From assembly GCA_037444775.1 (NCBI GenBank), contig JBBILU010000006.1:8899-72898 (forward strand): a stretch of 64,000 nucleotides of DNA, given 5' to 3'. The translations under genes were made by a program, and so were the position numbers. Source of the DNA: Candidatus Altimarinota bacterium. Lineage in GTDB: Bacteria > Patescibacteriota > Gracilibacteria > BD1-5 > UBA6164. The notes beneath the pieces were generated by a model, which saw nothing but the letters and a program-made list of their open reading frames with translations, did no database searches and was not told the origin of the DNA. Of this stretch, positions 1 through 64,000 are shown piece after piece (positions within the stretch are counted from its first letter, which is position 1; each line of letters opens with the position of its first letter).

Positions 1-1
1 A

Positions 2-466
2 GTTGTAAATTATGAAAATTTTTACTATATGGGAATTAAAAATTCTTGTTTTAAAAGTGAACTTTGAGAAAAAATGAAACAGGATTTTGGTAAACTCTGT
101 GAAGTTATGCTAGAAAACTCTGTACAATTTTTATGAGCACTTGATTTTTCCACATCAAAAACTTGTATAAATAAAGGTTTTTTTGAATATATTGCTTGTT
201 TAAAAATAAGCAAAGAAGACTCAGAAAAAGTAAAAAATATTCCAAATATTATTACTTGATTTGAAAAATGAGGAAAATATTTAAAAGTAACTCATTTAGG
301 TTCTTATGAATTTTTAGCTAATTCTTGGACTTTAGCAATGTGAGCTCCTAGGAGTCTGAAACTAAAAATAGATTCAAAAAGAAATCCTTTTGAAGAATAT
401 AAAAATGATCCTGTTAAAACTGAAACAAAAGATTTAATTACAGAAATTTATGTTCCAATAAAGTAA
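2..466 (+). CDS. GyrI-like (AraC effector-binding type) domain protein, 5' partial
   Basis: Frame open from the window edge to TAA 464-466 with TGA=Gly. Ends ...KVTHLGSYEFLANSWTLAMGAP...KDLITEIYVPIK, the usual GyrI-like domain C-terminus. Confidence 0.5.
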
Positions 467-640
467 ATATGCAAGAAAAAACTCTTTTAAAATATATTTT
501 ATTTAATGAAAAAAATAAGGTTCTTACTTTTCTCGTTTGCAAATCCTAAAAATTGTTTTCATAATTTATTCTAAATTTAAATTTCCGATTAAAAATCAAG
601 AAAAAATTCATTTAAGATTCAGGATTAAAATTTTATTTTA

Positions 641-675
641 AAAAATAGCTTTTCTATCTTAGAAAAGCTATTTTA
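641..675. terminator. Bidirectional hairpin terminator between convergent genes
   Basis: tagcttttcta / tagaaaagcta arms flanked by an A-run and a T-run. Confidence 0.6.
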
Positions 676-1503
676 TTCTCTCATAAATTTTTTATTTCTT
701 TCTTCTTCAAGAATCTTTTTTTGCTTCAAAACTCCAGAAATTGAGTTAATTATTCATAAAAAAATTCTTTTTTCATTTTCATTATAAATTTCTTTTTTTC
801 AAATAACTAAAAATCAAAGAGATTCTTCAGCTATAATTATTTCTTTTGACAAAATTCTAATATTTTTATCTAAATTAAACTCATCTAAAGAAAAATTTCA
901 ACTCTCAACTATTTTATCTTGCATTTTATTTGGAATTCTTGAATCATATTTTAGAGTTAAGAACTCTTTCATAACATAATTTTTTTCAAAGAATAATATA
1001 ATTTCAGAATCCATAATTATTTTAATTTTCTCAAACAAAAGAAAAATTTCTTTTAAAGTAATTTCTTTTAAATCTCTAATTGATTTATTTATTTCATAAA
1101 TAGATGTTATATATTTATTTGAAGCCAAAACTCTTTCATTTGTAATTGAAATTATATAAACTAAAATATCACGAGCTTGAGATGGAAACTTTTCAAGAAA
1201 TTTCATGAAATCTTTTTTAGCTTCTATATACAAAACTTTTGTTTCTTCTAAAGCTAATATTTTAACTTCTTTAGGTCAATATTTATTTAAAGCTCATTCT
1301 CAAACAAAATCTCATTCTCCTAAAATAGCAAGTTGTTTTGTAGAAACTTTTTCTTTTGTTGTATATTTTTCTATACTTAATTTTCAAAATTCTATTATAT
1401 AAAGATTTCCATCAATTTCTCATTCATCAAACAAAACATCTCAAGAATCAAGAATTCTTTCTAAAAAAAATCAAGAATTTTTTAAAAATTTTATATCAAA
1501 CAT
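673..1503 (-). CDS. Cyclic-nucleotide-binding domain protein
   Basis: ATG at 1503-1501 to TAA (tta 673-675), 276 aa. N-terminal ...LAILGEGDFVGEGALN... resembles the cNMP-binding fold. Track ORF 898..1233 is an internal fragment. Confidence 0.5.
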
Positions 1504-1526
1504 TTTTTTTGTAATAAGTATTAAAA

Positions 1527-1583
1527 GGGAGACTAGCCCAATGTGTTCATCCTCCTTTGATGTTAAAGGAGGATTATAGGTGG
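1527..1583. repeat. GC-rich palindromic element (family A-like), intergenic
   Basis: gggagactagc...tcatcctccttt-gatgtt-aaaggaggat. The gggagactagc part recurs at 21260-21273. Confidence 0.5.
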
Positions 1584-1594
1584 AATTAGAATTA

Positions 1595-2677
1595 CTATAT
1601 CAACATTTCAACAGCCTCTTTATCTCTAACAAAGCTGAAAAGTGTATCTTTGTCTATAATTCATTTTTTGTGAAGAGCTATCAAATATCTATCCATAAGA
1701 ATCATTCACTTTTGTTGTCATATTTCAAGAACTGAATAAAGTTGTGGAGTTTTTCAAGTAACAATTAAGTTTTTTACCGCATCATCAGAAATCAGAATTT
1801 CACGAGCTGCAATTCTTCATTCTTTGTCACTTCTAGGAATAAGTCTTTGAGAAATAATTCAAACAAGGCTCATAGCGAGTTGCATTCTAATTTGTTTTTG
1901 TTGAGAACTTGGAAAAATATCTACAATTCTATCAACAGTTTGAACAGAATCATTTGTATGCAAAGTTGACAAAACTAAATGTCAAGTTTCAGCTAAAGTA
2001 AGAGCTGCTTTTATTGTTTCTGGATCTCTCATTTCTCAAACCATAATTACATCAGGATCTTCTCTCAAACAAGCTCTAATTGCTTCATCAAATCATTTAG
2101 TATGATTTCAAACCTCTCTTTGATTTACCAAAGAATTTTTTGAAACAAATGAAAATTCTACTGGGTCTTCTATTGTGATAATATGTTTTTTATAATTTTC
2201 ATTTATATAATTTATCATTGCTGCCAAGTTTGTAGATTTTCAGCTTCAAGTTGGTCAAGTAACAAGAATTAATCATTTTGATTTATTACACATATTTTTT
2301 ACTTGTTCTCAAAGTCCCAAACTATCCAAAGTTGGAATATCTTTTGGAATAATTCTAAGAGCAATGGAATAACCTTTTGAGTCTATATAGCAATTTACTC
2401 TGTATCTTGTTCCGGATTCAAATTCATAAGAAGTATCCAATTCAAAATTTTTTTCAAATTTTTCTAAGGCAATTTCCGAAGAAATTTCCAAAATAATTTG
2501 GATAATATTTTCTTTTGTAAGTTTTTCTAATTTTTCTCAATTTATTTCAGTCAAGTATGAAATATCTCAAGAATTATTTCTATAAATAGGAAAATGTCCA
2601 GTATTCAAGTGAATATCTGGAAGTTTATTTTCATCAGAAAATTTTAGTATAGAATAAATTAGTTCTTTAGCATTCAT
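1595..2677 (-). CDS. pilT: Type IV pilus retraction ATPase PilT
   Basis: 360 aa once TGA=Gly. Has Walker [31 protein letters not shown] and LSTLHTN. Length is divisible by 3 and ends with TAG (cta 1595-1597). Confidence 0.9.
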
Positions 2678-2861
2678 CTTTGCTTGTTTAATTTATATAT
2701 TTAACTAATTCTAGCATTTAAATAAAAAAAAGCAAAAATTTAATTTTGCTTTTTTATAATCCACATAAACTTATGAGAAAATTTATTTATATAAAAATTG
2801 ATTTATTAAATCTTTTTTATATAATCCAAAAGTCCTATTTTAATATTTAATTTTTTAAGTA

Positions 2862-4820
<1,959 letters not shown>

Positions 4821-4913
4821 TTTTTACAGTCTACTGTAAGAATTACTAAAAATATTTGCAATATACTGTAAAAAGTATAAAATTATTGCAAATATTTTTT
4901 TAATTTCAAAATT

Positions 4914-6134
4914 ATGATAGAAAAACTGTTACAAAAATCCCAAATCTTAATTTCAAACACAAATATAGATTTTATAAGAGATTTTTATTACAAAATAGAT
5001 TGGCAAAATAAACTCATTTGAATTGTTTGACAAAGATGAATTTGAAAAACTACTATTCTGCTTCAATACCTAAAAAAAGAACAACTTTCAAAAGCTATTT
5101 ATTTTTCTGCTGATAATATAATTCTGTTTGAAACTGGATTATACAAATTAGTGGAAGACTTATATTTTAATCACTCTATAAGAAACTTTTTTATTGATGA
5201 AATTCATAAATATAAAAATTGGAATCAAGAATTAAAAAATTTATACGATGATTTTCCTTATATAAAAATAGTTTTTTCTTGAAGTTCAAGCCTTGATTTA
5301 ATAAAATGAAAATATGATTTATCAAGAAGAGTTTTACTGTATAAAATGAAATGATTTTCTTTTAGGGAATATGTAAATAAAACAAAATCTTTGAATTTAA
5401 AAAGTGTTTCTTTAGAAGAAATTTTACAAAATCCTTTAGAAAAAGTAAATGAAATTTATTCTACTGTTTGAGATGAAATTTTATCAATATTTAATGCTTA
5501 TTTAAAAATTTGATATTACCCATTTTCTTTTGAATCAGATAAAGAAGAAAGTTTTTTTTCAAAATTATTTGAAGCTTTAGATAAACTTGTTTACGAAGAT
5601 ATTTCAAATTTTTATAAATTAGATACTTCAAAACTAGAAAATATAAAAAAAATTATCATATTTTTTTCTTTAGCAAAACCTTGAAAACTAAGTATAAATT
5701 CATTAAAAGATAAGCTTTGAGTTTCTTTTGATACAGTTGCGAATTATTTACAAATTTTAAATGATTCTTGAATTATAAAATCAATTTATGTAGATTGAAA
5801 TATTAGTAAAAGCATAAGAAAAGCAAAAAAAATATACATAGATAATTCAAATTTAGTTTATACTATTTCAAAAGAATTTTGATTTAACCCAGAGATAGGA
5901 ACTATACGAGAAATTTTCTTTGTTTCTAATTTTTCAAAAAATTTATTTTATTCAGAAATCTGAGATTTTTCATATAAATTGTGAGAAAAAAATTATTTTT
6001 TTGAGATTTGATGAAAAAATAAAACAAAAAAACAGTTAAAAAATGAAGAGAATTCTTTTATTGTTGCTGATTCTATTATTTTCCCAGAAGATAAGAAAAT
6101 TCCAATTTGGTTATTTGGATTTTTAGAAAATTAA
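4914..6134 (+). CDS. AAA+ ATPase of the COG1373 / DUF4143 type
   Basis: GQRGIGKTT Walker A (Gly as TGA), FIDEIHKY Walker B, C-terminal ...KIPIWLFGFLEN. Translated codon by codon with no TAA/TAG. Confidence 0.75.
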
Positions 6135-6352
6135 GCTTCATAATCAATCATTCTAATATAATCTTCTAAATTTTGATTTATAATATCATTAAGTTCTCTA
6201 ATAGTTTTTCATCAAACTGTAATTCAATCTTCAAGTAATAATTTTGTTTCTAAAAGAGAAATACTATTTCATTCTATTGCATTTGAATTGTAAGTATACA
6301 CTCAAAGTGATTTTCTCAATTCTAATTTTAAAATGCTTCCAGACTCAAACAA
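6131..6352 (-). pseudogene. Fic-family N-terminal fragment, no Fic core motif
   Basis: Reads ...LRKSLGVYTYNSNAIEGNSISLLETKLLLEDGITVGGKTIRELNDIIN..., typical of the region upstream of the HPFxxGNGR core. It stops at TAA before any core motif. No ATG; only TTG candidates at 6352 and 6319. Confidence 0.4.
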
Positions 6353-6830
6353 AGCAATGCTTTATTTGATGTGGATTTATGCAACTGGCTCAATGATAAG
6401 TTCAACATTTGTAAGTATTTATATTTTAAAAATTAATGATTCTTTTAATGATGTAATTTTTTTCAATATTATTTTTTTACTTTTACTTTTATTGGGTTTT
6501 CTATTGTATGATATTTGTTTTCACTTTTTCAAAAAAATATTAAAAGTTTGTACTATTTTGCTTATATATTTTTTATTGTATCATTTTTAGAACTTTTAAT
6601 ATTTGAAAATAATTCAATTTCTGCATATGTATATTGAGCTTTATATTGAGTTTGAAATGGATTGTTTTGGAATGCAGTTCATACTCAAGAATTAAATGGA
6701 TTTTAATAAACCCTATTTATAGAGTTTCAGAACATGTTTATGATTTATCTTTTTATTATTTTTGAGATATTCATCTTTTGATGATAAATCTTTGCTTAGT
6801 TTCTGACTTATTTTCACTTGATTAAGTTTT
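6333..6830 (+). pseudogene. Possible decayed membrane-transporter gene
   Basis: Hydrophobic ORF 6333-6590, then further hydrophobic stretches in two other frames (e.g. ...AYVYGALYGVGNGLFWNAV...). None forms a complete gene. Confidence 0.25.
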
Positions 6831-7038
6831 ATTTTTCTTATATGAAGTGTTTATTTATGGGAGAAATATGAAAAAATAGAAAAATAAGTTTTTTACAAAT
6901 AAAATTTTGAATTTTGATTTTAACAATTATGATGATTATGTCTTTTATAATTTGAATAAAGTATTTAGACAATGAAAGTATAAAATAATATAACTTATAA
7001 TGTCCATTATTTATGTTTATAATATTAACCAATAAATT

Positions 7039-8004
7039 ATGAAAAAAATCCCTCTTACTATTATAACTTGATTTTTGGGTTCAGGAAAAACTACTTTAAT
7101 AAATAGAATTTTAAAGGAAAACAAGGATTTAAAAATTGCTTTAATTGTAAATGAATTTTGAGATGTTTCTCTTGAAAGTCAATTTATTCAAAGTACAAAT
7201 GAAGAAATTGTTGAAATGTCTAATTGATGTATGTGTTGTGTTGTTAGAAAAGATATTATTGAAACTGTTGAAAATTTATTAGAAAAAAGACCAGATACAG
7301 ATTATATAATTGTTGAAGCAAGTTGACTTTCTGATCCTACTCCAATTGCTGAAACTTTTGCAATGAATTTGACAGATAAAATTAGACTTGATGCAGTTTT
7401 GTGTGTTGTTGATTCTCTTAACATTGAAAAAAACTTCCAAAATTACGAAATAGCAAGTAAACAAATTCTTTATAGTGATATGGTTTTAGTCTCAAAAACT
7501 AATTTTATTTCATCTGAAAAATATCAAGAAATTAAATTTTTTATTAAAAAATTTAATCCATTTATGAGAATTCTTCCTATAAATGAAAGTTTGGATTTGA
7601 AAATGATTCTTGATACAAATAAATTTGATTATTCTAAAGTTGAAGAATTAGAAAAAAAAGAAAAACATCATTGTCATGATGAACATTGTGATCACGAACA
7701 TCATCACCATCACGAAGAAATTGATGAAGTTTTTGTGAAAACTACAAAACCTTTGAATATGGAAAAATTCGCACTTTTTATAAAAAATTTGCCAGAAAAT
7801 ATTATAAGATGAAAAGGATTTATTTATCCAAATTGAGAAGATTATAAATGAAAAAAAATGCTTTTTCAATATGTTTGAGTTAGAATAGATACGGAATTTT
7901 CTGATTGGGATTCTAGTGAAACAAAACAAACTGCAATTGTTTTTATTTGAAAATGATTTGATAAAAAAGATATAGAAAAGAAAATTTTAGATTGTGAAAG
8001 TTAA
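7039..8004 (+). CDS. COG0523-family GTPase metallochaperone (CobW/YjiA/ZigA-like)
   Basis: GFLGSGKTTL P-loop, GCMCC metal motif, EASGLSDP, His-rich HHCHDEHCDHEHHHHH linker, CobW C-terminal domain. 321 aa. Confidence 0.85.
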
Positions 8005-8005
8005 A

Positions 8006-8043
8006 CCTCACCCCCTAGCCCCCTCTCCTTTAGGGGAGGGGGG
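8006..8043. repeat. Family A palindromic element, intergenic
   Basis: cctcaccccctagccccctctcctttaggggagggggg, two nt after the stop of the COG0523 gene. Confidence 0.8.
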
Positions 8044-8071
8044 AAATATATAAATTAAAATTTATTATTTT

Positions 8072-8896
8072 ATGAAAAAAACTTATTCTTTGGCTCTATG
8101 ATGATGAGCAGCTAGATGACTTTGTCATATTTGAGTTTTGAAATATATTGAAGAAAATAAAATAGAAATTAATGAAATTTCTTGAACAAGTATGTGAGCA
8201 ATAATTTGAGCTTGTTTTGCTATTTGAATGAAATCTGAAGAAATAGCTATTTTTGCAAAAAGTTTAAATTTTTTGAAATTAATAGATTTTAATTTGAAAC
8301 AATGAATTGTTGCTGGGAAAAAAGTCACTAAGAAACTAGAAGAATTATTTCGAGAAATAAAAATAGAAGATACAAAAATTCCGTTAAAAATTTTAGCAAC
8401 AAATTTGGAAACTGGTAAAAAAGAAGTTTTTACAAAATGAAAAATATCTGATGCTGTGAGAGCTAGTATAAGCTTACCAAGTATTTTTACACCTCATAAA
8501 ATTTGAGAAAATAGCTATTTGGATTGATGATTAACAGAAAATTTGCCAGTATTATCTTTGGATTGACAAAATATTATAGCAGTTTCAGCTGTTATGTGAA
8601 AAACCACAAAAATAGAAACTACAAAAAAAATTGGAGTTTTTGAATTCAAAAGATGATTTTGGAATTTGAATTATCAAATTTTGAAAAAAACTATTCTTAC
8701 AATGATGTCAACAAATGAAGAATTGTCTGTTAGATTAGCTATTTTAAATGAAAAAAGTATGAATAAAATTGCTAATTCTGAGTGAAAAAATATAATTCTT
8801 CTAGCTCCAGAAGTTTGAAATTATGAAGTTTATGACTTCAATAAAGTTGATGAATTGGTTGAATTATGATATAAAGAAGCTAGTTTGAAATTGTAA
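8072..8896 (+). CDS. Patatin-like phospholipase
   Basis: LGGGAARG oxyanion motif (all Gly as TGA), GTSMGA nucleophile elbow, DGG catalytic Asp. 274 aa. Confidence 0.85.
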
Positions 8897-8913
8897 ATTT
8901 TAACTAAACAAAA

Positions 8914-10194
8914 ATGTTTGCATTCCAATTATGAAGAGAATTTAAGCTGTCAATTGCTGAAATATTAGCAGTTTTTCCAGATATAAAAATAATAAATTTC
9001 TCAAAAGAAATTTTAATAGCTGATAATATTTTAAAAAAAGAAATTCTAGAAAAAATTAATTTTTTAGGTTGAACACAAAAAGTTATTGAGATACCCTACT
9101 CTACCATCTCCTTTGGAGTAGATAGTGTAGATAAGAATTTTGAAGAAATTATTTTAGAAAAAGCTAAAGAAAAAGAAGGAAAGTTTAATTACTGACTAAA
9201 TATTTTTTCAGACAAAAAAAATGTAGATTTGAAAAAAAATCTCTCAAAAATAAAAAAATTTCTTAGAGAAAATGATATAAATTCAAGATTTATAAATAAT
9301 GATTTCAAAAATCTTAATTCTGCTCAAATAATTTGAGAAAAGTTAGTAAAAAAAGAAACAGATTTTAATATTATAGAATTAGAAAATAATAATTATTTTT
9401 GAAAAACTATTTGGATTCAAGATATTAATTCTTATTCCAAAAGAGATTATGATAAAGAAAGAGATATGCAAATTTGAATGCTTCCTCCAAAACTAGCTCA
9501 AATTATGATAAATTTAGCATCTAATTTCCCCATACCCCCTAAAATAGGGGGAAAACAAAATTTTTATCCATCCCCTATTTTAGGGGTTTATAGGGGTAAT
9601 ATTATTTATGATCCTTTTGTTTGACTTGGAACGGTTTTACTTGAAGCAAAACTTATGTGATTTAAAAAACTTTTTTGAAGTGATTTGAATGAAAAAATGG
9701 TAGAAACTGCAAGTAAAAATTTGAATCCCCCTGCTTTCAAGATCCCCCTTATTAAGGAGAACAAGAATTATATTGTAAAAATTGAAAAACTTAATGCAAA
9801 ATTTATAAATGAAGCTAATTTTTGGAATGAAGTAAAAGATTGAACTATAGTTACAGAATGATATTTATGAGAAGTTATGACTCAAAGTAATATTAATTTA
9901 GATAGAATACAAAAGCAAAAAGAAGCTTTATTAAAAATTTATAAACCTTTTTTTGAAAATTTAAAAAAATGAAAGTTTTCTTGAATTATTGTAATTTCTT
10001 TTCCATTTTGGGAAATAAAATGAAAATTTGTTTATTTTGAAGAAATTTATGAGGTTTTAAAAGAATATTCTGAAATAATTAATTTTTTTCCAGAAAGTCT
10101 TGATTTGAAAACAAGTAAGTCTTGAAGTTTGTTTTATAAAAGGGATAAACAACTTGTATGAAGAGAGATTTTTAAGCTTAAAATAAAAAAATAA
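8914..10194 (+). CDS. SAM-dependent RNA methyltransferase (UPF0020 / Trm11-like)
   Basis: MLPPKLAQIMINLA ... IIYDPFVGLGTVLLEA ... FGSDL motifs. Frame verified at 9478, 9601 and 9721. Carries three or four in-frame repeat insertions. Confidence 0.6.
9094..9130. repeat. Family A-like palindromic element inside CDS
   Basis: ccctactctaccatctcctttggagtagatagtgtag, translated as IPYSTISFGVDSVD. Confidence 0.6.
9527..9599. mobile_element. Family B MITE-like element inserted in frame in the methyltransferase gene
   Basis: tccccataccccctaaaataggggg-N20-cccctattttaggggtttataggggtaa. Terminal inverted repeats are homologous to the element at 46489-46571. Translated SNFPIPPKIGGKQNFYPSPILGVYRGN, directly before the SAM motif. 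Confidence 0.75.
9727..9760. repeat. Degenerate GC-rich palindromic insertion inside CDS
   Basis: tccccctgctttcaagatcccccttattaaggaga, translated NPPAFKIPLIKE. Confidence 0.4.
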
Positions 10195-10279
10195 TCAAGA
10201 AATTTTTTGGATTATTTTTTTCTTGAGATTTTTAACTTTTTTAATAATATACAAGCAAATTAATTCATAAAAATAAACT

Positions 10280-11530
10280 TTGAAAAATAACTTTGATATT
10301 GTGATAATTTGAGCTGGAGCAGCTGGGCTTTTTGGAGCAATAAATATTTCAAAAGATTTTTCTAAATTAATTCTTGAAAAAAATCCAAAACCTTGAGTAA
10401 AAGTCTTACTTTCAGGTTGAGAAAGAGCAAATGTTAGTAATATAGATATAGAACCTGAAAGAGATTATTTTGGACAAAATAAAAAAGCTTTGAAAAGTAT
10501 TTTTGCAAGATGCAATCAATGGGATATTATGGCTTGGTTTTCAGAAAATAGAATAAATATAGTTGAAGAAGATAGATGAAGATTAATTCTTGAAAGTTGA
10601 AACTCTAAAGAATTGCTAAATATTTTAGTAAAAAAGGCAAAAGAAAATAATTCTGAAATTATTTGTAATAGTGAAGTTGTGAAAATAAAACACTCTCTAA
10701 TTCCCTCCTCTTTCCTAAGGATGGAAGAAAATAAGGAAAAAATATTTAGAATTGAAACAAAAACTTGAGAAGAATATTTTGCTAAATATGTTATTGTTTC
10801 TACTTGATGAAAAAGTTTTTTTCAGGTTTGAACAACTGGAGATTGATATAATTTTGCAAGAAATTTTTGAATAAATATTATTCCTCCAACAAGAGCTTTG
10901 TGATGACTTTCTACCAAAAAAGATTTATCAAGTATTAGCTGAATTTCTTGTAATGTTAATTTAGAAGTTTTTGATAAAAAAAAATCCCCTCTCCTTGAAA
11001 AGGAGGGAGCTAGAGGGTGATTTTATCAAGAAACTTGACCAATTTTATTTACTCATTTCTGAATAAGCTGACCAATCATTTTTAATGCTTGAAATGCTAT
11101 TTGAGAATATCTGAATAAATCCCCCCTCCTTGGAAAGGAGAGAGCTGGAGAGTGGTCTGAAATAGAAGTTATTTATGAAAAATATTTAACCCAAAATATT
11201 TATATAAAATTAAACTTTGATTTAGAAAAAACTCCAAAAAACATAATAAAATTCTTTGAATTAGACAAAAAAATAAATATAAATTGAACTCAAATTTATA
11301 ATACAGAAATAATTTTGGATTTACAAAATTTTAGAAGTTGGAAAGAAGCAAAGGCAACTGGTTGATGAATAGATTTGAATGAATTAGATAAATTTTTGCA
11401 GTCAAAGAAAGTTCCAAATTTATTTTTTATTTGAGAGATATGTGATATTACTGGGAAAACTGGAGGATTTAATTTGCAATGGGCCTGGAGTAGTGCATTT
11501 TGTGCAAGTGAATTTTTTAGTAGAAATTAA
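10280..11530 (+). CDS. HI0933-family (BaiN/YhiN-like) NAD(P)/FAD-dependent flavoprotein
   Basis: TTG start, then NNFDIVIIGAGAAGL dinucleotide fold, LSGGERANVSN, STGGKSF..GTTGDGY, C-terminal GEICDITGKTGGFNLQWAWSS. 416 aa. Three in-frame repeat insertions. Confidence 0.85.
10683..10728. repeat. Degenerate family A-like insertion inside CDS
   Basis: ctctctaattccctcctctttcctaaggatggaagaaaataaggaa, translated HSLIPSSFLRMEENKE. Confidence 0.4.
10985..11020. repeat. Family A palindromic element inside CDS
   Basis: tcccctctccttgaaaaggagggagctagagggtga, translated KSPLLEKEGARGG. Confidence 0.8.
11120..11155. repeat. Family A palindromic element inside CDS
   Basis: tcccccctccttggaaaggagagagctggagagtgg, translated KSPLLGKERAGEW. 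Confidence 0.8.
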
Positions 11531-11532
11531 AT

Positions 11533-12621
11533 CTAATTATTCAAACCTTCTTTTACAAATTTCGGATTATTAGCATATTTTAATCATTCTTCTTCAGAAA
11601 TTTTTCAAGAAGTAATAAATTCAATAATATCATTTTCTAGTAATTGCATTCATTCTCTAGATCACATTTGCATTACAGAAGGAATTTGATGCAAATCATT
11701 TTCTCTTATTAAATTTGCAATTGCAGAATTTTTAAAAAGAATCTCTTTTGCCATTTTTACTCAAGTTCAATCTTGAGTTTTTAACAATCTTTGAGAAAAA
11801 ACGGCAACTAGAGCATCTGCTAATTGTAATCTAACTTGATTTTGTTGAACAGCTTCAAAAGAATCTATTATACGAGAAATTGTTTGATAAGCAGATCTAG
11901 TATGAAGAGTTGAAAAAACTAAATGTCAAGTTTCTGCCAAGGTTAAAGCCATTTCTATTTCTTCTCTATCTCTCATCTCTCAAAAAAGCAAAACTTGAGG
12001 GTTCTGTCTCATTGCTCATTTCAAAGCAGTTCTATAATCAGGGACATCTCTTCAAATTTCTTTGTGTTCAACAATAGCTTTCTTGTGAAGATGAACATAT
12101 TCTATAGGATCTTCAATAGTAATAATATGTTTACTATAATTTGCATTTATATAATCAATCATTGATGCAAGAGTTGTGGATTTCCCTGAACCTGTTGGTC
12201 AAGTTACAAGAATTAATCATTGTCAAATTTTACAAACTTCTTTAAAAATTGGAGGTAAATGCATATCATCAATATTTGGAACTTTTGCTGTTAATAGTCT
12301 TAAAACTATCATATAATTTCACATTTGAAAAGAAACATTTCATCTAAATCTTCTATTGCTAAAAGAGAAAGAAAAATCTAGATTTTTTTCTTTTACAAGT
12401 CTATCGTGTTGATCTTCAGTCAAAAGAGACTGAGTAAATTCCATTGTATCTTTCCAAGTGAATTCATCAATTCCTTCATCAATTCTAAGAATCTCTCACC
12501 CTATTTTTATTCAAGGAAAAGTTCAAACAGTCACATACATATCAGATCATTCGTTATCAATCATAACTTGTAAAAGCTGGTCTTTTATTTTGTGTTCGGG
12601 TTTAATTACTTGTAAGGCCAT
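11533..12621 (-). CDS. PilT/PilU-family type IV pilus ATPase (second paralog)
   Basis: [39 protein letters not shown]. 362 aa, ends with TAG (cta 11533-11535). Confidence 0.9.
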
Positions 12622-12958
12622 AAAAAAATGTTTAATTAATATTTAATTAATTTTAAACAGAGGACTTTCCCCCTTTGTTTTATTGATAGTATAAACTTCT
12701 ATAATATTAAAACATACTTTTCTAATTTTTACAAATTTTTTATGAAGATTTTTAAATTATCAAATAAAGTGACTTTAATTCTCAAAATATCTCAAAATAG
12801 AAAAAATCTCAATAATAATTTACAAAAAACAAAAATATAAGAACAATTTTTAAGATTTGTAAACAAGAAAAATAAAAATTTTTTTTTAATTTTTTGTAAA
12901 AATTTGAATAAATAAACTTTCTTAATAAAATCATAAAAATTATTATAAAAAAATATTT

Positions 12959-14677
12959 ATGAAACACTTAAAAGTAAAAATTGATAAACTTGAATTTAAT
13001 GGAGAAATTGTTCTAAAAGACATTGATTTCACAATAAATAAATCAGATAGAATAAGCATAGTTTGAAGTAATTGAAGCTGAAAAACAACTTTGTTAAAAA
13101 CAATAATTTGAGAAATCTCAAATTTTGATTGAAATATAGAAAATATTTGAAATCTGACTTTAGGATATTTACATCAAATTTATTCAGATAATGAAGAAAA
13201 ATCTGTTTATGAAGAACTAAAAGATTGATTTAAACAAATAAAAAATCTAGAAAAAGAGTTAGCAAATCTTGAACGAGAAATGGCTACAAATTGCGATGAA
13301 AAAATTATAGAGAAATTTAGTGAAACTCTGGAGCTTTTTAATAATATTGGTTGATATGAATATTCAAATAAAATTCATCAAGTTGCAAATTGAATGTGAA
13401 TTTTTCATTTATTAACAAGAAAGTTAGTTGAAGTAAGTTGATGAGAAAGAACAAAAATTGCTTTAGCAAAAATTCTTTTGGAAAGCCCAGATATTTTATT
13501 TTTGGATGAACCAACAAATTTCATAGATATGAATTCTGTTGAATGGTTAGAATCTTATTTAAAAAATAAATGGTCTGGTTGATTTGTTATTATTTCTCAT
13601 GATAGAGAGTTCCTTGACAAAACTTGTAACAAAACTTTTGAAGTACAATATGGAAGATGAATAACTTTTTATCATACAAATTATTCTAAATATGTAATTG
13701 AAAGAGAAAAAATAGAAAAAATTAAAATGGATGATTTTATAAGACAAGATGAATATATCAAAAAACAAGAAACTTTGATAGATAGATTTAGAGCTTGATC
13801 TAGAGCTTGATGGGCAAAATCAAGAGAAAAAATGATAGACAAAATGGAAAAATTAGAAAAACCATTTATCCCTCGTAAACCAAAGTTTTTATTTAATTAT
13901 TCAAAAGAAAGTCCAGAAAAATTAATTTCTTTCAAAGAAGCTTTTATTTGAAGAAAAGAACCTTTGTTTTTTATTTCTGAAGCTATTTTACATAAATGAC
14001 AAAGAATTTGAATAGTTTGAGAAAATTGAGTTTGAAAATCAACAATGTTAAAAACTATAATTTGAAAGGTTGATTTACTTGATTGATATATGAGCAAATG
14101 AAAATGAACTGATTTTTTGTATTATAGTCAAATGCACGAAGAATTAGATAAAAAGTTAACTGTTAGAGATAATTTTAAGCTTCATGGAATTGATTATCCA
14201 GATGAACATTTAATTTGAATAATGAGGCATTATTTATTTGAAAGAGAAGATTTAGATAAAAAAGTTTGAGAACTTTCTTGATGACAAACTTCTAAGCTAC
14301 TTTTTGCTATAATAGGGCAAAAAGAATGTAATTTATTAATTCTTGATGAACCAACAAATCATCTTGATTATGATACAAGAGAAAGTTTGGAAGAATCTTT
14401 GAAAAATTTCGGTTGAACAATTTTATTTATTTCTCATGATAGATATTTTGTAAACAAATTAGCAAGTAATATTTGGTTTATAGATAAAGGAGAACTTAGT
14501 ATTTCTTATGGGAATTATGCTGATTATAAATACAAGTTAGAAAATTGAATTTGAATGGATATTTGTGTTTTTGATGAAGAAGCTCAATTAAATTTAGTCC
14601 TTGAAGAAAAATTAGGAGAAGCTGGGGCTAGGAAAATTAAAAATAAATTTAAAGATGGGAAAAAGAGGAAAAACTAA
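12959..14677 (+). CDS. ABC-F family ATPase (two NBDs, no TMD)
   Basis: GSNGSGKTT and GENGVGKST Walker A, LSGGERTK and LSGGQTSK signatures, LDEPTN x2, basic C-terminal tail. 572 aa. Confidence 0.9.
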
Positions 14678-26517: not shown

Positions 26518-26818
26518 AAACAAGAAAAACTTTTTAAAAGCTACTTGAAATACTTAAAGTAGCTTTTCATTTTTGGGCAGAAATCTATATCGACAAGTTG
26601 AGAAAAATCAAATAAGAAAAAACTAAAAAAATTCCCTTTTTTCCTAAAACTTACATCACTTTCCAAAGGCATAATTTCCCAAATTAAAATATTTTTAAAA
26701 TTTAGAAAATCTTTTGGAAAAAAATTTTATTTACTTATAATTTAAATAACAATTAATATTTATTTGTAAAATTAAATATTATTAATTGTCATTTTTTTAC
26801 TAAATATCCGTTTATATA

Positions 26819-27370
26819 ATGAGTGATTTAGAATTAATAATGAAATACAAAAAATGAAATAATGAATCTTTTTCTGTTTTGTATAATAAATATATTGATT
26901 TGATTTATAAATTTGTGTATTTAAAAGTTTGAAATAGAGAAGAAGCTGAAGATATAACTAGTGAAATTTTTATAAAAATTTTTAACTCTATTATGACTTT
27001 TTCGGCTGAAAATGAAAATTCATTTAAATCGTGGATTTACAAAATAGCTTATAATAAAGTAATTGATTATTATAAGCAAAAAAAAGAAAAAGTTTCTTTT
27101 GATGAATCTTTTGAAATTTGAATTATAGAAGATTTTGCAAAAAATTTTGATGATAAACAAAAACTTCAAGATATTATAAATTTTTTAAAAACAATAAAAA
27201 AAGAACAAGCAGAAATAATATTTATGAGAATTTGGTATGATTTAAGTTATTCTGAGATATCTCATATTACATGAAAAACAGAAGATAATTGCAAAAAAAT
27301 TGTTAGTAGAACATTAAAAAAAATAGTATGAGAATTATGAACTTTAATTTTAATTTTTTCACTTATTTAA
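26819..27370 (+). CDS. ECF-type RNA polymerase sigma-70 factor
   Basis: Region 2 (...EEAEDITSEIFIKIF...FKSWIYKIAYNKVIDYY) and region 4 (...EQAEIIFMRIWYDLSYSEISHITGKTEDNCKKIVSR). 183 aa. Confidence 0.85.
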
Positions 27371-27374
27371 AAAA

Positions 27375-28253
27375 ATGAATAACAAAATAGAAAGCATAAT
27401 CTTAGAAGTTTCTGAAAGCATTGACAATAAGGAAAAACTAAAAAATACATTAGAAATTTTGGATAAAATAAATCCAGAAATAAAAGCACCAGAAAAACTC
27501 AAAGATAAATTAGAAAGTAGGATTATTTCTATGGCTGAATATAAAAGACCAAATTTTTTAAAATCTAATTTCGGAATTTTAAAAATATTTTCTGGCTCTA
27601 TAGCTTTTTGTTTTTCTATCTTTTTTCTTTATTTACTTTTTTGAAATAATACTTTTAATAAACCATTTTTAGATGAAGTTCCTCAAACACAAATACAAGA
27701 AAGTATTATTCCAATTGAAGCTATTTCAGAAGGAAAAAAACCTATGTGAATTATTTTTGATGAAAAATCTATTTTAGAAAAACAAGAATTTTCTAAAGAA
27801 TTAGAAAAAGTAAATAACGAAGCAAATAAAAAAACTAAAAAAGAAAGTTCAGAAAGTAATGAAAAAGAACCTGAAATATCAAAAAAGTCACCATATTCAG
27901 TTAATGAAAAAAATACTTACTATGAAGAAAATAATGATGAAGATGAAGAAGAAGAAAGTTTTTTAGTTCCAGATGAAGAAGTTTCTAGTGATGAAAATAT
28001 ACAAACAGAAAATTCAGAAACACTTCCAATGTTAAAGATGTCTCCTTTATTAGACCAAAATAATTCTTCTTCTGAAAAAGAAGCAGATAAACTAGAGCCA
28101 ATTCAAACTGAAATTTTATCTATTCAAGAAAAAACATTTGAAGAATTCACAAACTTTTGTAATGGAAATTGATGAAAAATGAATTGAAATATTTGTACTT
28201 ATTCAAATAAAAGTTGTAGTTTTTCTGGATTTAAAAATAATTCTTGTGAATAA
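27375..28253 (+). CDS. Putative anti-sigma / membrane protein, acidic, with Cys-rich C-terminus
   Basis: Starts 4 nt after the sigma gene. Single TM (FGILKIFSGSIAFCFSIFFLYLLF), long acidic region, C-terminal CNGNGGKMNGNICTYSNKSCSFSGFKNNSCE. 292 aa. Confidence 0.5.
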
Positions 28254-28496
28254 AAAAAATTGTTTAAAAAATTTTTTGTTTTAACAATAAAACATTTCAC
28301 ATTGTTAAATCTATTATTTTCAAAGATATAGCAAAAGAAATTGTAGTAAAATTCAAAAAATAATGTGTATGTTCCGTGTAGATGTTTTTATAATCATCTA
28401 AAAACATTTTTTTTTGCAAAAAAGTTTTATAAGCTAATTTTAGATTTATTTTTTAATATATTTGTATTTGGAAAAAATAAAATTTTCAAAAAAGCA

Positions 28497-28537
28497 CAAA
28501 AAAAACACCTTGAAAAATATTTTTCAAGGTGTTTTTT
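28497..28537. terminator. Bidirectional hairpin terminator
   Basis: aaaaaacaccttgaaaaata / tatttttcaaggtgtttttt. Confidence 0.7.
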
Positions 28538-28873
28538 ATCTAAAATATGCTTCTATATATGAAAAAGCTGGAGTATATGTACTACTCCTGTTCATGTTCT
28601 TTGAACTGGAATATTGTCATTTGTTAACAAAACTCAAAGTTTATGTCATTTTGTAATAACATTTATTTCATCTGCTTGTGTTTTTTCTAATAGGCTACTT
28701 CTCTCTTCTAAGGAAAGATTGAGTGAAGTATTATTTGGAGTATTCATTGCAACTTCTCCCTCAACAAAAGACAATAACTCGTATCTTGTTAAATCTTTAT
28801 TTACTGTGTAAGTATAATTTTGTTTATCAACTGGATCAACTAAATCTCAAATCACTCAGATCTTTTTTCACAT
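28535..28873 (-). CDS. Hypothetical protein with a pilin-like C-terminal segment, possibly a 5'-truncated remnant
   Basis: 112 aa from the first in-frame ATG. ...DLVDPVDKQNYTYTVNKDLTRYELLSFVEGE resembles the globular part of type IV pilin-like proteins, but no N-terminal hydrophobic helix is present. The frame stays open upstream through the 80-bp repeat. Confidence 0.3.
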
Positions 28874-28952
28874 TTCTATCGTCCCGTTTCAAATCCGACC
28901 AGTTTTATTAGATTCAAAACTTGGACTTAAAAACTCATAAAATTGTTCTAAA
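28873..28952. repeat. 80-bp direct repeat, copy A
   Basis: 77/80 identical to 54070-54149 in the same orientation. Confidence 0.9.
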
Positions 28953-28998
28953 TAATTATAGGAAATGAGTTTAGAGCATCATAAGCTCCAAAATATTT

Positions 28999-29087
28999 TG
29001 GCGGAAAGGAAGGGATTTGAACCCTCGGTGCATTGCTACACACACGATTTCCAATCGTGCTCCTTAAACCACTCGAGACACCTTTCC
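28999..29087 (-). tRNA. tRNA-Ser(GGA)
   Basis: GGAAAGG/CCTTTCC acceptor, anticodon arm CACGA-TTGGAAA-TCGTG, long variable arm, canonical GGTTCAAATCC T arm, G73, encoded CCA. Confidence 0.9.
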
Positions 29088-29108
29088 ATAAAAGTTTTTT
29101 TATAATTT

Positions 29109-29138
29109 TGTAGAGATGTTGTATTCAACATCTCTACA
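29109..29138. repeat. Hairpin family C (GTAGAGATGTT stem), intergenic copy
   Basis: tgtagagatgttg-tattc-aacatctctaca. The same stem recurs at 62642-62672. Confidence 0.7.
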
Positions 29139-29148
29139 TTTGTGTTTT

Positions 29149-29179
29149 CGCTCTCCTCTAAGGAGAGAGTAGAGTAAGG
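29149..29179. repeat. Family A palindromic element, intergenic
   Basis: cgctctcctctaaggagagagtagagtaagg. Confidence 0.7.
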
Positions 29180-29201
29180 TCTTAATATTAAAAGTGAGGT
29201 A

Positions 29202-30635
29202 CTATAATATATCTTTTACACTAATTATTTCCATAACTGGAATTTCTTTATCTCATCTTTGAATATCATTAATTGCAATTAATTTATCTGTATAATTCAA
29301 TAAACCTTTTTTATTCAAAAATTTTATAGCATCTTCCAAAGTTTTGGTATAATTCTTTGAATCCCAAGATTCTAAATAAATCGGTTCTATTCAAAAAAAT
29401 GAATTGCAAATAGATACTGTTTTTTGGCTATTTGTAAATGCATATGTTTTTATTTCTGGTCTAAAAGCTGATGCAAGTCTAGCAAGTAATCAAGATTTTG
29501 TTAAAACTATAACAGCTTTTGCTCAAAGTTCTTCTCAAATAAAAATTCAACTTCTAATTAATAATTTTTTTTCTATATCTCTCTCATTTAATCAAGTAGC
29601 AACAAAACTAAAATGATCATATTTCATATTTTTTTCTGCTTCTTCTATAAGAGAAGTCATCATTTTTACACTTTCAACTGGAAATTTTCAAATTGCAGTT
29701 TCTCAAGAAAGCATTAGACAATCTGGTTTTTGAAGAGTTGCATTATAAACATCTGAACTTTCTGCTCTAGTAGGAAAAGGATTTTCTATCATTGTTTCAA
29801 GTAAGTGAGTTGCAACAACAACAATTTTCCCATTTTCTTTACATTTATCAACCATTTGTTTTTGATAAACAGCTAGTTTTTGAATCGGAACTTCTATTCA
29901 TAAATCTCATCTAGCTACCATAACTCAATCGGAAGCCATAATTATTTCATCTAAATTATCTATTGCTTCTTCATTTTCTACTTTTGAAATAATCTTTATA
30001 TTTTCTCATCAATTTGAATTTAATAAATTTCTCATTTCTTCTACATTTCAAGCATTTCTGATAAAAGAAGCTGCAATAAAAGAAAATCAATTTTTTATTC
30101 ACCATAAAATATCTTCTCTATCTTTTTCTGTAACTCAAGGAAGTCTCAATCTAACTCAAGGTAAATTTATATGTCTTCTTGATCAAATTAATGCTGAATT
30201 CAAAGCTTTTACTAAAACATAATCATCATATTTTTCAAGAACTTCTACATTTAAAAGTCCAGAGTCTAAAATTATATTTTTACCAATTTGAATATCTTCA
30301 GCCAAAAACGGATAATCACAAAATAAACTTCTTTCTCATTCTAAAGCTTCAAAATTAGAATAAATTTTAAAAATTTCTCAAGTTTCAAAATTTATTTTTT
30401 CTTTCACATCTCAAGTTCTAATTTCTGGTCATTTTGTATCTAAAAGTAAACTTAAATTTGTTAATCAAGCTGAATTTAATTCTTTTATTAAATTAGCTGT
30501 TTTCAAAGAATCCTCATGATTTGCATGAGAAAAATTAAATCTAATAATATTTACTCAAGCTTTGTACAAATCTATTAATTTTTCTCTAGAATTTGTAACT
30601 GGTCATAATGTAGCAATAATTTTAGTTCTCTTCAT
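29202..30635 (-). CDS. pyk: Pyruvate kinase
   Basis: MKRTKIIATLGP...NIIRFNFSHA...LLDTKGPEIRTG...MVARGDLGIEVP...MLSGETAIGKFP. 477 aa. Confidence 0.95.
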
Positions 30636-30667
30636 AAAATATGGTTATTAATACAAATATAGTCTAA

Positions 30668-33600
30668 TTAATTTTCTGCTCAACTTCAAGAATTAATTCA
30701 AGAATTATCAAGAATTTCTAAGCTAACACTAGATTTTGAAGAATTTCAATTAATATCTATAGCTTCAACAACTATCGGATAAGTTCAAGCTCAAAGTCAA
30801 TTAGTATTAACAGAAACCGTAAATTTTCTTGTTTTTATTCAAGATTGTAAAACTTTTCAATCAAGATAAACTGATAAACTTTTTAATGGACTTGAATCAG
30901 TAACTTCTCATCTCAAATTAAAATATTGTCATCCATTAAGTCTTATAACTCATCTTGCTGGATTTGTAATAGTAATTTGTGGTCAAGATAAATCTTTTCA
31001 TCATATAGAAACTGTTTTTGTTATAGTTTTTGAATAAAATCCATTATCAATAACTTTTGCTTCTAAAATTTTAGAACCTTCAAATCAAGCTGGAACAGTA
31101 AAAGTTCATCTATAACCTCATTCCAATTTTCAAGGCAAAGAATAATTTCAAACGACATTTCAATCTAATGTTAAAACTATTTTTGTAACAGGTTTTTCAC
31201 TTCTATATGCTAATTCTACATAATTTGTTCATTCCACTAAAGATCAGATATTCATTCATAATTGCATTTTTGAAGGAAATTCTCATCTTTCACAAGGCTC
31301 ATTACTAAATGCAAGTCAAGGAGAAATTGCTCTTACAGGATCCTCCCAAGCTGGATCATTTGGTCTAAGAGAGTGGTAAACTACTCAAAAAACATTTTTT
31401 ATAGCATCTGGTGGAGTTTGGTCTGTTACCTTTCAGTTACATAAAACATCAACTTGCACAGAAATATAACTATTATCATAATCTTTTGGAGCATTTATGA
31501 AATTTCCAATAACAATATCTTCCTCTGGAGTTTTTGATGTTGGAAGTTTTCATGAATTTTTAGATATTGCTACCTGCTTAATACTTCAGGGTCGATTCCA
31601 ATCTTCTACCTTTAAATTTCTATGAGCATAATTCATTATATCTCTCCAAATTGGTCAAGCTGTCATTAATCAATCTCAATTCATACTAACTTCTTGTCAA
31701 TTTGTATTTCAAGCCCAAACCACAGTTGTAAGTTGAGGAGTATAACCTGCTGTCCAAAGATTTTGTGGAAAAATATATTTTGTTCAATTTTTTGTATATT
31801 GTTTTGTTGAAGTTCAAGTTTTTGCTGCTACCTTTCTTCATTTCAAAGTCAAATAATTATTCCAAATTGATGGTCTTGCTGATGTATTTGATAAAATTTC
31901 TGTAATTAAATATGCAGTTCAAGAACTAACTACTTCTTTTGATAATTCTCTTGAAGATTCTTCAATAATATTTCATTTAGCATCATAAATTTTTAGAATT
32001 GGTGTAATTGTTTTTTCTTTTCATAAATTTGCCAACCTAGAATAAGCTGTCGCAAGTTCTAATGGAGTTAATTCAGATGTTCATAAAGCCATAGAAGGTC
32101 AATAAGTCCGTTCTTTATTATATTTCTCTTTATAATCTTTTTTGAATTTATTAGGAGATTTTATTCATAATTTGGAAATAAAATCCAAAATAATATTTTC
32201 TCATCAAGCTAAATAAAACATTTTAATTGCTGGAATATTTCTAGAATGACCTAAAGATGTTTCTAAAGTCATTTTATTCATAAACTCTCCATCAAAGTTT
32301 TTTGGTTCATATCATCATGGAAATTTTGTTTTAACATCAAAAATTGGAGTTTTTGGTCAAATTTCATTTTTTTCCATTGCAAGAGCATAAACAAAAGGTT
32401 TGAAGGAACTTCAAGGTTGAAGCATTGAAGTTATAATATTATTTTCTCAAGAAATTTCTTTATTATAATAATTTCTTGATCAAACCATAGAAATTATTTC
32501 TCAAGTTTTGTTATCAATTGTTATACTTGCAGCATTATTTGCTTTCACATTTTTTGCATTTTTATCTGCATAAGTAGTAACTATTTCTTGAGCTTTGTCT
32601 TGTAATTCTGGATCTAGAGTTGTAACAATTTTAAATCACTTATTTTCTAAAACATCTTTTCAATATTTTTCTTCTAGATAATCTTTTACATAAAATACAA
32701 AGTGTGGGTATTTTATTTTTTCCTTATTTTCTTTGAATTTATAAACAAGTCCATCAAGTAAAGATTTTTTATATTCATCAAAATTAATATATTTATCTTC
32801 TAACATTCTTCATAAGATAAAATCTTTTCTTCAAACTTGATATCCTATATAATTATCTCAAACTTCAATTCTGACATTATTTAAAACTTCCATCAAATCT
32901 GAATAGGCCAAAACAACACATCAAGAAGAATCTGTTTTTACAAATCATTTGAAATTACTAGTTTTTAATCAACATAAAAGCAAATTTCAATCATCTAAAG
33001 GTTTTCATTTGAAATCAGAAACTACACTTTTAAAAATTTCAAATTCTTTTTTATTATCTATAACATCTTTTTCTGATAAAATTTTCTGAGAAACATATCA
33101 ATCAGAAGAAGTTTTTAATTTAGGATAAACATAAGAATATCACATTAATCTATCTGAATGTGAATATGGAGAATAATAAGTTGGTCATTTAGGCAATGAA
33201 GCCAAAATACTGGATTCCAAAATATCTAAATATTTTGCTTTTTTTCAAAAAAAAGTCTGAGCTGCTTGTTCTATTCAATAAGCATTTCATCAAAAAGCTA
33301 TTTTATTTAAATATAATTCTAAAATATCATTTTTACTAAAAACTTTATTTAATTTATAAGACAGATAAATTTCTTTTACTTTTCTTTCAATTTTTCTATC
33401 ATCATTAAGTAAAGTATTTTTTATTAATTGTTGGCTAATTGTAGATGTTCATCCTACTTTTTCTCAAGAAGTTATTCAAATTAATCAAGCTCTTACAAGT
33501 CAAATAAAATCAAATCATGGATTTGTCCAAAATCTTTTATCCTCTCAAGCAACAATTGCATTAATCATATTTTTATTTATATCAGAAAAACCTATATAAG

Positions 33601-33877
33601 TTCTTTTTTCCTTATAAATATTATACAAAATATTTCATTTTCTATCATAAATAGTTGAAGTTTGAGCTAAATCATTTTCCATATTTTTTAGCTCTGTTAT
33701 TGGAGGAAGTGGTCTTATGTATTTTTGATACAATAAAAACCCTCAAAGTATCATAGCAATTCATCAAAAAATTAATATATAAAACAAAAACTTAAGTAAT
33801 ATTTTAGAAAAATTACTTGAAGTTGGTGCTGTTTTTCTTGAAAAATTCCCAGTTTTTCTATTTCTATATTCAACCAT
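30668..33877 (-). CDS. Class A penicillin-binding protein (glycosyltransferase + transpeptidase) with long C-terminal extension
   Basis: EDKRFW, GGTSTISQQ, RKVKE (GT51 domain); SSFKP, SRN, KTGT (transpeptidase). About 300 extra C-terminal residues with repeated beta-rich segments. 1069 aa. Confidence 0.9.
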
Positions 33878-33889
33878 AAAATTATTTTA

Positions 33890-35260
33890 TTAATAAATTA
33901 TTTCTATTTTTGTATTAGGATCACTAGCATACTTAGGAACCAACACTTGTTCTATATTTTCAGTAGACAAATATTCTTTCAAAAATCTTACCGTTTCAGA
34001 ATTCAAAGCCTCAGAATTAAAAATTATTTTTCTTGAAGTTTCTAATTCTGATTTTTTTCATATTTTTTCACTCGTATTTATTTCAAGACCAAATCTTTTT
34101 AAACTATCTTTTAATTCGGAAGCAATGATTTTATCTTCTTTATTAGAAAAAATACTTATTTTTAATTTTTCTTCAAATAATTCTGGAGCATAAAAAATTA
34201 TTTTGGAATAATTTTTTATATCATCATAATAAGAAATTTTTCATTTCAAAGCTCAAATTGGTAAAACCACACTTGAACCAAAAATATTTCTTTGTGGAAA
34301 ATACATAAATCATCATTTATCACAAACTCATAACTCACAACTTGTATTTAATCAAGATGAATAAACCTTTAAATCTCAGAGCATTTTTAGCTCTGTAGCT
34401 AACTTTATCATAGTAAAAGAATCCATATCTGTTTTCACATAAGAAACAAAAAAATCATATAAAGATTTAATTTTTACTGGACTTGTTAAATATCATTCTG
34501 TTATAATTTTGTCTTTTATTGCTGAAATAATTTGTTGCTGTCTCTCACTTCTCGCAAAGTCTCAACCTGTATTTTTTCTACTTCTAACATATTTCAAAGC
34601 AACCTCTCAATCCAAAACCCAAGTTCAAGCTCTCAAAATAAAAGTAGTGTATCCGTGATTATTATCAGGATACTCATTATCTACAAGATTTTTTGGAACT
34701 GTAATTTTCACTCATCATAAATAATCTATCAATTTTATAAAACCTTCAAAATCGATATTTACATAATAATCTATATTTTCTCAAGTTATTTCTGTAACTT
34801 TTGATTCTAATCTTTGCATTGCTATTTTCTCATCTTTATATTTTCACAAATATTCAGCATACATTCAATTTATTTTTCATTCTCAAATATTTTCTCAATA
34901 ATCAACATAAAAATCTCTAGGTAAAGATAGCATAGAAATATATTTTTTTTTCTTATTTATTGAAGCTAATATTATACTATCTGTAAGATTTGGTGCATCA
35001 TTTATATCTCATCACCTTCAAACAATCAATATATTTATATTTTTGTTTTCCTCTTCTAAAGAACCTGAAGAGTTTCAAGTAATAACTTTTCAAAAATAAG
35101 TTTCTTTGAAATTTTTATGCAAGTTAAAATTCATTCAACTAACTTTGACTAAAGTGAAAATTCCAAAAATAAAAATAAATAAAATAGATATTATTCACAA
35201 TATATTCATTATATTATCTTTTTTTTCTTTGATTTCTTTTAAATTTTTTTTCTTAAACAT
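33890..35260 (-). CDS. LytR-CpsA-Psr (LCP) family protein
   Basis: N-terminal TM, ...NILIVGRGGDINDAPNLTDSIILASINKKKKYISMLSLPRDFYV..., ALKYVRSRK...GDFARSERQQQII. 456 aa. Ends 13 nt upstream of the PBP gene start. Confidence 0.85.
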
Positions 35261-35397
35261 TTACTGCTAATTTTTAAGTTTTTAAAAATACGGTCGGATT
35301 TTATTCATAAATCTTTTTTTTACAAAAAAAAATTGCAAAAAAAACTTAAAAACATAATATTAGTTATATTTTATTATTTAATTAACAAAGAAATATG

Positions 35398-35970
35398 TTT
35401 GAATTACCAAATCTACCTTATGAGAAAGATGCATTAGAACCTTATATTTCTAAAGAAACTTTAGAATTCCACCACGACAAGCATCACAATACTTATGTTA
35501 CTAATTTAAATAAATTAATTGTTTGAACAGAATTTGAAGACAAAAGTTTAGAAGAAATTATAAAAAATTCTAGATGATGAATTTTTAATAATTCGGCACA
35601 AGTTTGGAATCATACTTTTTATTTCAACTGTTTGACTCCAAATTCTAGTAAAACTCCAAATTGAATCTTACTAGAAGAAATAAATAAATATTTTGGAAAT
35701 TTTGAGAAATTTAAAGAAGAATTCTCTATTACTGCTGTAAGTAATTTTGGCTCAGGTTGGACTTGGCTTGTAAAAACTCCAGAATGAAGTTTAAAAATAG
35801 TTTCTACTTCTAATGCAGAAACTCCGTTAACAACAGAAAATAAAGCATTATTAACAGTTGATGTTTGGGAACATGCTTATTATATAGATTATAGAAATCT
35901 TAGACCAAAATATTTAGAAAATTTCTGGAATTTAGTAAACTGGGATTTTGTGGAAGAAAATATGAAATAA
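35398..35970 (+). CDS. Fe/Mn superoxide dismutase
   Basis: [26 protein letters not shown]...[13 protein letters not shown]...[11 protein letters not shown]. In-frame start is TTG 35398; the nearby ATG 35394 is out of frame. 190 aa. Confidence 0.9.
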
Positions 35971-36092
35971 AAAGTTTAATTTTTTTTAAAAAAATTATCA
36001 GTTATACCAAATAATTTAAACTAAAATAATATTTGCTTTTATTAAAAATAAATTATATAATTATAAAAAATGTATCTTTATTTTTTAATCTT

Positions 36093-36983
36093 ATGAAGCA
36101 ATTTTTTAAAAACATAAAAGAATTATTTTCTTATGATAAAAGAAAATTTGAAAATATACTTGAAGATCCAAATAATAAGTTCTGAAATTTTTTTAATGGT
36201 TTTATAATTTTATTGATTATTTTTTCAGTATTTATTCTTATACTAGAAAGTTTCAAATGACTTTGACCATTAATTAGATATGAGCTGTATATTGCTGATT
36301 TTTTTATATCATTTGTTTTTTGAATAGAATATTTATATCGTTTGTTCAGAGCAAAAAATAAAGTGTCTTTTGTAAAAGATATTTTAAATATAATAGATTT
36401 ATTGGCTTTTGTTTTATTTTTTCTAGTAATTGCATTTTTTTGAGTTGATTTCAGTATAAATAGTGTTTACATGGCTTCTATAAGACTAATAAGAATTTTT
36501 AGAATTCTTAAACTAGCAAAACATATTCCTGTTATGAGTTGATTTCTAAAAGCTTTGAAAGACTATAAAAATGAATATAAATGAATATTTATAACACTTT
36601 TTATTATTTTAACTGTTGTTTCTATATTAATTTTTGAAGTGGAAAATAAAGCAAATCCAATAATGTTTTCTTCAATTCCTCAAGCATTTTGGTGGTCAAT
36701 CGTAACAATGACAACCGTATGATATTGAGATATTTATCCAATAACTGCTCTTTGAAAAATAATTTGATCTGTTTTAATTCTTCTTTGACCAATATTAATT
36801 GCTGTAGTTTCATCTGTTACAATCTTAGTTTTTATGGAAGTTGTTGAAAATCAAAAATTGAAATCTGATAAAATTATTTGAAAAACATGCTCTAGATGTA
36901 ATTCAAAAAACTTAAAAAGGGCAAATTATTGTATGGTTTGTGGGAAAAAATTTCCCGAAGTAATTTCAAAAGAAGTAAAATAA
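36093..36983 (+). CDS. Voltage-gated-type K+ channel with C-terminal zinc-ribbon-like tail
   Basis: S4-like SIRLIRIFRILKLAKH. Selectivity filter TMTTVGYGD, with both filter Gly encoded by TGA (36720-36722, 36726-36728). Tail CSRC...CMVC. 296 aa. Confidence 0.85.
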
Positions 36984-37078
36984 AGCACGTAGGTATAATC
37001 AAAAATGTTTTTATAAAAAATTTAGACAAATTTTATTACAAAAACATTTTTTTCAAAACTTTTTTATATTTTTTGTTT

Positions 37079-38842
37079 TTAAATCTCTCTAACCATATAT
37101 TCTCACTGCAAAATATATCATCTTTTTTCATAATATTGCCTAACTCAAACTCAAGAAATAACAGCTATTTTATTGAATCAAGCATTTTTAGCTATTTCTT
37201 CAGCTTTTGCAATAAGTTTTTTTCAAAAACCTATATGTTGACCAAAAGTTGAACCTTTTTCATTTATAGAAAGTTGGTCTCAAAAAGTATGAATTTCTCT
37301 AATCAAAGCTGCTCATTCTAACTCTGGAAAAATTTTTCCCTCACCCCCTAGCCCCCTCTCCTTTGGAGTAGAGGGGGAAATAGTATTCTGCGCCTTCTCC
37401 TCCAAAGGAGAAGGCTGGGATGAGGTGTCACTCGGCAATCTCAACCTTAACAAACTAAAAATAGTTCTATCAATTGGATCTTCAAAAGTCAAGAAAAATT
37501 CTTTTCAACCACTAGCTTCATATTCAAAAATATTTAAAACAGCATCACGAGGATTATTTTTTCAATCTTTGATTTCCCTATGACGAATATCAACAAGTTT
37601 TATTCATTCAGATTTCAACTTATCTTCAACAATTTGTCTAAGATTTGCCAAATGTGAACCTTCAAGAATTTCACTTGCTGGAATATCTCTATAAGTTCTG
37701 TTTATTCTAACATATTCAGGAATCATTGTTTCAAGTTTGCAAGTCAAATTTATTAATGTTTCATCATCATAAGCCTTAAATCATCAAGTTTTCCAAATTT
37801 CTGTTAATTCAGAATTATTTGTAACCATCATTGGATAAATTTTTAATTCATCAGGTCTGAAATCTGGATTTTCAAAAACTTCTTTCATAGATTTAATATC
37901 TAGTTCTGGATTAGAACCAAGCAAGTTTGGCATCATATGAGCAACAACTTTGAATCAAGCATTTTTCAACATTTTTGTTGCTTTAATACTTTCAGCATTT
38001 CAATGTCACCTTTTATTTAACTCATTTATTTCATCAATTGTAGTTTGATAACCAATTTCTACACGAGTTACTCAAAATCTTCTTAAATCTTTTATTTCTT
38101 CTTCATTAACCCAATCTGGACGAGTTTCAATTGCTATTCAAATAATTCTACATCTTGTAGTTTCATTTATTTTTTTTGCTTCTTCTAGAGAAGAACTCTC
38201 TTTCATTTTATAAGTTTCTTTTATTTTAAAACTTGCAAATTTATCATTTGAAAAATCTGTTTTTTCAATAAACTTACTCATTTCATCATAAGTATTAAAT
38301 GCATCATAAATTCATTTTATAAAACTTTCTTTATAGGATTTTGGATAAAAACTCCAAGTTCAACCAATAATTCTAACATCATTTTTTTCTATTTTGTGCC
38401 CTGTAATTTCCAAAGCTCTAAGTCTATTATGAATTTGCATTATCGGATCGAATTTATTTAATTCTGCTCTTTGTACTGCTGGTTCATTTGGAATATAACT
38501 TTTTGGTAATCCCTCAAAAGTTGGACAATAAACACATTTTCAAGGACAAGGAAAACTTTTTGTCAAAAGAGAAATCACAGTAACTCAAGACAAACTTCTA
38601 ACTCCTCTTTTTCTAAGAACTTTTGTCAAAACTAAATCCTCTTCTATTTCTCAATTATTTATCAAAAAATTATATCTTTCTATTAATTCTATACTAGAAA
38701 AAGGTTTTACTATTTTGTATTCTCCATAAATCTTGTTTTTTAGCTTATGAAAAACATCTTTAGTAAAAACTTTAGTATTAGATTTTATTTCATCATATGC
38801 ACTAAAAATTATTTTATCAATTATTTCATTTTTATTTATCAT
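37079..38842 (-). CDS. elp3: Elp3-like radical SAM / GNAT acetyltransferase
   Basis: CPGKCVYCP radical SAM cluster, IIGGTWSFY, VEIGYQTT, C-terminal GNAT (FGQHIGFGKKLIAKAEEIAK). 587 aa. A double palindromic element sits in frame before FPELEGAALIREIHTFG. Confidence 0.8.
37338..37427. repeat. Composite (two inverted units) family A element inside elp3
   Basis: ccctcaccccctagccccctctcctttggagtagaggggg-N13-cgccttctcctccaaaggagaaggctgggatgaggtg. Translated (minus strand) [31 protein letters not shown]. Confidence 0.9.
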
Positions 38843-38848
38843 TTTTTC

Positions 38849-38877
38849 TTGACTTTTTGGTTATTATTTAATATAAT
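38849..38877 (+). promoter_or_regulatory. Near-consensus sigma-70 promoter for the small RNA
   Basis: TTGACT (38849-38854), 17-nt spacer, TATAAT (38872-38877). Confidence 0.65.
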
Positions 38878-38883
38878 TTAAAC

Positions 38884-38959
38884 ACTTAAAAGTTGACTGG
38901 TCTGTGGAGAGTGTAAAGTATTCACACTCAAATGAAGCAGAGGAGTTAACTTTTTTTTT
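38884..38959 (+). ncRNA. Small structured RNA, possibly SRP (4.5S)-like
   Basis: 11-bp closing stem aaaagttgact/agttaactttt, inner hairpin gagtgt/acactc, GAAGCAG motif as in SRP RNA domain IV, T-run terminator. Lies on the opposite strand to both flanking genes. Confidence 0.35.
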
Positions 38960-39055
38960 ATTTTATTCTTATAAATATAATTTTTTTATTTACAAAACAT
39001 TCTATAAAATCTATATAATTATCATATATTTCAAGAATATATTTTTTTATTAATT

Positions 39056-41182
39056 TTAAATATTTTTTAAAAATTCTTCTAAACTTATTACAGAAATTCA
39101 TAACAAATTAGCTTTTTGTAACTTACTTCAAGCCTTTTCTCAAGCAAGTAAAAAGTTAGTATTTTTTGAAACCGAAGAAACAAATTCTCATCAACTTTTT
39201 TCTAAAATTTCTACTAATTCATCACGGGAATATCACTCAAAACTTCCAGTTATACAAACTTTTTTTCAGAAAAATTTATTTTGTGCCATCCTCTCTCCTC
39301 TAAGGAGAGGGTTAGGGTGAGCTTGTGTTGATGTGGAATTATCAAACTCCAAAACTTCAAATAAATCTTTAATAATTTTTTTGTGAGCATCGTTGGAAAA
39401 ATATTCTACCAAATTTTTCGCAATTTCTGGTCAAATATCAGGTAAACTTATTAATATTTCTATATTTTCAAAAGCTTTCAAAAATATTTCTAAGTTAAAT
39501 TTCTCAAAACTTAATGACAAAATATATTTTTCAAGAGTTTTTGCTGTTTTTTTACCAACTCCAGAAATTCAAAGAGCTGTAATAAATTTTTTTAAATCAG
39601 TTTTTTTAGCTTCTGAAACAGATGAAATTAAATTAGAAACAGATTTTTCTTTAAATCATTCAAGTTCAAGAATTTTTTCTTTTTTAGATGAAATTTTGAA
39701 AACATCAACTATATTATGAATAATTCAAAAATTTAAAAATAATTCTACTTGTTTTTCTCAAAGTCAATCAATATTAAATCATTGCTTCCCTACTGCAAAA
39801 GCAAGTTTTTCCGACTTTTGAGCTGGACAATCTACAGAATTTGGACAATAATATCTAACTTTATCTTCATCTTTTTGAATTTTTGTATTACAACTTGGAC
39901 AAAATTCTGGTGGAAGAATCTTTTCTAATTTATTCTCTTCTTGGGATGAGCTTACAACAGAAATAATTTTTGGAATTACTTCTCAAGCTCTCTTCAAAAA
40001 AACATAATCTCAAATATTTACTCCTAAATTTTCAACTTCTTCATAATTATGTAAAGTTGCTCTTTTTACTGTTACTCATCAAATTATAACTGGTTCAAGA
40101 TTAGCTACTGGGGTAATTGTTCCTGTTCTTCAAACTGAATGTTCTACAGAAATAATTTTACTTGTAAAAATTTCTGCTGGAAATTTATAAGCAATTGCAT
40201 ATCTTGGATGATGTTCTGTTTTTCATATAGTTTCCCATAAATGAATATCATTAACTTTCAAAACAAGTCAATCAATATCAAAATCAATTTCTTTTTTTGT
40301 ATTTCAGAAATTTTCAATATTTTTTATAACTTCCTCAATTCAATTACAAATTTTGAAATAAGAAGAAATTTCAAATCATAAAGTTTCTAAATATTTTATA
40401 ACAGAAAAATAAGCATAACTTTTTCAAATATAAAATAGAAAAAAATCTTGTTTAAACTCTCATAAATCATAAGCAAAAAACTTCAAGTTTCTTTTTTCTG
40501 TTAAATTTGTATCCAAAGTTCTAAGACTTCAACTTGCTGCATTTCTCGGATTAGAAAAAACTTTTTCTCAATTTTTTATAGCATCTTTATTTAATTTTTC
40601 AAAGCTAGAAATAGGCATAATAACTTCTCATCTAACTTCTAAATCTCATAAATAAGAAATTTTTTTAGGAATATTTTTTATTTTTTTTACATTTTCAGTT
40701 ACATCTTCTCATAAAATTCAATTTCATCTAGTTATAGCTTGAACAAATTCTCAATTTTTGTAAATTAATTCTACTCAAAGTCAATCAAATTTGAATTCCA
40801 AACAATATTCAATATTCTTCAAAACTAAAAAGCTGTTATTAGATACTAATTTCATAACTCTCTCATCAAAATCTCTTAAATCTTTTTCATTATAAGTATT
40901 ATCAAGACTAATCATAGGTCTTGAATGTTTTACTTTTGCAAAAGTTGATTCTTTAACTTCAGCTCAAACTTGTCCTCAAAATTTTTTTTCTAAAGAAAAT
41001 TTCTCTTCTAGAAATTGCAATTTTTTGAGTAAATCATCATAATCTTTATCACTAATTATTGGTGATTGTTTATTATGATACAAATCAGAATGATATTCAA
41101 GAATTTTTTGCAACTCTAAAACATCTTTTTCACTAAAATTATCTAAGTTTTTTTCTAAAAATATTTTTGATTTCTCCAACAT
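39056..41182 (-). CDS. ligA: NAD-dependent DNA ligase
   Basis: CLEFKFDGLGVE (KxDG), zinc finger CPSCNTK...YYCPNSVDCP, HhH repeats, C-terminal BRCT (KKVCITGSF...). 708 aa. Palindromic insertion lies in the HhH-BRCT linker. Confidence 0.95.
39290..39322. repeat. Family A palindromic element inside ligA
   Basis: cctctctcctctaaggagagggttagggtgagc, translated (minus strand) AHPNPLLRGER. Confidence 0.85.
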
Positions 41183-41332
41183 AAATTTAATTAATTTTAA
41201 TATCTAAATTTTTTTGATTTTATATAATTTTTTAAAAAAGTATAATAAAAAGTTGAAAAAAAGTAAAATAAAAATAGAATATCTCTCGTTAAAAATTCTT
41301 AACAAACAATTTTAATTTTTAATTTTAAAAAT

Positions 41333-41650
41333 ATGGCTTTAATTCTGAATGAAAAAAATTTCGCAGATGAAATAAAAGAAGGTGTTACTTTGGTTGACTT
41401 CTGGGCTGAATGGTGTGGTCCTTGTAAAATGATGTTACCAATTCTTGAACAAGTTGCAAAAGAAATGGAATGAAAAGCAAAAGTTGCAAAAATAAATGTT
41501 GATGAAGAACCAGCTTTAGCTTCTCAATTTAGAATTATGAGCATTCCAACACTGATAATTTTTAAAGATGGAAAACCAGTTTCTCAATTAGTTTGAGTTA
41601 AACAAGCTCCTGAGTTAGTTGATATGATAAATAAATATTTAGTAGATTAA
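41333..41650 (+). CDS. trxA: Thioredoxin
   Basis: [13 protein letters not shown] active site. 105 aa. Confidence 0.95.
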
Positions 41651-41683
41651 AAATATTCCCTAATTCTTAGGGAGTATTTTTTT
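41651..41683. terminator. Bidirectional hairpin terminator
   Basis: tccctaa-ttc-ttaggga flanked by an A-run and a T-run. Confidence 0.6.
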
Positions 41684-42476
41684 ATAAATTTTTCAAAATT
41701 TCATCAATAATTTCTTCACTTAAAGCAATTGCAAATCAAATTCATTGACTTCAAGAAACAATTGCTGTATTTATTCAAACAACTTCTCAAGAAATATTTA
41801 AAAGTGGTCAACCTGAATTTCAAGGATTTATTGCAGTATCAGTTTGAATTAGTCAAGTCAAACTTATTCCTGAATCTTGAATTTTTCTATTTAATCAGCT
41901 AATAACTCAGAAAGAAACAGAGTTATCAAATTCAGCTAAAGCATTTCAAATTGCAATTGCAAATTGTCATATTTTTACTGAATCTCTTTTTGCAAAATTT
42001 AAAGCTTTGAAATTTTTCTTTGATTCAATCTTAATAATCGCTAAATCTGTGTTTTCTACAAAAGCTAAAACTTTCGCATCAAATTCTTCTCACGAGCTCA
42101 AAATAACAGTATAAGTTGCATTTTGTTCACTAACTACATGTTTATTTGTAAGAATAACTCAATCTTTTCTTATAAAAAACCCAGTTCAACCTCAAATTTT
42201 TTGATTTATACTTCCAACTTTTTGTCTAAAAAATCCCCATGGGTCTCACCTGTAAATAGGCATATCTTTTTTGATTATTATGCTAACAACACTTGGAGAA
42301 ATATTTCTTACTATATCTATAACATCATTTTGCAAATTTCATAAATTTGAAGAAGAAATATTTTTTTCAGCTTTATTTCAATTTTGATTTACTATATTTG
42401 CTCAAATAAAACCTGAAAATATTCAAAAAATTCAAGTAATAATTAAAATAAAGAAAATTAATAAATTGTTTTTCAT
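41682..42476 (-). CDS. HtrA-like trypsin-fold serine protease without PDZ domain
   Basis: N-terminal TM, GTGFFIRKDGVILTNKHVV (His), DLAIIKI (Asp), GNSGGPL (Ser). 264 aa. Confidence 0.8.
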
Positions 42477-42527
42477 AATTATTTTTATATAATCTAAAAA
42501 ATTTATTTGATAATTTAACAAAAAATA

Positions 42528-44039
42528 ATGAAAAAACAAGAATTTTTAGAAAATATTACAGTAGAAAAATTAGTTTTTGGAGGAAAATGATTTGCTAAAC
42601 ATTCAGATTGAAGAATAATTTTTATTACATGAGGAGTTGTTCCATGAAGCATTGTTAACTTAAGAGTTCTAAAAAAGAAAAAAGATTATATAGAAACTCA
42701 AGTTCTTGATGTTGTGAAAAAATCCAATTTAGAAAAAGTACATCCAAATAATATTTATTGAGAATGTTGAGGTTGTAAACGGGTAAATATTCCTTATATA
42801 GAACAATTAAAAATTAAAGAAAATCAAGTAAAAGAATCTCTTAATTTACTTAAAAAATATAATGAAAAATATAATGAAAATTCTTTTTCATCAATTCTTC
42901 CATCTCCTTTAGTTGATTGATATAGAAATAAAGTGGAATTTTCTTTTGGAAAATTAATTAGTGCAAAAGCTGGAATTGAAGAACATTTTAATGTTTGATT
43001 TCACAAACAAGGAAGTTTTAGCCAAGTTCAAGATTTTGAAGGTTGTATTTTAATTGATGATTTAGCTAATAAAATTTATAAAAAAATTAAAGATTTTTCA
43101 AAAACTTCTTGATTACCTGTTTATGATCAAAAAACTTGAGAATGATTTTTTAGACATATATTGCTAAGAAGAACTTTTTTTGCAAATGAAATTATGATTG
43201 TTTTTAGTTTTAATGATAAATACCATACACAATCCATCCTTAGTAAAGAGGGAGTTAGAGGATATTCTGCCTTTATCCAAGAAATCAAATCTTTTTTTCT
43301 TGAATTAGCAAAAGAATTTAGTGAGATAAAATCTATTTATTTGTCTTATAATTCAAATAAAGCTGATATTGCAATTTGAGAGCTTGAATTAATTTATTGA
43401 GAAAAAACAATTAAAGAAAAACTTTTAGATTTAAATTTTGAGATTTCTCCAACAAGTTTTTTTCAAACAAATTCTTATTGAGCAGAACTTTTGTATTCAA
43501 AGGTTTTAGAAATAGCAGAGGCTCACCCTACCATCTCCTTAGAGGAGAGGGATAACACCCCCTCTCCACTGAGGAGAGGGCTGGGGTGAGGTTCTAAAAC
43601 TGTCCTAGATTTATATGGTTGAACTTGAACAATTTGAATGATTTTTGCTAAGGCTTGAGCTAAAAAAGTTTATTCTGTTGAACTTGTGAAATCAGCTTCA
43701 CAAGATTGACAAAATAATGCAAAGAAGAATAATTTAGAAAATATAGAATTTATTAATGCAAAAGTTGAAGATTTTTTAGAAGATTATTTAAAAACTTCTA
43801 AAAAAGCAGATTTGTTGATTATTGATCCACCAAGGGCTTGAATGCATCCAAGTGCTTTACCAAATATTTTGAAATTTGATTCAGAGCAAATAATTTATGT
43901 AAGCTGTAATCCAAGCACTTTAGCAAGAGATTTGGAATATATTTTAAAAAATAGCACTTACAAAATAGATAAAGTTATTCCAGTTGATATGTTCCCACAC
44001 ACTCATCATATAGAAACTATTGTAAGTTTGAGAAAGTAA
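42528..44039 (+). CDS. rlmD: 23S rRNA (uracil-5-)-methyltransferase RlmD/RumA family
   Basis: TRAM-like N-terminus, Cys cluster YGECGGC, FFQTN, VLDLYGGTGTIG SAM motif, IIDPPRAG, YVSCNPSTLARD. 503 aa. Confidence 0.9.
43521..43591. repeat. Composite family A element inside rlmD
   Basis: gctcaccctaccatctccttagaggagagggat-aaca-ccccctctccactgaggagagggctggggtgagg. Translated AHPTISLEERDNTPSPLRRGLGGG, immediately before the SAM-binding motif. Confidence 0.9.
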
Positions 44040-44068
44040 AAAAAACTAGAAAAATTTCTAGCTTTTTT
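44038..44068. terminator. CTAG-hairpin terminator
   Basis: aaaaaactagaaaaatttctagctttttt. Confidence 0.65.
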
Positions 44069-44073
44069 GTGTT

Positions 44074-45309
44074 TTACTTCCCTAATTTTTCCTCAATTCT
44101 AATAAGTCTATTATATTTAGCAATCCTATCAGTTCTTGATAAACTTCCAGTTTTGATATATCAAGCATTTACAGCAACAGCTAAATCAGCTATAAAAGTA
44201 TCTTCTGTTTCTCAAGATCTATGAGAAATAATTGAAATCATATCATTTTCTTTTCCTAGATTAATTGCATCAAGAGTTTCACTCACTGTTCCTATTTGAT
44301 TTAATTTAATCAAAATTGCATTTGCAAGATTTTGTTCAATTCACATTTCAATTCTTTCAATATTTGTTACAAATAAATCATCTCAAACAATTTTTATTTT
44401 GTCTCAAAGTCTTTTTTGCATTTCTGCCCAACCTGCAAAATCATCTTCTGCCATTCAATCTTCTATTGAAAAAATTGGATAATTATTTACCATTTCTTCA
44501 TAATAATCACATAATTCACTACTTGTTAAAATTCTATTTTCTCATTTCAAATTATATTTTCCTTCTTCATAAAATTCACTACTAGCAACATCAAGAGAAA
44601 TTTTAATTTGATCTGTTGTATAACCAGCTTTTTTAATTGCTTCAATAACAGTTTCAATTGCATGTTTATTTGAATCAAAATTTGGTGCAAAACCTCATTC
44701 ATCTCAAACTGCAGTTACTTGTCATGATTTTTTCAGAATTGATTTCAAATTATGAAAAACTTCTGCTCACATTCTTACAGCTTCTTTTATATTTGGAGCT
44801 CAAACTGGAACAATCATAAACTCTTGAAAATCTAAAACATTATCAGCATGACTTCATCAATTTACAATATTCATTAAAGGAACTGGTAAAATATTTCATT
44901 TTCCCCCTCAAAGAAATTCAAAAATTTCTTTATTTTCAGATTTTGCACAAGCTACAACAAAAGCCATAGAACAACCCAAAATTGCATTTGCTCAAAATTT
45001 AGATTTATTTTTTGTTCAATCTAATGCAATTAAAAAATTATCAAATTCTCTAACATTAGAAAAACTTTTTCAAACAATTTCTTTTGCAATAATATTATTT
45101 ATATTAGAAACAGCCTTTAAAACTCATTTCCCTAAATATCTGGCTTTATCTCAATCTCTTAATTCAAGAGCTTCGTGCACTCAAGTACTTGCTCAACTTG
45201 GAACAATTGCACTTCCCTTCCCGTTTTCTAAATTCAAATCAACTTCTACAGTAGGATTTCATCTAGAATCTATAACTTCTCTAGCTTTTACAGTTACTAT
45301 TTTATACAT
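44074..45309 (-). CDS. eno: Enolase
   Basis: [15 protein letters not shown]...[16 protein letters not shown]...[18 protein letters not shown].... 411 aa. Confidence 0.95.
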
Positions 45310-45395
45310 AACTTTATTAGTTTAAAAATAAGATATTCGAATTATAGACATTTTTTTTTTAATGCAAGAAAAAAACTAGATTTAATTCTAGTTTT

Positions 45396-45551
45396 TTACA
45401 TATTAGCAACTGCAAGAGAAGCTTGTGTAATTTGTAATGCTGGTAAACAAGACATTCAAAGAATCAAGGTCCAATGTACAACTTGTGACATAGGTTTTCA
45501 GTCTACAACAGAATCATAAACTTTTTCTTGCCAATTTTTTTCTTTTTTCAT
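45396..45551 (-). CDS. Hypothetical small protein
   Basis: 51-aa ORF with a hydrophobic C-terminal half, followed by a CTAG hairpin terminator (45369-45397). No recognisable family. Confidence 0.3.
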
Positions 45552-45876
45552 AATTTTTATAAATTAGGAAATAAAATATGTTGCGAAGTTATTGTAGCAT
45601 AAAATATGATGTTTTGTCAAAAAAAATGGAGCAAATTTTTATAAACTTTTTCCATTTTCACTTTTTAACTTTTTTTTTTACAAAATAAATTCAGTTAAAA
45701 TTTATGTATAAAAATTTACAACAAATTTTATATTACAACACATTTTACAAAAAAGTCTATAGCAGATTTTAATTAAAAAATCAAATATTTACGAAATAAA
45801 AAATAAAAAATCTTTCTTTATTATAAGCCAATAAGTCTACTAAGAACTTTTATAAATATTTTTTTTTACAAAATTT

Positions 45877-45905
45877 TTGCACAAAATTAAGATTTGAAGT
45901 ATAAT
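45877..45905 (+). promoter_or_regulatory. Sigma-70-like promoter of the long ORF-free transcript
   Basis: TTGCAC (45877-45882), 17-nt spacer, TATAAT (45900-45905). Confidence 0.55.
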
Positions 45906-45911
45906 ACAGTT

Positions 45912-46443
45912 GTAAGTTATTAAAAACAACTTACAAAGAACCTTAACAAAATCTTTACTACTCAAGTCGGAACCTACAAAAATCCAGTAGATAATCCAAA
46001 AGCAAAAAAACCTTTTCTAAGAAATTAGAACAAAAATAAAAACAAAAACGGTGAGGAGAGTACAAAAAATTATATCCATAACTAAGTTAATATTTTAAAA
46101 AAATTAGTTTGGTTATGGATATAATAAAACTCAATTATAAATCACCAAAAACCTTAAAAAACGGATTAAAAACAAAAGTTTTTAAAATCCACAAAAACAA
46201 AAAATAAAAGAGCAAGGTGAATAGCTCTTAAAAAATCACCCGAGAGTGGTAAAAGATTAGAGTCAAAACTAATCAATTAGTGTTATGTTTGATTCAAGAG
46301 AAAAAAGGATTATTTCTCACAAAAACAAAAAGTTCCTTTTCCCCTAAACTACCAAAAAAAAATTATTTTAGTTTAGGTATGTGAATCTGAACTACAAACA
46401 TAGCTAAGTCAATTTTACCCAAAACACTTAGCTCTTTTTTTTT
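45912..46443 (+). ncRNA. Candidate long structured ncRNA of about 530 nt, unknown class
   Basis: No ORF longer than about 25 codons in either strand even with TGA=Gly. At least 8 hairpins, e.g. gttgtaagtt/aacttacaac, ttatatccataac/gttatggatataa (13 bp), cctaaacta/tagtttagg. Linkers are CAAAAA(C)-type. Ends in agctaagt/acttagct plus T9. Confidence 0.5.
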
Positions 46444-46488
46444 GCCTAAAATTTAAAATTTCATATAATCAAAATAAATAATAAAAAG

Positions 46489-46571
46489 TTACCCCTATAA
46501 TCCCCTAAAATAAGGGGATTAAGAAAAATATAAAATGTTTTTTTCCCTATTTTAGGGGATTATAGGGGTAA
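46489..46571. mobile_element. Family B MITE-like element, intergenic copy
   Basis: ttacccctataatcccctaaaataagggg ... ccctattttaggggattataggggtaa. Terminal inverted repeats of about 28 bp around an AT-rich core. Confidence 0.75.
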
Positions 46572-46614
46572 TATTAATAGTAACATTATTTTTTTATCCT
46601 ATAATAAAACCCTT

Positions 46615-47625
46615 ATGAAGAAATCTATTGAGAAAATTGCTAAATTAATTAAAAAATCAAAAAATATTTTGTTAATAAACCATATAAGAATGGATCCTGA
46701 TGCTTTTTGAAGTTTGGGAGCTTTTTATTTTTTATTAAAAAAATTAGGAAAAAATGTAATTGCTACAAATGATGAAAATCCACAAGATATTTTAGTAAGT
46801 TTTACAAAAGAGAAAAAAAATTTTTTTGAAACACAAGTAAATTTATCTGAATTTAATCCTGATTTAATAATTAGTTTTGATGCATCTAGTCTTGACCAAT
46901 TATGAAAAAAATATGAAGAAAATAAAGAGATTTTTAATAAATCAAATTTTGTTGTAATTGATCATCATATTAGCAATAATCTTTTTGGGAAAATAAATAT
47001 TGTTAATACAAAAGCATCTTCAACTTGTGAAATAGTTTTTAAATTAATCAAAAACTTAGGTTTTTTTAAAAAAATTGATTCTGAAATAGCAAGTTTACTT
47101 TATACTTGAATAATAACTGATACAAATATTTTTTACAACTCAAATACAACAGAAAAAACTCTAAAAACTGCATCAAAATTAATAAAACTTTGAGCAAATT
47201 TTAGGAAACCTATTTTTGAATTTTATAGAAAAAAAACTTTTAACAAAACTAGACTTTGGGGAGAAGTTTTAAGAGAAATAGAACAAGAATGAAATATAGT
47301 TTACTGAATTGTAAAACCAGATTTTTTCACAAAAACAGAAACAAACGAAGAAGATGTTTCTTGAATAATTAATGAATTTCTTGCAAATATGGAATTTTCA
47401 AAGGTTTGTTTTTTGCTTTATCCATTAAAAGATTGAAAAATAAAAGCAAGTCTTAGAAGTATTTCAGCAGATTATGATGTTTCAAAAATTTGCCAAAGTT
47501 TCTCTTGATGATGACATATTCAAGCTGCTTGATTCTCTTATATTCCCGAGAAATCAAAATCATTAGATGAAAATATGCAAATTTTAAAAAATATTTTGAT
47601 AGAAAAAATTAGAGAAATTTTATAA
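46615..47625 (+). CDS. nrnA: DHH-family phosphoesterase (NrnA-like oligoribonuclease / pAp phosphatase)
   Basis: NHIRMDPDAFGS, VVIDHH, ITDT, DHHA1 motif SGGGH with all three Gly as TGA (47506-47514). 336 aa. Confidence 0.85.
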
Positions 47626-47820
47626 AATTATTTATTATTTTTATAATTTTAAAATTTTTTGAACATTTCTATGATATTAACTCCTTTTATACTAAAAAAT
47701 ATGGATTTTAACATAAAAAATTACTTGACAAAATGCTTCAGAATATATAAAAACAGGTGAATTGAGAAACTATATAATTTTAGTTTGATATGGTAGAAAA
47801 AGAAGATGTTTGATAAAAAT

Positions 47821-47852
47821 AAAAAAACTAGAAAAATTTTTCTAGTTTTTTT
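47821..47852. terminator. CTAG-hairpin terminator
   Basis: aaaaaactagaaaaatttttctagtttttttt. Confidence 0.65.
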
Positions 47853-47857
47853 TGGAT

Positions 47858-48907
47858 TTTATAATAATCCTAATTCTTTCATCATTTGAATAATTATACT
47901 ATCTTCTTCATTTACTGAAGTAGTTTTAGTTGGAACTGAAGAAGTTTTTGTTTTGTTAGTATTTGTAACTGTTCTTGGTCCAAAAGTTTGTTCAACATAA
48001 TCATCACTACAATCATAATATGGTTCCTGAACCCAATCTGATTTTATTCTTCTTGATAAATCTGTTCCGTTTGGATAATAATCTCCATCTCTATAAACAT
48101 TCCATCTTTGATTTCCATAATAGTAATAATCATCATAAGGAACTCTTTTCCCTGCTGAATTTATAGAATAATAATAACCATAAGTATCATCATAATAATA
48201 ACTTGTATTATTTTCTACGAAATATGAAACTCTTTTACAATCACGATCTATTCTTGATTTTGTATCAATAACTAATCAACCATGGGTTCTTTTATACAAG
48301 TCTGTTCACTCAGCATATTGTCAATCTCTATAAACTTTCCAAGTATAATTAGATGGAGAATAATAAGAAATATTATTATAATTTGAGTCAACTTTGTAAG
48401 TAGAATCTGTTGTTTGAGTTCCATAAATACTATTTCAAGAGGAAACAGAATAGTCACAATTTAGAACAATTACATTATCTTTAGAATAAGAAGAATTAAC
48501 TTTATACAAAAAATAAGCTTTATTATTATTGTAATCTAATTCTACATCAGAAGCTAATCAAGAAATATCAAACTTTGTTTTGATTCATTCCAAATCATAA
48601 ATTGTTTGATTATTCAAATCAGATGAACTAGAAGTCAAATATTCATTTGATGAGTTAACTCCATAAGAAATAATTTTTGAATTAGAAGAAACTGTATTTG
48701 CTTTTGTCCCTAAAGATAAAAACTTATAAAAACCATTTGCAGTATACATAATTCATAATTTATCTCAAAATGAAAGTTGGTTAACTCATTTATTCAAATA
48801 TACTTCATTTTTAGAACAAGTCATAGCTCAGTTATAATTAGTTGCAGAAACAGAGTAAAAAGAACTAGACATTAAAACTAACAAAAAAACAACTATAATT
48901 TTTTTCA
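47858..48907 (-). CDS. Secreted hypothetical protein with internal repeats
   Basis: Signal-peptide-like MKKIIVVFLLVLMSSSFYSVSA. Tyr/Asn/Ser-rich. Motif W(K/N)VYRDG.Y..GTDL occurs twice. 349 aa. Track ORF 48272..48457 is an overlapping alternative frame. Confidence 0.6.
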
Positions 48908-49037
48908 TATAAACCTTTTTAAGAAATATTTCCTAGAATAAAAACAACAAACTAGGCTTATCAAAAGACCTTTTTACTTTTGATAAAAAAGTTATACATA
49001 TTTTTAAGAAAATGTCAAGTGTTTTATAAAAAATAAA

Positions 49038-49958
49038 TTATTTCATAAATTTTCTATGAGTTTCTTTTAATTTAGGATTTGTAACATGGGTATAAACTTG
49101 TGTTGTATTTATGCTTGAATGTCATAACAATTCTTGAATTTCTCTAAGTCAAGCTCAGTTATTTAGCAAAGTTGTTGCAAAAGAATGTCTCAAAGTATGA
49201 GCTGAAATATCTTTCAAAATAAAAGCTTTTTTTGCATATTCTTTTACCATTGTTGTAATAAAAAATCTTGTTAACCTCATTTTTTCATCTTCTAAAATAT
49301 CTATAGAATCTGTTTTTGTATTATGTCTTATGAAAAGTGGTTTCAAATGATCTTTTCTTTTTTCTAAATATTTTTTTATGGAATCTGCTGAATCATCTGT
49401 CAAATAAACAACTCTAACTTTTTTTCATTTTCATCTAACTGCAAATTCTTTTCTAGTCAAATTTACATCGGAAACATTTAAAGCTGTTAATTCTGAAATT
49501 CTAAGTCAAGTAGAATAAATCATTTTAATAATAGCTAAATCTCTTGTTCAAATCAAAGTATTTTTATTTGGAGCATCAAATAATCTTTCTAACTCTTCCC
49601 TATTTAAAAATTCTACCATTCTAGCATCTTGTTTCATTAAATCTATTGAAGTTGGAGAAATACTTTTTATTCACTTTTTTTCAAGAAATTTCAAAAAAGC
49701 TCTTAATGTAATCATATAAGCATTAGCTGTTTTAACAGATATTCTCTTCCCTTTTTTATACAAAAAAGTTCTAAATCATTCTGCTAAATCCAAAGTCATA
49801 TTCTGCATTTCAAACTTAAATCTATCTATATTTTTTTCTTCCAAAAATTCTCAAAACTTATTCAAATGTCTATCATATTGCTCTGAAGTTTTTGGAGATT
49901 TATTCTTAATTACTTCAAGATAATTCAAGAAATCAAGATGTGCTTGGCTAAAATTCAT
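49038..49958 (-). CDS. Tyrosine recombinase, XerC/XerD-like
   Basis: SAM-like N-domain; catalytic residues in GLRISEL, AHTLRHSFAT, LLGHSSINTTQVYTH. 306 aa. Confidence 0.85.
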
Positions 49959-49960
49959 AC

Positions 49961-49997
49961 AAAAAAATTAGAATACAAAAAATTTCTTGTATTCTAA
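49961..49997 (-). terminator. Terminator after ybaB
   Basis: ttagaatacaa / ttgtattctaa hairpin, followed by a T-run on the minus strand. Confidence 0.6.
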
Positions 49998-50035
49998 CTA
50001 ATTTTTTATTTTATTCAAAAAGTTTTTTTGTAAAA

Positions 50036-50365
50036 TTACATAGTTGGAAAACCTCCACCTGGTAAATTAATTCCCATTTTCCCCATAACTCCTTGCATTT
50101 TATCAGCTGCAACTTGTTGAGATTTATTAACTCATTTATTTACTGCTTCTCTAATAGCATTTTCTAAAGCTTCTTTTTGAGCCTTAGTTAAACCTGGAAT
50201 TAAAAAATCTGTTTCAAATTCAACTTTATCAACTTTCATTTCTCAGTTTACTGAAACAACAAGTCAACTAACTTCAGCTTCTATAATTGTATTTTCTAAT
50301 TCTTTTTTAATTTTCATTGCTTCTTGTTGCAATTTTAAAAGCTCACCTGCTTTTGAAAAATCCAT
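50036..50365 (-). CDS. ybaB: YbaB/EbfC-family nucleoid-associated protein
   Basis: ...LQQEAMKIKKELENTIIEAEVSGLVVSVNGEMKVDKVEF...AIREAVNKGVNKSQ.... 109 aa. Confidence 0.85.
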
Positions 50366-50518
50366 ATTTTTTTATATGTTAAATTTTAAAAATGCTAATT
50401 TTTTTAGCCGACATATTATATTTATTTTAAAATTTTTGCAAATAAAAATTTTTTATGATACAATTATTTATATTAATTTTTTATTAATTACTTATTTTAA
50501 ATTTATAAAATATACTTT

Positions 50519-51238
50519 ATGGCTACAACACCTATAAAAGATGAGGAAGATTTAATTATTCTATCTGATGATGATATTCCTACAAACAATATTCAAAAGA
50601 TTTCTGTAGAGCAAAAAACAGAAGAAAAAAAAGAAGAAGAATTAATTTCTTTTGATAGTTTTGATTTTTGAAATAATTTTTCTGTTAATTCTAGTAATAC
50701 TGCAGAAAAAGTCGAAGTAAAAGAAACAAATAATGATTTCTGACTTAATTTAAACTTAGATGCTTTTGAAGAAAAAATTGAAGAAAAAGTAAATTTAGAA
50801 GAAGTAAAAATAGATAAACCGAAAATTATAATTCCTGAAATAAATTTAGATTTAACAGAAAAAACAGAAGAAAAACAAACTTTAGAAATTCCAGAACCAA
50901 AAGAGGAAAAAGTTAATATTTCTTCGTCTGTAATGAATTCAGCAATTTCTTCTTTTTCTCCAAATTCAAACTGAACTTCAAGTTCATCATCAACTTGAAC
51001 AACTTGAGATGATGATATGAATGCTATTTTGGAACAAACAATTGCAAAGTTACTTGCAAGAAAAGCAAAAATAAATGAAATTAAAACTCAGACTCAAACT
51101 CAAATTTCTAATTTAAATACAGAAATAAAAACTTTGCAAGATAAAGTAAAACATCTAAAAGATGATGTTAAAGAAAATGAAGAAGAAATTGCAAAAATAG
51201 ATGAAAATACAAAAGTTTTAGAAAAGATGAAAGTATAA
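50519..51238 (+). CDS. Hypothetical acidic protein with C-terminal coiled coil
   Basis: 239 aa, same frame as track ORF 51017..51238. Low-complexity Glu/Lys/Ser-rich. Confidence 0.5.
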
Positions 51239-51302
51239 AAATATTTTGAAAAAGTCAAAAAAATTATATAATTTTTTTGACTTTTATTTTTTTAAAAAAA
51301 TT

Positions 51303-53168
51303 ATGACCGAAATATTAAAAATATTAAAAACTTACAAATTAAATAAGAAATTATTTTTCTATTTAATTTTTTTTACAATAAGTTCTCAACTTCTTATAGT
51401 TAGTATACCTATCGTAACATCCAAAATAACAGGAGTTTTAGAATTCAAATGAGATTTAAAAGATTTTTATTTTTGGTGCTATATTCTGATTATTGTTTCA
51501 ATCTTTTTGTGTATTTCATTTTTTATGGAGGTTTTTTTTAGAGAATATCTTTGGCTAAAAACTTGGACAGAATTGATGAAAAGTTCAAGAAAAAAACTTT
51601 TTGAAAAAGATTATAAAACAATTATAGAAGTTTGAACTTGAAAACTTATTTCAAGACTAGCAAGATGAATTGATGCTCAAACTGATATTTTTACTGCTCT
51701 TGTAAGCATATTTTTCAATGCTGGACTTAGAATTATTTTACTTGTAATTGTATTTTTCTTTACTTCACCACTTTTTGCTTGGATAATAATTTTTTGAGCA
51801 ATTTTTCTTTGAATAGTTGTTTATTTTACAAGAAAATATGCAGAAAAATATCAAAAAGAAGAAGTTGAACTTTGGGAAAAAAGTTCAAGAGTTGAAGCAA
51901 AATTAATTATGAATAATCTTGATTTAAGAATTCTTTGAAAAGAAAAAAAAGAATTAGAGCTTTCAGATGAAGTTCTCTCAAAACTCCCAAATGTAGCAAG
52001 AAAAGCTGATATTCCAAGAAATGTTCAATGAAATTTACTTGAACTTATCACAAGAATAATAGTATTTTTTATTTACTTTGTTTTTGGTTTACAAATTTTA
52101 AAATGAGAACAAAGTATTGCAAATATGACTTTGATAATTATGAGTCTTTGGACTCTTTATCATCCTCTAAACAAAGCTATGGACGAGATTTGAAGAATTA
52201 GTCGTGTTTGGGATAAATATATGAAATTACAAAAGTTTTTGGATACTGAAATTGAAATAAAAAATTGAGCTAAAGTTTTTGAATACAAAAAATGAGAAAT
52301 TAAATTTGAAAATGTAGATTTTTTTTATAATAATGATAGAAAAATTTTTGAAAATTTAAATTTAAAAATAAAATCATGACAAAAAAATGCTTTTGTTTGA
52401 CATAGTTGATGAGGAAAATCAACAATTACAAAATTAATTTTGAGACTTTATGAAATAAGTTCTTGAAAACTTTTGGTTGATTGACAAAATATTAAAGACA
52501 TAAAAATAGAAACTTTTTATAATAACATTGCTTATTTATCTCAAGAACCAGCTGTTTTTGACTGAACTATTAGAGAGAATATGGAGTATGCTTTGAGTCA
52601 AAATTCCCAGTCTTCTCCTTTAGACCTCACCCCAACCCTCTCCTTTGGAGGAGAGGGAGAAAGAGAGAAATCTGTTATAATCCCATTTGTTGAAATTGAC
52701 AAGAATGTAGAGGTGTTTGGTAAAAACATCTCAAAAGATGATGAACAAGAAAAACAAATTTGGGAAGCTCTTAAAAAAGCCAAAATGGATGATTTGGTAA
52801 AATCTCTTCCAAAATGACTTGATACAGAAATTTGAGAAAAGTGAATAAAACTTAGTTGATGAGAAAAACAAAGACTTGCAATTGCAAGAGTTTTTCTAAA
52901 AAATCCTAAAATAATTATTCTTGATGAACCAACTTCTGCACTTGATAGTATAAGTGAAAATCATATTACAGAAAGTTTAAATGAACTTTTGAAATGAAAA
53001 ACTAGTATAATAATAGCTCACAGATTGCAGACAGTTATTAATTCTGATAAAATTTTTGTTATAGAAAATTGAAAAATAGAATCAGAATGAACTCATTTAG
53101 AGCTTTTGAAAAAATCAAAAATATATAAAACTTTGGTTGATTTGCAACATTGATGTTTAGTTGAGTAG
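51303..53168 (+). CDS. ABC exporter, fused TMD-NBD (MsbA-like)
   Basis: Six-helix TMD, then [39 protein letters not shown]. An upstream in-frame TTG at 51246 is an alternative start. Carries an in-frame insertion of about 45 aa, including a palindromic element, between the Q-loop region and the signature motif. Confidence 0.9.
52611..52667. repeat. Family A palindromic element inside the ABC exporter gene
   Basis: tcttctcctttagacctcaccccaaccctctcctttggaggagagggagaaagagag, translated [19 protein letters not shown]. Confidence 0.85.
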
Positions 53169-53201
53169 AAAAAGCTTGAATAAAATTCAAGCTTTTTCTA
53201 C
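53165..53201. terminator. Bidirectional hairpin terminator
   Basis: gtagaaaaagcttgaat / attcaagctttttctac (17-bp arms). Confidence 0.8.
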
Positions 53202-53990
53202 TTACTTTCAAATATTTTCGTGAGGAAATTCTTTTTGTTCTACAGTTTCAGAAATATTATTTTCATTGATTTTTTGTTTTTTTACTATAACTTTTGTTCA
53301 AAATAATTCTGCTAAAAATTTTCAAGCCTTATTAAATTCTTCTGTTTTATCTTCATAAACAATAATCTCGTTTGGAACATATCAAAGTTTCATTACATAA
53401 ATAATCAAACTTTTTATTTTATCTGGGTTTTTATTAACTATTTCGTAATCATTGTATCAGCCTACTAACAATTTTGAATACTTTAATTTCAACTCTTGTA
53501 AATAAGGAATTCAAGCTGTTAATATTAAATTTACACTATCTTTTGTATTTCAAATAACTTCTCAAATATTTTCAATAAGTCCATTTTCTTGTTGAAAATA
53601 GAATTCACGAGCAAATTTTCTTAAAGCTTTCTTAACTCTTTTATTTGAAAGCTTTTTTACATAATCTATAATTTCATCTGTTACTACTTGCTCTTCTTGT
53701 CAAGCAAATTTTCATCACTTTTCAAATAATCAACAATATTTTGCTATAAGCCAAATATTTCACTTCTCTTGTCTATTTAATTTTGCTCATTCTCATAATT
53801 TATCCAAAGCCGTTTGTCTTCTCCAAACAGTATCATCAAAATCAATAACTCTAAGTTCTTTTCATTTTTCTAGGCTAGACCTAAAATATTCTTTTATAAC
53901 AACTCAAGCTTCTCAAAAAAGTCAAAATAAAAATTGTTCCAATGGATCAAAAGATTCTTCAATAGATGATTTTTCAACAGTTTTATTCAT
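53202..53990 (-). CDS. Hypothetical protein, possibly HAD-like (DxDxT motif)
   Basis: 262 aa. RVIDFDDTVW resembles HAD motif I. No other motif is confidently recognised. Confidence 0.35.
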
Positions 53991-54069
53991 AATAATGTGT
54001 GGAAATTATTTTATATTAAAATAAATTATAACATACTTTTACAAAAAGTCAATACCTATTGGTCTATCG

Positions 54070-54149
54070 TTTCTATTGTCCCGTTTCAAATCCGACCAGT
54101 TTTGTTAGATTCAAAACTTGGACTTAAAAACTCATAAAATTGCTCTAAA
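54070..54149. repeat. 80-bp direct repeat, copy B
   Basis: 77/80 identical to 28873-28952. Lies between the ileS terminator and the start of the gene at 53990. Confidence 0.9.
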
Positions 54150-54152
54150 AAA

Positions 54153-54188
54153 TAAAAAAAATCTAGCAAATTTTTGCTAGATTTTTTT
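54153..54188 (-). terminator. CTAG-hairpin terminator after ileS
   Basis: aaaaaaatctagcaaa / tttgctagattttttt. Confidence 0.7.
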
Positions 54189-54194
54189 ATTTTT

Positions 54195-57100
54195 TTATTT
54201 TTTTAATTTTATTTCTACTTTCATCTCATCAAACTCAATTTCTTTTTCTAAATCAAAACTTTCTAAATTACCTTCAATTTTTGAAAGAGTTTCTGTTTCT
54301 ATATAATTTTCAAAGTTTTTTATAGCTTGTGCTATCCTTTCTCCAATTGGAAAAGAGTTAGAGAGAGGGCTTAATTGTATTTTTATTCTATCATCAACTT
54401 GATAATCAGCTTCTTTTCTAGCTTCTTGAATTGCTCTTACTAAATCTCTTGCTATTCATTCTTGCTGTAATTCTTCTGTTAAACTTGAATCCATAGCAAT
54501 TACCATTCAAAATCCAGCCTCAATTTCATATTGAGAATCTCCAGCCTCAAAAGCAAGTTCATATTCTCAAGATTCAAGAATGAAACTTGTGTTATTTTTT
54601 TTCTCCAAAGGAGAAGCTAGGTGAGGTATTCTAACTCTTCCTTCTTCCAATTCCTCAAAATTTCCTGCTTTTGCTTCTTGCAAAATATATTTTACATCTT
54701 GTCCAAACTTTGGACCAATAAGCCTTGCATTTGGTTTACAAATTTTTTTTGCAATAGAATCAGCATTTACTATAATTACTTCTTTTACATTTAATTCTTC
54801 TTTCAAAATATTTTTATAATATTCTTCCAGATTTTCTCAAATAGTAATTGATTTCAAAGGTTGTCTTACTTTAAGCTTGTGATTTACTCTCCAAGCCAAA
54901 CCAAGATTTATAAATTTTTGAGTTTTTGCCATTTGTTCACTCAAATCTTTATTAACAAAAGCACTCACATATTCAGGAAAAATATCTAGATGAACTGATT
55001 TTTTTCCAGTTAAATTTTTGTAAATATGATCTGCTAAGAATGGCATAAATGGAGCAATAATTTTTGAAACTTCCACCAAAACTGTATGAAGAGTATTGTA
55101 AGCTTGTATTTTGTCTCCATCATTTTCTGATTTCCAAAATCTTTTTCTAGATCTTCTAATATACCAATTTGTCAAATTATCCATAAATGCAGGAATATTT
55201 TTGGTTGCCTCATTGATTCTATAGCCATCTAATCACATTGAAACTTCTCAAATCAAAGTATGAAGTTCTCATAAAATCCATTTATCTAGTGGATTTTGAA
55301 GTGGAATTTTTGGGAAAGTGATAATTTGAGCATTTTTTACAGTTGGCATTTCAAGATGTGCATAGTCTAAACTCATTCACAAATACTTTTTGAAAAAAGG
55401 TCTAGCACTTCCAGCATGTCCAACAAACAAAATATTTTTGTCTCTATTTTTTAACAGAATTTCTTCAAAAGCTGTTTCAACTCTTGTTTGAAATTGTTCA
55501 TAATTTTCTATACTAGAATTTTTAAAAATTTTTCTCAAAGCTACTTTATCCTTCAAATCTACTCAATAAATTTCTGCTATTTCTTTATGACTCTTCCCTT
55601 CAAATTCAGCATAATTTTGTTCTTTAATTCCATCATTTATAAGAATTTCTCAAGTATATCATGAATTTTCAGCAATAATTTTTGCAGTTTCTAAAGCTCT
55701 ATCTAAAGGAGAACTTACTATCAAATCAAATGTAATTCCAGCAATTTTTGCATTTTGTCAAGATTTTTTTGCTTGTTCTTTTCATTTTTCAGTTAATTTA
55801 GGATTATCCATAGCTCCAGAAATTCCAGCAGACTCAACTGTCCACCTAGCATTACTTTCACTTTCAGCATGTCTTACAAAAAATATTTGTCATTTTGGAA
55901 CCTCAAAGTTATCAATATTTGCATAAGTAGTGAAAAAACTATAGGTATTCCACAAAGGCAAAATTACTTTTTTCACCACTTCTTCAACTCCAATTTCACT
56001 AAATCTCAAATCTTGAGCCTCAACAACTGGAGAATTCATTAAATAAAATCTCATTGCATCAGCACCATATTTATCAAAAATTATTTCAGGAGCTGGATAA
56101 TTTTGTAAACTTTTACTCATTTTTTTCCCATCTTCAGCCAAAACAATTCAGTTCACAATAGTGTTAAGTGTAGCAGGAGAATCAAAAAGTGCAGTAGAAA
56201 GAATAATCAAAGTATAAAACCAACCTCTGGTTTGGTCTAATCATTCAGCAATAAAATCTGCTGGGAAGCCCTCACCCCTTGCCCCTCTCCTTTGGAGTAG
56301 AGGGGAGTTTTTTTGCCCGTGCTCCTTCTTCTCCAAAGGAGAAGGTTGGGATGAGGGAAAAGCAAAAGGATAGTGTTTACTTGCATAAGGCATTGCTCAA
56401 CTTTCAAACCAACAATCAAGAACTTCAGGGATTCTTTTTAATTTCTCTCAAGTTTTTGGAGATTTCACAAAAATTTCATCAACAAAATGTTTATGCAAAT
56501 CAACTTCTTTTCAAGTTGCAGTGTAAAAATATTTATTGCCTCTTTTTTCAATCTGCCCAAAATCTTTATTTGCTTCATATAATTCTTCTACACTTCCAAT
56601 ACAAACTTCCTCAGTTTTGTCTTCATTTTGCCAAACTGGAATAGCTGAACCCCAATATCTATTTCTTGAAATATTCCAATCTCTTGCTTGTTCTAGCCAT
56701 TTCCCAAATCTTCATAATTTAATATTTTCTGGTGTCCAATTTGTTTTCAAATTATTTGCTACCATTTTATCTCTAATTTTTTCAACTGCCACATACCAAG
56801 CAGAAATAGCTCTATAAATTAATGGAGTACCACATCTCCAACAATGTGGATAAGAATGATCTATAGTCCCAATATGAAAAGAAAGCTTTTTCTCTTTTAG
56901 TTCAGAAACCACAAAATCATTGAAATCAAAAACAAATTCTCCATTATGTTCTAATAAATTATAAGTTTTTCCAGAATCATCAATATGAGCTACAAAACCT
57001 AAATCTTTTTCTTTTCAAATAATATTATCATCTTCTCAATAAGCTGGAGCAATATGAACAATTCCAGTTCAGCTTTCTGTTGTTACATGATGACCAATTA

Positions 57101-58082
57101 CTACAGAAAAAGAATTTTTTCAAAGTGCAATTCCATTTCATAAATCTGAATTCATTTCAGCCAATTGCAAATAAAAATCATCAAACAATGGCTCATAAGC
57201 AATTCCTACTAAACAAGTTCCAGGATATTCTCTCACAAGAGTATAATCCTCTTCTTTTTTGTAATAATTATTTACTCTTTCTTTAGCCAAAATATATGTG
57301 TCTCCAGTATTTTTATCAAGAATTTCCACATAAATTATATTTTCACCAACTGCAAGTCAAAGATTTGCATAAAGTGTCCAAGGAGTAGTGGTCCAAGCAA
57401 GAATATATTTATTTGGAGAATTTTTTATCTTAAATTTTATAGTAACAGCTTTAGATTGTTTGTCTTTGTATCCTTGATTTACTTCGAAGTTTGAAAGTGG
57501 AGTCGTACATCTTGGACAATAAGGAACAATTCTATTTCCTTCATAAATAAGCCCTTTATCATAAATACTTTTAAAAACCCACCAAACTGATTCCATAAAA
57601 TTGGTATCCATAGTTTTGTAATCATCTTCCATATCAACCCATCTTCACATTCTATTTACTGTTTTTTTCCATTCATCCACATAACCAAAAACATTTGCTC
57701 TACAAGTTTCATTGAAATCATGAACTCAAATTTTATTTTCTATATCATCTTTTCAGTTTATTTTCAACTTTTTTTCAACAATATTTTCAATAGGCAATCC
57801 ATGACAATCCCAACCAAATTTTCTGGTAACTTTTTTTCATTTCATAGTTTGGTATCTTGGAATTACATCTTTGATAGTTCCAGCTAAAATATGTCAATAA
57901 TGAGGAGTTCCAGTTGCAAATGGAGGACCATCATAAAAATTAAACTCATTTTCATTGCTTCTTGAATCCACAGATTCTTCAAAAATTTTTTCTTCTTGCC
58001 AAAACTTTAGCATTTCTTCTTCTAATTTTGGAAAGCTTTGTTTTGGGTTTACTTCTGGGAAGTTCTTAGTTATTTTTGTCAT
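54195..58082 (-). CDS. ileS: Isoleucyl-tRNA synthetase with internal histidine-phosphatase-like domain and three palindromic insertions
   Basis: 1295 codons. All track fragments at 57894, 57357, 57138, 56712, 55890, 54837 and 54567 share one frame. I translated 56712-55182 codon by codon and found no TAA/TAG. Motifs: [12 protein letters not shown] (HIGH), [47 protein letters not shown]. Confidence 0.95.
54601..54626. repeat. Family A element inside the ileS C-terminal region
   Basis: ttctccaaaggagaagctaggtgagg, translated (minus strand) PHLASPLEK. Confidence 0.7.
55305..55892 (-). other. Histidine phosphatase (PGAM-like) domain inserted in ileS, about residues 731-925
   Basis: [12 protein letters not shown] (RHG-type motif), [40 protein letters not shown]. 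Located between ...[20 protein letters not shown] and ...LDKWILGELHTL... of the IleRS anticodon-binding domain. Confidence 0.7.
56269..56357. repeat. Composite family A element inside the ileS catalytic core
   Basis: ccctcaccccttgcccctctcctttggagtagaggggag-N13-gctccttcttctccaaaggagaaggttgggatgaggg. Translated (minus strand) [30 protein letters not shown], between HYPFAF and FPADFIAEG. Confidence 0.9.
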
Positions 58083-58124
58083 AGGTTTTTGGTTAGATTT
58101 TAAATTTGACTTTTAATAAGTTTT
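58036..58124. repeat. ileS 5' segment (first 47 coding nt plus about 42 nt of upstream leader), copy 1
   Basis: Nearly identical to 59144-59232. The coding part also matches 58619-58665. Confidence 0.9.
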
Positions 58125-58158
58125 CTAATATAATATATTTGTTCCTAGAGAACTTAAT

Positions 58159-58191
58159 GGCTCCTAGCAGCTCACCTCCTGAAAAGGAGGT
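58159..58191. repeat. Family A-like palindromic element, intergenic upstream of ileS
   Basis: ggctcctagcagctcacctcctgaaaaggaggt. Confidence 0.6.
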
Positions 58192-58209
58192 ATAAAAATG
58201 AAAGTGCAT

Positions 58210-58665
58210 TTATTCAATAAGTGCATTTATTTTTTGTTTAATTTCTTTTAGTTTACACTCCTCAATTCATCAAATATGAGATAACAATCTTTTTGAACTA
58301 TATAATTTTATTTGAGAAAGAATTAAAAAATTATTTTGTCATTTTATATTTCAAATATCATAATAAAAAAATCAATGTTTTACTTTTGTAGTACTAGGAA
58401 TTCACAAAAACATATCTTTATTAAATTTTTTAAGAATCAAAATTGGTCTACTAAAATCTTCATTTTTTCCATCTTGTTCAAATCAAATATTTATTCACAT
58501 AGAAATAAACCAAACTTGTCATTCTCTAAAGTAAGGAATTTTGGATTCACTTTTAGTATGAATTTTCTTTTTTTCATTATTCCATAAATCAAACATTTCT
58601 TCCTCTCATTTTGAAAAACTTTGTTTTGGGTTTACTTCTGGGAAGTTTTTAGTGTTTTTTGTCAT
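58210..58665 (-). CDS. MazF/PemK-family toxin with an IleRS-derived N-terminus
   Basis: ...REGQVWFISMGINIGFEQDGKNEDFSRPILILKKFNKDMFLGIPSTTKVKH...FLILSQIKLYSSKRLL fits the PemK/MazF pattern. The first 16 aa, [16 protein letters not shown], match IleRS, and weaker similarity continues to about residue 33. 151 aa. Confidence 0.7.
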
Positions 58666-58679
58666 GGTATTTTTGGTTA
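58619..58679. repeat. ileS 5' segment, copy 2
   Basis: ctttgttttgggtttacttctgggaagtttttagtgttttttgtcat is shared with copies 1 and 3. Confidence 0.85.
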
Positions 58680-59060
58680 ATATTGTATGTTAAAACTTAT
58701 AAATATACTTTCAAGGATATTATGCAATTCTTCTTTTTTTATATTTCCTTTAGCAACTCATATAGCGATATCTTCCATTTTTACAAAAAAAGAAGGTATG
58801 AAAATATTATTAATTTCAAGAAAAAGCCCTAAGCTTCAAATAGCAGTCCTTTTATTCCCATCATTAAAACAATGGAAATTTATAAGTCAGAAGAATAAAT
58901 GAGTTGCTTTTTCAACAATGTTTTTATAATAATCATCATTTTGTATATGTTGAAGTATTGAGTCTATTTGTTGCTTATCTTTTATTCCTGAAAGTCATCA
59001 AAATATTTCTAAAATATTATTATGCAGATTAATAACATCATGTACATCTAAATAATTCAT
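58677..59060 (-). CDS. doc: Doc (death-on-curing) Fic-fold toxin
   Basis: ...GGLSGIKDKQQIDSIL...ATHLFFGLINFHCFNDGNKRTA... carries the Fic/Doc core HxFxDGNKR. 127 aa. Confidence 0.8.
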
Positions 59061-59061
59061 T

Positions 59062-59190
59062 TTATTTTTGTGTTAGTCTTTTAAATGCTTCATAATTTCA
59101 TTGATCAGAAATTTGCTCTTCTAAAAAATGTTTTGTATTAATACTTTGTTTTGGGTTTACTTCTGGGAAGTTTTTAGTGTTTTTTGTCAT
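59062..59190 (-). CDS. Small chimeric ORF in the antitoxin position upstream of doc
   Basis: 42 aa. The first 16 aa are identical to the MazF-like N-terminus and come from the ileS 5' copy. Stop is 1 nt before the doc ATG. No recognisable Phd fold. Confidence 0.4.
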
Positions 59191-59232
59191 AGGTTTTTGG
59201 TTAGATTTTAAATTTGACTTTTAATAAGTTTT
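59144..59232. repeat. ileS 5' segment, copy 3
   Basis: The leader part cataggtttttggttagattttaaatttgacttttaataagtttt is identical to copy 1. Confidence 0.9.
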
Positions 59233-59372
59233 TTCGTATAAGAGGACAAAAAGTTTCTAAAAATATTTTTCTGTATATAATTGTTCCAAAACTTCTCTAT
59301 AATCAAAAGCCATTTTCAAATATTTTGTTTCTTCATAGCTAAAGTAATTCTAATCTTCATCTAAAAGTTTTT

Positions 59373-59591
59373 TTATCATAAATATTCATTAATTAACTTT
59401 AAAGCTTCATTTTTATAATCATCTTCTTTTAATTCACTATACAAAGTTGCTTCTTGTAAAAATTTATCATATTCATCAAGTTGTTTTTGAGAATAATTCC
59501 CAGAGCTAAAAAGTTCTTCCAAAAGAGTATCAAGAGAAGCAAAATCATCTTTTTCAAGAGCTTCTTTTACTTGCAAAATCATTGTTTTCAT
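59373..59591 (-). CDS. Hypothetical small acidic protein
   Basis: 72 aa: MKTMILQVKEALEKDDFASLDTLLEELF.... First ORF after the T-box terminator. The N-terminal extension of track ORF 59376..59666 runs through that terminator and is rejected. Confidence 0.45.
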
Positions 59592-59603
59592 AATTCTTTT
59601 TAA

Positions 59604-59808
59604 AAAAATAAAAAGCACAAAAAAATATTTTTGTGCTTTCGGTCCAATTTTATTGGAAGGTACCACCTAAAGCTTTGGAACAATTTTTTTGTTCTCTACT
59701 TAATTTAATTTTTTTAACGGAGATTTTAAACTTCGGGAGATTCTACTAAAACTAAAAGTTCGTTCTTTCTCCAGCTCGTAGTTGATAGCTACTCAAATGC
59801 TTTTGATT
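59604..59808 (-). promoter_or_regulatory. T-box riboswitch leader, probably Ile-specific
   Basis: On the minus strand: F-box CCGUUA (59720-59715). T-box core UUAGGUGGUACC (59671-59660), with UGGU in a bulge between helices GCUUU/AAAGC and UCCAAU/AUUGGA (antiterminator). A competing terminator AAAGCACAAAAA/UUUUUGUGCUUU plus U-run follows. Candidate specifier AUC at 59741-59739. Confidence 0.8.
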
Positions 59809-59815
59809 GAGATCA

Positions 59816-59843
59816 ATTATATAAAAAAATAGTTTTTTGCAAA
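59816..59843 (-). promoter_or_regulatory. Promoter of the T-box leader
   Basis: Minus strand: TTTGCA, 16-nt spacer, TATAAT (59821-59816). Confidence 0.55.
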
Positions 59844-59850
59844 ATTATTT

Positions 59851-64000: not shown

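Follow-up and report, generated by a model that had tools for sequence, protein, structure and literature searches.

The BoxC/PIT/"TMECO" repeats, intrastrand-triplex repeats known from E. coli, have remained unexplained since the 1990s. Holder et al. (2015; PMC4666352) described the same motif as the one studied here, with type A repeats pairing with type B in an inverted configuration. In their study the E. coli repeats were always intergenic and showed no link to mobile elements, and the motif was found in proteobacterial genomes only, G/C-rich triplex motifs being noted in cyanobacteria. The Rickettsia palindromic elements (RPEs; Ogata et al. 2000, 2002), as summarized in PMC10969869, are ~100–150 bp in length and reside in Rickettsia.

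Repeat Units in the Window

The window, a stretch of 64,000 nucleotides, belongs to a Gracilibacteria metagenome-assembled genome (MAG) of 24% GC. It uses genetic code 25, in which TGA encodes Gly: no ORF of at least 150 aa is found with table 11, against 59 when TGA is read as sense. The genome is gene dense, ORFs covering 88%. A preliminary description of this DNA had listed about 20 copies of a GC-rich palindrome, and the GC-rich islands that it located are evident against the 24% GC background. We found at least 15 units of ~36–40 nt each, spread over 12 places, 3 of which are inverted pairs of ~90 nt. The unit has the layout CCTCACCCC-N3-6-CCCTCTCC-loop-GGAGAGGG, and the linker adjoining the hairpin differs between copies (CTAGC, TTGC, AAC, AG). 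The block CCCTCTCC has 10 matches in the window (0.11 expected), and CCTCACCCC with one mismatch has 7 (0.5 expected). The units and composites are given below, where R1 denotes a covariance model built from 27 copies, all of them non-Gracilibacteria and from other phyla.

8005–8043, plus strand: single intergenic unit with all three blocks present, a GC island between a CobW-like ORF (7036–8004) and the ORF at 8054–8896; R1 E = 0.14.
9094–9131, plus strand: degenerate unit that keeps the frame of a methyltransferase gene (8908–10194, plus; Pfam N6_N4_Mtase/UPF0020); local alignment score 33, the best shuffle reaching 22; peptide PYSTISFGVDSVD.
10985–11020, minus strand: unit, in frame in an HI0933-like flavoprotein gene (10277–11530, plus; Pfam HI0933_like); score 35, p = 0.002; peptide SPLLEKEGARGG.
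11120–11158, minus strand: second in-frame unit of the same HI0933-like gene; score 25, p = 0.006; peptide SPLLGKERAGEWS.
15237–15272, plus strand: decayed unit, in frame in a PriA-like gene (14674–15645, minus; Pfam PriA_3primeBD and DEAD); score 28, p = 0.002; peptide NSFSFGKRKLGSA.
21466–21500, minus strand: decayed remnant GAGATGGTTAGAGTGAGGT within an ABC ATPase gene (21289–22236, minus); score 27 in the background scan, exceeding the 99.9th percentile.
22754–22793, minus strand: unit, in frame in metG (22368–23999, minus; Pfam tRNA-synt_1g); score 26, p = 0.002; weak R1 match; peptide SPLSQPFPPKEKGV.
28696–28730, minus strand: decayed unit within the ORF at 28553–29035 (minus), like the copy at 39289; background scan score 26.
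29149–29185, minus strand: decayed intergenic unit directly downstream of pyk (29202–30644, minus); hairpin detected by R1; background score 36.
37338–37427, no strand assigned: two inverted units forming a composite within the frame of elp3 (37079–38860, minus); R1 E = 6.5e-3 and 3.4e-4; fold z = −4.35; peptide of 31 letters.
39289–39322, minus strand: unit, in frame in ligA (39056–41203, minus); R1 E = 0.033; peptide AHPNPLLRGER.
43521–43592, no strand assigned: composite, in frame in rlmD (42519–44039, plus), immediately ahead of SAM motif I and containing a TGA read as Gly; R1 E = 2.1e-7; fold z = −6.24; peptide AHPTISLEERDNTPSPLRRGLGGG.
52611–52660, plus strand: hairpin-arm fragment (score 24, p = 0.002) and full unit (R1 E = 4.1e-7), in frame in an ABC exporter gene (51222–53168, plus), where the insert stretches the Pfam ABC_tran match; peptide of 17 letters.
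54601–54627, minus strand: truncated unit within the reading frame of ileS (54195–58112, minus), close to the C-terminal end, and missing from P0002; score 36, p = 0.002; peptide of 10 letters.
56269–56357, no strand assigned: composite lying in frame between the HYPF and FPADF motifs of ileS; R1 E = 7e-3 and 4e-4; fold z = −4.93; peptide of 30 letters.

The degenerate copies at 9094, 10985, 11120, 15237, 22754 and 54601, together with the left half of 43521, score above all or nearly all shuffles, and above or near the 99.9th percentile of background windows. Three additional decayed copies (21466–21500, 28696–28730 and 29149–29185) had been absent from the preliminary list; three copies on that list lack support, one at 9727 (p = 0.16) and two borderline ones at 10683 and 58160, whose scores are at the background level. 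The three composites fold into long hairpins (z = −4.4 to −6.2), with none of 200 shuffles folding as well, and their outer blocks pair as had been claimed, so that terminal inverted repeats are present.

Twelve of the 15 confirmed units are located within ORFs. At every intragenic copy the host ORF is uninterrupted and free of stops, as the preliminary description had stated, but under code 25 only. Its proposal of a single preferred reading frame does not hold: the hairpin starts in codon phase 2 in four cases and in phases 0 and 1 in three cases each, and the phase differs between the two halves of a composite. Its central observation, that GC-rich palindromic elements lie in frame in housekeeping genes and behave like RPEs, is supported by these results. 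Judged from the conservation of frame, the inserts are probably translated.

Relationship to BoxC/PIT/TMECO

Judged from its sequence, the window unit is a variant, with shorter arms, of the BoxC/PIT/TMECO repeat, and it is not restricted to the Gracilibacteria lineage. A pattern scan returned at least 120 genome loci, belonging to many phyla, compared with an estimated ~0.15 by chance, and at least 120 viral contigs carry the unit. The covariance model R1 recovers seven window copies at E < 0.05 (2e-7 to 0.03); it also detects three copies in the Gracilibacteria locus L001 and a BoxC copy of E. coli at E = 3.5e-5. The published strict pattern, CCCTCNCCC-N3-6-GGGNGAGGG-N3-GGGNGAGGG, matches 55 of the 120 genome loci listed and the E. 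coli copy near ycjD. It has no match in the window, because the blocks there are 8 nt long and not 9; with the blocks cut to 7 nt each, two matches are found. The composites at 37338 and 56269, as well as the composite of L001, each have one CACCCC/CCCTCTCC end and one CATCCC/CTTCTCC end, in line with the pairing of types A and B. Moreover, units are also in frame in genes of other phyla, and near-identical sequences of ~35 nt, including the linker variants and the asymmetric A/B ends, occur in phyla ranging from 33% to 73% GC and in viral contigs.

Such near identity across phyla and viruses would be unexpected if the copies had arisen independently, that is, if they were not mobile and had been made locally and repeatedly by replication or repair (template switching, GC-biased repair) while converging on a triplex-forming sequence. 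This explanation could account for the strong structural constraint on the motif, which forms a triplex in vitro, and it would fit the lack of a known transposase and of an observed target-site duplication. It is nonetheless quite improbable, the insertion blocks of 42 and 84 nt described below being clean.

Insertions Compared with Homologs and Relatives

To judge from solved structures, most of the inserts compared are extra sequence. The composite in IleRS is additional relative to structures 8wnd and 9w01, ~22 aa in RlmD have no counterpart in 2jjq and 5xj1, and Elp3 has ~26 aa more than 5l7j; alignment of LigA to 2owo puts its copy in the linker that joins the HhH domain to the BRCT domain, where it does not clearly stand out as additional. 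Presence/absence polymorphism is seen in ileS of two relatives, L001 and L003, where nucleotide identity is 86% and two clean indels, one of 42 nt and one of net 84 nt, separate the sequences; the same insert as the composite at 56269 is present in L001 and absent from L003. No clear target-site duplication is seen at these two filled/empty pairs, where the boundaries are ambiguous: one shows a possible 2–3 bp duplication of AAG, and at the other 12 nt are replaced. Among 70 aligned IleRS orthologs, unit-like peptides recur at three loops in differing forms, and the loop that holds the ileS copy at 54601 bears unit-like peptides in other Gracilibacteria. The orthologous copy in Elp3 of L003 is decayed, at 35% GC.

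Since the source is a MAG and the units are common among co-occurring bacteria, the GC-rich blocks might be chimeric assembly or binning joins with reads from GC-rich organisms. However, two independent assemblies, obtained in different projects and diverged in the flanking sequence, carry the same composite at one and the same codon of ileS; the ORFs are continuous, and decayed versions exist in a third assembly. An artifact is therefore extremely unlikely.

The inserts might alternatively have arisen or been retained by selection because they benefit the host, either as flexible linker peptides or as DNA or RNA structures for pausing of transcription or translation, termination or recombination. 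The segments do lie at domain boundaries and in loops, the IleRS loops have been struck repeatedly, and the intergenic copies at 8005 and 29149 are directly behind genes, where a hairpin could end transcripts; in E. coli, TMECO loci are tied to genomic variability. However, close relatives live without the inserts, copies decay toward AT while the host gene is kept, and it is the nucleotides that are conserved across frames and orientations, not the peptides. Earlier work also found PIT elements to be without promoter or terminator activity. A host benefit thus appears unlikely.

Association with DUF559 Nuclease Genes

In LeuRS of a Cytophagales bacterium, the stretch flanked by two units matches Pfam PF04480 (DUF559) at E = 4.8e-35. 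The bracketed genes encode Vsr-like PD-(D/E)xK proteins of ~110 aa. To our knowledge, DUF559 is not among the known transposases. In MetH and LeuRS of low-GC genomes (0.37–0.43), whole cassettes are in frame and read through, and the LeuRS cassette occupies the same position in two low-GC genomes, the Cytophagales bacterium and an unclassified metagenome contig. In the LeuRS insert, DUF559 and MTES_1575 are the only Pfam matches, and neither protein-splicing (Hint) nor intron sequences were found beside the nuclease by Pfam on this insert or by Rfam.

These observations also bear on whether the segments are removed before the protein works, through splicing of the RNA or the protein or through translational bypass, in which case the conservation of frame would have no bearing on function. 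In fungal mitochondrial genes, ribosomes bypass GC-rich hairpin elements, which provides a precedent for removal. On the other hand, it would be needless for excised copies to be stop-free and multiples of three, the inserts are of 12–30 aa and therefore too short for an intein, and the searches gave only DUF559 by Pfam in the long cassette and no intron or ribozyme match in Rfam. We regard removal as very improbable.

Among the ~120 loci selected by the unit, DUF559 is directly bracketed by units in 6, with 1 further remnant, and among 120 viral loci with the unit it is nearby in 2. Such bracketing would equally follow from DUF559 genes entering pre-existing pairs of units. When loci were picked by the DUF559 motif alone (n = 120), a full unit was present within 250 nt in 26 and a hairpin in 59. 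The density of hairpins is 1.26 per kb near DUF559 and 0.037 per kb in the remainder of those loci, a 34-fold enrichment with two sharp flanking peaks; about half of the sampled DUF559 genes are without hairpins. In E. coli, the DUF559 gene ycjD ends within a degenerate unit, and a strict TMECO copy lies ~170 nt off. Two cassette loci (L227 and L138) have a CATCCC/CTTCTCC end and a CACCCC/CCCTCTCC end, as in the window composites. The third block is outside in some DUF559 loci and inside in others, and both orders together are unpredicted by a simple terminal-inverted-repeat model. Translated with code 25, the ~100 kb of Gracilibacteria DNA in the window, L001, L002 and L003 yielded no DUF559 gene. 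The Vsr-like I-Bth0305I has been grouped with DUF559, and the Vsr/DUF559 clade contains a proven homing endonuclease (PMC3424549).

A DUF559 nuclease may thus be the mobilizer of the units. It could also be that the units are a preferred landing site, spread by other means, and that DUF559 and other inserts enter their inverted pairs. The bracketed arrangement fits this equally well, most units have no DUF559 near them, and two block orders exist around DUF559; some IS elements likewise target REP sequences. Against it, hairpins stand at fixed distances on either side of the DUF559 domain, and whole LeuRS cassettes in frame at one position in two genomes are as expected from movement in one piece. 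We consider the landing-site explanation doubtful.

Proposed Origin of the Inserts

The most probable explanation, to which we assign a probability of roughly 0.6, is that the segments are copies of a selfish palindromic element, rich in GC and resembling MITEs, which represents a Gracilibacteria variant of the pan-bacterial BoxC/PIT/TMECO repeat and would derive from DUF559 cassettes. Its basic unit comprises CCTCACCCC, a linker of 3–6 nt and an 8-bp hairpin, CCCTCTCC/GGAGAGGG, and the ~90-nt form has two unlike ends in inverted orientation, CACCCC with CCCTCTCC and CATCCC with CTTCTCC. Because the same two ends bracket DUF559 in other bacteria, the composites can be read as DUF559 cassettes minus the nuclease, single units being half elements; the window copies would then descend from such cassettes. 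In a gene-dense genome, insertions would mostly hit genes, and the survivors would be copies that lengthen the gene by a multiple of three bases, are stop-free and fall in tolerant loops or linkers, where they would be translated into peptides rich in Pro, Ser, Gly and Glu. Reading TGA as Gly would provide one extra open frame of GGGGTGAGG. Later, the copies would drift to AT while the extra peptide persists.

A wider and more tentative reading, for which we see less than an even chance, is that the BoxC/PIT/TMECO repeats are the ends and nuclease-less remnants of pan-bacterial, phage-borne DUF559 cassettes, the Gracilibacteria inserts being their decayed footprints. Essential genes could then host cassettes without splicing: the hairpin ends would encode flexible Pro/Ser/Gly/Glu linkers in most frames, and we therefore propose that the nuclease may be made by read-through, as one of the domains of the host protein. 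TGA as Gly would make Gracilibacteria more permissive.

These findings extend the case of the RPEs, the best-known example of selfish DNA within coding genes, to the candidate phyla radiation (CPR), and also to Bacteroidota (one classified locus, the Cytophagales bacterium) and other low-GC genomes. A repeat held for 30 years to be an intergenic curiosity of E. coli is elsewhere in coding frame and probably translated. The association with DUF559 offers the first testable candidate for the mover of the BoxC/triplex-motif repeats, and a candidate role for the very widespread DUF559 proteins, such as E. coli YcjD. For annotation, the inserts swell and distort ortholog alignments of aminoacyl-tRNA synthetases and other MAG marker genes, and yield many spurious "PSPxxGEG" hypothetical ORFs. 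They are also natural markers for permissive insertion sites in essential enzymes.

Comparison with Known Systems

The RPEs, in the account summarized above, resemble the window repeats: both are palindromes lying in frame in housekeeping genes that are unrelated to one another, in a genome that is reduced and rich in AT, and both seem to be translated and to be tolerated in regions at the protein surface. By that description they differ from the window units, which are 36–40 nt (composites ~90 nt), GC-rich and spread over many phyla. The resemblance to MITEs lies in the inverted ends, the small size, the presence/absence polymorphism and the existence of longer, gene-carrying relatives with the same two ends. 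Unlike in MITEs, the linked gene is a DUF559 Vsr-like nuclease and not a recognized transposase, target-site duplication is not evident, and single half-units are common. We know of no nuclease linked to RPEs.

Like homing-endonuclease cassettes, whether inteins, intron-encoded or free-standing, the DUF559 cassettes place a small nuclease gene in conserved housekeeping genes (LeuRS, MetH), fill the same site in different genomes and have degenerate counterparts that lack the nuclease; they differ in that there is no intron or intein, the predicted nuclease domain is read through in the host protein, and the insertion sites are many and unrelated. REPINs are extragenic and genus-specific, with a conserved GTAG head bound by a Y1 transposase. 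The REP/REPIN-RAYT systems share with the window short GC-rich palindromes, inverted doublets that are likely mobile and one linked family as putative mobilizer, whereas the window linker is variable, the sequence crosses phyla and the linked gene codes for a PD-(D/E)xK nuclease.

The BoxC/PIT/TMECO repeats have blocks of 9 nt, compared with 8 nt in the window, and are reportedly always intergenic in E. coli, whereas 12 of the 15 confirmed window units are intragenic and in frame; the window host also differs from theirs in being a CPR bacterium with 24% GC and code 25. In both, the sequence consists of a C-rich arm, the G-rich arm complementary to it, 3 nt of linker and another G-rich block (GGGTGAGGG), and in both the repeats are dispersed in either orientation, form inverted pairs that combine two types and are associated with local gains and losses.

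GC-rich units in the window

The recurrent GC-rich unit of the window consists, in order, of CCTCACCCC, a linker of 3-6 nt and an 8-bp hairpin, CCCTCTCC-loop-GGAGAGGG. The window has 10 occurrences of CCCTCTCC where 0.11 would be expected, and 7 of CCTCACCCC, with one mismatch allowed, where 0.5 would be. Linker variants are CTAGC, TTGC, AAC or AG, and both orientations of the unit are present. GC-rich islands coincide with the positions given in the preliminary description. Three loci are composites of two inverted units, and their hairpin folds have z = -4.4 to -6.2:

37338-37427, composite of two inverted units, long hairpin fold
43521-43592, composite of two inverted units, long hairpin fold
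56269-56357, composite of two inverted units, long hairpin fold

Degenerate copies were judged by local alignment to the eight clearest units, together with shuffles and 4,149 background windows. By this measure the degenerate copies proposed at 9094, 10985, 11120, 15237, 22754 and 54601 are upheld and that at 9727 is not, and the proposed copies at 10683 and 58160 score at background level. The background scan also brought out three further decayed copies by local alignment, at 21466, 28696 and 29149.

Identity of the repeat family

The window segments belong, as copies, to a repeat family of pan-bacterial distribution. A scan with the pattern CTCACCCC-N2-7-CCCTCTCC-N3-8-GGAGAGGG, with exact blocks required and one genome per species, returned at least 120 loci, against about 0.15 expected by chance on our own estimate. 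Among the matches listed are Pseudomonas, Xanthomonas, Enterobacter, Acinetobacter, Chloroflexota, Planctomycetota, Bacteroidota, cyanobacteria, Acidobacteria, Bifidobacterium and others, and the GC content of the listed loci ranges from 33% to 73%. The spread of these matches over many phyla rules out a lineage-specific element. A local origin of the units, one of four secondary explanations considered here, fits the data less well.

The family is that known from E. coli as BoxC, a repeat later named PIT and then TMECO (Holder et al. 2015, PMC4666352). Its published pattern is CCCTCNCCC-N3-6-GGGNGAGGG-N3-GGGNGAGGG, with 3,610 copies in 262 proteobacterial genomes (PMC4666352). This strict pattern fits 55 of the 120 loci among the matches listed, and also the copy beside E. 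coli ycjD; it finds no match in the window, because the window blocks are one base shorter. A covariance model was built in which all copies came from other phyla (27 of equal length; a MAFFT alignment of 118 copies with variable loops was too ragged for a model). The model detects seven of the window copies, with E between 2e-7 and 0.03, values that are rough owing to a quick calibration, as well as three copies in L001, a locus of another Gracilibacteria MAG, and the E. coli copy. Rfam holds no family for the unit and gave just sub-threshold matches to generic (miRNA) hairpins. The Gracilibacterium repeats of Sieber et al. 2019 are not the same element but an unrelated PTD tandem array. The searchable literature on Gracilibacteria palindromic or in-frame repeats, DUF559 and BoxC yielded no description of these inserts.

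Units were also found in at least 120 viral contigs. Some putative viral contigs, which may be phages or host DNA flanking prophages, are packed with them (L261, L265, L321 [IMGVR_UViG_3300020057_000061] and L254): one contig of 43.5 kb has at least 13 copies, and another has 5 within 7.3 kb. Elsewhere the unit forms part of tandem arrays, with a period of 78 bp in a Bacteroidales MAG (L018, CAIWMX010000024.1, 61-250) and in longer repeats of about 110-150 bp in Pseudomonas crudilactis and P. chlororaphis (L010, L031).

Genetic code and reading frame

GC content is 21-31% throughout the window. Under table 11 the window has zero ORFs of at least 150 aa; if TGA counts as a sense codon, there are 59, covering about 63 kb. 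TGA codons stand at conserved Gly positions, for example in the P-loops GFLGSGKTT and GHNGAGK, so that the genetic code is 25 (TGA = Gly), and all translations were made in Python with table 25. The NCBI-derived protein for the window contig (P0001) is translated in the manner of table 4, TGA codons being rendered as W, and its start is an internal Met.

As had been described, the intragenic copies lie in frame, and the host ORF stays continuous at every one of them. The single preferred frame once proposed does not hold up, since the hairpin starts in codon phases 2, 0 and 1 in 4, 3 and 3 copies, respectively. The hosts confirmed by Pfam or PDB are IleRS, an RlmD-like protein, Elp3, LigA and MetRS; further hosts by Pfam or PDB match are HI0933-like and PriA-like proteins, an ABC exporter and a methyltransferase. 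The PriA-like ORF (14674-15645, minus strand) has 323 aa only, with the first helicase lobe joined to the 3'-DNA-binding domain; priA may thus be split or truncated in the window. The TGA within the rlmD element is decoded as Gly (CTG GGG TGA GGT), and code 25 thus opens a frame that would be closed in standard-code bacteria. The window inserts are probably translated. Removal before function, another of the four secondary explanations, fits the data less well.

In-frame residence is not peculiar to Gracilibacteria, as 7 of the 27 pattern matches in genomes below 50% GC, among the matches listed, lie within long ORFs. Read from their translations, the hosts of these ORFs resemble AlaRS, NuoM, HsdR, Dus and LeuRS. 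No description of in-frame residence of the units was found in the searchable literature.

Insertion, turnover and decay

The window segments are insertions that sit in frame, are polymorphic and decay. Their positions were read by aligning the sequences with solved structures. Compared with solved structures of eukaryote-type IleRS, the window IleRS has about 16 or more additional residues between HYPF and FPADF. RlmD has about 22 extra residues directly ahead of SAM motif I, and Elp3 about 26 residues more than 5l7j; in LigA the copy falls within the linker that joins the HhH and BRCT domains. The IleRS encoded at L001 (P0002) bears the composite of the window IleRS at the corresponding codon, and one more single unit. 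An assembly artefact, a further secondary explanation, fits the data less well and was rejected on the ground of this shared composite.

The presence/absence variation between relatives that the preliminary description had proposed to look for was found: the IleRS of a near relative of P0002 (P0009, L003) has neither the composite nor the single unit of P0002. The two ileS genes are 86% identical in nucleotides, and the differences at these sites are clean indels, one of 42 nt and the other of net 84 nt. L003 also has the Elp3 insert, there decayed and of 35% GC. Across 70 aligned IleRS orthologues from Gracilibacteria, unit-like peptides recur at three loops (after GQIEK, between HYPF and FPADF, and in the C-terminal domain), in single, composite and reverse-orientation forms and in many lineages. 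The same permissive loops are struck again and again. The filled and empty sites of L001 and L003, the decayed Elp3 copy and the recurrent IleRS loops together indicate that the elements are gained, lost and eroded over time. A host function, the remaining secondary explanation, fits the data less well.

IleRS in this group holds other inserts as well. Within the window ileS (54195-58112), a histidine-phosphatase domain (PF00300) is inserted at about 55310-55880 (minus strand), and many IleRS of Gracilibacteria conserve it. Inserted NUDIX, serine-hydrolase or second His_Phos domains, or domains that look GNAT-like from the sequence, are present in other orthologues, several of the domain inserts lying at the very loops that host GC-rich units. 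Another IleRS loop, after about residue 275 of the window IleRS, holds an insert of a different kind in many Gracilibacteria. It is about 11-21 aa long (e.g. QPKNGTGTEDWKNVLQVPVP), recurs in P0036, P0040, P0043, P0044, P0057, P0060, P0061, P0082, P0085, P0088, P0091, P0110 and P0116, and may represent a second in-frame element family. At 58210-58689 and 58677-59072 (both minus strand), directly upstream of ileS, a PemK/MazF-like toxin ORF lies beside a Fic-domain ORF; the first ~30 residues of the toxin ORF duplicate the IleRS N-terminus.

Association with DUF559 genes

The repeat family is tightly associated with genes for DUF559, a Vsr-like nuclease. The LeuRS of a Cytophagales bacterium (L039) has two inverted units around a 124-aa segment that is a DUF559 domain (PF04480, E = 4.8e-35), and the insert is read through whole in the LeuRS frame. 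A local DUF559 profile detected six genes and one remnant among about 120 unit-selected loci (of at least 120 matching), each bracketed directly by units or adjoining one. The annotated DUF559 gene ycjD of E. coli K-12 ends (…SPSP*) inside a degenerate unit, and a strict TMECO copy with a duplicated ycjD 3' fragment lies about 170 nt downstream (L124, NC_000913.3 1351040-1351830). A separate 17-bp perfect palindrome, CACCTCATTCTGACAAA…TTTGTCAGAATGAGGTG, is found upstream of ycjD.

The reverse test drew 120 metagenome loci solely by a back-translated DUF559 DNA motif; 26 of them have a full three-block unit and 59 the hairpin within 250 nt of the DUF559 domain. Close to the motif there are 1.26 hairpins per kb, compared with 0.037 per kb in the remainder of these loci, and the matches form two sharp peaks, one on each side of the domain, with both block orders seen. 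In a MetH of 1,420 aa (L154) and a LeuRS of 1,133 aa (L227), the host frame runs on through full cassettes, DUF559 genes bracketed by units. The L227 cassette sits at the same position as that of L039, and both the MetH and the L227 LeuRS have nuclease-less units elsewhere. The MetH (metagenome Ga0302186_10000016) holds three insertions of the family, all in frame: a composite ahead of the B12-binding domain (…SPALSEQSQSDIVTSTNSSPLGRSGGAAG…), a decayed single unit and the full cassette. In L227 and L138 the two ends differ, CATCCC/CTTCTCC at one and CACCCC/CCCTCTCC at the other, an asymmetry shared with the window composites and L001.

We infer that the DUF559 nuclease mobilises the units, and the window composites would be cassettes that have lost the nuclease. 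The main rival explanation takes the unit pairs as landing sites and not as ends. No DUF559 gene was detected in the window, L001, L002 or L003 (about 100 kb of Gracilibacteria DNA), nor were signs of code 25 among low-GC DUF559 metagenome contigs. In the searchable literature no link between DUF559 and BoxC was found, which does not show the link to be unpublished.

Comparison with known systems

TMECO in E. coli is described as 'always intergenic', is tied to local genomic variability and forms a triplex in vitro; its function, or a link to mobile elements, was not known (PMC4666352). Its inverted pairs always join type A with type B (PMC4666352). Steczkiewicz et al. 2012 place DUF559 in one group with Vsr and the homing endonuclease I-Bth0305I.

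What the first reader, a model, noticed from the sequence alone, without database searches (positions are those of the whole stretch)
45552..46614. About 1 kb ORF-free gap containing a promoter-to-terminator unit of stacked hairpins with CAAAAA linkers
In a tightly packed window, this gap has no ORF above about 25 codons on either strand, even with TGA=Gly. It contains a good promoter (TTGCAC-17-TATAAT, 45877-45905). About 530 nt downstream there is a clean intrinsic terminator (agctaagt/acttagct plus T9, 46402-46443). The RNA between them would form at least 8 stable hairpins, including a 13-bp stem at 46070-46125. The hairpins are separated by A-rich single-stranded linkers of the form ACAAAAA / CAAAAAC, repeated more than ten times. 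Two GGUGA...UCACC pairs suggest long-range or pseudoknot contacts (46050/46150 and 46217/46238). I found no convincing RNase P, tmRNA, 6S or group I/II intron signatures. Repeated A-rich linkers are reminiscent of protein-sponge RNAs, but that is only an analogy. The upstream 300 nt also carry five TTACAA(A/C)A repeats.
Basis: partly seen in the sequence, partly recalled or inferred. Interest (0 to 1): 0.7.

Follow-up and report, generated by a model that had tools for sequence, protein, structure and literature searches.

The report
New large structured RNA in Gracilibacteria
The gap holds a real gene for a roughly 530-base, intricately folded non-coding RNA that matches no catalogued RNA family, is conserved at the same genomic spot in one clade of Gracilibacteria, and has an unknown job.

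Summary
Window 45912-46443 (+) is a stand-alone RNA gene. It has a TTGCAC-17-TATAAT promoter and an intrinsic terminator, and its fold is far more stable than shuffled sequence (z = -7.1).

I found 30 distinct homologues (405-586 nt) in Gracilibacteria genomes and metagenomes. All have a -10 box exactly 6 nt before the conserved 5' hairpin. Of 66 proposed base pairs, 49 show compensatory changes and 94.7% of cells pair, against 28-51% when partners are slid. The fold includes a long-range closing helix, a covarying kissing loop (AAUCC/GGAUU, AACCU/AGGUU, AAUCU/AGAUU), an H-type pseudoknot and two near-invariant (YAAAAA)3 single strands.

No Rfam 15 family matches, even at E = 10, in the window or in ten homologue loci. 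No ORF is conserved. The gene usually sits between ligA and nrnA. Five loci have a gene inserted before nrnA, and one carries a tandem RNA duplicate, which argues against a cis leader.

Function is unknown. My best inference is a trans-acting folded scaffold that displays the A-tracts. The "no ORF above 25 codons" claim is inaccurate but harmless. This is a new RNA class of high interest.

The parts
45678..45873 (+). Upstream array of five WTACAA(A/C)A boxes. It is a candidate regulator-binding region for the RNA promoter.
   Evidence: five + strand copies at 45678, 45716, 45733, 45745 and 45866; relatives keep such boxes at about -220/-205 and -150/-142 from the RNA start. The region is 90% identical in L001.
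45824..45832 (+). TAAGCCAAT box about 85 nt upstream of the RNA start.
   Evidence: It is present at a similar distance in most homologues, and upstream of both tandem copies in L006. Function was not tested.
45877..45905 (+). Sigma-70-type promoter TTGCAC-17-TATAAT.
   Evidence: all 30 homologues have a -10 hexamer (27 TATAAT) exactly 6 nt before the GTAAG of P1, and many have TG-extended -10 boxes and TTGNNN at a 17-nt spacing.
45912..46443 (+). The non-coding RNA transcript, about 532 nt. The 5' end is inferred from the -10 box. The 3' end is the U9 run.
   Evidence: The nhmmer profile hit spans 45911-46439 with E = 1.9e-74.
45911..45935 (+). P1, the 5'-terminal hairpin (UGUAAGUU / AACUUACA).
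   Evidence: A hairpin is present in all members. L016, L101, L098 and L008 carry different sequences that still pair.
45950..45963 (+). P2 5' strand (AAUCUUUACUACUC). It pairs with 46244-46258.
   Evidence: Long-range helix. helices 1-2: 9 of 10 pairs have double changes.
45969..45997 (+). P3 hairpin. Its loop AAAAAUCCA (45978-45986) contains the kissing-loop strand AAUCC (45981-45985).
   Evidence: helices 3-5. One search found the loop-loop pairing de novo.
46030..46048 (+). A-tract 1, ACAAAAAUAAAAACAAAAA. It is single-stranded and near-invariant.
   Evidence: The exact 19-mer is kept in most members, and positions A124-A137 are invariant.
46050..46146 (+). V2, a variable-length hairpin domain. 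Its base is GGUGA 46050-54 / UCACC 46142-46, and it contains the long hairpin 46069-46125.
   Evidence: Size ranges from 6 to 52 bp among members, and it is nearly absent in L097, L100 and the L015 group. Base pairs differ between members while staying complementary (read).
46191..46209 (+). A-tract 2, ACAAAAACAAAAAAUAAAA. It is single-stranded and its A positions are invariant.
46209..46240 (+). P5 hairpin (AGAGC 46209-13 / GCUCU 46224-28). Its loop GGUGA (46216-20) pairs with UCACC (46236-40) across an invariant A-rich linker, forming an H-type pseudoknot.
   Evidence: helix 6: 4 of 5 pairs have double changes. Helix 7: 98.7% paired, GU:22/GC:8 at one pair, and one double change (L005 CGUGA/UCACG).
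46244..46258 (+). P2 3' strand (GAGUGGUAAAAGAUU).
46298..46318 (+). P6 hairpin (GAGAAA / UUUCUC). Its loop carries GGAUU (46307-46311), which kisses the P3 loop.
   Evidence: helix 8 (6 of 7 pairs with double changes). Helix 5: 87/568 UA:23 CG:7 and 89/566 CG:17 UA:12, with 98.6% paired.
46332..46392 (+). P7 three-part helix: P7a GUUC/GAAC, P7b UUCC/G-GAA, P7c CCUAAAC/GUUUAGG.
   Evidence: helix 2: 15 of 18 pairs have double changes. The P7a register was read.
46402..46443 (+). Intrinsic terminator: 8-bp and 4-bp stems, conserved ACCC loop (46417-20), then U9.
   Evidence: helices 3-4: 10 of 13 pairs have double changes.
46442..46469 (+). Promoter-like site TTGCCT-16-TATAAT for nrnA. It overlaps the end of the U-run.
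   Evidence: The sequence is identical in L001, and a YGYCTAAAATTT motif follows the terminator in most members. This is inferred, not tested.
46481..46594 (.). MITE-like palindromic insertion. It is not part of the RNA.
   Evidence: It is absent from the orthologous site in L001. Arms 46489-46515 / 46545-46571 are 96% complementary. A second copy lies near 9527-9600.

Best explanation
Window 45912-46443 (+) is an independently transcribed gene for a stable, A-rich, highly structured non-coding RNA of about 530 nt. It is a member of a previously uncatalogued RNA family confined, as far as sampled, to one clade of Gracilibacteria.

**Shown**
- A conserved promoter and a conserved intrinsic terminator.
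- A fold of at least 13 helices supported by compensatory changes.
- A long-range helix (P2) closes a multi-helix 5' domain.
- A kissing loop ties the P3 loop to the P6 loop.
- An H-type pseudoknot with an invariant A-rich linker.
- Two near-invariant single-stranded (YAAAAA)3 tracts sit inside the junction.
- Hairpins V1-V4 vary in size.

**Inferred**
- The RNA acts in trans as a compact folded scaffold, not as an mRNA leader.
- Its invariant unpaired elements are the functional surface. These are the two A-tracts, UAGAAUGG, and the ACCC terminator loop.
- Most likely they bind a protein partner, or make A-minor or A-A contacts within or between RNA copies. Other large ornate bacterial RNAs behave this way.
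- The biochemical output (sequestration, RNP assembly or catalysis) is not determined.
For: **Closest relative.** In L001 the RNA is 97.4% identical. nrnA third codon positions are 92.6% identical and the upstream spacer is 89.7%.

**Family.**
- Full-length + strand homologues occur in 13 genome loci found through NrnA.
- A further 23 metagenome loci were found through an RNA sequence pattern alone.
- Together these give 30 distinct sequences, 56-66% identical to the window in aligned columns.

**Structure.**
- RNAalifold predicts 56 pairs, 46 of them with compensatory changes.
- With the two tertiary pairings added there are 66 pairs. 94.7% of cells pair, 49 pairs show double changes, 0 of 500 shuffles reach the observed values, and slid controls pair at 28-51%.
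- The 3' domain was re-tested on its own alignment.
- Many conserved G-U pairs (for example UG:23 and GU:22) fix the + strand.

**Transcription signals.** A -10 hexamer sits exactly 6 nt before P1 in all 30 members, and the terminator stems covary.

**Independence from nrnA.**
- Four loci have an opposite-strand transporter-like gene between the RNA and nrnA, and one has a same-strand ORF.
- L006 has two tandem RNA copies.
- A promoter-like site follows the terminator.

**Other points.** No ORF is conserved. The ornate-RNA analogy rests on conserved A-rich contacts and kissing loops in OLE, ROOL and GOLLD (PMC12286853).
Against: - There is no expression data. The transcript ends are inferred from sequence signals only.
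- No partner protein or target has been identified, so the 'scaffold or binding platform' step is inference from conservation patterns.
- The RNA sits directly upstream of nrnA on the same strand in about 22 of 30 loci. Read-through or some cis effect on nrnA cannot be excluded.
- The alignments are MAFFT-based and the members are phylogenetically related, so shuffle statistics overstate independence.
- The pseudoknot rests on a single double change.
- Distribution was sampled only through NrnA-linked loci and one sequence pattern.
Confidence: 0.6

Rival explanations
1. A cis-regulatory 5' leader of nrnA, of the riboswitch or attenuator type. The structured RNA would sense a signal, for example nanoRNA, pAp or linear dinucleotides. 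It would then decide whether transcription passes the terminator into nrnA.
For: - It is on the same strand as nrnA and lies 20-250 nt upstream in about 22 of 30 loci. This includes loci found without using NrnA.
- It ends in an intrinsic terminator whose loop is conserved.
- It contains an H-type pseudoknot with an A-rich linker, a fold that several small riboswitches use (my own knowledge).
Against: - At 405-586 nt it is far larger than known riboswitches or T-boxes.
- Four loci have an opposite-strand gene between the RNA and nrnA, and one has another ORF.
- In L006 the first copy is followed by a second RNA copy, not by a protein gene.
- A promoter-like -35/-10 follows the terminator.
- The covariation scan found no alternative (antiterminator) partner for either terminator strand.
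Confidence: 0.12
2. A highly diverged form of a universal housekeeping RNA that Rfam models fail to recognise in this AT-rich lineage: RNase P RNA, tmRNA, SRP RNA or 6S RNA.
For: - It is a single-copy gene with a strong constitutive-looking promoter, conserved across a clade.
- CPR bacteria are known to carry diverged RNase P RNAs that fall below Rfam thresholds (PMC8172020).
Against: - No hit to any of these families appears even at E <= 10 with permissive filters, in the window or in ten diverse homologue loci.
- ARAGORN finds no tmRNA.
- The 5' and 3' ends do not pair with each other. All four families have paired ends, whereas here there is a local 5' hairpin and a 3' terminator.
- I saw no P4-type GGAAAGUCC/ACAGAA strands, no tRNA-like T-arm or CCA end, and no SRP domain IV motif in the consensus.
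- In PMC8172020 every circular CPR genome, including two Gracilibacteria, yielded an RNase P RNA once Rfam thresholds were lowered.
Confidence: 0.04
3. A protein-sponge RNA in the strict CsrB/RsmZ or 6S sense. The repeated A-rich linkers would be multiple equivalent binding sites that titrate a global RNA-binding protein.
For: - CAAAAA-type linkers are about six-fold over-represented in the window copy.
- The two invariant tracts fit an (A-R-N)6 pattern, like the sites bound by the Hfq distal face (sequence reading plus my own knowledge).
Against: - Only two A-tracts are conserved across the family. The other A-rich linkers of the window copy vary or are absent in relatives.
- The RNA has one elaborate, covarying global fold rather than a string of equivalent hairpins.
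- The only conserved loop GGA is a kissing-loop strand, and it changes to AGAUU in some members.
- Whether these genomes encode Hfq or CsrA was not tested.
Confidence: 0.12
4. Not an RNA gene. Instead a DNA-level element (replication origin, regulatory region) or the RNA of a mobile element (retron, omega RNA, intron remnant).
For: - The region is AT-rich with repeated boxes upstream.
- A MITE-like insertion lies next to it.
Against: - Compensatory base-pair changes with G-U pairs on one strand only make sense for RNA.
- The chromosomal position between ligA and nrnA is fixed across species.
- No reverse transcriptase, TnpB or IscB gene lies alongside.
- There are no matches in viral contigs, phage genomes or plasmids.
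Confidence: 0.02

Closest known systems
Large ornate bacterial non-coding RNAs of unknown function (OLE, ROOL, GOLLD; also raiA motif RNA)
   Same: - Size range of roughly 400-600 nt and stand-alone genes.
- Many covarying helices, with highly conserved unpaired nucleotides.
- Variable-length peripheral hairpins.
- Loop-loop (kissing) pairings detectable by covariation, and conserved A-rich elements.
- In OLE, ROOL and GOLLD such elements make A-minor, A-A and kissing contacts, some of them between copies (PMC12286853).
   Different: - There is no sequence or structure match to their Rfam models, even at E <= 10.
- The host range differs: Gracilibacteria, versus Bacillota, Fusobacteria, phages and others.
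- It is not phage-associated.
- The composition is extremely A-rich (47% A).
- Oligomerisation was not tested.
H-type pseudoknots with an A-rich third loop (preQ1-I and SAM-II riboswitch cores, telomerase and viral frameshift pseudoknots)
   Same: The P5/PK sub-element is a 5-bp hairpin whose loop pairs with a strand 8-9 nt downstream, across an invariant A-run. This is the geometry in which A-runs line a helix groove (my own knowledge).
   Different: - Here it is one module of a 400-590 nt RNA.
- No Rfam riboswitch model matches.
- No ligand or gene-control role is indicated.
Protein-titrating RNAs (CsrB/RsmZ, 6S RNA)
   Same: It is a stand-alone, probably abundant RNA with conserved single-stranded motifs that could be protein-binding sites.
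   Different: - There is no array of equivalent GGA hairpins.
- There is no 6S-like closed rod with a central bubble.
- Only two conserved A-tracts are set in one global fold.
Diverged CPR RNase P RNAs (PMC8172020)
   Same: It comes from the same kind of organisms, in which housekeeping RNAs escape default Rfam thresholds.
   Different: - Those RNAs were still found by the Rfam models at lowered thresholds. This RNA gives no RNase P hit at E <= 10.
- It lacks paired ends and the P4 strands.

Membership tests
Bacterial RNase P RNA | Alignable to the RNase P covariance models (Rfam), at least below threshold. | tested here: not met
   No RNase P hit at E <= 10 in window 45300-46800 or in ten homologue loci.
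Bacterial RNase P RNA | 5' and 3' ends pair (P1), and there is a P4 pseudoknot built from the conserved GGAAAGUCC and ACAGAA strands. | tested here: not met
   The 5' end is a local hairpin and the 3' end is a terminator. I saw neither strand motif in the family consensus.
tmRNA | A tRNA-like domain (acceptor stem from paired ends, T-arm, CCA end) and a tag reading frame. | tested here: not met
   ARAGORN finds no tmRNA in the window. Rfam has no tmRNA-clan hit. No frame is conserved.
6S RNA | A rod of about 180 nt with paired ends and a large central bubble that mimics an open promoter. | tested here: not met
   The RNA is 405-586 nt with a multi-domain fold and unpaired ends. No Rfam 6S hit.
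SRP (4.5S / large SRP) RNA | A domain IV hairpin with a GNAR loop and conserved symmetric and asymmetric loops, and a match to the Rfam SRP models. | tested here: not met
   No SRP-clan hit at E <= 10. I saw no such hairpin in the consensus.
Riboswitch / T-box / attenuator leader | Always part of the 5' UTR of the regulated gene. | tested here: not met
   Four loci have an opposite-strand gene, and one has another ORF, between the RNA and nrnA. L006 copy 1 is followed by a second RNA copy.
Riboswitch / T-box / attenuator leader | A conserved alternative (antiterminator) pairing that competes with the terminator. | tested here: inconclusive
   An all-against-all column scan found no second covarying partner for the terminator strands. 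A weak or non-covarying alternative cannot be excluded.
CsrB/RsmZ-type sponge | Many GGA motifs displayed in hairpin loops or single strands. | tested here: not met
   Only one conserved loop GGA exists (AAGGAUUA). It covaries as a kissing-loop strand and becomes AGAUU in six members.
OLE / ROOL / GOLLD / raiA RNAs (as homologous families) | A match to the family covariance model. | tested here: not met
   No hits at E <= 10.
OLE / ROOL / GOLLD (as a functional kind: self-assembling ornate RNAs) | Forms defined homo-oligomers through intermolecular kissing loops or A-minor contacts. | not testable with these tools
   A covarying loop-loop pairing exists, but covariation cannot tell intramolecular from intermolecular pairing. 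In ROOL and GOLLD, such pairs turned out to be intermolecular.
Hfq-type (A-R-N)n binding site | A run of A-R-N triplets in single-stranded RNA, and an hfq gene in the genome. | tested here: inconclusive
   Both invariant tracts can be read as six or more A-R-N triplets (sequence). Presence of hfq in these genomes was not tested.
Mobile-element RNAs (retron msr-msd, IscB/TnpB omega RNA, group II intron) | Adjacent RT, IscB or TnpB gene, variable genomic location, and often presence in phages or plasmids. | tested here: not met
   Neighbours are ligA, nrnA, pyk and eno, and the position is fixed. No matches in viral contigs, phages or plasmids.
Intrinsic (Rho-independent) terminator (the 3' part) | A stable stem-loop followed directly by a U-run. 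| tested here: met
   8-bp and 4-bp stems plus U9 at 46402-46443. The stems covary, and a U-run is present in every member except the degenerate tandem copy L006b.

The most novel reading that the evidence does not exclude
The RNA is a new ornate RNA machine, in one of two forms. In the first, it assembles into a defined RNA-only or RNA-protein higher-order complex. The covarying L3-L6 'kissing loop' would then be intermolecular, and the invariant (YAAAAA)3 tracts would form A-minor or A-A bridges, as in ROOL, GOLLD and OLE. In the second, it is a new ribozyme or RNP core specific to Gracilibacteria biology.
Probability: 0.2. Interest if true: 0.9.

Novelty: categorically new. Interest (0 to 1): 0.75.

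Why it matters
**Rarity.** Only a handful of large (over 400 nt), intricately folded bacterial RNA classes are known. Historically such complexity marks ribozymes, RNP cores or, as recently shown, self-assembling RNA cages.

**Under-studied hosts.** Candidate-phyla-radiation bacteria make up a large share of bacterial diversity, yet almost no lineage-specific non-coding RNAs are described for them. Their AT-rich genomes also defeat the GC-based intergenic screens that found most known classes.

**Ready for experiment.** This RNA comes with the following in hand:
- a 30-member alignment;
- a covariation-backed secondary structure;
- two tertiary pairings;
- defined invariant single-stranded elements.

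It can therefore go directly to in vitro transcription, chemical probing, mass photometry, cryo-EM and pull-downs. It would also add a missing family to Rfam and improve annotation of Gracilibacteria genomes.

**Caveat.** 'Categorically new' here means a new RNA family with no detectable relative. Its function may yet turn out to be analogous to a known one.

Tried and rejected
- **Single-protein genome scan.** A genome-contig scan with the NrnA protein alone found nothing. An alignment of homologues was needed.
- I used P0001 instead.
- **Mis-assigned loop pairing.** I first thought the AAGGAUUA loop paired with the downstream GAUCU as a pseudoknot. The column scan and counts showed that it kisses the P3 loop instead. 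GAUCU pairs with UAGAC as P7a.
- **PK loop and terminator loop.** I considered the GGUGA loop pairing with the terminator loop UACC. The L005 double change (CGUGA/UCACG, with the terminator loop unchanged) favours the adjacent strand.
- **Possible P7 switch.** I considered a P7a/P7c alternative-fold switch, because the two helices share words. Several members cannot form the alternative fold, so I left it unexplained.
- **A-tract partner.** I tested pairing of the A-tracts with the U-rich J1/2. J1/2 varies while the tracts do not, so I rejected it.
- **Small-protein hypothesis.** Frames are open over different extents in different members, and apparent peptide similarity only reflects conserved nucleotides.
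- **More distant homologues.** A 3'-domain covariance model found no copies next to nrnA homologues of 38% identity or less, or in L011.
- **Other collections.** Viral contigs, phage and plasmid searches gave no match.
- **Literature.** Searches for a prior description found none.
Full report
**1. The observation**

The window has 24% G+C, and TGA must be read as a sense codon. The downstream gene encodes a DHH/DHHA1 NrnA-type protein whose motif DPDAF-G-S contains an in-frame TGA. Its best database relatives are annotated as Gracilibacteria NrnA.

The gap 45553-46614 lies between a small ORF (45399-45552, -) next to eno (44074-45309, -) and nrnA (46615-47625, +).

- **Promoter.** TTGCAC-17-TATAAT at 45877-45905.
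- **Terminator.** AGCTAAGT/ACTTAGCT with an inner TTTT/AAAA stem and T9, at 46402-46443. The simple scanner misses it because of its long loop and few G-C pairs.
- **Long hairpin.** 46069-46125.
- **Linkers.** CAAAAA occurs 11 times where 1.8 are expected, and the RNA is 47% A.
- **GGUGA/UCACC pairs.** 46050/46142 and 46216/46236.
- **Upstream repeats.** Five TTACAAMA copies at 45678-45873.

The + strand folds to -108.7 kcal/mol, against -67.3 +/- 5.8 for shuffles (z = -7.1). The minus strand gives z = -4.5.

The one wrong detail is "no ORF above about 25 codons". With TGA=Gly there are stop-free frames of 67 and 58 codons, but none is conserved (see section 4).

**2. It is conserved, and more so than its surroundings**

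A Logan contig (L001) carries an NrnA gene that is 94.8% identical at the DNA level.

| Region compared with L001 | Identity |
|---|---|
| RNA region | 97.4% |
| nrnA third codon positions | 92.6% |
| 240 nt upstream of the RNA | 89.7% |

The same alignment shows that window ~46481-46594, a perfect long palindrome, is absent from L001. It is therefore a recent MITE-like insertion between the RNA and nrnA and is not part of the RNA.

**3. A family**

- A scan of GTDB species representatives with an NrnA alignment returned 80 loci.
- nhmmer with the window RNA alone found full-length, same-strand matches in loci whose NrnA is 46-53% identical to the query. No match appeared where NrnA is 38% identical or less.
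- A degenerate 33-nt pattern taken from the best-conserved hairpin found 23 more metagenome loci, independently of NrnA. It found none in viral contigs.
- A profile search then gave 30 distinct full-length members of 405-586 nt, plus fragments. They are 56-66% identical to the window in aligned columns.
- L006 has two diverged copies in tandem.
- The window has one copy.

**4. It is an RNA, on the + strand, with an elaborate fold**

RNAalifold on the 30-sequence alignment predicts 56 pairs, 46 of them with compensatory double changes. An all-against-all column scan added two tertiary pairings:

- **Kissing loop.** The P3 loop pairs with the P6 loop. The partners switch together among AAUCC/GGAUU, AACCU/AGGUU and AAUCU/AGAUU. 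This happens even between close relatives (L082 versus L091) and between the two L006 paralogues.
- **Pseudoknot.** The P5 loop GGUGA pairs with the downstream UYACC.

For the 66-pair model:

- 94.7% of cells form standard pairs, and 49 pairs show changes on both sides.
- None of 500 shuffles reaches any observed measure.
- Sliding partners by 1-3 columns drops pairing to 28-51% and the covariation score from 0.49 to 0.05-0.13.

The 3' domain was realigned on its own. With a corrected P7a register it gave 31 of 38 pairs with double changes.

Abundant conserved G-U pairs would be A-C mismatches on the other strand, so the + strand is the RNA strand.

All 30 members have a -10 hexamer (27 of them TATAAT) exactly 6 nt before the GTAAG of the 5' hairpin. 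Many have TG-extended -10 boxes and a TTGNNN at a 17-nt spacing. All but the degenerate tandem copy L006b end in a covarying terminator with a U-run.

No reading frame is conserved. The open stretch around any conserved block spans 14 to 131 codons in different members, with no shared start or stop. Apparent peptide similarity only mirrors the conserved nucleotides.

**5. Anatomy in window coordinates**

| Element | Coordinates | Notes |
|---|---|---|
| P1 | 45911-18 / 45928-35 | 5'-terminal hairpin |
| P2 | 45950-63 / 46244-58 | Long-range helix closing the 5' domain |
| P3 | 45969-97 | Loop AAAAAUCCA |
| V1 | 46015-30 | Variable hairpin |
| A-tract 1 | 46030-48 | ACAAAAAUAAAAACAAAAA |
| V2 | 46050-46146 | 6-52 bp in different members; nearly absent in some |
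| V3 | 46163-90 | Variable hairpin |
| A-tract 2 | 46191-46209 | A positions invariant |
| P5 | 46209-13 / 46224-28 | Hairpin carrying the pseudoknot loop |
| Pseudoknot | 46216-20 / 46236-40 | Across an invariant A-run |
| V4 | 46260-95 | Variable hairpin |
| P6 | 46298-303 / 46313-18 | Loop GGAUU 46307-11 kisses 45981-85 |
| P7a/b/c | 46332-49 / 46371-92 | Three-part helix |
| Terminator | 46402-43 | Loop ACCC |

Invariant nucleotides cluster in unpaired elements: the two A-tracts, the pseudoknot loop and its linker, the kissing loops, UAGAAUGG, and the terminator loop. This is the usual signature of RNAs whose function lies in tertiary contacts or partner binding.

**6. Context**

By ORF clustering, nrnA lies downstream on the same strand in 27 of 30 loci. 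L001 also has it. A 670-760 aa gene lies divergently about 350 nt upstream in 24 of 30 loci. Its KxDG and EIDG ligase-type motifs mark it as an NAD-dependent DNA ligase, ligA. This assignment is my reading of the sequence; no Pfam scan was run.

In the window, ligA is at 39056-41182 (-), separated from the RNA by about 4.7 kb of other genes. The RNA and its upstream region stayed with nrnA.

Conversely, in L009, L012, L013 and L014 an opposite-strand transporter-like gene sits between the RNA and nrnA. In L085 a same-strand ORF does.

Three observations point to an independent, trans-acting RNA rather than an nrnA leader:

- these insertions;
- the tandem duplicate in L006;
- a promoter-like TTGCCT-16-TATAAT immediately after the terminator (identical in L001).

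Occasional read-through is not excluded.

**7. Comparison with what is known**

- **Rfam 15.** It reports only two tRNAs in the window at gathering thresholds. At E <= 10 it gives nothing meaningful in the gap; the miRNA-family hits all fall on the MITE-like hairpin. Ten diverse homologue loci show no hit within the RNA that recurs across members.
- **tmRNA.** ARAGORN finds none.
- **Architecture.** The fold has a local 5' hairpin, a 3' terminator and unpaired ends. This is incompatible with RNase P, tmRNA, SRP and 6S RNAs.
- **RNase P in CPR.** PMC8172020 reports that diverged CPR RNase P RNAs, including those of two circular Gracilibacteria genomes, were still recovered by the Rfam models at lowered thresholds.
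- **Mobile elements.** There are no phage or plasmid matches.
- **Literature.** Six searches found no prior description.

The closest analogues are the large ornate RNAs OLE, ROOL and GOLLD. In these, conserved A-rich elements and kissing loops mediate tertiary and even quaternary contacts. Some of those contacts were first seen by covariation and assumed to be intramolecular (PMC12286853). This is a resemblance in kind, not homology.

**8. Mechanism**

*Shown:* a conserved, independently signalled gene, a covariation-supported multi-domain fold with a kissing loop and a probable pseudoknot, and invariant single-stranded A-tracts.

*Inferred:* the RNA works in trans as a compact scaffold. Its invariant unpaired elements bind a partner or make A-minor or A-A contacts within or between copies.

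I put about 0.9 on "real structured non-coding RNA gene of a new family". I put about 0.6 on the trans-acting scaffold reading as a whole. The rivals are:

| Rival | Confidence |
|---|---|
| nrnA leader | 0.12 |
| Strict multi-site sponge | 0.12 |
| Diverged housekeeping RNA | 0.04 |
| DNA or mobile element | 0.02 |

**9. Verdict**

The finding is real. It is a new RNA class by every test available here, with function unknown. Interest 0.75.

Noticed in passing
window 46481-46594; second copy about 9527-9600: A MITE-like palindromic element of about 113 nt (27-nt arms, 96% complementary) lies between the RNA terminator and nrnA. It is absent from the orthologous site in L001. A diverged second copy lies inside a table-25 ORF (8914-10194). 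It draws spurious sub-threshold Rfam hits to plant MITE-derived miRNA families.
   Followed up: partly
window 45678-45873; relatives at about -220/-205 and -150/-142 from the RNA start: There are repeated WTACAA(A/C)A boxes; in relatives these include the palindrome TTGTATACAA. They sit at conserved distances upstream of the RNA promoter. They stay with the RNA in the window and in L001 even though ligA is no longer adjacent. They may be a transcription-factor operator, but this was not tested.
   Followed up: partly
window 45824-45832: A TAAGCCAAT box lies about 85 nt upstream of the RNA start. It is conserved in most family members and is duplicated together with the RNA in L006.
   Followed up: no
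window 46442-46469; same position in relatives: The motif YGYCTAAAATTT directly follows the terminator U-run in most members. In the window it forms TTGCCT-16-TATAAT, a likely nrnA promoter that overlaps the terminator tail. The motif persists in L009, L012 and L013 (diverged in L014), where nrnA is not the next gene.
   Followed up: partly
L006:2683-3139 and L006:3482-3930: Two diverged tandem copies of the RNA sit in one genome. The upstream copy has a mismatch in the pseudoknot (GGCGA versus UUACC) and a weaker terminator.
   Followed up: no
window 45399-45552 (-): A 51-codon ORF when TGA is read as Gly (MKKEKNWQEKVYDSVVDGKPMSQVVHW...). It lies immediately left of the gap and is absent from the corresponding region of L001. 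It is unannotated and was not examined.
   Followed up: no
window 39056-45552: Relative to the usual ligA | RNA-nrnA arrangement, the window has about 4.7 kb inserted between ligA (39056-41182, -) and the RNA. By my reading of the translations (no Pfam scan), the insert holds a trypsin-like protease gene (41682-42539, -), an RNA methyltransferase-like gene (42528-44039, +) and eno (44074-45309, -).
   Followed up: partly
L017, L085, L092 (A5 columns 38-55 and 81-104): P7a and P7c use the same words in opposite order (GAUCUA...UAGAC and CUAGAC...GUCUAG). In three members an A-to-G change appears in all four strands at once, which would preserve an alternative two-hairpin fold. Other members (L006, L010, L014, L098) cannot form that alternative.
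   Followed up: partly

What the first reader, a model, noticed from the sequence alone, without database searches (positions are those of the whole stretch)
55305..55892. IleRS carries an internal histidine-phosphatase (PGAM-like) domain
An uninterrupted block of about 195 aa lies between the end of the catalytic body (...[23 protein letters not shown]) and the anticodon-binding domain (...PLDKWILGELHTL...[12 protein letters not shown]). It reads [17 protein letters not shown]...LTEKGKEQAKK...[20 protein letters not shown]...[15 protein letters not shown]...[14 protein letters not shown].... These are the RHG-type catalytic motif, the SP(L)xRAxxTA helix, the ExxxGxxEG segment and the second catalytic His (VxHGG-like) of the histidine phosphatase superfamily, in the right order and spacing. 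I translated 55892-55182 codon by codon; it contains no TAA or TAG and stays in the ileS frame on both sides. A phosphatase module nested in an aminoacyl-tRNA synthetase is not an architecture I know of. It could act on a nucleotide by-product or a phosphorylated inhibitor or regulator, but that is speculation.
Basis: partly seen in the sequence, partly recalled or inferred. Interest (0 to 1): 0.85.

Follow-up and report, generated by a model that had tools for sequence, protein, structure and literature searches.

The report
Histidine phosphatase nested inside IleRS
The isoleucyl-tRNA synthetase of this Gracilibacterium (TGA = glycine) really does carry a complete, apparently active histidine-phosphatase domain in its middle, and this turns out to be one case of a widespread pattern, not described in the literature I could search, in which the tiny CPR bacteria build small hydrolase enzymes into their IleRS and ValRS.

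Summary
Confirmed. ileS (window 58082-54195, minus strand, 1295 aa) is one uninterrupted frame once TGA is read as Gly (code 25; the HIGH motif is HY[TGA]H). Residues 731-930 (55892-55293) are a His_Phos_1 domain (Pfam 110 bits, E 1e-32). It replaces a 7-residue linker between the catalytic body and the anticodon-binding domain.

It is not an artefact. GC content and TGA-Gly usage match the host gene. Sixty-five of the 121 closest IleRS (window protein included), from independent assemblies, have the insert at the same site. The catalytic Arg/His/Asn/Arg/His are invariant (Glu 98%). AlphaFold folds it confidently, and it is closest to the short phosphatases PspA, PhoE and CobC, not to glycolytic mutases.

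Relatives hold a second, separately derived His_Phos copy, NUDIX, serine-hydrolase, GNAT and MuF_C-like inserts at four other sites. ValRS of Parcubacteria has its own His_Phos insert. Free-standing members nest inside the insert clades. In Gracilibacteria, ileS lies downstream of nucleotide house-cleaning hydrolase genes.

Best reading: an autonomous small-molecule, probably nucleotide-type, phosphomonoesterase carried on the synthetase. A role on tRNA ends or on the synthetase itself is not excluded. The proteins are in databases as plain "isoleucine--tRNA ligase"; I found no paper describing the architecture.

The parts
54195..58082 (-). ileS, type-2 isoleucyl-tRNA synthetase, 1295 aa, read with genetic code 25 (31 in-frame TGA = Gly); stop codon at 54195-54197
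   Evidence: single open frame; TIGR00392 919.6 bits (cutoff 621.4); Foldseek best hits are P. megaterium IleRS2 8c9d and yeast IleRS 8wnd
55893..58082 (-). IleRS catalytic body (Rossmann fold, CP1 editing domain, KMSKS, stem-contact region), aa 1-730, ending ...[23 protein letters not shown]
   Evidence: Pfam tRNA-synt_1 462 bits; editing motifs WTTTPWT (57375-57395) and GTGIVHIAP (57045-57071) are present
57891..57902 (-). HIGH motif H-Y-G-H, whose Gly is a TGA codon; this fixes the genetic code as 25
56109..56123 (-). KMSKS motif (aa 654-658)
55293..55892 (-). Nested histidine phosphatase domain ('site 5' insert), aa 731-930. It replaces the short linker (NLNSENI in insert-free P0061) between ...NFE(V)PKG and (P)LDKWI...
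   Evidence: Pfam His_Phos_1 aa 733-909 = 55356-55886, 110-115 bits; junction from the 121-sequence alignment; pLDDT 80-94 in the AF2 model; TM 0.72-0.77 to PSP/CobC/PhoE structures; GC 0.285 vs 0.295 for the gene, and 7 of 14 Gly codons are TGA
55869..55874 (-). Catalytic Arg737-His738 (the 'RHG' motif, here RHA); His738 is the predicted phospho-acceptor
   Evidence: Both 100% conserved in 65 site-5 inserts; His in 64/64 and Arg in 61/64 ValRS inserts
55698..55700 (-). Arg795 of [11 protein letters not shown] (second phosphate-binding Arg)
   Evidence: 100% conserved in site-5, site-2 and ValRS inserts
55620..55622 (-). Glu821 (predicted proton donor, E-x3-[GA]-x2-E-G segment)
   Evidence: 98% in site-5 inserts, 64/64 in ValRS inserts
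55416..55418 (-). His889 of VGHAGS (second catalytic His); Arg894 (55401-55403) is invariant in site-5 inserts
54849..55286 (-). Anticodon-binding helical domain (aa 933-1078)
   Evidence: Pfam Anticodon_1 104 bits
54198..54812 (-). C-terminal domain typical of type-2 IleRS (DUF5915, aa 1091-1295)
   Evidence: Pfam PF19302 99.5 bits
56268..56357 (-). Second, unrelated in-frame insertion in ileS ('site 4', aa 576-605, [30 protein letters not shown]): one copy of a GC-rich palindromic repeat
   Evidence: GC 0.567 vs 0.295 for the gene; related copies elsewhere in the window
59851..61327 (-). Upstream context: CAP-domain gene (59851-60660) and free NUDIX hydrolase gene (60773-61327). This is the local remnant of the CAP + nucleotide-hydrolase cluster that precedes ileS in other Gracilibacteria
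   Evidence: Pfam; synteny in L002, L006, L088, L089 and absent from about 70 outgroup loci

Best explanation
The block is a catalytically competent histidine phosphatase of the short PhoE/PspA/CobC type, inserted as a self-folding domain into a surface linker of a type-2 IleRS, so the protein is bifunctional. Shown: it has the fold, the cap region and every catalytic residue of the family. Established family mechanism: His738 attacks a phosphomonoester while Arg737, Asn744, Arg795 and His889 hold the phosphate, Glu821 protonates the leaving group, and the phospho-histidine is then hydrolysed. Shown: the insert is old, mostly vertically inherited within Gracilibacteria and their relatives, under purifying selection, dispensable for aminoacylation (many close relatives lack it), and able to exist as a free-standing protein. 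Inferred: it works autonomously on a small phosphorylated metabolite. The most likely substrate class is nucleotide-type (an NMP or a non-canonical nucleotide), acting as the phosphatase step alongside the (d)NTP pyrophosphohydrolases (MazG, ITP/XTPase, NUDIX, CYTH) that are encoded just upstream of ileS in this lineage or, for NUDIX, inserted into IleRS itself. On this reading the large, constitutively expressed, insertion-tolerant class Ia synthetase serves mainly as a carrier that guarantees expression and stoichiometry in a very small genome.
For: Domain identity: Pfam 110-115 bits. The closest solved structures by sequence are PspA 4ij5, PhoE 1ebb/1h2e and CobC 6e4b. Foldseek TM 0.72-0.77 to these against 0.61-0.68 to dPGM/BPGM. 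The insert has pLDDT 80-94.
Active enzyme: R, H, N, R, H are 100% and E 98% conserved in 65 inserts whose mean identity is only 44%. The same holds in 64 ValRS inserts.
Resident, not artefact: GC and TGA-Gly usage equal those of the host gene. Over 60 independent assemblies carry it. Standard-code examples L009 and L044 have no in-frame TGA.
Autonomy: free ~200-aa genes (P0141, P0147, P0148, P0153) nest inside the site-5 clade in 100/100 bootstraps, and L007free/P0158 nest inside the site-2 clade in 98-99/100. P0153 lies on a 40-kb contig with no IleRS sequence around it. The spacing between the proton-donor Glu and the second catalytic His (68 residues, holding three predicted helices) matches PhoE in the alignment, which argues for a small-molecule pocket.
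Dispensable and mosaic: 53 of 121 close IleRS have no insert, and architectures vary among close relatives.
Nucleotide theme: ileS is preceded on the same strand by NUDIX, a HAD phosphatase, CAP, an ITP/XTPase and MazG (7-nt gap) in HOT-871. It is preceded by CAP, MazG and CYTH in 28_42_T64, by MazG-like, ITPase-like, Ser-hydrolase and NUDIX genes in L002, and by NUDIX and CAP in this window. None of about 70 outgroup loci shows this. The NUDIX insert at site 1 is MutT/RppH-like. Free P0153 is followed after 9 nt by a uridine-kinase-family gene.
Against: No substrate was tested, and every match to a characterised subfamily is far below its cutoff. The carrier idea does not explain why, among the best 150 of 1.84 billion representative proteins, every multi-domain host is an IleRS or ValRS. 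Nor does it explain why the same enzyme family was recruited at least three times: IleRS site 5, IleRS site 2, and ValRS. The ValRS fusions in Moranbacteria sit next to tsaD, with no house-cleaning cluster. The synteny is seen in only 5 Gracilibacteria loci and was detected with single-seed phmmer. L007 and several other loci lack it. The companion inserts GNAT and MuF_C-like fit a nucleotide-sanitation theme poorly.
Confidence: 0.45

Rival explanations
1. tRNA-end repair in cis. The phosphatase, with the NUDIX and esterase inserts of relatives, removes a blocking 3'-phosphate, 2'-phosphate or toxin-installed (pyro)phosphate from the CCA end of tRNA-Ile (tRNA-Val in ValRS), so that the same enzyme can then aminoacylate it.
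For: Host specificity: all multi-domain hosts among the closest 150 representatives are IleRS or ValRS. There were at least three separate recruitments, at loops flanking the catalytic core. The companion domains are of kinds that act on pyrophosphate (NUDIX, RppH/YtkD-like hits) and ester bonds (Ser hydrolase). From my own knowledge: toxSAS toxins pyrophosphorylate the tRNA CCA end, and the HD domain of E. coli CCA-adding enzyme is a precedent for a phosphatase attached to a tRNA 3'-end enzyme.
Against: The insert has the cap-region spacing of small-molecule phosphatases. Its pI is not basic: median 7.5 for site-5 inserts, 6.3 for ValRS inserts and 6.1 for free relatives. Free-standing orthologues exist away from any synthetase. 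I know of no branch-1 histidine phosphatase that acts on RNA ends.
Confidence: 0.15
2. Self-protecting synthetase. The domain is a protein phosphatase that reverses inactivating phosphorylation of the synthetase, for example of the KMSKS serine by HipA/HipT-like toxin kinases.
For: The site-5 anchor is only about 75 residues after KMSKS. The closest characterised relatives hydrolyse phosphoserine (PspA, Entamoeba PSP). The rapid gain and loss and the faster evolution of the insert (44% vs 69% identity) resemble conflict-related modules. Toxin genes (Doc/Fic, MazF-like) lie directly upstream of ileS in this window, and a relative carries GNAT and MuF_C-like inserts. From my own knowledge: HipA phosphorylates GltX, and HipT phosphorylates TrpS, on the KMSKS-motif serine; PGAM5, Sts-1 and SixA show that this superfamily can act on proteins.
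Against: No kinase partner was found. There is no PADLOC hit for the insert. The cap region is retained (protein phosphatases of the family such as SixA are minimal). Phosphorylation of IleRS or ValRS by such toxins is not known to me. Free-standing orthologues exist.
Confidence: 0.08
3. Hidden glycolytic enzyme. The insert is the cell's cofactor-dependent phosphoglycerate mutase, linking 3-phosphoglycerate to the enolase and pyruvate kinase encoded in the same window.
For: Enolase (44074-45309) and pyruvate kinase (29202-30635) are in the window. The archaeal short dPGM model NF038349 gives 79-84 bits. Jaffe et al. 2020 (PMC7304191) report PGM missing from several shallow Parcubacteria clades, possibly because the forms are too divergent; Parcubacteria are the group with the ValRS fusion.
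Against: All dPGM models are far below cutoff (TIGR01258 40-45 bits vs 81.7; NF038349 vs 225). dPGM structures align only to the N-terminal half by sequence and fit worse by fold. By inspection against E. coli GpmA numbering (from my own knowledge), the mutase-specific substrate-binding residues are not kept (E-Q-N-Y instead of E-R-H-Y; H-A-G instead of H-G-N) and there is no C-terminal tail. Many Gracilibacteria lack glycolysis altogether (PMC8406219).
Confidence: 0.05
4. Non-catalytic passenger. The insert is a structural or tRNA-binding appendage, or a neutral remnant of a domain insertion, with no phosphatase function.
For: It is dispensable (53 of 121 relatives lack it) and evolves faster than the core. 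This genome demonstrably tolerates selfish in-frame insertions in ileS (site-4 repeat).
Against: The whole catalytic constellation is invariant across 65 IleRS and 64 ValRS inserts at about 44% mean identity. That is not expected without selection for catalysis.
Confidence: 0.03

Closest known systems
Short broad-specificity histidine phosphatases: Bacillus PhoE (1EBB/1H2E), Hydrogenobacter PspA phosphoserine phosphatase (4IJ5), Entamoeba PSP (6M1X), E. coli CobC (6E4B)
   Same: Same fold, size (about 190-200 aa), cap-region spacing and catalytic residues. They are the best sequence and structure matches.
   Different: These are free-standing proteins. Here the domain is nested in a synthetase. 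Identity is only 21-26%, and no subfamily cutoff is reached, so the specificity cannot be transferred.
Type-2 (eukaryote-like) IleRS, e.g. Priestia megaterium IleRS2 (8C8U/8C9D), yeast IleRS (8WND), T. thermophilus IleRS (1ILE)
   Same: Same scaffold: HIGH, KMSKS, CP1 editing motifs, Anticodon_1 and the DUF5915 C-terminal domain.
   Different: The solved enzymes are of ordinary length (target lengths 813-1061). By alignment to insert-free Gracilibacteria IleRS, only a 7-residue linker occupies the place of the 200-aa phosphatase.
CP1 editing domain of IleRS/ValRS/LeuRS
   Same: The classic case of a hydrolytic domain inserted into the body of a class Ia synthetase. It shows that these enzymes grow by nested insertions.
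   Different: CP1 is universal, acts on the aminoacyl ester, and is mechanistically integrated. The His_Phos insert is lineage-restricted, is a phosphomonoesterase, and is dispensable.
NCBIfam NF040702 'ileS_w_GNAT' (IleRS with an N-acetyltransferase domain)
   Same: A catalogued IleRS carrying an extra enzyme domain. L044 shows a GNAT and a His_Phos insert together in one IleRS.
   Different: A different enzyme family. The window protein has no GNAT and scores 277 bits against a cutoff of 1999.
Bifunctional RNase H / acid phosphatase (Rv2228c type, NF005567)
   Same: A branch-1 histidine phosphatase fused to a nucleic-acid enzyme; the insert scores 68-73 bits to the phosphatase half.
   Different: That is an end-to-end fusion, not a nested insertion. 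The partner enzyme is different, and the score is below cutoff (326).
Rickettsia palindromic elements (for the site-4 mini-insert only)
   Same: Short palindromic repeats that insert in frame into protein-coding genes (from my own knowledge).
   Different: No sequence relationship was tested; different phylum; GC-rich in a 24% GC genome.

Membership tests
Histidine phosphatase superfamily, branch 1 (Pfam PF00300 His_Phos_1) | Profile score above the Pfam gathering threshold | tested here: met
   110.6 bits in the full protein and 115.5 bits for the excised segment, against 21.7
Histidine phosphatase superfamily, branch 1 (Pfam PF00300 His_Phos_1) | N-terminal Arg-His-Gly motif with nucleophilic His, plus Asn a few residues later | tested here: met
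   VRHAESESN: R737, H738, N744. Gly is replaced by Ala in this sequence. R, H and N are 100% conserved in 65 inserts
Histidine phosphatase superfamily, branch 1 (Pfam PF00300 His_Phos_1) | Second Arg, proton-donor Glu and second His of the phosphate pocket | tested here: met
   R795 (100%), E821 (98%), H889 (100%)
Histidine phosphatase superfamily, branch 1 (Pfam PF00300 His_Phos_1) | Alpha/beta fold of the family | tested here: met
   AF2 pLDDT 80-94 over the insert; Foldseek TM 0.72-0.77 to 6m1x, 6e4b, 1h2e and 4ij5
Histidine phosphatase superfamily, branch 1 (Pfam PF00300 His_Phos_1) | Phosphomonoesterase or mutase activity via a phospho-histidine intermediate | not testable with these tools
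   Needs an enzyme assay
Cofactor-dependent phosphoglycerate mutase (dPGM) | Score above the family cutoffs (TIGR01258, NF038349 and the PRK models) | tested here: not met
   40-45 bits vs 81.7; 79-84 bits vs 225
Cofactor-dependent phosphoglycerate mutase (dPGM) | Mutase-specific substrate-binding residues and C-terminal tail | tested here: not met
   dPGM chains align only to query residues about 3-112. By inspection, E-Q-N-Y and H-A-G replace E-R-H-Y and H-G-N, and the domain runs straight into the anticodon-binding domain. The residue numbering comes from my own knowledge of E. coli GpmA.
Phosphoserine phosphatase PspA / alpha-ribazole phosphatase CobC (equivalogs) | Score above the equivalog cutoff | tested here: not met
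   PspA 61-66 bits vs 350; CobC 79-84 bits vs 162.9. It resembles them but is not a member.
Isoleucyl-tRNA synthetase (TIGR00392), type 2 | Equivalog score; HIGH and KMSKS motifs; CP1 editing motifs; type-2 C-terminal domain | tested here: met
   919.6 bits vs 621.4; HYGH, KMSKS, WTTTPWT and GTGIVHIAP present; DUF5915 99.5 bits; best structural matches are IleRS2 and yeast IleRS
Mupirocin-resistance IleRS MupA/MupB | Exception-model cutoff | tested here: not met
   683-689 bits vs 1900
Known anti-phage defence proteins (PADLOC) | Match of the insert to any defence-system model | tested here: not met
   No hit for the His_Phos insert or the Ser-hydrolase insert. Only the NUDIX insert of a relative matched a candidate cluster, PDC-S07, at 47 bits.

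The most novel reading that the evidence does not exclude
The phosphatase is not a passenger but part of a built-in repair or counter-toxin kit on class Ia synthetases of CPR bacteria. His_Phos, together with the NUDIX, esterase and GNAT inserts of relatives, would remove blocking groups: phosphate or pyrophosphate on the tRNA CCA end, or phosphate on the KMSKS loop of the synthetase. The enzyme that charges tRNA-Ile (or tRNA-Val) would then first restore its own substrate or itself. The evidence that keeps this open is the exclusive IleRS/ValRS host range of this phosphatase lineage and its three or more independent recruitments.
Probability: 0.2. Interest if true: 0.9.

Novelty: new variant of a known kind. 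Interest (0 to 1): 0.68.

Why it matters
Aminoacyl-tRNA synthetases with added domains are best known from eukaryotes, where the additions give non-translational functions. Here a bacterial radiation with minimal genomes has repeatedly built an intact phosphatase, and in relatives up to four hydrolase domains, into the middle of two essential editing synthetases.

If the domains are autonomous, this is a clear natural example of essential proteins used as carriers for metabolic enzymes in reduced genomes. It would also be a source of enzyme functions that metabolic reconstructions of CPR bacteria miss, because these genes are annotated only as tRNA ligases. If the domains act on tRNA or on the synthetase, it would be a new layer of translation quality control or toxin resistance.

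Practically, it shows that code-25 genomes hide such architectures when genes are called with the wrong table. It also defines permissive insertion sites in IleRS and ValRS that could be useful for protein engineering.

Tried and rejected
(1) Table-11 ORF calling breaks ileS into fragments. I rejected it in favour of code 25 after the HIGH-motif test.

(2) Searching the 5.8-billion protein set with the insert alone found only 15 distant free-standing proteins and none of the fusions. The word index missed them; the full-length query found them.

I used the sub-sequence of P0016, the same protein called with TGA = Trp.

It is therefore not a census, although it was useful as a control set.

(5) Sequencing or assembly artefact, or a recent transfer: rejected on composition, TGA usage and independent assemblies.

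(6) The short 'free' homologues being mis-called fragments of ileS: rejected by tblastn of their flanks.

(7) g52 NUDIX as the source of the NUDIX inserts: no similarity to the insert HMM.

(8) Site-2 copies as recent duplicates of the site-5 copy: rejected. They are 24% identical, as far apart as free-living enzymes are, and form a separate clade.

(9) dPGM identity: rejected (see the rival explanations).

(10) Defence-system membership: no PADLOC hit.

(11) A basic charge as a sign of RNA binding: not seen.

(12) A house-cleaning neighbourhood around the ValRS fusions: not found.

(13) Seven literature searches found no description of the architecture.

(14) The position of the phosphatase pocket relative to the tRNA could not be examined, because model coordinates are not returned. 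P0021 could not be located on a contig.
Full report
THE OBSERVATION. Under the bacterial code the region is a string of short ORFs. The window has 24% GC. With only TAA and TAG as stops, one 1306-codon frame runs from 58112 to 54195 on the minus strand and contains 31 in-frame TGA. The HIGH signature of the synthetase reads H-Y-[TGA]-H, which fixes TGA as glycine, that is genetic code 25 of Gracilibacteria/Absconditabacteria. From the ATG at 58082 the protein has 1295 residues. Pfam finds tRNA-synt_1, then His_Phos_1 at residues 733-909 (110.6 bits, E 1e-31), then Anticodon_1 (933-1078) and DUF5915 (1091-1295). NCBIfam's ileS equivalog scores 919.6 bits against a cutoff of 621.4. The window comes from NCBI assembly GCA_964495215.1, contig CAZBUY010000002.1.

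IS IT REAL? I aligned the window protein with the 120 closest IleRS in a 5.8-billion protein collection, 121 sequences in all. Of these, 65 carry a roughly 190-aa block at exactly this position. In insert-free relatives the flanks read [25 protein letters not shown]. In the window protein the seven-residue linker is replaced by residues 731-930. The carriers come from NCBI, JGI, ENA and Logan assemblies. Two fusion-bearing loci (L009, 59% GC; L044, 38% GC) have no in-frame TGA at all, so the architecture does not depend on how TGA is read. In the window the insert has the GC content of the host gene (0.285 vs 0.295), and half of its glycine codons are TGA (7 of 14). It is therefore a long-term resident, not a chimera or a recent import.

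WHAT KIND OF DOMAIN? All subfamily models score far below their cutoffs: CobC 79-84 bits, archaeal dPGM 79-84, PspA 61-66. By sequence the closest solved structures are Hydrogenobacter phosphoserine phosphatase PspA, Bacillus PhoE and CobC. Glycolytic mutases align only over the N-terminal half. I made an AlphaFold2 model of P0016, which is the same protein minus 256 N-terminal residues and called with TGA = Trp. It folds the insert with pLDDT 80-94. Foldseek matches the scaffold to type-2 IleRS (P. megaterium IleRS2, yeast IleRS). It matches the insert to Entamoeba and Hydrogenobacter PSP, CobC and PhoE at TM 0.72-0.77, against 0.61-0.68 for dPGM/BPGM.

Across the 65 inserts, which share only 44% identity on average (the IleRS core shares 69%), Arg737, His738, Asn744, Arg795 and His889 are invariant and Glu821 is 98% conserved. 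This is the signature of a working enzyme.

THE WIDER PATTERN. Relative to an insert-free IleRS there are five insertion sites:
- Site 1, about residue 216-220: NUDIX, MutT/RppH-like.
- Site 2, about 507-510: a second His_Phos.
- Site 3, about 538: a YdeN-type serine hydrolase.
- Site 4, about 567-581: various inserts.
- Site 5, about 709-715: the His_Phos studied here.

The architectures are mosaic: 53 sequences have no insert, 49 have site 5 only, and the rest show combinations up to NUDIX + His_Phos + Ser-hydrolase + His_Phos in a 1734-aa protein. One standard-code relative carries a GNAT, two MuF_C-like domains and the site-5 His_Phos.

Site-5 inserts form one clade. Site-2 copies form another clade that is as distant from site 5 (24% identity) as free-living enzymes are.

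I ran an exhaustive HMMER search with the insert against 1.84 billion representative proteins. Every multi-domain host among the best 150 hits is an IleRS or a ValRS, some with two to four His_Phos copies. The only other long proteins are free tandem doubles.

The ValRS fusion is itself a large family in Moranbacteria, Uhrbacteria, Kaiserbacteria and Komeilibacteria: 64 of 120 closest ValRS carry it. The two Moranbacteria genes and the P0206 gene that I examined at the DNA level translate under the standard code with no in-frame TGA. The phosphatase is inserted inside the zinc knuckle between the IPVW and DTWFSSG motifs. That is the same segment that holds sites 2 and 3 in IleRS. The catalytic residues are again conserved. 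NCBI names these proteins only 'isoleucine--tRNA ligase' or 'class I tRNA ligase family protein'. Seven full-text searches found no paper describing the architecture.

FREE-STANDING RELATIVES. Four proteins of about 200 aa nest within the site-5 clade in 100/100 NJ bootstraps, and two nest within the site-2 clade in 98-99/100. Their contigs carry no IleRS sequence around them. One of them, P0153, lies on a 40-kb contig and is followed after 9 nt by a GtrA/uridine-kinase-family gene. Another, L007free, lies about 3 kb upstream of an insert-free ileS. The domain can therefore work on its own, and insertion and free existence have interconverted.

GENE NEIGHBOURHOOD. In the complete genome of oral Gracilibacterium HOT-871 (insert-free ileS), the gene is preceded on the same strand by NUDIX, a HAD phosphatase, CAP, an ITP/XTPase and MazG, the last only 7 nt away. 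In strain 28_42_T64 it is preceded by CAP, CAP, MazG and CYTH. L002 has MazG-like, ITPase-like, Ser-hydrolase and NUDIX genes before an ileS that itself contains NUDIX and His_Phos inserts. L006 has CAP and CYTH. This window has NUDIX (60773-61327) and CAP (59851-60660) upstream. None of about 70 outgroup ileS loci shows this. The ValRS fusions of Moranbacteria, however, sit next to tsaD with no such cluster.

INTERPRETATION. Shown:
- It is a complete histidine phosphatase domain under purifying selection on its catalytic residues.
- It is nested in a functional-looking type-2 IleRS with HIGH, KMSKS and editing motifs intact.
- It is old and largely vertically inherited: core and insert distances correlate, r = 0.65.
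- It is dispensable for aminoacylation.

Inferred: it acts as an autonomous small-molecule phosphomonoesterase. The free-standing orthologues, the retained cap region, the non-basic charge and the linkage of ileS to (d)NTP house-cleaning enzymes plus a HAD phosphatase together make a nucleotide-type substrate the most economical guess. On that reading the synthetase is an insertion-tolerant, always-expressed carrier. I put this at about 0.45.

The main weakness is the striking host specificity (only IleRS and ValRS) together with the repeated recruitment. Both would be better explained by a role coupled to tRNA or to the synthetase. I put tRNA 3'-end dephosphorylation at about 0.15 and reversal of KMSKS phosphorylation at about 0.08. 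A hidden phosphoglycerate mutase is unlikely (0.05): the family cutoffs are not met and the mutase-specific residues and C-terminal tail are absent. It is worth noting, though, that enolase and pyruvate kinase are in the window, and that PGM is reported missing from some Parcubacteria (PMC7304191). A non-catalytic passenger is very unlikely (0.03).

NOVELTY. Synthetases with extra domains are a known kind, and these sequences are already in public databases with automatic Pfam hits. What is new is a catalytically intact histidine phosphatase nested in IleRS and ValRS across the CPR, and IleRS acting as a multi-site scaffold for hydrolases. That appears undescribed, so I rate it a new variant of a known kind, with interest 0.68.

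Noticed in passing
window 56268-56357 (in ileS), 37307-37457 (in the gene at 37079-38842), 43502-43620 (in the gene at 42528-44039), 52594-52685 (in the ABC-transporter gene at 51303-53168), 7975-8060 (intergenic); short cores at 9107-9122 and 54601-54616: A family of GC-rich (50-60% in a 24% GC genome) composite palindromic repeats, of the form CCTCACCCC...CTCTCCTTTGGAG.AGAGGGG...CTCCAAAGGAGAAGG.TGGGATGAGG. Four copies lie in frame inside protein-coding genes and add about 25-30 residues (for example [30 protein letters not shown] in IleRS). This resembles the Rickettsia palindromic elements and, to my knowledge, has not been noted in Gracilibacteria.
   Followed up: partly
window 58210-58665 (minus) versus 58011-58082: The gene just upstream of ileS encodes a MazF/PemK-like toxin (Pfam 24 bits). 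Its first 72 nt are a 90%-identical copy of the first 72 nt of ileS ([17 protein letters not shown]... vs [17 protein letters not shown]...). The similarity starts exactly at the ATG. This suggests a toxin cassette that inserted at, or captured, the ileS start.
   Followed up: partly
window 58677-59060 and 59373-59591 (minus): A Doc/Fic-family toxin gene (Pfam Fic 48 bits) and a small 72-aa ORF upstream of it, possibly its antitoxin. Together with the MazF-like gene they separate ileS from the CAP/NUDIX genes that precede it in relatives.
   Followed up: no
loci L088 (HOT-871, 6272-13186), L089 (28_42_T64, 5413-13162), L002 (470-9072), L006 (1-1683), window 59851-61327: Gracilibacteria-specific conserved neighbourhood: a CAP-domain secreted protein plus nucleotide triphosphate hydrolases (MazG, ITP/XTPase, CYTH, NUDIX) and in one case a HAD phosphatase, directly upstream of and co-oriented with ileS. 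It is absent from about 70 outgroup ileS loci.
   Followed up: partly
locus L044 2101-7464 (Candidatus Gracilibacteria MAG, standard code): A 1788-aa IleRS with, besides the site-5 His_Phos, a GNAT acetyltransferase and two copies of a roughly 150-aa domain weakly matching phage MuF_C (28 bits), inserted at sites 1 and 4. What the MuF_C-like domain does in a synthetase is unexplained.
   Followed up: partly
proteins P0140, P0150, P0235, P0270, P0271 (public metagenome proteins): IleRS/ValRS-type proteins with two to four tandem His_Phos_1 domains in the segment between the IPVW and DxWFESG motifs; also free tandem-double His_Phos proteins of 360-520 aa (P0145, P0152, P0166, P0183, P0214, P0224, P0226, P0265). 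These may be covalent versions of a dimeric enzyme.
   Followed up: no
protein P0031, site 4 (about 144 aa): One Gracilibacteria IleRS has a 144-aa insert at site 4 with no Pfam match.
   Followed up: partly
protein P0016 (NCBI GCA_964495215.1) versus window 54195-58082: The database copy of this very gene was called with TGA = Trp and from an internal start (1044 aa instead of 1295). Its Gly positions encoded by TGA therefore read as Trp. Many Logan and ENA relatives show the same W-for-G pattern, which will distort alignments and structure predictions of code-25 proteins.
   Followed up: yes
window 44074-45309 and 29202-30635 (minus): Enolase-like and pyruvate-kinase-like genes, assigned from their N-terminal sequences only and not run through Pfam. 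If correct, this Gracilibacterium keeps lower glycolysis, unlike the glycolysis-free Gracilibacteria described in the literature.
   Followed up: no

Follow-up and report, generated by a model that had tools for sequence, protein, structure and literature searches.

How did the start of ileS, the gene for isoleucyl-tRNA synthetase (IleRS), come to head two further ORFs in front of it? Within the window, as the whole 64,000-nt stretch of DNA under analysis is called here, the minus strand carries the first 47 coding nucleotides of ileS in three places: at 58036-58082 at the start of ileS (copy A), at 58619-58665 at the start of a MazF-like ORF (copy B) and at 59144-59190 at the start of an ORF ahead of doc, orf42 (copy C). 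The 47-mer ATGACAAAAAACACTAAAAACTTCCCAGAAGTAAACCCAAAACAAAG matched copies B and C with 0 mismatches and the ileS start with 3; it gave 0 matches across 100 dinucleotide shuffles, and 0 are expected by chance. A self-comparison of the region recovered a single repeat family of three copies with spacings of 583 and 525 nt. An earlier sequence-only reading had placed the three copies and assigned their ORFs correctly, and its statement that the two extra copies are identical to each other and differ from ileS at about three positions was accurate. With a probability of roughly 0.6, the arrangement is a cassette array that accumulated at an insertion hotspot lying between the small gene up72 and ileS (up72|ileS) in a code-25 (Gracilibacteria-type) genome, with duplicated ileS starts bracketing the inserts.

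Code 25 is needed to read the region: ORFs of at least 100 aa number 3 in the window under table 11 and 52 under tables 4/25. TGA is found at conserved glycines of IleRS, e.g. in PHY[G]H and FES[G]AMPY, and is read as glycine, as in the Gracilibacteria-like code 25. Under this code, ileS (54195..58082, minus strand) encodes a protein of 1295 aa with Pfam matches to tRNA-synt_1 (1.6e-138), Anticodon_1 and DUF5915 and with an N-terminus common to dozens of IleRS starts. It is an intact essential gene that was apparently pushed downstream by the cassettes. For annotation, loci of this type are unreadable without code 25, and short 'IleRS-like' ORFs at such loci should be regarded as probable insertion scars.

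The three copies differ in extent. Copy A covers 58036-58082 (47 nt), or 58011-58082 (72 nt) against copy B, which spans 58594-58665 and makes up codons 1-24 of the MazF-like ORF; copy C (59143-59190) makes up codons 1-16 of orf42. Over coding positions +1 to +47, copy A agreed with B and with C at 44/47 positions each, while B and C agreed at 47/47 and matched at +48 too. From +49 to +72, A and B agreed at 21/24 positions and copy C was unrelated, and from +73 to +100 the agreement of A and B was 16/28. In the leader (-42 to -1), A and C are identical at 42/42 positions, and copy B shares only the proximal TAACCAAAAA. Homology of A and C upstream of this 42-nt leader was not significant, with 44/500 shuffles reaching the score.

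Leader A (58083..58124, minus strand) is composite. Its proximal ~13-19 nt (CTAACCAAAAACCT) are the native ileS translation-initiation region, a motif that is kept 5' of ileS in relatives with empty and with filled sites. In its distal ~25-29 nt (AAAACTTATTAAAAGTCAAATTTAAAAT), the leader consists of the tail of the MazF-like gene's 3' module, a segment kept behind main-subfamily code-25 MazF-like genes whatever follows (recG, murA-like genes or others). The leader of the third copy had been described as identical to the ileS leader; the identity stands, but only the proximal part is native to ileS and the rest is MazF 3' module. Leader C (59191..59232, minus strand) includes this distal segment with its antisense -35 element. 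Leader B (58666..58679, minus strand; TAACCAAAAATACC) is a variant form of the initiation region native to ileS, and its first three bases are the stop codon of doc. No T-box or riboswitch was detected in the leader with Rfam at permissive thresholds over 57800-59800, the only match being at chance level and outside the region, and the whole window contains two tRNAs only. The leader motif AAGTCAAATTT was also considered as a genome-wide element and discarded, as 27 one-mismatch matches against 18.8 expected are no enrichment. Between leader C and up72 lies a spacer of 140 nt (59233..59372, minus strand), possibly a remnant of earlier cargo. Its resemblance to the MazF module was not significant (44/500 shuffles reached the score), nor was that to the ileS 5' end (score 27, reached by 13/500 shuffles), so that the idea of a decayed fourth ileS fragment at this place was rejected.

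The MazF-like ORF (58210..58665, minus strand, 151 aa) is chimeric, with 24 ileS-derived codons and native MazF-like sequence from Phe25. In the homologue alignment, Met24 falls at the position where homologues without a stub (127-131 aa, M..FDxWNxxKKxI) have their start Met. Similarity to IleRS had been thought to continue weakly to residue 33; it holds up to residue 24, but what lies beyond is the native MazF N-terminus. The description of the toxin as an IleRS N-terminal stub fused to a PemK domain was borne out by the 24 ileS codons together with a match to Pfam PemK_toxin (PF02452) at aa 49-149. This match is marginal with 24.0 bits at a cut-off of 23.1; the homologue in locus L102 scored 30.5 bits, and most database homologues carry PF02452. 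An AF2 model (pLDDT 84, pTM 0.71), made with the code-4 version of the sequence (P0001) and hence with Trp instead of Gly at 10 TGA codons, shows coil at residues 1-18 and a helix at 19-37 that spans the junction. The top 50 PDB matches in Foldseek were all MazF-family toxins (MazF, YdcE, MoxT and relatives) with probability 1.0 and a target-normalised TM of 0.59-0.77, and MazF of S. aureus, E. coli and M. tuberculosis reached a TM of 0.7-0.77 to the model. As modelled, the 151-aa protein has the MazF fold, an SH3-like barrel. R73-P74 are invariant and T92 is nearly invariant in the family alignments (motifs RPxLxL and ..TT); going by motif resemblance and not by residue-level superposition, R73 and T92 may be the equivalents of R29 and T52 of E. 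coli MazF.

No mazE/pemI-like antitoxin gene was found beside the MazF-like gene, whose neighbours in the window are doc (upstream) and ileS (downstream). The MazF-like alignment was further run against the genome collection, a scan that covers standard-code relatives only since tblastn breaks at TGA, and no recurrent small partner ORF was present in the 59 standard-code loci of the family. In code-25 relatives, the gene is wedged among unrelated genes. The designation as toxin-antitoxin genes is thus apt for the Doc cassette, where a mini-ORF lies 5' of doc in 5/5 distinct loci, but not for the solitary MazF-like gene.

The doc gene (58677..59060, minus strand, 127 aa) encodes a Fic/Doc-family toxin with matches to TIGR01550 DOC_P1 (1.5e-16, 60.7 bits, cut-off 38.65) and Pfam Fic (PF02661; 1.8e-12, 48.4 bits, cut-off 24). 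The active-site motif of Doc-type proteins, H-x-F-x-D-x-N-K-R, takes the form HCFNDGNKR (aa 63-71, code-25 translation) and is kept in L089, L090, L177 and L178. Its chimeric mini-partner is orf42 (59062..59190, minus strand), in which the ileS-derived codons of copy C are followed by codons 17-42 (INTKHFLEEQISDQGNYEAFKRLTQK). These match the conserved C-terminal part of an ORF of 35-46 aa ahead of doc in relatives, over the C-terminal 23-26 residues, and the sole Met of orf42 is the ileS-derived one. The mini-ORF stops 1-3 nt before doc in the window, L089, L090/91, L177 and L178-180 and has the conserved C-terminus ..L..Q/T.xDxxNxxAxKRLTxK. Neither orf42 nor the native mini-ORFs had Pfam or NCBIfam matches; at their length, they are too short for the N-terminal DNA-binding domain of Phd/YefM proteins and are not assigned to that family. 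Doc and its partner may act as an addiction module that disfavours loss via repeat-to-repeat deletion.

The proximal part of the MazF-like 3' module (58125..58209, minus strand) consists of hairpin 1 (ACCTCCT/AGGAGGT, 58174-58191), the conserved 18-mer GAGCTGCTAGGAGCCATT (58156-58173) and a second small stem. The hairpin was found in 8/8 cassettes examined, with different but compensating stem sequences, and the 18-mer was nearly invariant in 7 of the 8. Rfam gave no match to the module. A conserved peptide encoded by the module or its antisense strand was discounted, the frames being interrupted in L083 and L114. On the plus strand (58106..58134), a sigma70-type near-consensus promoter sequence (TTGACT-17-TATAAT, 11/12) runs antisense to ileS and mazF and points into the MazF-like 3' region, with its -35 inside leader A. 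The same geometry scored 10-11/12 in 6/8 cassettes (L002, L083, L087, L114, L102 and the copy in this window, WIN), and the sense strand never scored higher. The antisense site would be a candidate for a working promoter. A similar sequence, TTGACT-17-TATAAG, lies in or near leader C (59214-59242, plus strand). TTGACT was also seen by inspection upstream of groES.

The left border of the proposed hotspot is up72 (59373..59591, minus strand), a small conserved backbone gene whose blastp matches comprised 15 metagenomic ileS loci and L002. Relatives keep the order CAP-domain gene, up72, ileS, and both empty and filled sites were found among them. In five loci (L112, L118, L120, L158, L161), up72 is separated from the ileS ATG by 14-27 nt, while in at least 11 others the gap measures 578-4362 nt (0.6-4.4 kb) and holds diverse, mostly co-oriented small genes. 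Given the conserved backbone with empty and filled gaps, comparison of these loci identifies the up72|ileS gap as a cassette-insertion hotspot. The array in the window is neighboured by up72, a CAP-domain protein, a NUDIX protein, an unknown protein and a histidine kinase. No recombinase is located beside it, the nearest being an Xer-type gene ~8 kb away (49038-49958), which is the only tyrosine recombinase in the window; nor was an integrase found in or next to any array examined. Viral contigs contained 0 matches to the code-independent DNA signatures of either cassette, and a phage or plasmid vehicle was rejected on this basis.

In several uncultured relatives, too, the displaced gene has a second copy of its 5' end or leader nearby. 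L001, with a MazF-like gene at ileS, had a duplication score of 54 (maximum of shuffled controls 30), and L102, where a divergent MazF-like protein (MINFEKVNQ) precedes IleRS (MTNFEKVNP), one of 52 (maximum 41). In L130/L104, which come from two different samples, a repeat made up of the leader and 71 nt of ileS flanks ParE and RelB on both sides (score 191, maximum 36); the cargo of L130 is on the opposite strand, and its stub is a dead 28-aa ORF. In L089, a Doc cassette is found at thyX, and the mini-ORF and thyX both begin with MSTGTF.. (score 61, maximum 32). L002, L114 and L090/91 contain leader-only or terminator duplications. The junctions differ among WIN, L001 and L102, and the repeats at ileS end at ~+27 in L102, at +48 and +72 in the window, at +71 in L130 and also at +57. 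All ileS-linked repeats include the ATG..GTAAAYC region, with which the other targets share no sequence. Judged from these alignments, the duplication recurs independently in relatives, although copy B of the window and L001 could share ancestry, which would lower the count of independent events. Members of the same cassette families sit at thyX, thrS, recG and murA-like genes too, where the repeats are different or missing, and flanking duplication was dismissed as a universal cassette hallmark, being absent in L083, L085, L086 and L087 (MazF-like) and in L177 and L178 (Doc). Divergence of MazF is decoupled from that of IleRS: between L002 and L127, IleRS is 81% identical and MazF only 40%, while the murA-linked MazF of L086 is 67% identical to the MazF-like protein of the window. 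No account of such an architecture turned up in searches of the literature.

In the cassette-array reading, two units of cargo would have been taken up, namely the Doc toxin gene with its ~40-aa partner ORF and the solitary MazF-fold gene with its own 3' module (hairpin, 18-mer, outward-facing antisense promoter). As the spacer of the empty sites is so short, the insertions would have landed within the first 16-24 codons of ileS. Each would be bracketed by the duplicated ileS translation-initiation region and first codons, so that ileS would stay intact downstream and the first ORF of each cassette would be joined in frame to the IleRS start, its most likely site of translation initiation. The stub ATG probably is the functional start: every one of the 5 fusions keeps the frame, and there is no other Met from which orf42, the L089 mini-ORF or the L102 MazF could begin. 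Later sequence exchange among the copies is suggested by the identity of leaders A and C, the identity of the coding parts of B and C and the MazF-module sequence in copy C, although this copy lies upstream of MazF. The duplications may have arisen by recombination on short homology patches or microhomology and without any cassette-encoded enzyme. Candidate routes would be a single crossover that integrates a circular cassette via a 45-130-nt patch matching the 5' end of the target, unequal crossing-over among the repeats or template switching; circular junctions, donor sites or a recombinase for the insertion were not found. Two observations run counter to a simple scheme. Target duplication in two steps fails to account for the distal MazF-module sequence in copy C, which is situated upstream of both cassettes; the scheme needs an additional recombination step. 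Moreover, the cassettes of L083, L086, L087, L177 and L178 lack a flanking duplication, which is therefore no constant signature. Repeated insertion at the ileS 5' end with target duplication, as first proposed, has thus kept its core through the empty and filled sites and the independent recurrences, with three details corrected.

The repeats could also result from site-specific integration, with the ileS 5' end (e.g. the conserved GTAAACCCAAAACAA) as att site of a tyrosine or serine recombinase acting in trans and with integrase-less, cis-mobilisable cassettes in tandem, the three copies then representing attL, a hybrid att and attR. Tandem accretion at a single att site would leave just such a set of three like-oriented repeats around two units, ileS 5' ends are targeted repeatedly across lineages (one standard-code genome included), other arrays have a small inverted-repeat leader (TGTC-N5-GACA..TAAxCTA) at cassette boundaries, and the window does hold the Xer-type recombinase. 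This origin is nevertheless unlikely, as the repeat end-points vary (+48 and +72 in the window, ~+27 in L102, +71 in L130), the same cassette families sit at thyX, thrS, recG and murA-like genes with other or no repeats, and neither the examined arrays with their surroundings nor the viral contigs yielded an integrase or a cassette signature, respectively. Varying junctions likewise bear on the idea of one ancient, vertically inherited MazF-ileS fusion without recent insertions, whose stubs would be kept ileS-like by gene conversion and whose third copy would stem from unequal crossing-over. A MazF-like gene indeed lies 5' of ileS in 6/9 code-25 lineages examined, the stubs resemble their own resident ileS and not other stubs, and the mosaic of A, B and C speaks of exchange between copies. 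However, the junctions of WIN/L001 and L102 differ in both partners, MazF divergence is decoupled from that of IleRS, linkage to ileS does not make MazF proteins more similar among themselves than to those linked with recG or murA, empty up72|ileS sites exist, and other cargo (ParE/RelB; Doc at thyX) has the same architecture. We consider such a fusion quite unlikely.

Instead of being mere insertion scars, the shared ileS initiation region and codons might have been selected to couple toxin and antitoxin to IleRS synthesis, e.g. in a response to isoleucine or translation stress. The in-frame state of all five fusions, the ileS-specific upstream motif (TAACC..ACC(A)CT ATG) kept on the stubs and the Doc cassettes directly 5' of thrS in relatives would agree with this. 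It is highly unlikely in view of a leader without known regulatory RNA, the same cassettes without stubs at other loci, the varying stub lengths and the opposite-strand cargo and dead stub of L130. That the structure is an assembly artefact, i.e. a repeat-induced mis-join or a chimeric contig, is extremely improbable. The source is probably a metagenome-assembled genome and assemblers can be misled by repeats, but the repeats measure only 47-89 nt, the flanks are unique, the three ORFs are intact and in frame, NCBI records list proteins of this very window on two contigs, and analogous structures occur in independent assemblies (L001, L102, L089) and samples (L130, L104).

If cassette insertion at up72|ileS is the correct reading, tightly packed tiny genomes with hardly any intergenic DNA can gain selfish or defence-type genes beside essential genes without cell death: the start region of the displaced gene would be duplicated and the newcomer expressed from the borrowed copy. 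The locus would be a concrete example of toxin and antitoxin proteins whose N-termini were replaced by a piece of an aminoacyl-tRNA synthetase. A hotspot with known empty and filled states can be tracked in metagenomes, and the solitary MazF-fold family is widespread, has a conserved putative antisense promoter and may be RNA-controlled. A broader generalisation is speculative and has only a modest chance of holding. It states that code-25 Gracilibacteria and some neighbouring CPR lineages might take up genes in an integrase-less, integron-like manner at the starts of housekeeping genes (ileS, thrS, thyX, recG, murA-like), where promoter-less ORF cassettes would duplicate the displaced leader and first codons and form co-oriented arrays that borrow host starts; the solitary MazF-like gene would then be a new toxin module under the control of a cis-antisense RNA from the 3' promoter and not of a protein antitoxin.

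With regard to known systems, the MazF-like protein shares the MazF fold with MazEF modules and has MazF-like motifs with an invariant Arg-Pro and a conserved Thr, but differs in its lack of a mazE-like partner, its extra N-terminal helix, its 3' hairpin, 18-mer and putative antisense promoter and its marginal Pfam score. The Doc cassette resembles Phd-Doc of phage P1 in the Doc-subfamily HMM, the HxFxDxNKR motif and a small upstream ORF that stops 1 nt ahead of the doc ATG. Its partner, however, has only 35-46 aa with no Phd/YefM domain match and a conserved part of only the C-terminal ~22 residues, and the version in the window takes its first 16 residues from IleRS. Campbell-type single-crossover integration of circular DNA duplicates the homology patch directly on both sides of the insert. 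It has the flanking direct duplication in common with the array and would allow repeated rounds as well as excision by repeat-to-repeat recombination, but the patches here are short (45-131 nt), no circles were observed, and the first acquisition of a patch of a new target is unexplained by the model. Integrative elements can target gene ends and carry a replacement end, as do phage 21/e14 at icd and the ICE/CIME arrays at fda of Streptococcus thermophilus. Direct repeats of the target gene end, an intact target and tandem accretion to three repeats and two units are common to these and the present array, whose units differ in measuring only 0.5-0.6 kb, in having no integrase, in duplicating the 5' and not the 3' end, in the varying repeat end-points and in the incoming ORFs being in frame with the host start codon. 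Gene cassettes of integrons include toxin-antitoxin cassettes of chromosomal integrons. They share with the array a hotspot of small, mostly single-gene, co-oriented and apparently promoter-less cassettes, a cargo rich in TA/NUDIX/GNAT-type genes and expression that depends on signals at the insertion point. Here, by contrast, no intI lies beside the array, attC-type sites were not recognised (no attC model being applied), and the boundary unit is the leader or 5' coding end of the displaced host gene, which changes with the target.

The 47-nt start of ileS occurs three times on the minus strand of the window, with 0 occurrences expected by chance. Copy A (58036-58082) heads ileS itself and has 3 mismatches to the 47-nt query, copy B (58619-58665) heads a MazF-like gene and copy C (59144-59190) a 42-aa ORF (orf42). 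A repeat search grouped them into one family of three copies, spaced 583 and 525 nt apart. No difference separates B from C within coding nt 1-48, and A departs from the two at 3 of the first 47 positions (codon 4 ATA vs AAC; codon 6 AAG vs AAA). The 42-nt leaders of A and C match at every position, and the similarity between A and B persists to nt 72 (21/24) and drops beyond. The sequence-only reading had described a triplicated ileS 5' end with chimeric toxin-antitoxin N-termini; its copies, positions and segment identities were confirmed.

With translation table 11, the 64 kb gave only 3 ORFs of 100 aa or more, compared to 52 with tables 4 and 25. The ileS gene contains 31 in-frame TGA codons at conserved glycines (PHY[G]H, FES[G]AMPY, AE[G]LDQTRGW); TGA is thus read as Gly and the genome uses code 25, which underlies the translations given here. 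Named homologues belong to Candidatus Gracilibacteria. The database proteins P0001 and P0087 are the window's own genes with TGA rendered as Trp.

Read 5' to 3' on the minus strand, the region starts with a CAP-domain gene, the small conserved gene up72 and a 140-nt spacer. These are followed by leader C with 48 nt of ileS fused to orf42, by doc (127 aa; TIGR01550, 60.7 bits; Fic motif HCFNDGNKR), by TAACCAAAAATACC with 72 nt of ileS fused to the MazF/PemK-like gene (151 aa), by the 127-nt 3' region of the latter and finally by leader A with ileS. In the predicted fusion products, the ileS-derived N-terminus would be joined to SFSKGEEEMFDLW or to SINTK. Relatives of doc always have an ORF of 35-46 aa upstream that ends 1-3 nt before doc and is conserved only in its C-terminal ~22 residues (..YLxxQLxDKxNYDAFKRLTEK). 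The same C-terminus is found in orf42, whose first 16 residues are those of IleRS.

The Pfam PemK match of the MazF-like protein was barely over threshold. Its AF2 model (pLDDT 84) had its best PDB matches exclusively among MazF-family toxins (target-normalised TM ~0.6-0.77), and judged by this model it is a genuine MazF-fold protein. Residues 1-18 were modelled as coil, and a helix (19-37) spans the fusion point. Homologues are mostly 127-131 aa long with the N-terminus M..FDxWNxxKKxI. In the alignment, the Met at which they start coincides with Met24 of the window's ORF, a position where IleRS also has a Met (..EEEM), and 24 codons of the ORF are therefore derived from IleRS. The resemblance to IleRS, previously drawn to about residue 33, thus holds through codon 24, but the residues beyond belong to the native MazF N-terminus according to the homologue alignment.

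In code-25 relatives of the main subfamily, the same 3' module lies behind the solitary MazF-like gene irrespective of the next gene (ileS, a 262-aa gene, recG or a murA-like gene), and the divergent MazF-like genes of the comparison loci L102 and L127 carry a related variant. In the window, it comprises a hairpin (58174-58191), whose stem sequence varies among loci with compensating changes, the 18-mer GAGCTNCTANGAGCCATT (58156-58173) and a near-consensus promoter TTGACT-17-TATAAT on the opposite strand (58106-58134, plus). The antisense promoter scored 10-11 out of 12 in 6/8 cassettes, and in the six loci compared the ATG of the next gene follows 18-22 nt past the -35 motif. A second promoter-like site of this kind is present in the window at 59214-59242 (plus), and locus L002 has such sites at 5975-5947 and 6511-6483. 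Transcription from the predicted promoter could yield an RNA antisense to the MazF-like mRNA. The ileS genes of relatives, with the site empty or filled, have just a short TAACC..ACC(A)CT ATG-type motif in front of them, and so only ~13-19 nt of the window's 42-nt leader are native to ileS. The remainder is, by comparison with these leaders, the end of the MazF module. What had been taken for an ileS leader is hence identical in A and C as claimed, but only in part ileS's own. As copy C holds both parts, it must have been copied from the junction between MazF module and ileS.

Searching at the DNA level with an IleRS N-terminus pattern that does not depend on the genetic code yielded 85 metagenomic loci, mostly true ileS starts. 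The backbone order CAP – up72 – ileS is conserved in code-25 relatives. The comparison with empty sites, proposed along with the sequence-only reading, found up72 and ileS separated by merely 14-27 nt (stop to ATG) in five loci and by 578-4362 nt in eleven others (1290 nt in the window). The interval is thus a hotspot for cassette insertion. The filling genes are diverse, small and nearly all co-oriented with ileS, namely MazF-like, DUF559-like, NYN-like, GNAT-like, NUDIX, HAD, MazG and His_Phos_1 genes and small membrane proteins. In L114, a second, diverged up72-like ORF (73 aa) was observed between the MazF-like cassette and ileS (738-989 and 1636-1857); part of up72 may have been duplicated by insertion as well. 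A small inverted-repeat leader, TGTC-N5-GACA..TAAxCTA, was seen ~30 nt upstream of cassette ORFs in L111, L114 (1001-1022, 1578-1599), L127 (7820-7841, 8402-8423), L160, L115, L135 and L148, often in pairs on one strand, spaced by 511-582 nt, in arrays upstream of ileS. None occurs in the window.

The displaced gene's own 5' end was duplicated independently in several loci. In L001, the stub MTFKPVNQKQSFPELEKDM heads a MazF-like gene (MazF core 60% identical) and the next gene starts with MTFKQVNP; in L102, a divergent MazF-like gene starting with MINFEKVNQ adjoins the upstream side of ileS (MTNFEKVNP). In L089, the Doc mini-ORF and the downstream thyX both start with MSTGTF and have identical leaders. 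In the standard-code loci L130 and L104 from two samples, a duplicated 131-nt stretch of leader and ileS 5' end brackets oppositely oriented genes for a ParE toxin, a RelB/Phd antitoxin and a pentapeptide-repeat protein, and a 28-aa stub ORF is left behind. Cassettes of L002, L114 and L090/91 are flanked by leader-only or terminator duplications, L111, L127 and L160 have short repeated leaders, and some other copies of these cassettes lack a flanking repeat. Since the junctions of the window, L001 and L102 are not the same and MazF-like divergence is decoupled from IleRS divergence, the fusions appear to be repeated events rather than one inherited fusion.

Further code-25 genomes (L177, 3001-3396; L178-L180) carry mini-ORF and Doc cassettes immediately in front of thrS, the threonyl-tRNA synthetase gene, with neither stub nor flanking repeat; thrS is thus a second aminoacyl-tRNA synthetase gene preceded by a Doc cassette. 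The Gracilibacteria protein P0002 (247 aa) is a MazG (nucleotide pyrophosphohydrolase) domain fused to the same MazF-like protein (70% identical), and MazG is present as a separate cassette in the L002 array.

Within IleRS (gene 54195-58082), an in-frame His_Phos_1 (histidine-phosphatase) domain of ~193 aa (aa 732-929, Pfam 9.7e-32) sits between the catalytic and anticodon-binding domains. It is missing from the IleRS of L159 (1055 aa, 70% identical); that of L002 (1383 aa) has a different insert, and a free-standing His_Phos_1 gene is among the L002 cassettes. RecG of L083 and L087 contains a DUF559 insert. A GC-rich palindromic repeat (CCCTCTCCTTTGGAG.AGAGGG..) has at least 4 copies in the window of 24% GC (56283-56356, ~7997-8050, 37330-37425 and 52636-52665). 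One of them is in frame within ileS, and a second short piece, 'SPLEKK', lies further down IleRS (residues listed for these pieces: aa 574-590 and 1153-1164). An 84-nt direct repeat (28873-28956 and 54070-54153; 95% identical, 25 kb apart) closely follows the 3' end of a minus-strand gene in both places, tRNA-Ser (28999-29087) in one and ileS (stop at 54195) in the other, and matched neither a tRNA nor an Rfam family.

The reading frame is kept in each of the five fusions (window B and C, L001, L102 and L089), with a chance probability of ~0.004, or 0.012 if B and L001 represent one event. Ahead of the conserved part, no other Met is available in orf42, in the mini-ORF of L089 or in the MazF-like protein of L102, so translation most likely does begin at the borrowed ileS ATG. 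The favoured route is recombination on short homology or microhomology, whether a circle with a patch of the target 5' end integrated by a single crossover, repeats crossed over unequally or replication switched templates. Selection would then keep only insertions that leave ileS intact and supply the newcomer with a start. To account for the mosaic of A, B and C and for the MazF-module sequence in copy C, the copies must have exchanged sequence at least one more time. That a site-specific recombinase made the insertions in trans seems unlikely; no recombinase genes were found in or beside the arrays examined, and the cassette signatures had no match among viral contigs.

A literature search for this architecture found no description. 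It resembles integrative elements that bring along a replacement gene end and accrete in tandem, integron cassette arrays and Campbell-type integration products. The window array differs from all three in that it has no integrase and no recognised attC, its repeat ends are variable, the 5' end is used and the start of an essential gene is captured in frame.

Follow-up and report, generated by a model that had tools for sequence, protein, structure and literature searches.

The leader at 59806-59601 on the minus strand of the 64,000-nucleotide stretch of DNA analysed here (the window) is real but non-canonical, and is very probably a minimal-type, isoleucine-specific T-box riboswitch, most likely working by transcription attenuation. 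The RNA structure, the Ile specifier, the terminator, the ileS linkage, the repeats and the cargo variability were all observed in the analysis. As the initial annotation had proposed, the leader is tied to ileS: its AUC specifier is invariant in the family, and ileS follows on the same strand as the nearest downstream aaRS gene, with four small genes in between. The ileS start (58082) lies 1.52 kb past the terminator, in agreement with the distance of ~1.5 kb given there. The promoter-like sequence TTTGCA-16-TATAAT is likewise present (59843-59816, minus strand; 10/12 matches, the best minus-strand hit in 57900-59950), and a relative, L147, retains the same promoter sequence.

Stem I (59773-59801, minus) is ultrashort. 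It has a base helix AGC/GCU with a GA-type internal loop, an upper helix GUAG/CUAC (59792-59789/59781-59778, minus) and a 7-nt loop CUAUCAA (59788-59782, minus). The upper helix, only 4-6 bp long in 68/68 leaders of the family, shows compensatory changes in 4/4 pairs, with 98-100% of cells paired. Stem I in its long form, whose AG bulge and distal loop make up the tRNA-elbow platform (IDTM), is absent from all 68 leaders, and 78 positions of the Rfam model in distal Stem I are replaced by 7 nt in the window leader. The canonical architecture that had been assumed therefore gives way to an ultrashort Stem I with the specifier in its terminal loop.

That specifier, AUC (Ile), is found in the Stem I hairpin loop at 59784-59786 on the minus strand, followed by A59783. 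AUC-A (59786-59783) matches ileS, has the purine that follows the codon, and sits in a hairpin loop rather than in an internal Specifier Loop. The triplet was present in the Stem I loop of 13/13 genomic leaders, as well as in every metagenomic leader with Stem I on the contig. The expectation that the specifier would resolve to an Ile codon was thus borne out, although not at the AUC first singled out (59741-59739), a non-conserved triplet at the 3' strand of Stem II.

Downstream of Stem I, we mapped Stem II to 59736-59772 (minus), with a base helix GGAGA/UCUCC in which 5/5 pairs covary, flanked by conserved S-turn-type motifs (AAGAA at 59767-59763 and AGUAGAA at 59747-59741, minus). The Rfam T-box model RF00230 places this region on its Stem II GAA/AGUA positions. 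Stem IIA (CGAAG/CUCCG) follows at 59715-59735 (minus), with 97-98% of cells paired and compensatory changes in 3-4 of 5 pairs, and includes the F-box CCGUUA (59720-59715) reported by the initial annotation. Both the AAGAA/UAGAA motifs and the F-box are conserved across the family. Inspection by eye revealed no consistent loop-linker complementarity across members for a IIA/B pseudoknot. The linker carries the motif AAAUUAAG (59699-59706, minus), seen as AAAUYAAG in 67/68 leaders, which holds the conserved RAG (A59701 A59700 G59699), a motif whose role is described in PMC11297988. Stem III (GAACAA/UUGUUC, 6 bp, 59678-59694, minus) is found in only 3/67 family members (the window, L122 and L144) and is missing in 64/67.

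The antiterminator was mapped to 59635-59673 (minus) and is made of helix A1, GCUUUAGG (59673-59666) paired with CCGAAAGC (59642-59635), and helix A2, UCCAAU (59657-59652) paired with AUUGGA (59648-59643), both on the minus strand. The T-box core UUAGGUGGUACC is present at 59670-59659, and the bulged UGGU that had been placed between helices GCUUU/AAAGC and UCCAAU/AUUGGA was confirmed as the bulge UGGUACC (59665-59659, minus; UGGU at 59665-59662) between A1 and A2. Both helices covary around the T-box sequence UAGGUGGUACC (59669-59659). UAGGUGGUA is invariant in 67 leaders, as is UGGUA in the bulge. UGGU fits a tRNA with A73, and the tRNA-Ser in the window has G73, as claimed. A tRNA-Ile gene turned up neither in the window nor in 19 fetched CPR loci; the tRNA-Ile of the source organism presumably has a GAU anticodon and A73.

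The mutually exclusive terminator reusing AAAGC was also recovered, as a 13-bp intrinsic hairpin (59640-59611) with a U-tract running to 59601 (59601-59640, minus). Its 5' arm reuses the A1 3' strand (GAAAGC), and the predicted energies are -9.6 kcal/mol for the antiterminator versus -20.1 kcal/mol for the terminator conformer. This is the only terminator-like site on the minus strand in 57900-59950. In 54/67 leaders a hairpin begins within the 3' strand of A1 and is followed by a 9-nt stretch with 5 or more U. U-rich tails are less informative at the 24% GC of this DNA.

A Rfam scan at gathering thresholds called two tRNAs only in the window and no T-box, and gave no matches in 28 related loci. 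RF00230 aligned to the window leader over its full length with E = 0.0037 (601-nt search) and 23.5 bits, versus a gathering score of 93 bits. The covariance-model scan, a check proposed by the initial annotation, therefore came out below threshold, which formally speaks against a T-box. This sub-threshold score reflects a model that expects a long Stem I, not the RNA. Because RF00230 falls far below gathering here and is blind to the relatives, T-box membership rests on the model built in this analysis together with motif identity. This covariance model, R1, was used on genomic loci and on metagenomes. Leaders on the ileS strand were found in 12 CPR loci (Gracilibacteria and Peregrinibacteria), of which 4 were outside the seed and scored 64-108 bits; Treponema-type loci contained none. 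The metagenomes yielded 55 further leaders on 54 contigs (30-160 bits), giving 67 homologues (12 genomic and 55 metagenomic). A match to GGTGGCACC at 4595 in L012 proved to be coding sequence, the true leader of that locus being at 2728-2870.

In the genomic alignment 93.2% of cells are paired, with compensatory changes in 21/30 pairs; the metagenomic alignment gave 93.9% and 25/30 pairs. Slid controls reached at most 52% paired, and 0/500 shuffles attained the observed paired percentage or covariation score in either alignment. RNAalifold run on an unfitted MAFFT alignment recovered the Stem I hairpin, the Stem II base, Stem IIA and A2. Same-strand ileS follows in 18/20 of the metagenomic leaders with more than 2 kb downstream. 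The notion that the T-box likeness is a chance match in AT-rich DNA, for which the low Rfam score might be invoked, is already refuted by the 67 homologues, their strong covariation, the invariant specifier and T-box bulge, and the consistent ileS linkage, and its probability is negligible.

We infer tRNA binding, termination/antitermination and co-transcription up to ileS from these features and from what is established about how T-boxes act. Transcription would begin from the promoter at 59843-59816, and the anticodon of uncharged tRNA-Ile(GAU) would pair with AUC (59786-59784), shown in the 7-nt Stem I loop, with Stem II (through its S-turn motifs) and Stem IIA/F-box backing the codon-anticodon contact. 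The free tRNA 3' ACCA would then pair with UGGU (59665-59662) in the antiterminator bulge, a pairing predicted to hold the weaker antiterminator (-9.6) against the stronger terminator (-20.1 kcal/mol). With charged tRNA-Ile this second contact would be impossible, and transcription would for that reason halt at ~59601. Read-through would lead into a co-directional operon consisting of the acidic 72-aa ORF, a decayed chimeric ORF, doc, the pemK-like gene and ileS, so that the toxin genes and ileS would be transcribed from the leader. It has been argued (PMC7583486) that co-transcriptional T-boxes capture tRNA fast enough only with a distal Stem I that binds the elbow. Given that argument, the lack of a distal Stem I in the window leader counts against a transcriptional mode.

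The leader could instead be translational, like the actinobacterial ultrashort ileS T-boxes, with the 3' hairpin acting as a Shine-Dalgarno sequestrator. Every published ultrashort-Stem-I T-box is translational, and in L010, L012, L108 and L131 the start codon comes right after the U-run, so that the 3' arm of the hairpin, UGAGUG, could also mask a ribosome-binding site. In the window, however, the hairpin is followed by UUUUUAUUUUUUU and includes neither the weak SD-like AAGAA nor the AUG (59591). The hairpin and U-tract recur in 54/67 leaders, and the first ORF begins 40-150 nt past the hairpin in many loci. A translational mode is therefore very improbable, and attenuation at the terminator is the reading retained below.

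The genome uses code 25 (TGA = Gly), and the four small ORFs exist only under that code. ORF calls made with table 11 shatter ileS; code 25 restores a single ORF, in which TGA encodes the Gly of the HIGH motif. This ileS (54195-58082, minus) has 31 in-frame TGA codons; its product of 1295 aa is an IleRS of the eukaryote-like type (type 2) into which a His_Phos_1 domain is inserted. All four intervening genes of the initial annotation exist (the acidic 72-aa ORF, a chimeric ORF, doc and a PemK-like gene), but the label "antitoxin-like" given to the chimeric one did not hold, since the 42-aa ORF matches no family.

The first gene past the terminator is the acidic 72-aa ORF (59373-59591, minus). 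It belongs to a conserved family with the motif EATLYxELKxxEYKxxAL, whose members are the commonest cargo (16 loci). Neither Pfam nor NCBIfam contains a match for it, it is not recorded as a table-11 product of 71 aa, a homology search returned 3 relatives only, none annotated, and looking up its cluster yielded no accession. We considered this ORF as a candidate PemK antitoxin. The two genes adjoin in L120, but 14 loci have the acidic ORF and no pemK, and 3 have pemK and no acidic ORF; that they mostly occur apart speaks against the pairing. The 42-aa chimeric ORF, orf42 (59062-59190, minus), starts with 16 ileS codons and continues into a decayed tail that is identical at 27/40 positions to the copy B/pemK junction described below and at 21/40 to ileS. 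Searches of Pfam, NCBIfam and PADLOC gave no match for it; judged from this identity, it resembles a copy of the ileS-5'/pemK-5' junction that has since decayed. The doc toxin gene (58677-59060, minus; 127 aa) carries the Fic/Doc motif HCFNDGNKR and 5 in-frame TGA (Gly) codons; its product matches Pfam Fic (1.8e-12) and TIGR01550 DOC_P1 (60.7 bits, cutoff 38.65). The PemK/MazF-like gene (58210-58665, minus) has 10 in-frame TGA codons and encodes 151 aa from an ileS-derived ATG, or 128 aa from an internal ATG at 58596 that matches the native start in homologues. The protein scores 24.0 bits against Pfam PemK_toxin (PF02452; cutoff 23.1). Homologues (32-53 bits) are found in the same interval of L001, L083, L103 and L120, so that PemK-like genes recur between leader and ileS in 5 loci. 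A Phd/YefM-type antitoxin was not found directly upstream of doc, and no antitoxin gene was recognisable adjoining pemK.

We were able to map two copies of the ileS 5' end around these genes. Copy A (59144-59232, minus) corresponds to ileS -42 to +47 and is 96.6% identical; copy B (58594-58665, minus) corresponds to ileS +1 to +72, is 90% identical and is fused in frame to pemK. The two copies have derived substitutions in common and, among the loci compared, are found in the window only; L120 has a native pemK at the same position without an ileS copy, and homology of the window DNA to this native pemK begins only at 58584. Two independent Logan contigs from two sequencing runs end inside copy A, 30 nt in, at 59203, and the exact 29-nt ileS-5' repeat core gave no matches in metagenomes; the module order across the 50-nt identical repeat core is that of the deposited assembly. 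The source organism is also present in the runs SRR11582162 and SRR11582163. Because direct repeats of the ileS 5' end flank the 1.1-kb doc/pemK module, its arrangement indicates entry by homologous or illegitimate recombination at the ileS start.

Synteny in the relatives, a comparison the initial annotation had called for, points the same way. In L019, L072 and 8 metagenome loci ileS comes immediately after the leader, and the toxin genes were not between leader and ileS originally. The leader-ileS interval ranges from ~20 nt to 4.9 kb among relatives and holds co-directional cargo (124/134 cargo ORFs); in GC-rich relatives the leader is followed by a PALP+LeuA_dimer enzyme, RidA and then ileS. 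On sequence comparison, this interval is a variable cargo bay in the Gracilibacteria clade. The initial annotation had offered tRNA-Ile control of the toxins or their insertion between ileS and its riboswitch as alternatives. Synteny and the flanking repeats back the insertion, but the two are not exclusive, and co-control of the toxin genes by the T-box would be a likely consequence of it.

How far such control extends along the operon may depend on internal promoters. A functional T-box might control no more than what lies nearest to it, for instance the acidic ORF, with doc, pemK and ileS expressed mainly from promoters of their own, which would leave the toxins and ileS of this genome outside tRNA-Ile control. 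Promoter-like hexamers are frequent in this AT-rich DNA (18 sites found versus 12.9 expected by chance at 24% GC), and internal promoters for doc, pemK or ileS may exist. Room for them is offered by spacers of 141 nt (59372-59232) and 127 nt (58209-58083), the 42 nt upstream of the ileS ATG that were duplicated with copy A could carry expression signals, and a second leader inside the L138 operon suggests that long operons may need control re-imposed. Against this, there is no terminator-like site between 59601 and ileS, and minus-strand promoter matches in that interval reach 9/12 at most. All the genes run in one direction with mostly little space between them, a pattern also seen in 38 related intervals, and the leader has been kept before ileS despite up to 4.9 kb of cargo, which argues for selected linkage. 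We therefore consider control of the proximal genes alone unlikely, and favour read-through to ileS.

A different question is whether the toxin genes matter. The two genes, doc and pemK, might be decaying or domesticated passengers without toxin activity, so that their position behind a T-box would be physiologically meaningless. The missing antitoxins are consistent with this, as are the junction-remnant look of orf42 and its lack of a family match, the foreign 23-codon N-terminal extension of pemK with its score of only 24 bits, and a cargo bay that houses many unrelated genes. Conversely, both ORFs are intact under code 25, Doc retains its catalytic motif and clears the NCBIfam cutoff, and the PemK-like gene, recurrent in 5 loci, is conserved with L120. 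We lean against the passenger interpretation, while giving it appreciable weight. Taken at its broadest, the analysis points, tentatively and at less than even odds, to a previously unannotated minimal class of T-boxes in CPR bacteria of the Gracilibacteria/Peregrinibacteria group that would lack the elbow platform and usually Stem III, would decide co-transcriptionally at an intrinsic terminator, and would head an operon serving as a landing pad for accessory genes, with toxins (PemK-like in at least 5 loci, Doc here) expressed on uncharged tRNA-Ile.

In reviews, transcriptional T-boxes are said to have a long Stem I because tRNA must be captured quickly, before the polymerase reaches the terminator, and a short Stem I is regarded as typical of translational ones (PMC7583486, PMC11297988). 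The widespread natural family described here, in which an ultrashort Stem I goes together with a terminator, offers a direct test of this kinetic argument, and a co-transcriptional minimal class, if true, would contradict the rule that only translational T-boxes dispense with distal Stem I. At ~150 nt, such leaders would also be very small tRNA-sensing attenuators for engineering. We found no paper linking T-boxes with CPR or Patescibacteria. RF00230 misses the CPR leaders entirely, and the present findings give a rare concrete regulatory handle on uncultivated, recoded bacteria with reduced genomes. Two conserved elements, the leader and the ileS start, bound a cargo bay that is hypervariable and co-directional, and of which the window keeps the recombination scars. 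Should the toxins respond to uncharged tRNA-Ile, aminoacylation status would be coupled directly to growth arrest. To our knowledge, no T-box-controlled toxin gene has been reported.

Several elements are shared with known type II modules of the Phd-Doc and MazEF/PemIK kinds, namely a Doc with intact Fic/Doc motif, a PemK/MazF-fold protein and small genes in tandem. Those modules include a cognate antitoxin, whereas no Phd, MazE or PemI is recognisable in the window. Unlike in type II modules, doc and pemK are each headed by a copy of the ileS start, and their place is within an aaRS operon downstream of a riboswitch, not behind an autoregulated promoter of their own.

The transcriptional T-boxes of RF00230, such as those of Bacillus subtilis tyrS and glyQS, resemble the window leader in the terminator/antiterminator alternative, the T-box sequence AGGUGGUACC, the F-box, the Stem II and IIA layout and the RAG motif, as well as in default-OFF energetics and in the control of an aaRS operon. 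They differ in having a long Stem I, while the window leader is without the Specifier internal loop, the AG bulge and the distal loop. Reviews call this distal Stem I platform essential for transcriptional T-boxes (PMC7583486).

The closest architectural likeness is to the ultrashort (US) ileS T-boxes of Actinobacteria (Mycobacterium smegmatis, M. tuberculosis and Nocardia farcinica; Sherwood et al. 2015, as presented in bioRxiv 10.1101/2023.02.28.530422, PMC7583486 and PMC12990946), a class described as translational, with an SD sequestrator/antisequestrator. This likeness is one of architecture, drawn from published descriptions. In both, Stem I is a short helix that presents AUC in its terminal loop and lacks the distal platform that binds the tRNA elbow; Stem II, with its S-turn-type motifs, and Stem IIA, with the F-box, are kept, and the T-box UGGN lies in a bulge. 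Both are associated with ileS/tRNA-Ile only, here by context (12 genomic loci and 18/20 long metagenomic ones). In the US class Stem III stacks on the antisequestrator, whereas most of the window family has no Stem III. In place of the SD sequestrator, the window family has a terminator hairpin and U-tract, with the first-ORF start outside the hairpin, and its hosts are CPR bacteria (Gracilibacteria and Peregrinibacteria), one clade of them with code 25, instead of Actinobacteria. Mycobacteria have a eukaryote-like IleRS, of the same type as that encoded by the window ileS. That an ileS T-box with its specifier in a hairpin loop accompanies a eukaryote-like IleRS in Actinobacteria as well as in CPR suggests either a common ancestry or a transfer of leader and gene together.

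The promoter, F-box, T-box core, bulge and terminator reported in the initial annotation were all found on the minus strand, between 59843 and 59601. The promoter-like sequence TTTGCA-16-TATAAT (59843-59816) is the top minus-strand match within 57900-59950; the F-box CCGUUA maps to 59720-59715 and the T-box core UUAGGUGGUACC to 59670-59659. The bulge UGGUACC lies between the antiterminator helices A1 (59673-59666/59642-59635) and A2 (59657-59652/59648-59643), and GAAAGC is reused by a terminator hairpin of 13 bp (59640-59611), whose U-tract runs to 59601. The specifier had to be reassigned. The AUC at 59741-59739 proposed initially is not conserved and is located at the 3′ strand of Stem II. 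Stem I has a base of 3 bp, then a GA-type internal loop and a helix of 4-6 bp that closes a loop of ~7 nt; this loop holds AUC in every leader, the next nucleotide being mostly A; in the window the Specifier is A59786 U59785 C59784, followed by A59783. The bulge reads UGGUA in all leaders, compatible with a tRNA whose discriminator is A73; bacterial tRNA-Ile usually has this base, and it is assumed here, no tRNA-Ile gene having turned up in the window or the fetched loci.

At the Rfam gathering threshold, the whole window yielded two tRNAs only and no T-box match. In a permissive scan, the Rfam T-box model RF00230 aligned end to end to 59806-59636 with 23.5 bits (E = 0.0037 for 601 nt), so the T-box of the initial annotation falls below the gathering score of 93. 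The score is low because 78 distal Stem I model positions are replaced by 7 nt. Among related loci fetched via IleRS, many CPR loci carry a TAGGTGGTA core ahead of ileS, in the same orientation. We built a covariance model, R1, from nine aligned leaders, with Stem I, Stem II, Stem IIA, A1 and A2 drawn on the alignment. It matched a leader in 12/19 CPR-type loci, including four outside the seed (L010, L012, L014 and L019; 64-108 bits), and no leader in ~60 Treponema-type loci. Of 64 contigs picked up by a gapped motif scan of metagenomes, 54 carry leaders confirmed by R1, 55 leaders in all.

In the 13 genomic leaders, 93.2% of cells were paired, with compensatory changes in 21 of 30 pairs; the 55 metagenomic leaders gave 93.9% and 25 of 30 pairs (285 cells). 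Slid controls were at most 47% and 52% paired, respectively, and in neither set did any of 500 shuffles reach the observed paired percentage or covariation score. Moreover, RNAalifold on an unfitted MAFFT alignment independently recovered the Stem I hairpin, the Stem II base, Stem IIA and A2. Stem III is missing in 64 of 67 members, A1 following the RAG motif after 8-11 nt, and is kept in the window, L122 and L144. The closest relative of the leader, in L147 (~380-680), has 75% DNA identity, an identical promoter sequence and, where Stem III would sit, a ~75-nt insertion containing two hairpins; downstream, the acidic ORF described below and a MazG-like gene take the place of doc/pemK. L138 carries tandem Ile T-box leaders (4242-4394 and 6851-7001, minus strand), 2.6 kb apart upstream of one ileS, where control appears to be re-imposed within a long operon.

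In 54/67 evaluable leaders, a hairpin of -8 kcal/mol or lower opens within the A1 3′ strand, with 5 or more U in the next 9 nt. The first ORF in the window has its start region past the U-tract. We therefore take the platform to be an attenuator and not a Shine-Dalgarno sequestrator. The predicted energies (-9.6 kcal/mol for the window antiterminator versus -20.1 kcal/mol for the alternative conformer of terminator plus A2 hairpin) amount to a default-OFF layout, as expected for a T-box. In the GC-rich loci L010 (~3750-3765), L012 (~2885-2900), L108 and L131, the first-gene AUG directly follows the U-run (…UGAGUGUUUUUUUAUG), leaving no space for a conventional Shine-Dalgarno spacer, and an extra translational effect may exist there.

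The genome reads TGA as Gly (genetic code 25). Table 11 ORFs fragment ileS, breaking first where the HIGH motif has its Gly (PHY-TGA-H), while under table 25 the gene is a single ORF of 1295 codons (58082-54195, minus strand) with 31 in-frame TGA codons. Table 11 ORF lists are misleading throughout the window, whose GC content is 24.4%. Gracilibacteria and Patescibacteria MAGs supply the nearest IleRS relatives (71-82% identity); Peregrinibacteria rank next, ahead of Treponema. The enzyme is eukaryote-like, scoring 338 bits against cytoplasmic IleRS and 127-139 bits against the S. aureus type. A histidine-phosphatase domain (His_Phos_1, 9.7e-32, ~55350-55900, residues 733-909) is inserted between its catalytic core and anticodon-binding domain; tblastn finds the same insertion in 12 or more related CPR loci (L009-L012, L014, L083, L094, L108, L113, L115, L125 and L132). 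A family of small palindromes rich in GC (core ~CCCTCTCC-N-GGAGAGGG, in many cases with CCTCACCCC ahead of it) punctuates the 24% GC background at 7996-8055, 11116-11166, 22753-22804, 37322-37454, 39282-39338, 43512-43613, 52604-52673 and 56245-56330; one is in frame within ileS and contributes a peptide segment to IleRS. A degenerate hairpin, ACCTCCTTTTCAGGAGGT, was also seen just upstream of ileS (~58165-58148).

Four minus-strand ORFs were called under code 25 between leader and ileS: an acidic 72-aa ORF (59591-59373) and a chimeric 42-aa ORF (59190-59062), both without family match, Doc (59060-58677; Pfam Fic 1.8e-12; TIGR01550 60.7 bits, cutoff 38.65; motif HCFNDGNKR) and a PemK/MazF-like protein (58665-58210; Pfam 24 bits, cutoff 23.1). 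As doc and pemK contain 5 and 10 in-frame TGA codons, respectively, both are native to a code-25 gene pool. Two extra copies of the ileS 5′ end were found only in the window among the loci compared: copy A (59232-59144, minus strand; ileS -42 to +47, 96.6% identical) and copy B (58665-58594, minus strand; ileS +1 to +72, 90% identical), which have substitutions relative to the true ileS start in common. With the ileS start, copy A brackets a 1.1-kb segment, reaching to the ileS upstream region, by 89-nt direct repeats, such as would be expected of recombination at the ileS start. The layout could have arisen, for example, through Campbell-type integration of a circle with this segment on it, or through a duplication and later replacement. 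Upstream of 59203, the window matches two independent Logan assemblies (SRR11582162 and SRR11582163) at 100% identity; both of them end at this point, 30 nt into copy A. True repeats break k-mer assemblies in just this manner. In L120, where the order runs leader, acidic ORF, pemK, …, ileS, the 5′ end of pemK is native, and DNA homology with the window begins at 58584, right after copy B. The 42-aa ORF, initially considered antitoxin-like, has a tail closer to the copy B/pemK junction (27/40) than to ileS (21/40); we therefore prefer to see it as a degraded copy of that junction rather than an antitoxin. A promoter-like TTGACT-17-TATAAT (11/12; 58106-58134, plus strand), the top match of the region, points antisense into pemK and lies partly inside the ileS-upstream segment duplicated in copy A.

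The insertion of toxin genes between leader and ileS, suggested at first reading, is borne out by the direct repeats and by L019, L072 and eight metagenome loci, in which the leader immediately precedes ileS. In GC-rich relatives, a PALP+LeuA_dimer enzyme and RidA stand between the two; both have Ile-pathway-type functions. In the code-25 clade, 0.6-4.9 kb of tightly packed cargo intervenes (124/134 ORFs co-directional across the intervals), with the acidic ORF of the window (16 loci), MazG-like (6), PemK-like (5), DUF559 (5), NUDIX (4), GNAT (4), CYTH (3) and, in several loci, small membrane proteins. The cargo interval is variable, and recombination scars flank doc and pemK in the window. 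Nucleotide/pyrophosphate hydrolases are frequent (MazG-like, NUDIX, CYTH and, in L020, inorganic pyrophosphatase), occurring in L001, L003, L006, L020, L095, L103, L125, L135, L143, L144 and L147; MazG-like and PemK(MazF)-like genes together in L001 recall the E. coli mazEFG operon. The acidic ORF family (~72-83 aa, conserved, motif D(D/E)ILxEATLYxELKxxEYKxxAL) lacks a known domain and sits directly past the T-box terminator or directly ahead of ileS (window 59373-59591; L003 2315-2548; L006 4126-4359; L009 4609-4824; 12 further loci); a word-seeded search of 5.8 billion proteins gave just 3 homologues.

The leader is very probably a functional Ile T-box attenuator, at which antitermination would be tRNA-dependent. 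A scan placed the sole terminator-like site between leader and ileS on the minus strand at 59640-59601. The toxin genes would be co-transcribed with ileS, as no terminator or strong promoter intervenes, the promoter scan being weak in AT-rich DNA. Dependence of ileS on the leader in this genome is likely; only tentatively do we suggest that Doc and PemK are active toxins under its control.

In ultrashort T-boxes, a short helix with the Specifier in its terminal loop replaces Stem I, and all members regulate ileS, respond to tRNA-Ile and are translational (bioRxiv 10.1101/2023.02.28.530422; PMC12990946). According to reviews, transcriptional T-boxes generally need a long Stem I with an elbow-binding platform, a need they attribute to the short time before polymerase reaches the terminator (PMC7583486 section 6.2; PMC11297988). 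TBDB looked for Ile T-boxes with a hairpin-loop specifier in Actinobacteria only, and a literature search found no paper connecting T-boxes with CPR lineages. CPR bacteria have an Ile-specific T-box family linked to ileS, with a hairpin-loop specifier and a terminator. These leaders share the decoding architecture of the translational ultrashort class but instead carry a terminator. We file them as T-boxes by mechanism and core features, forming a new variant outside both described classes.
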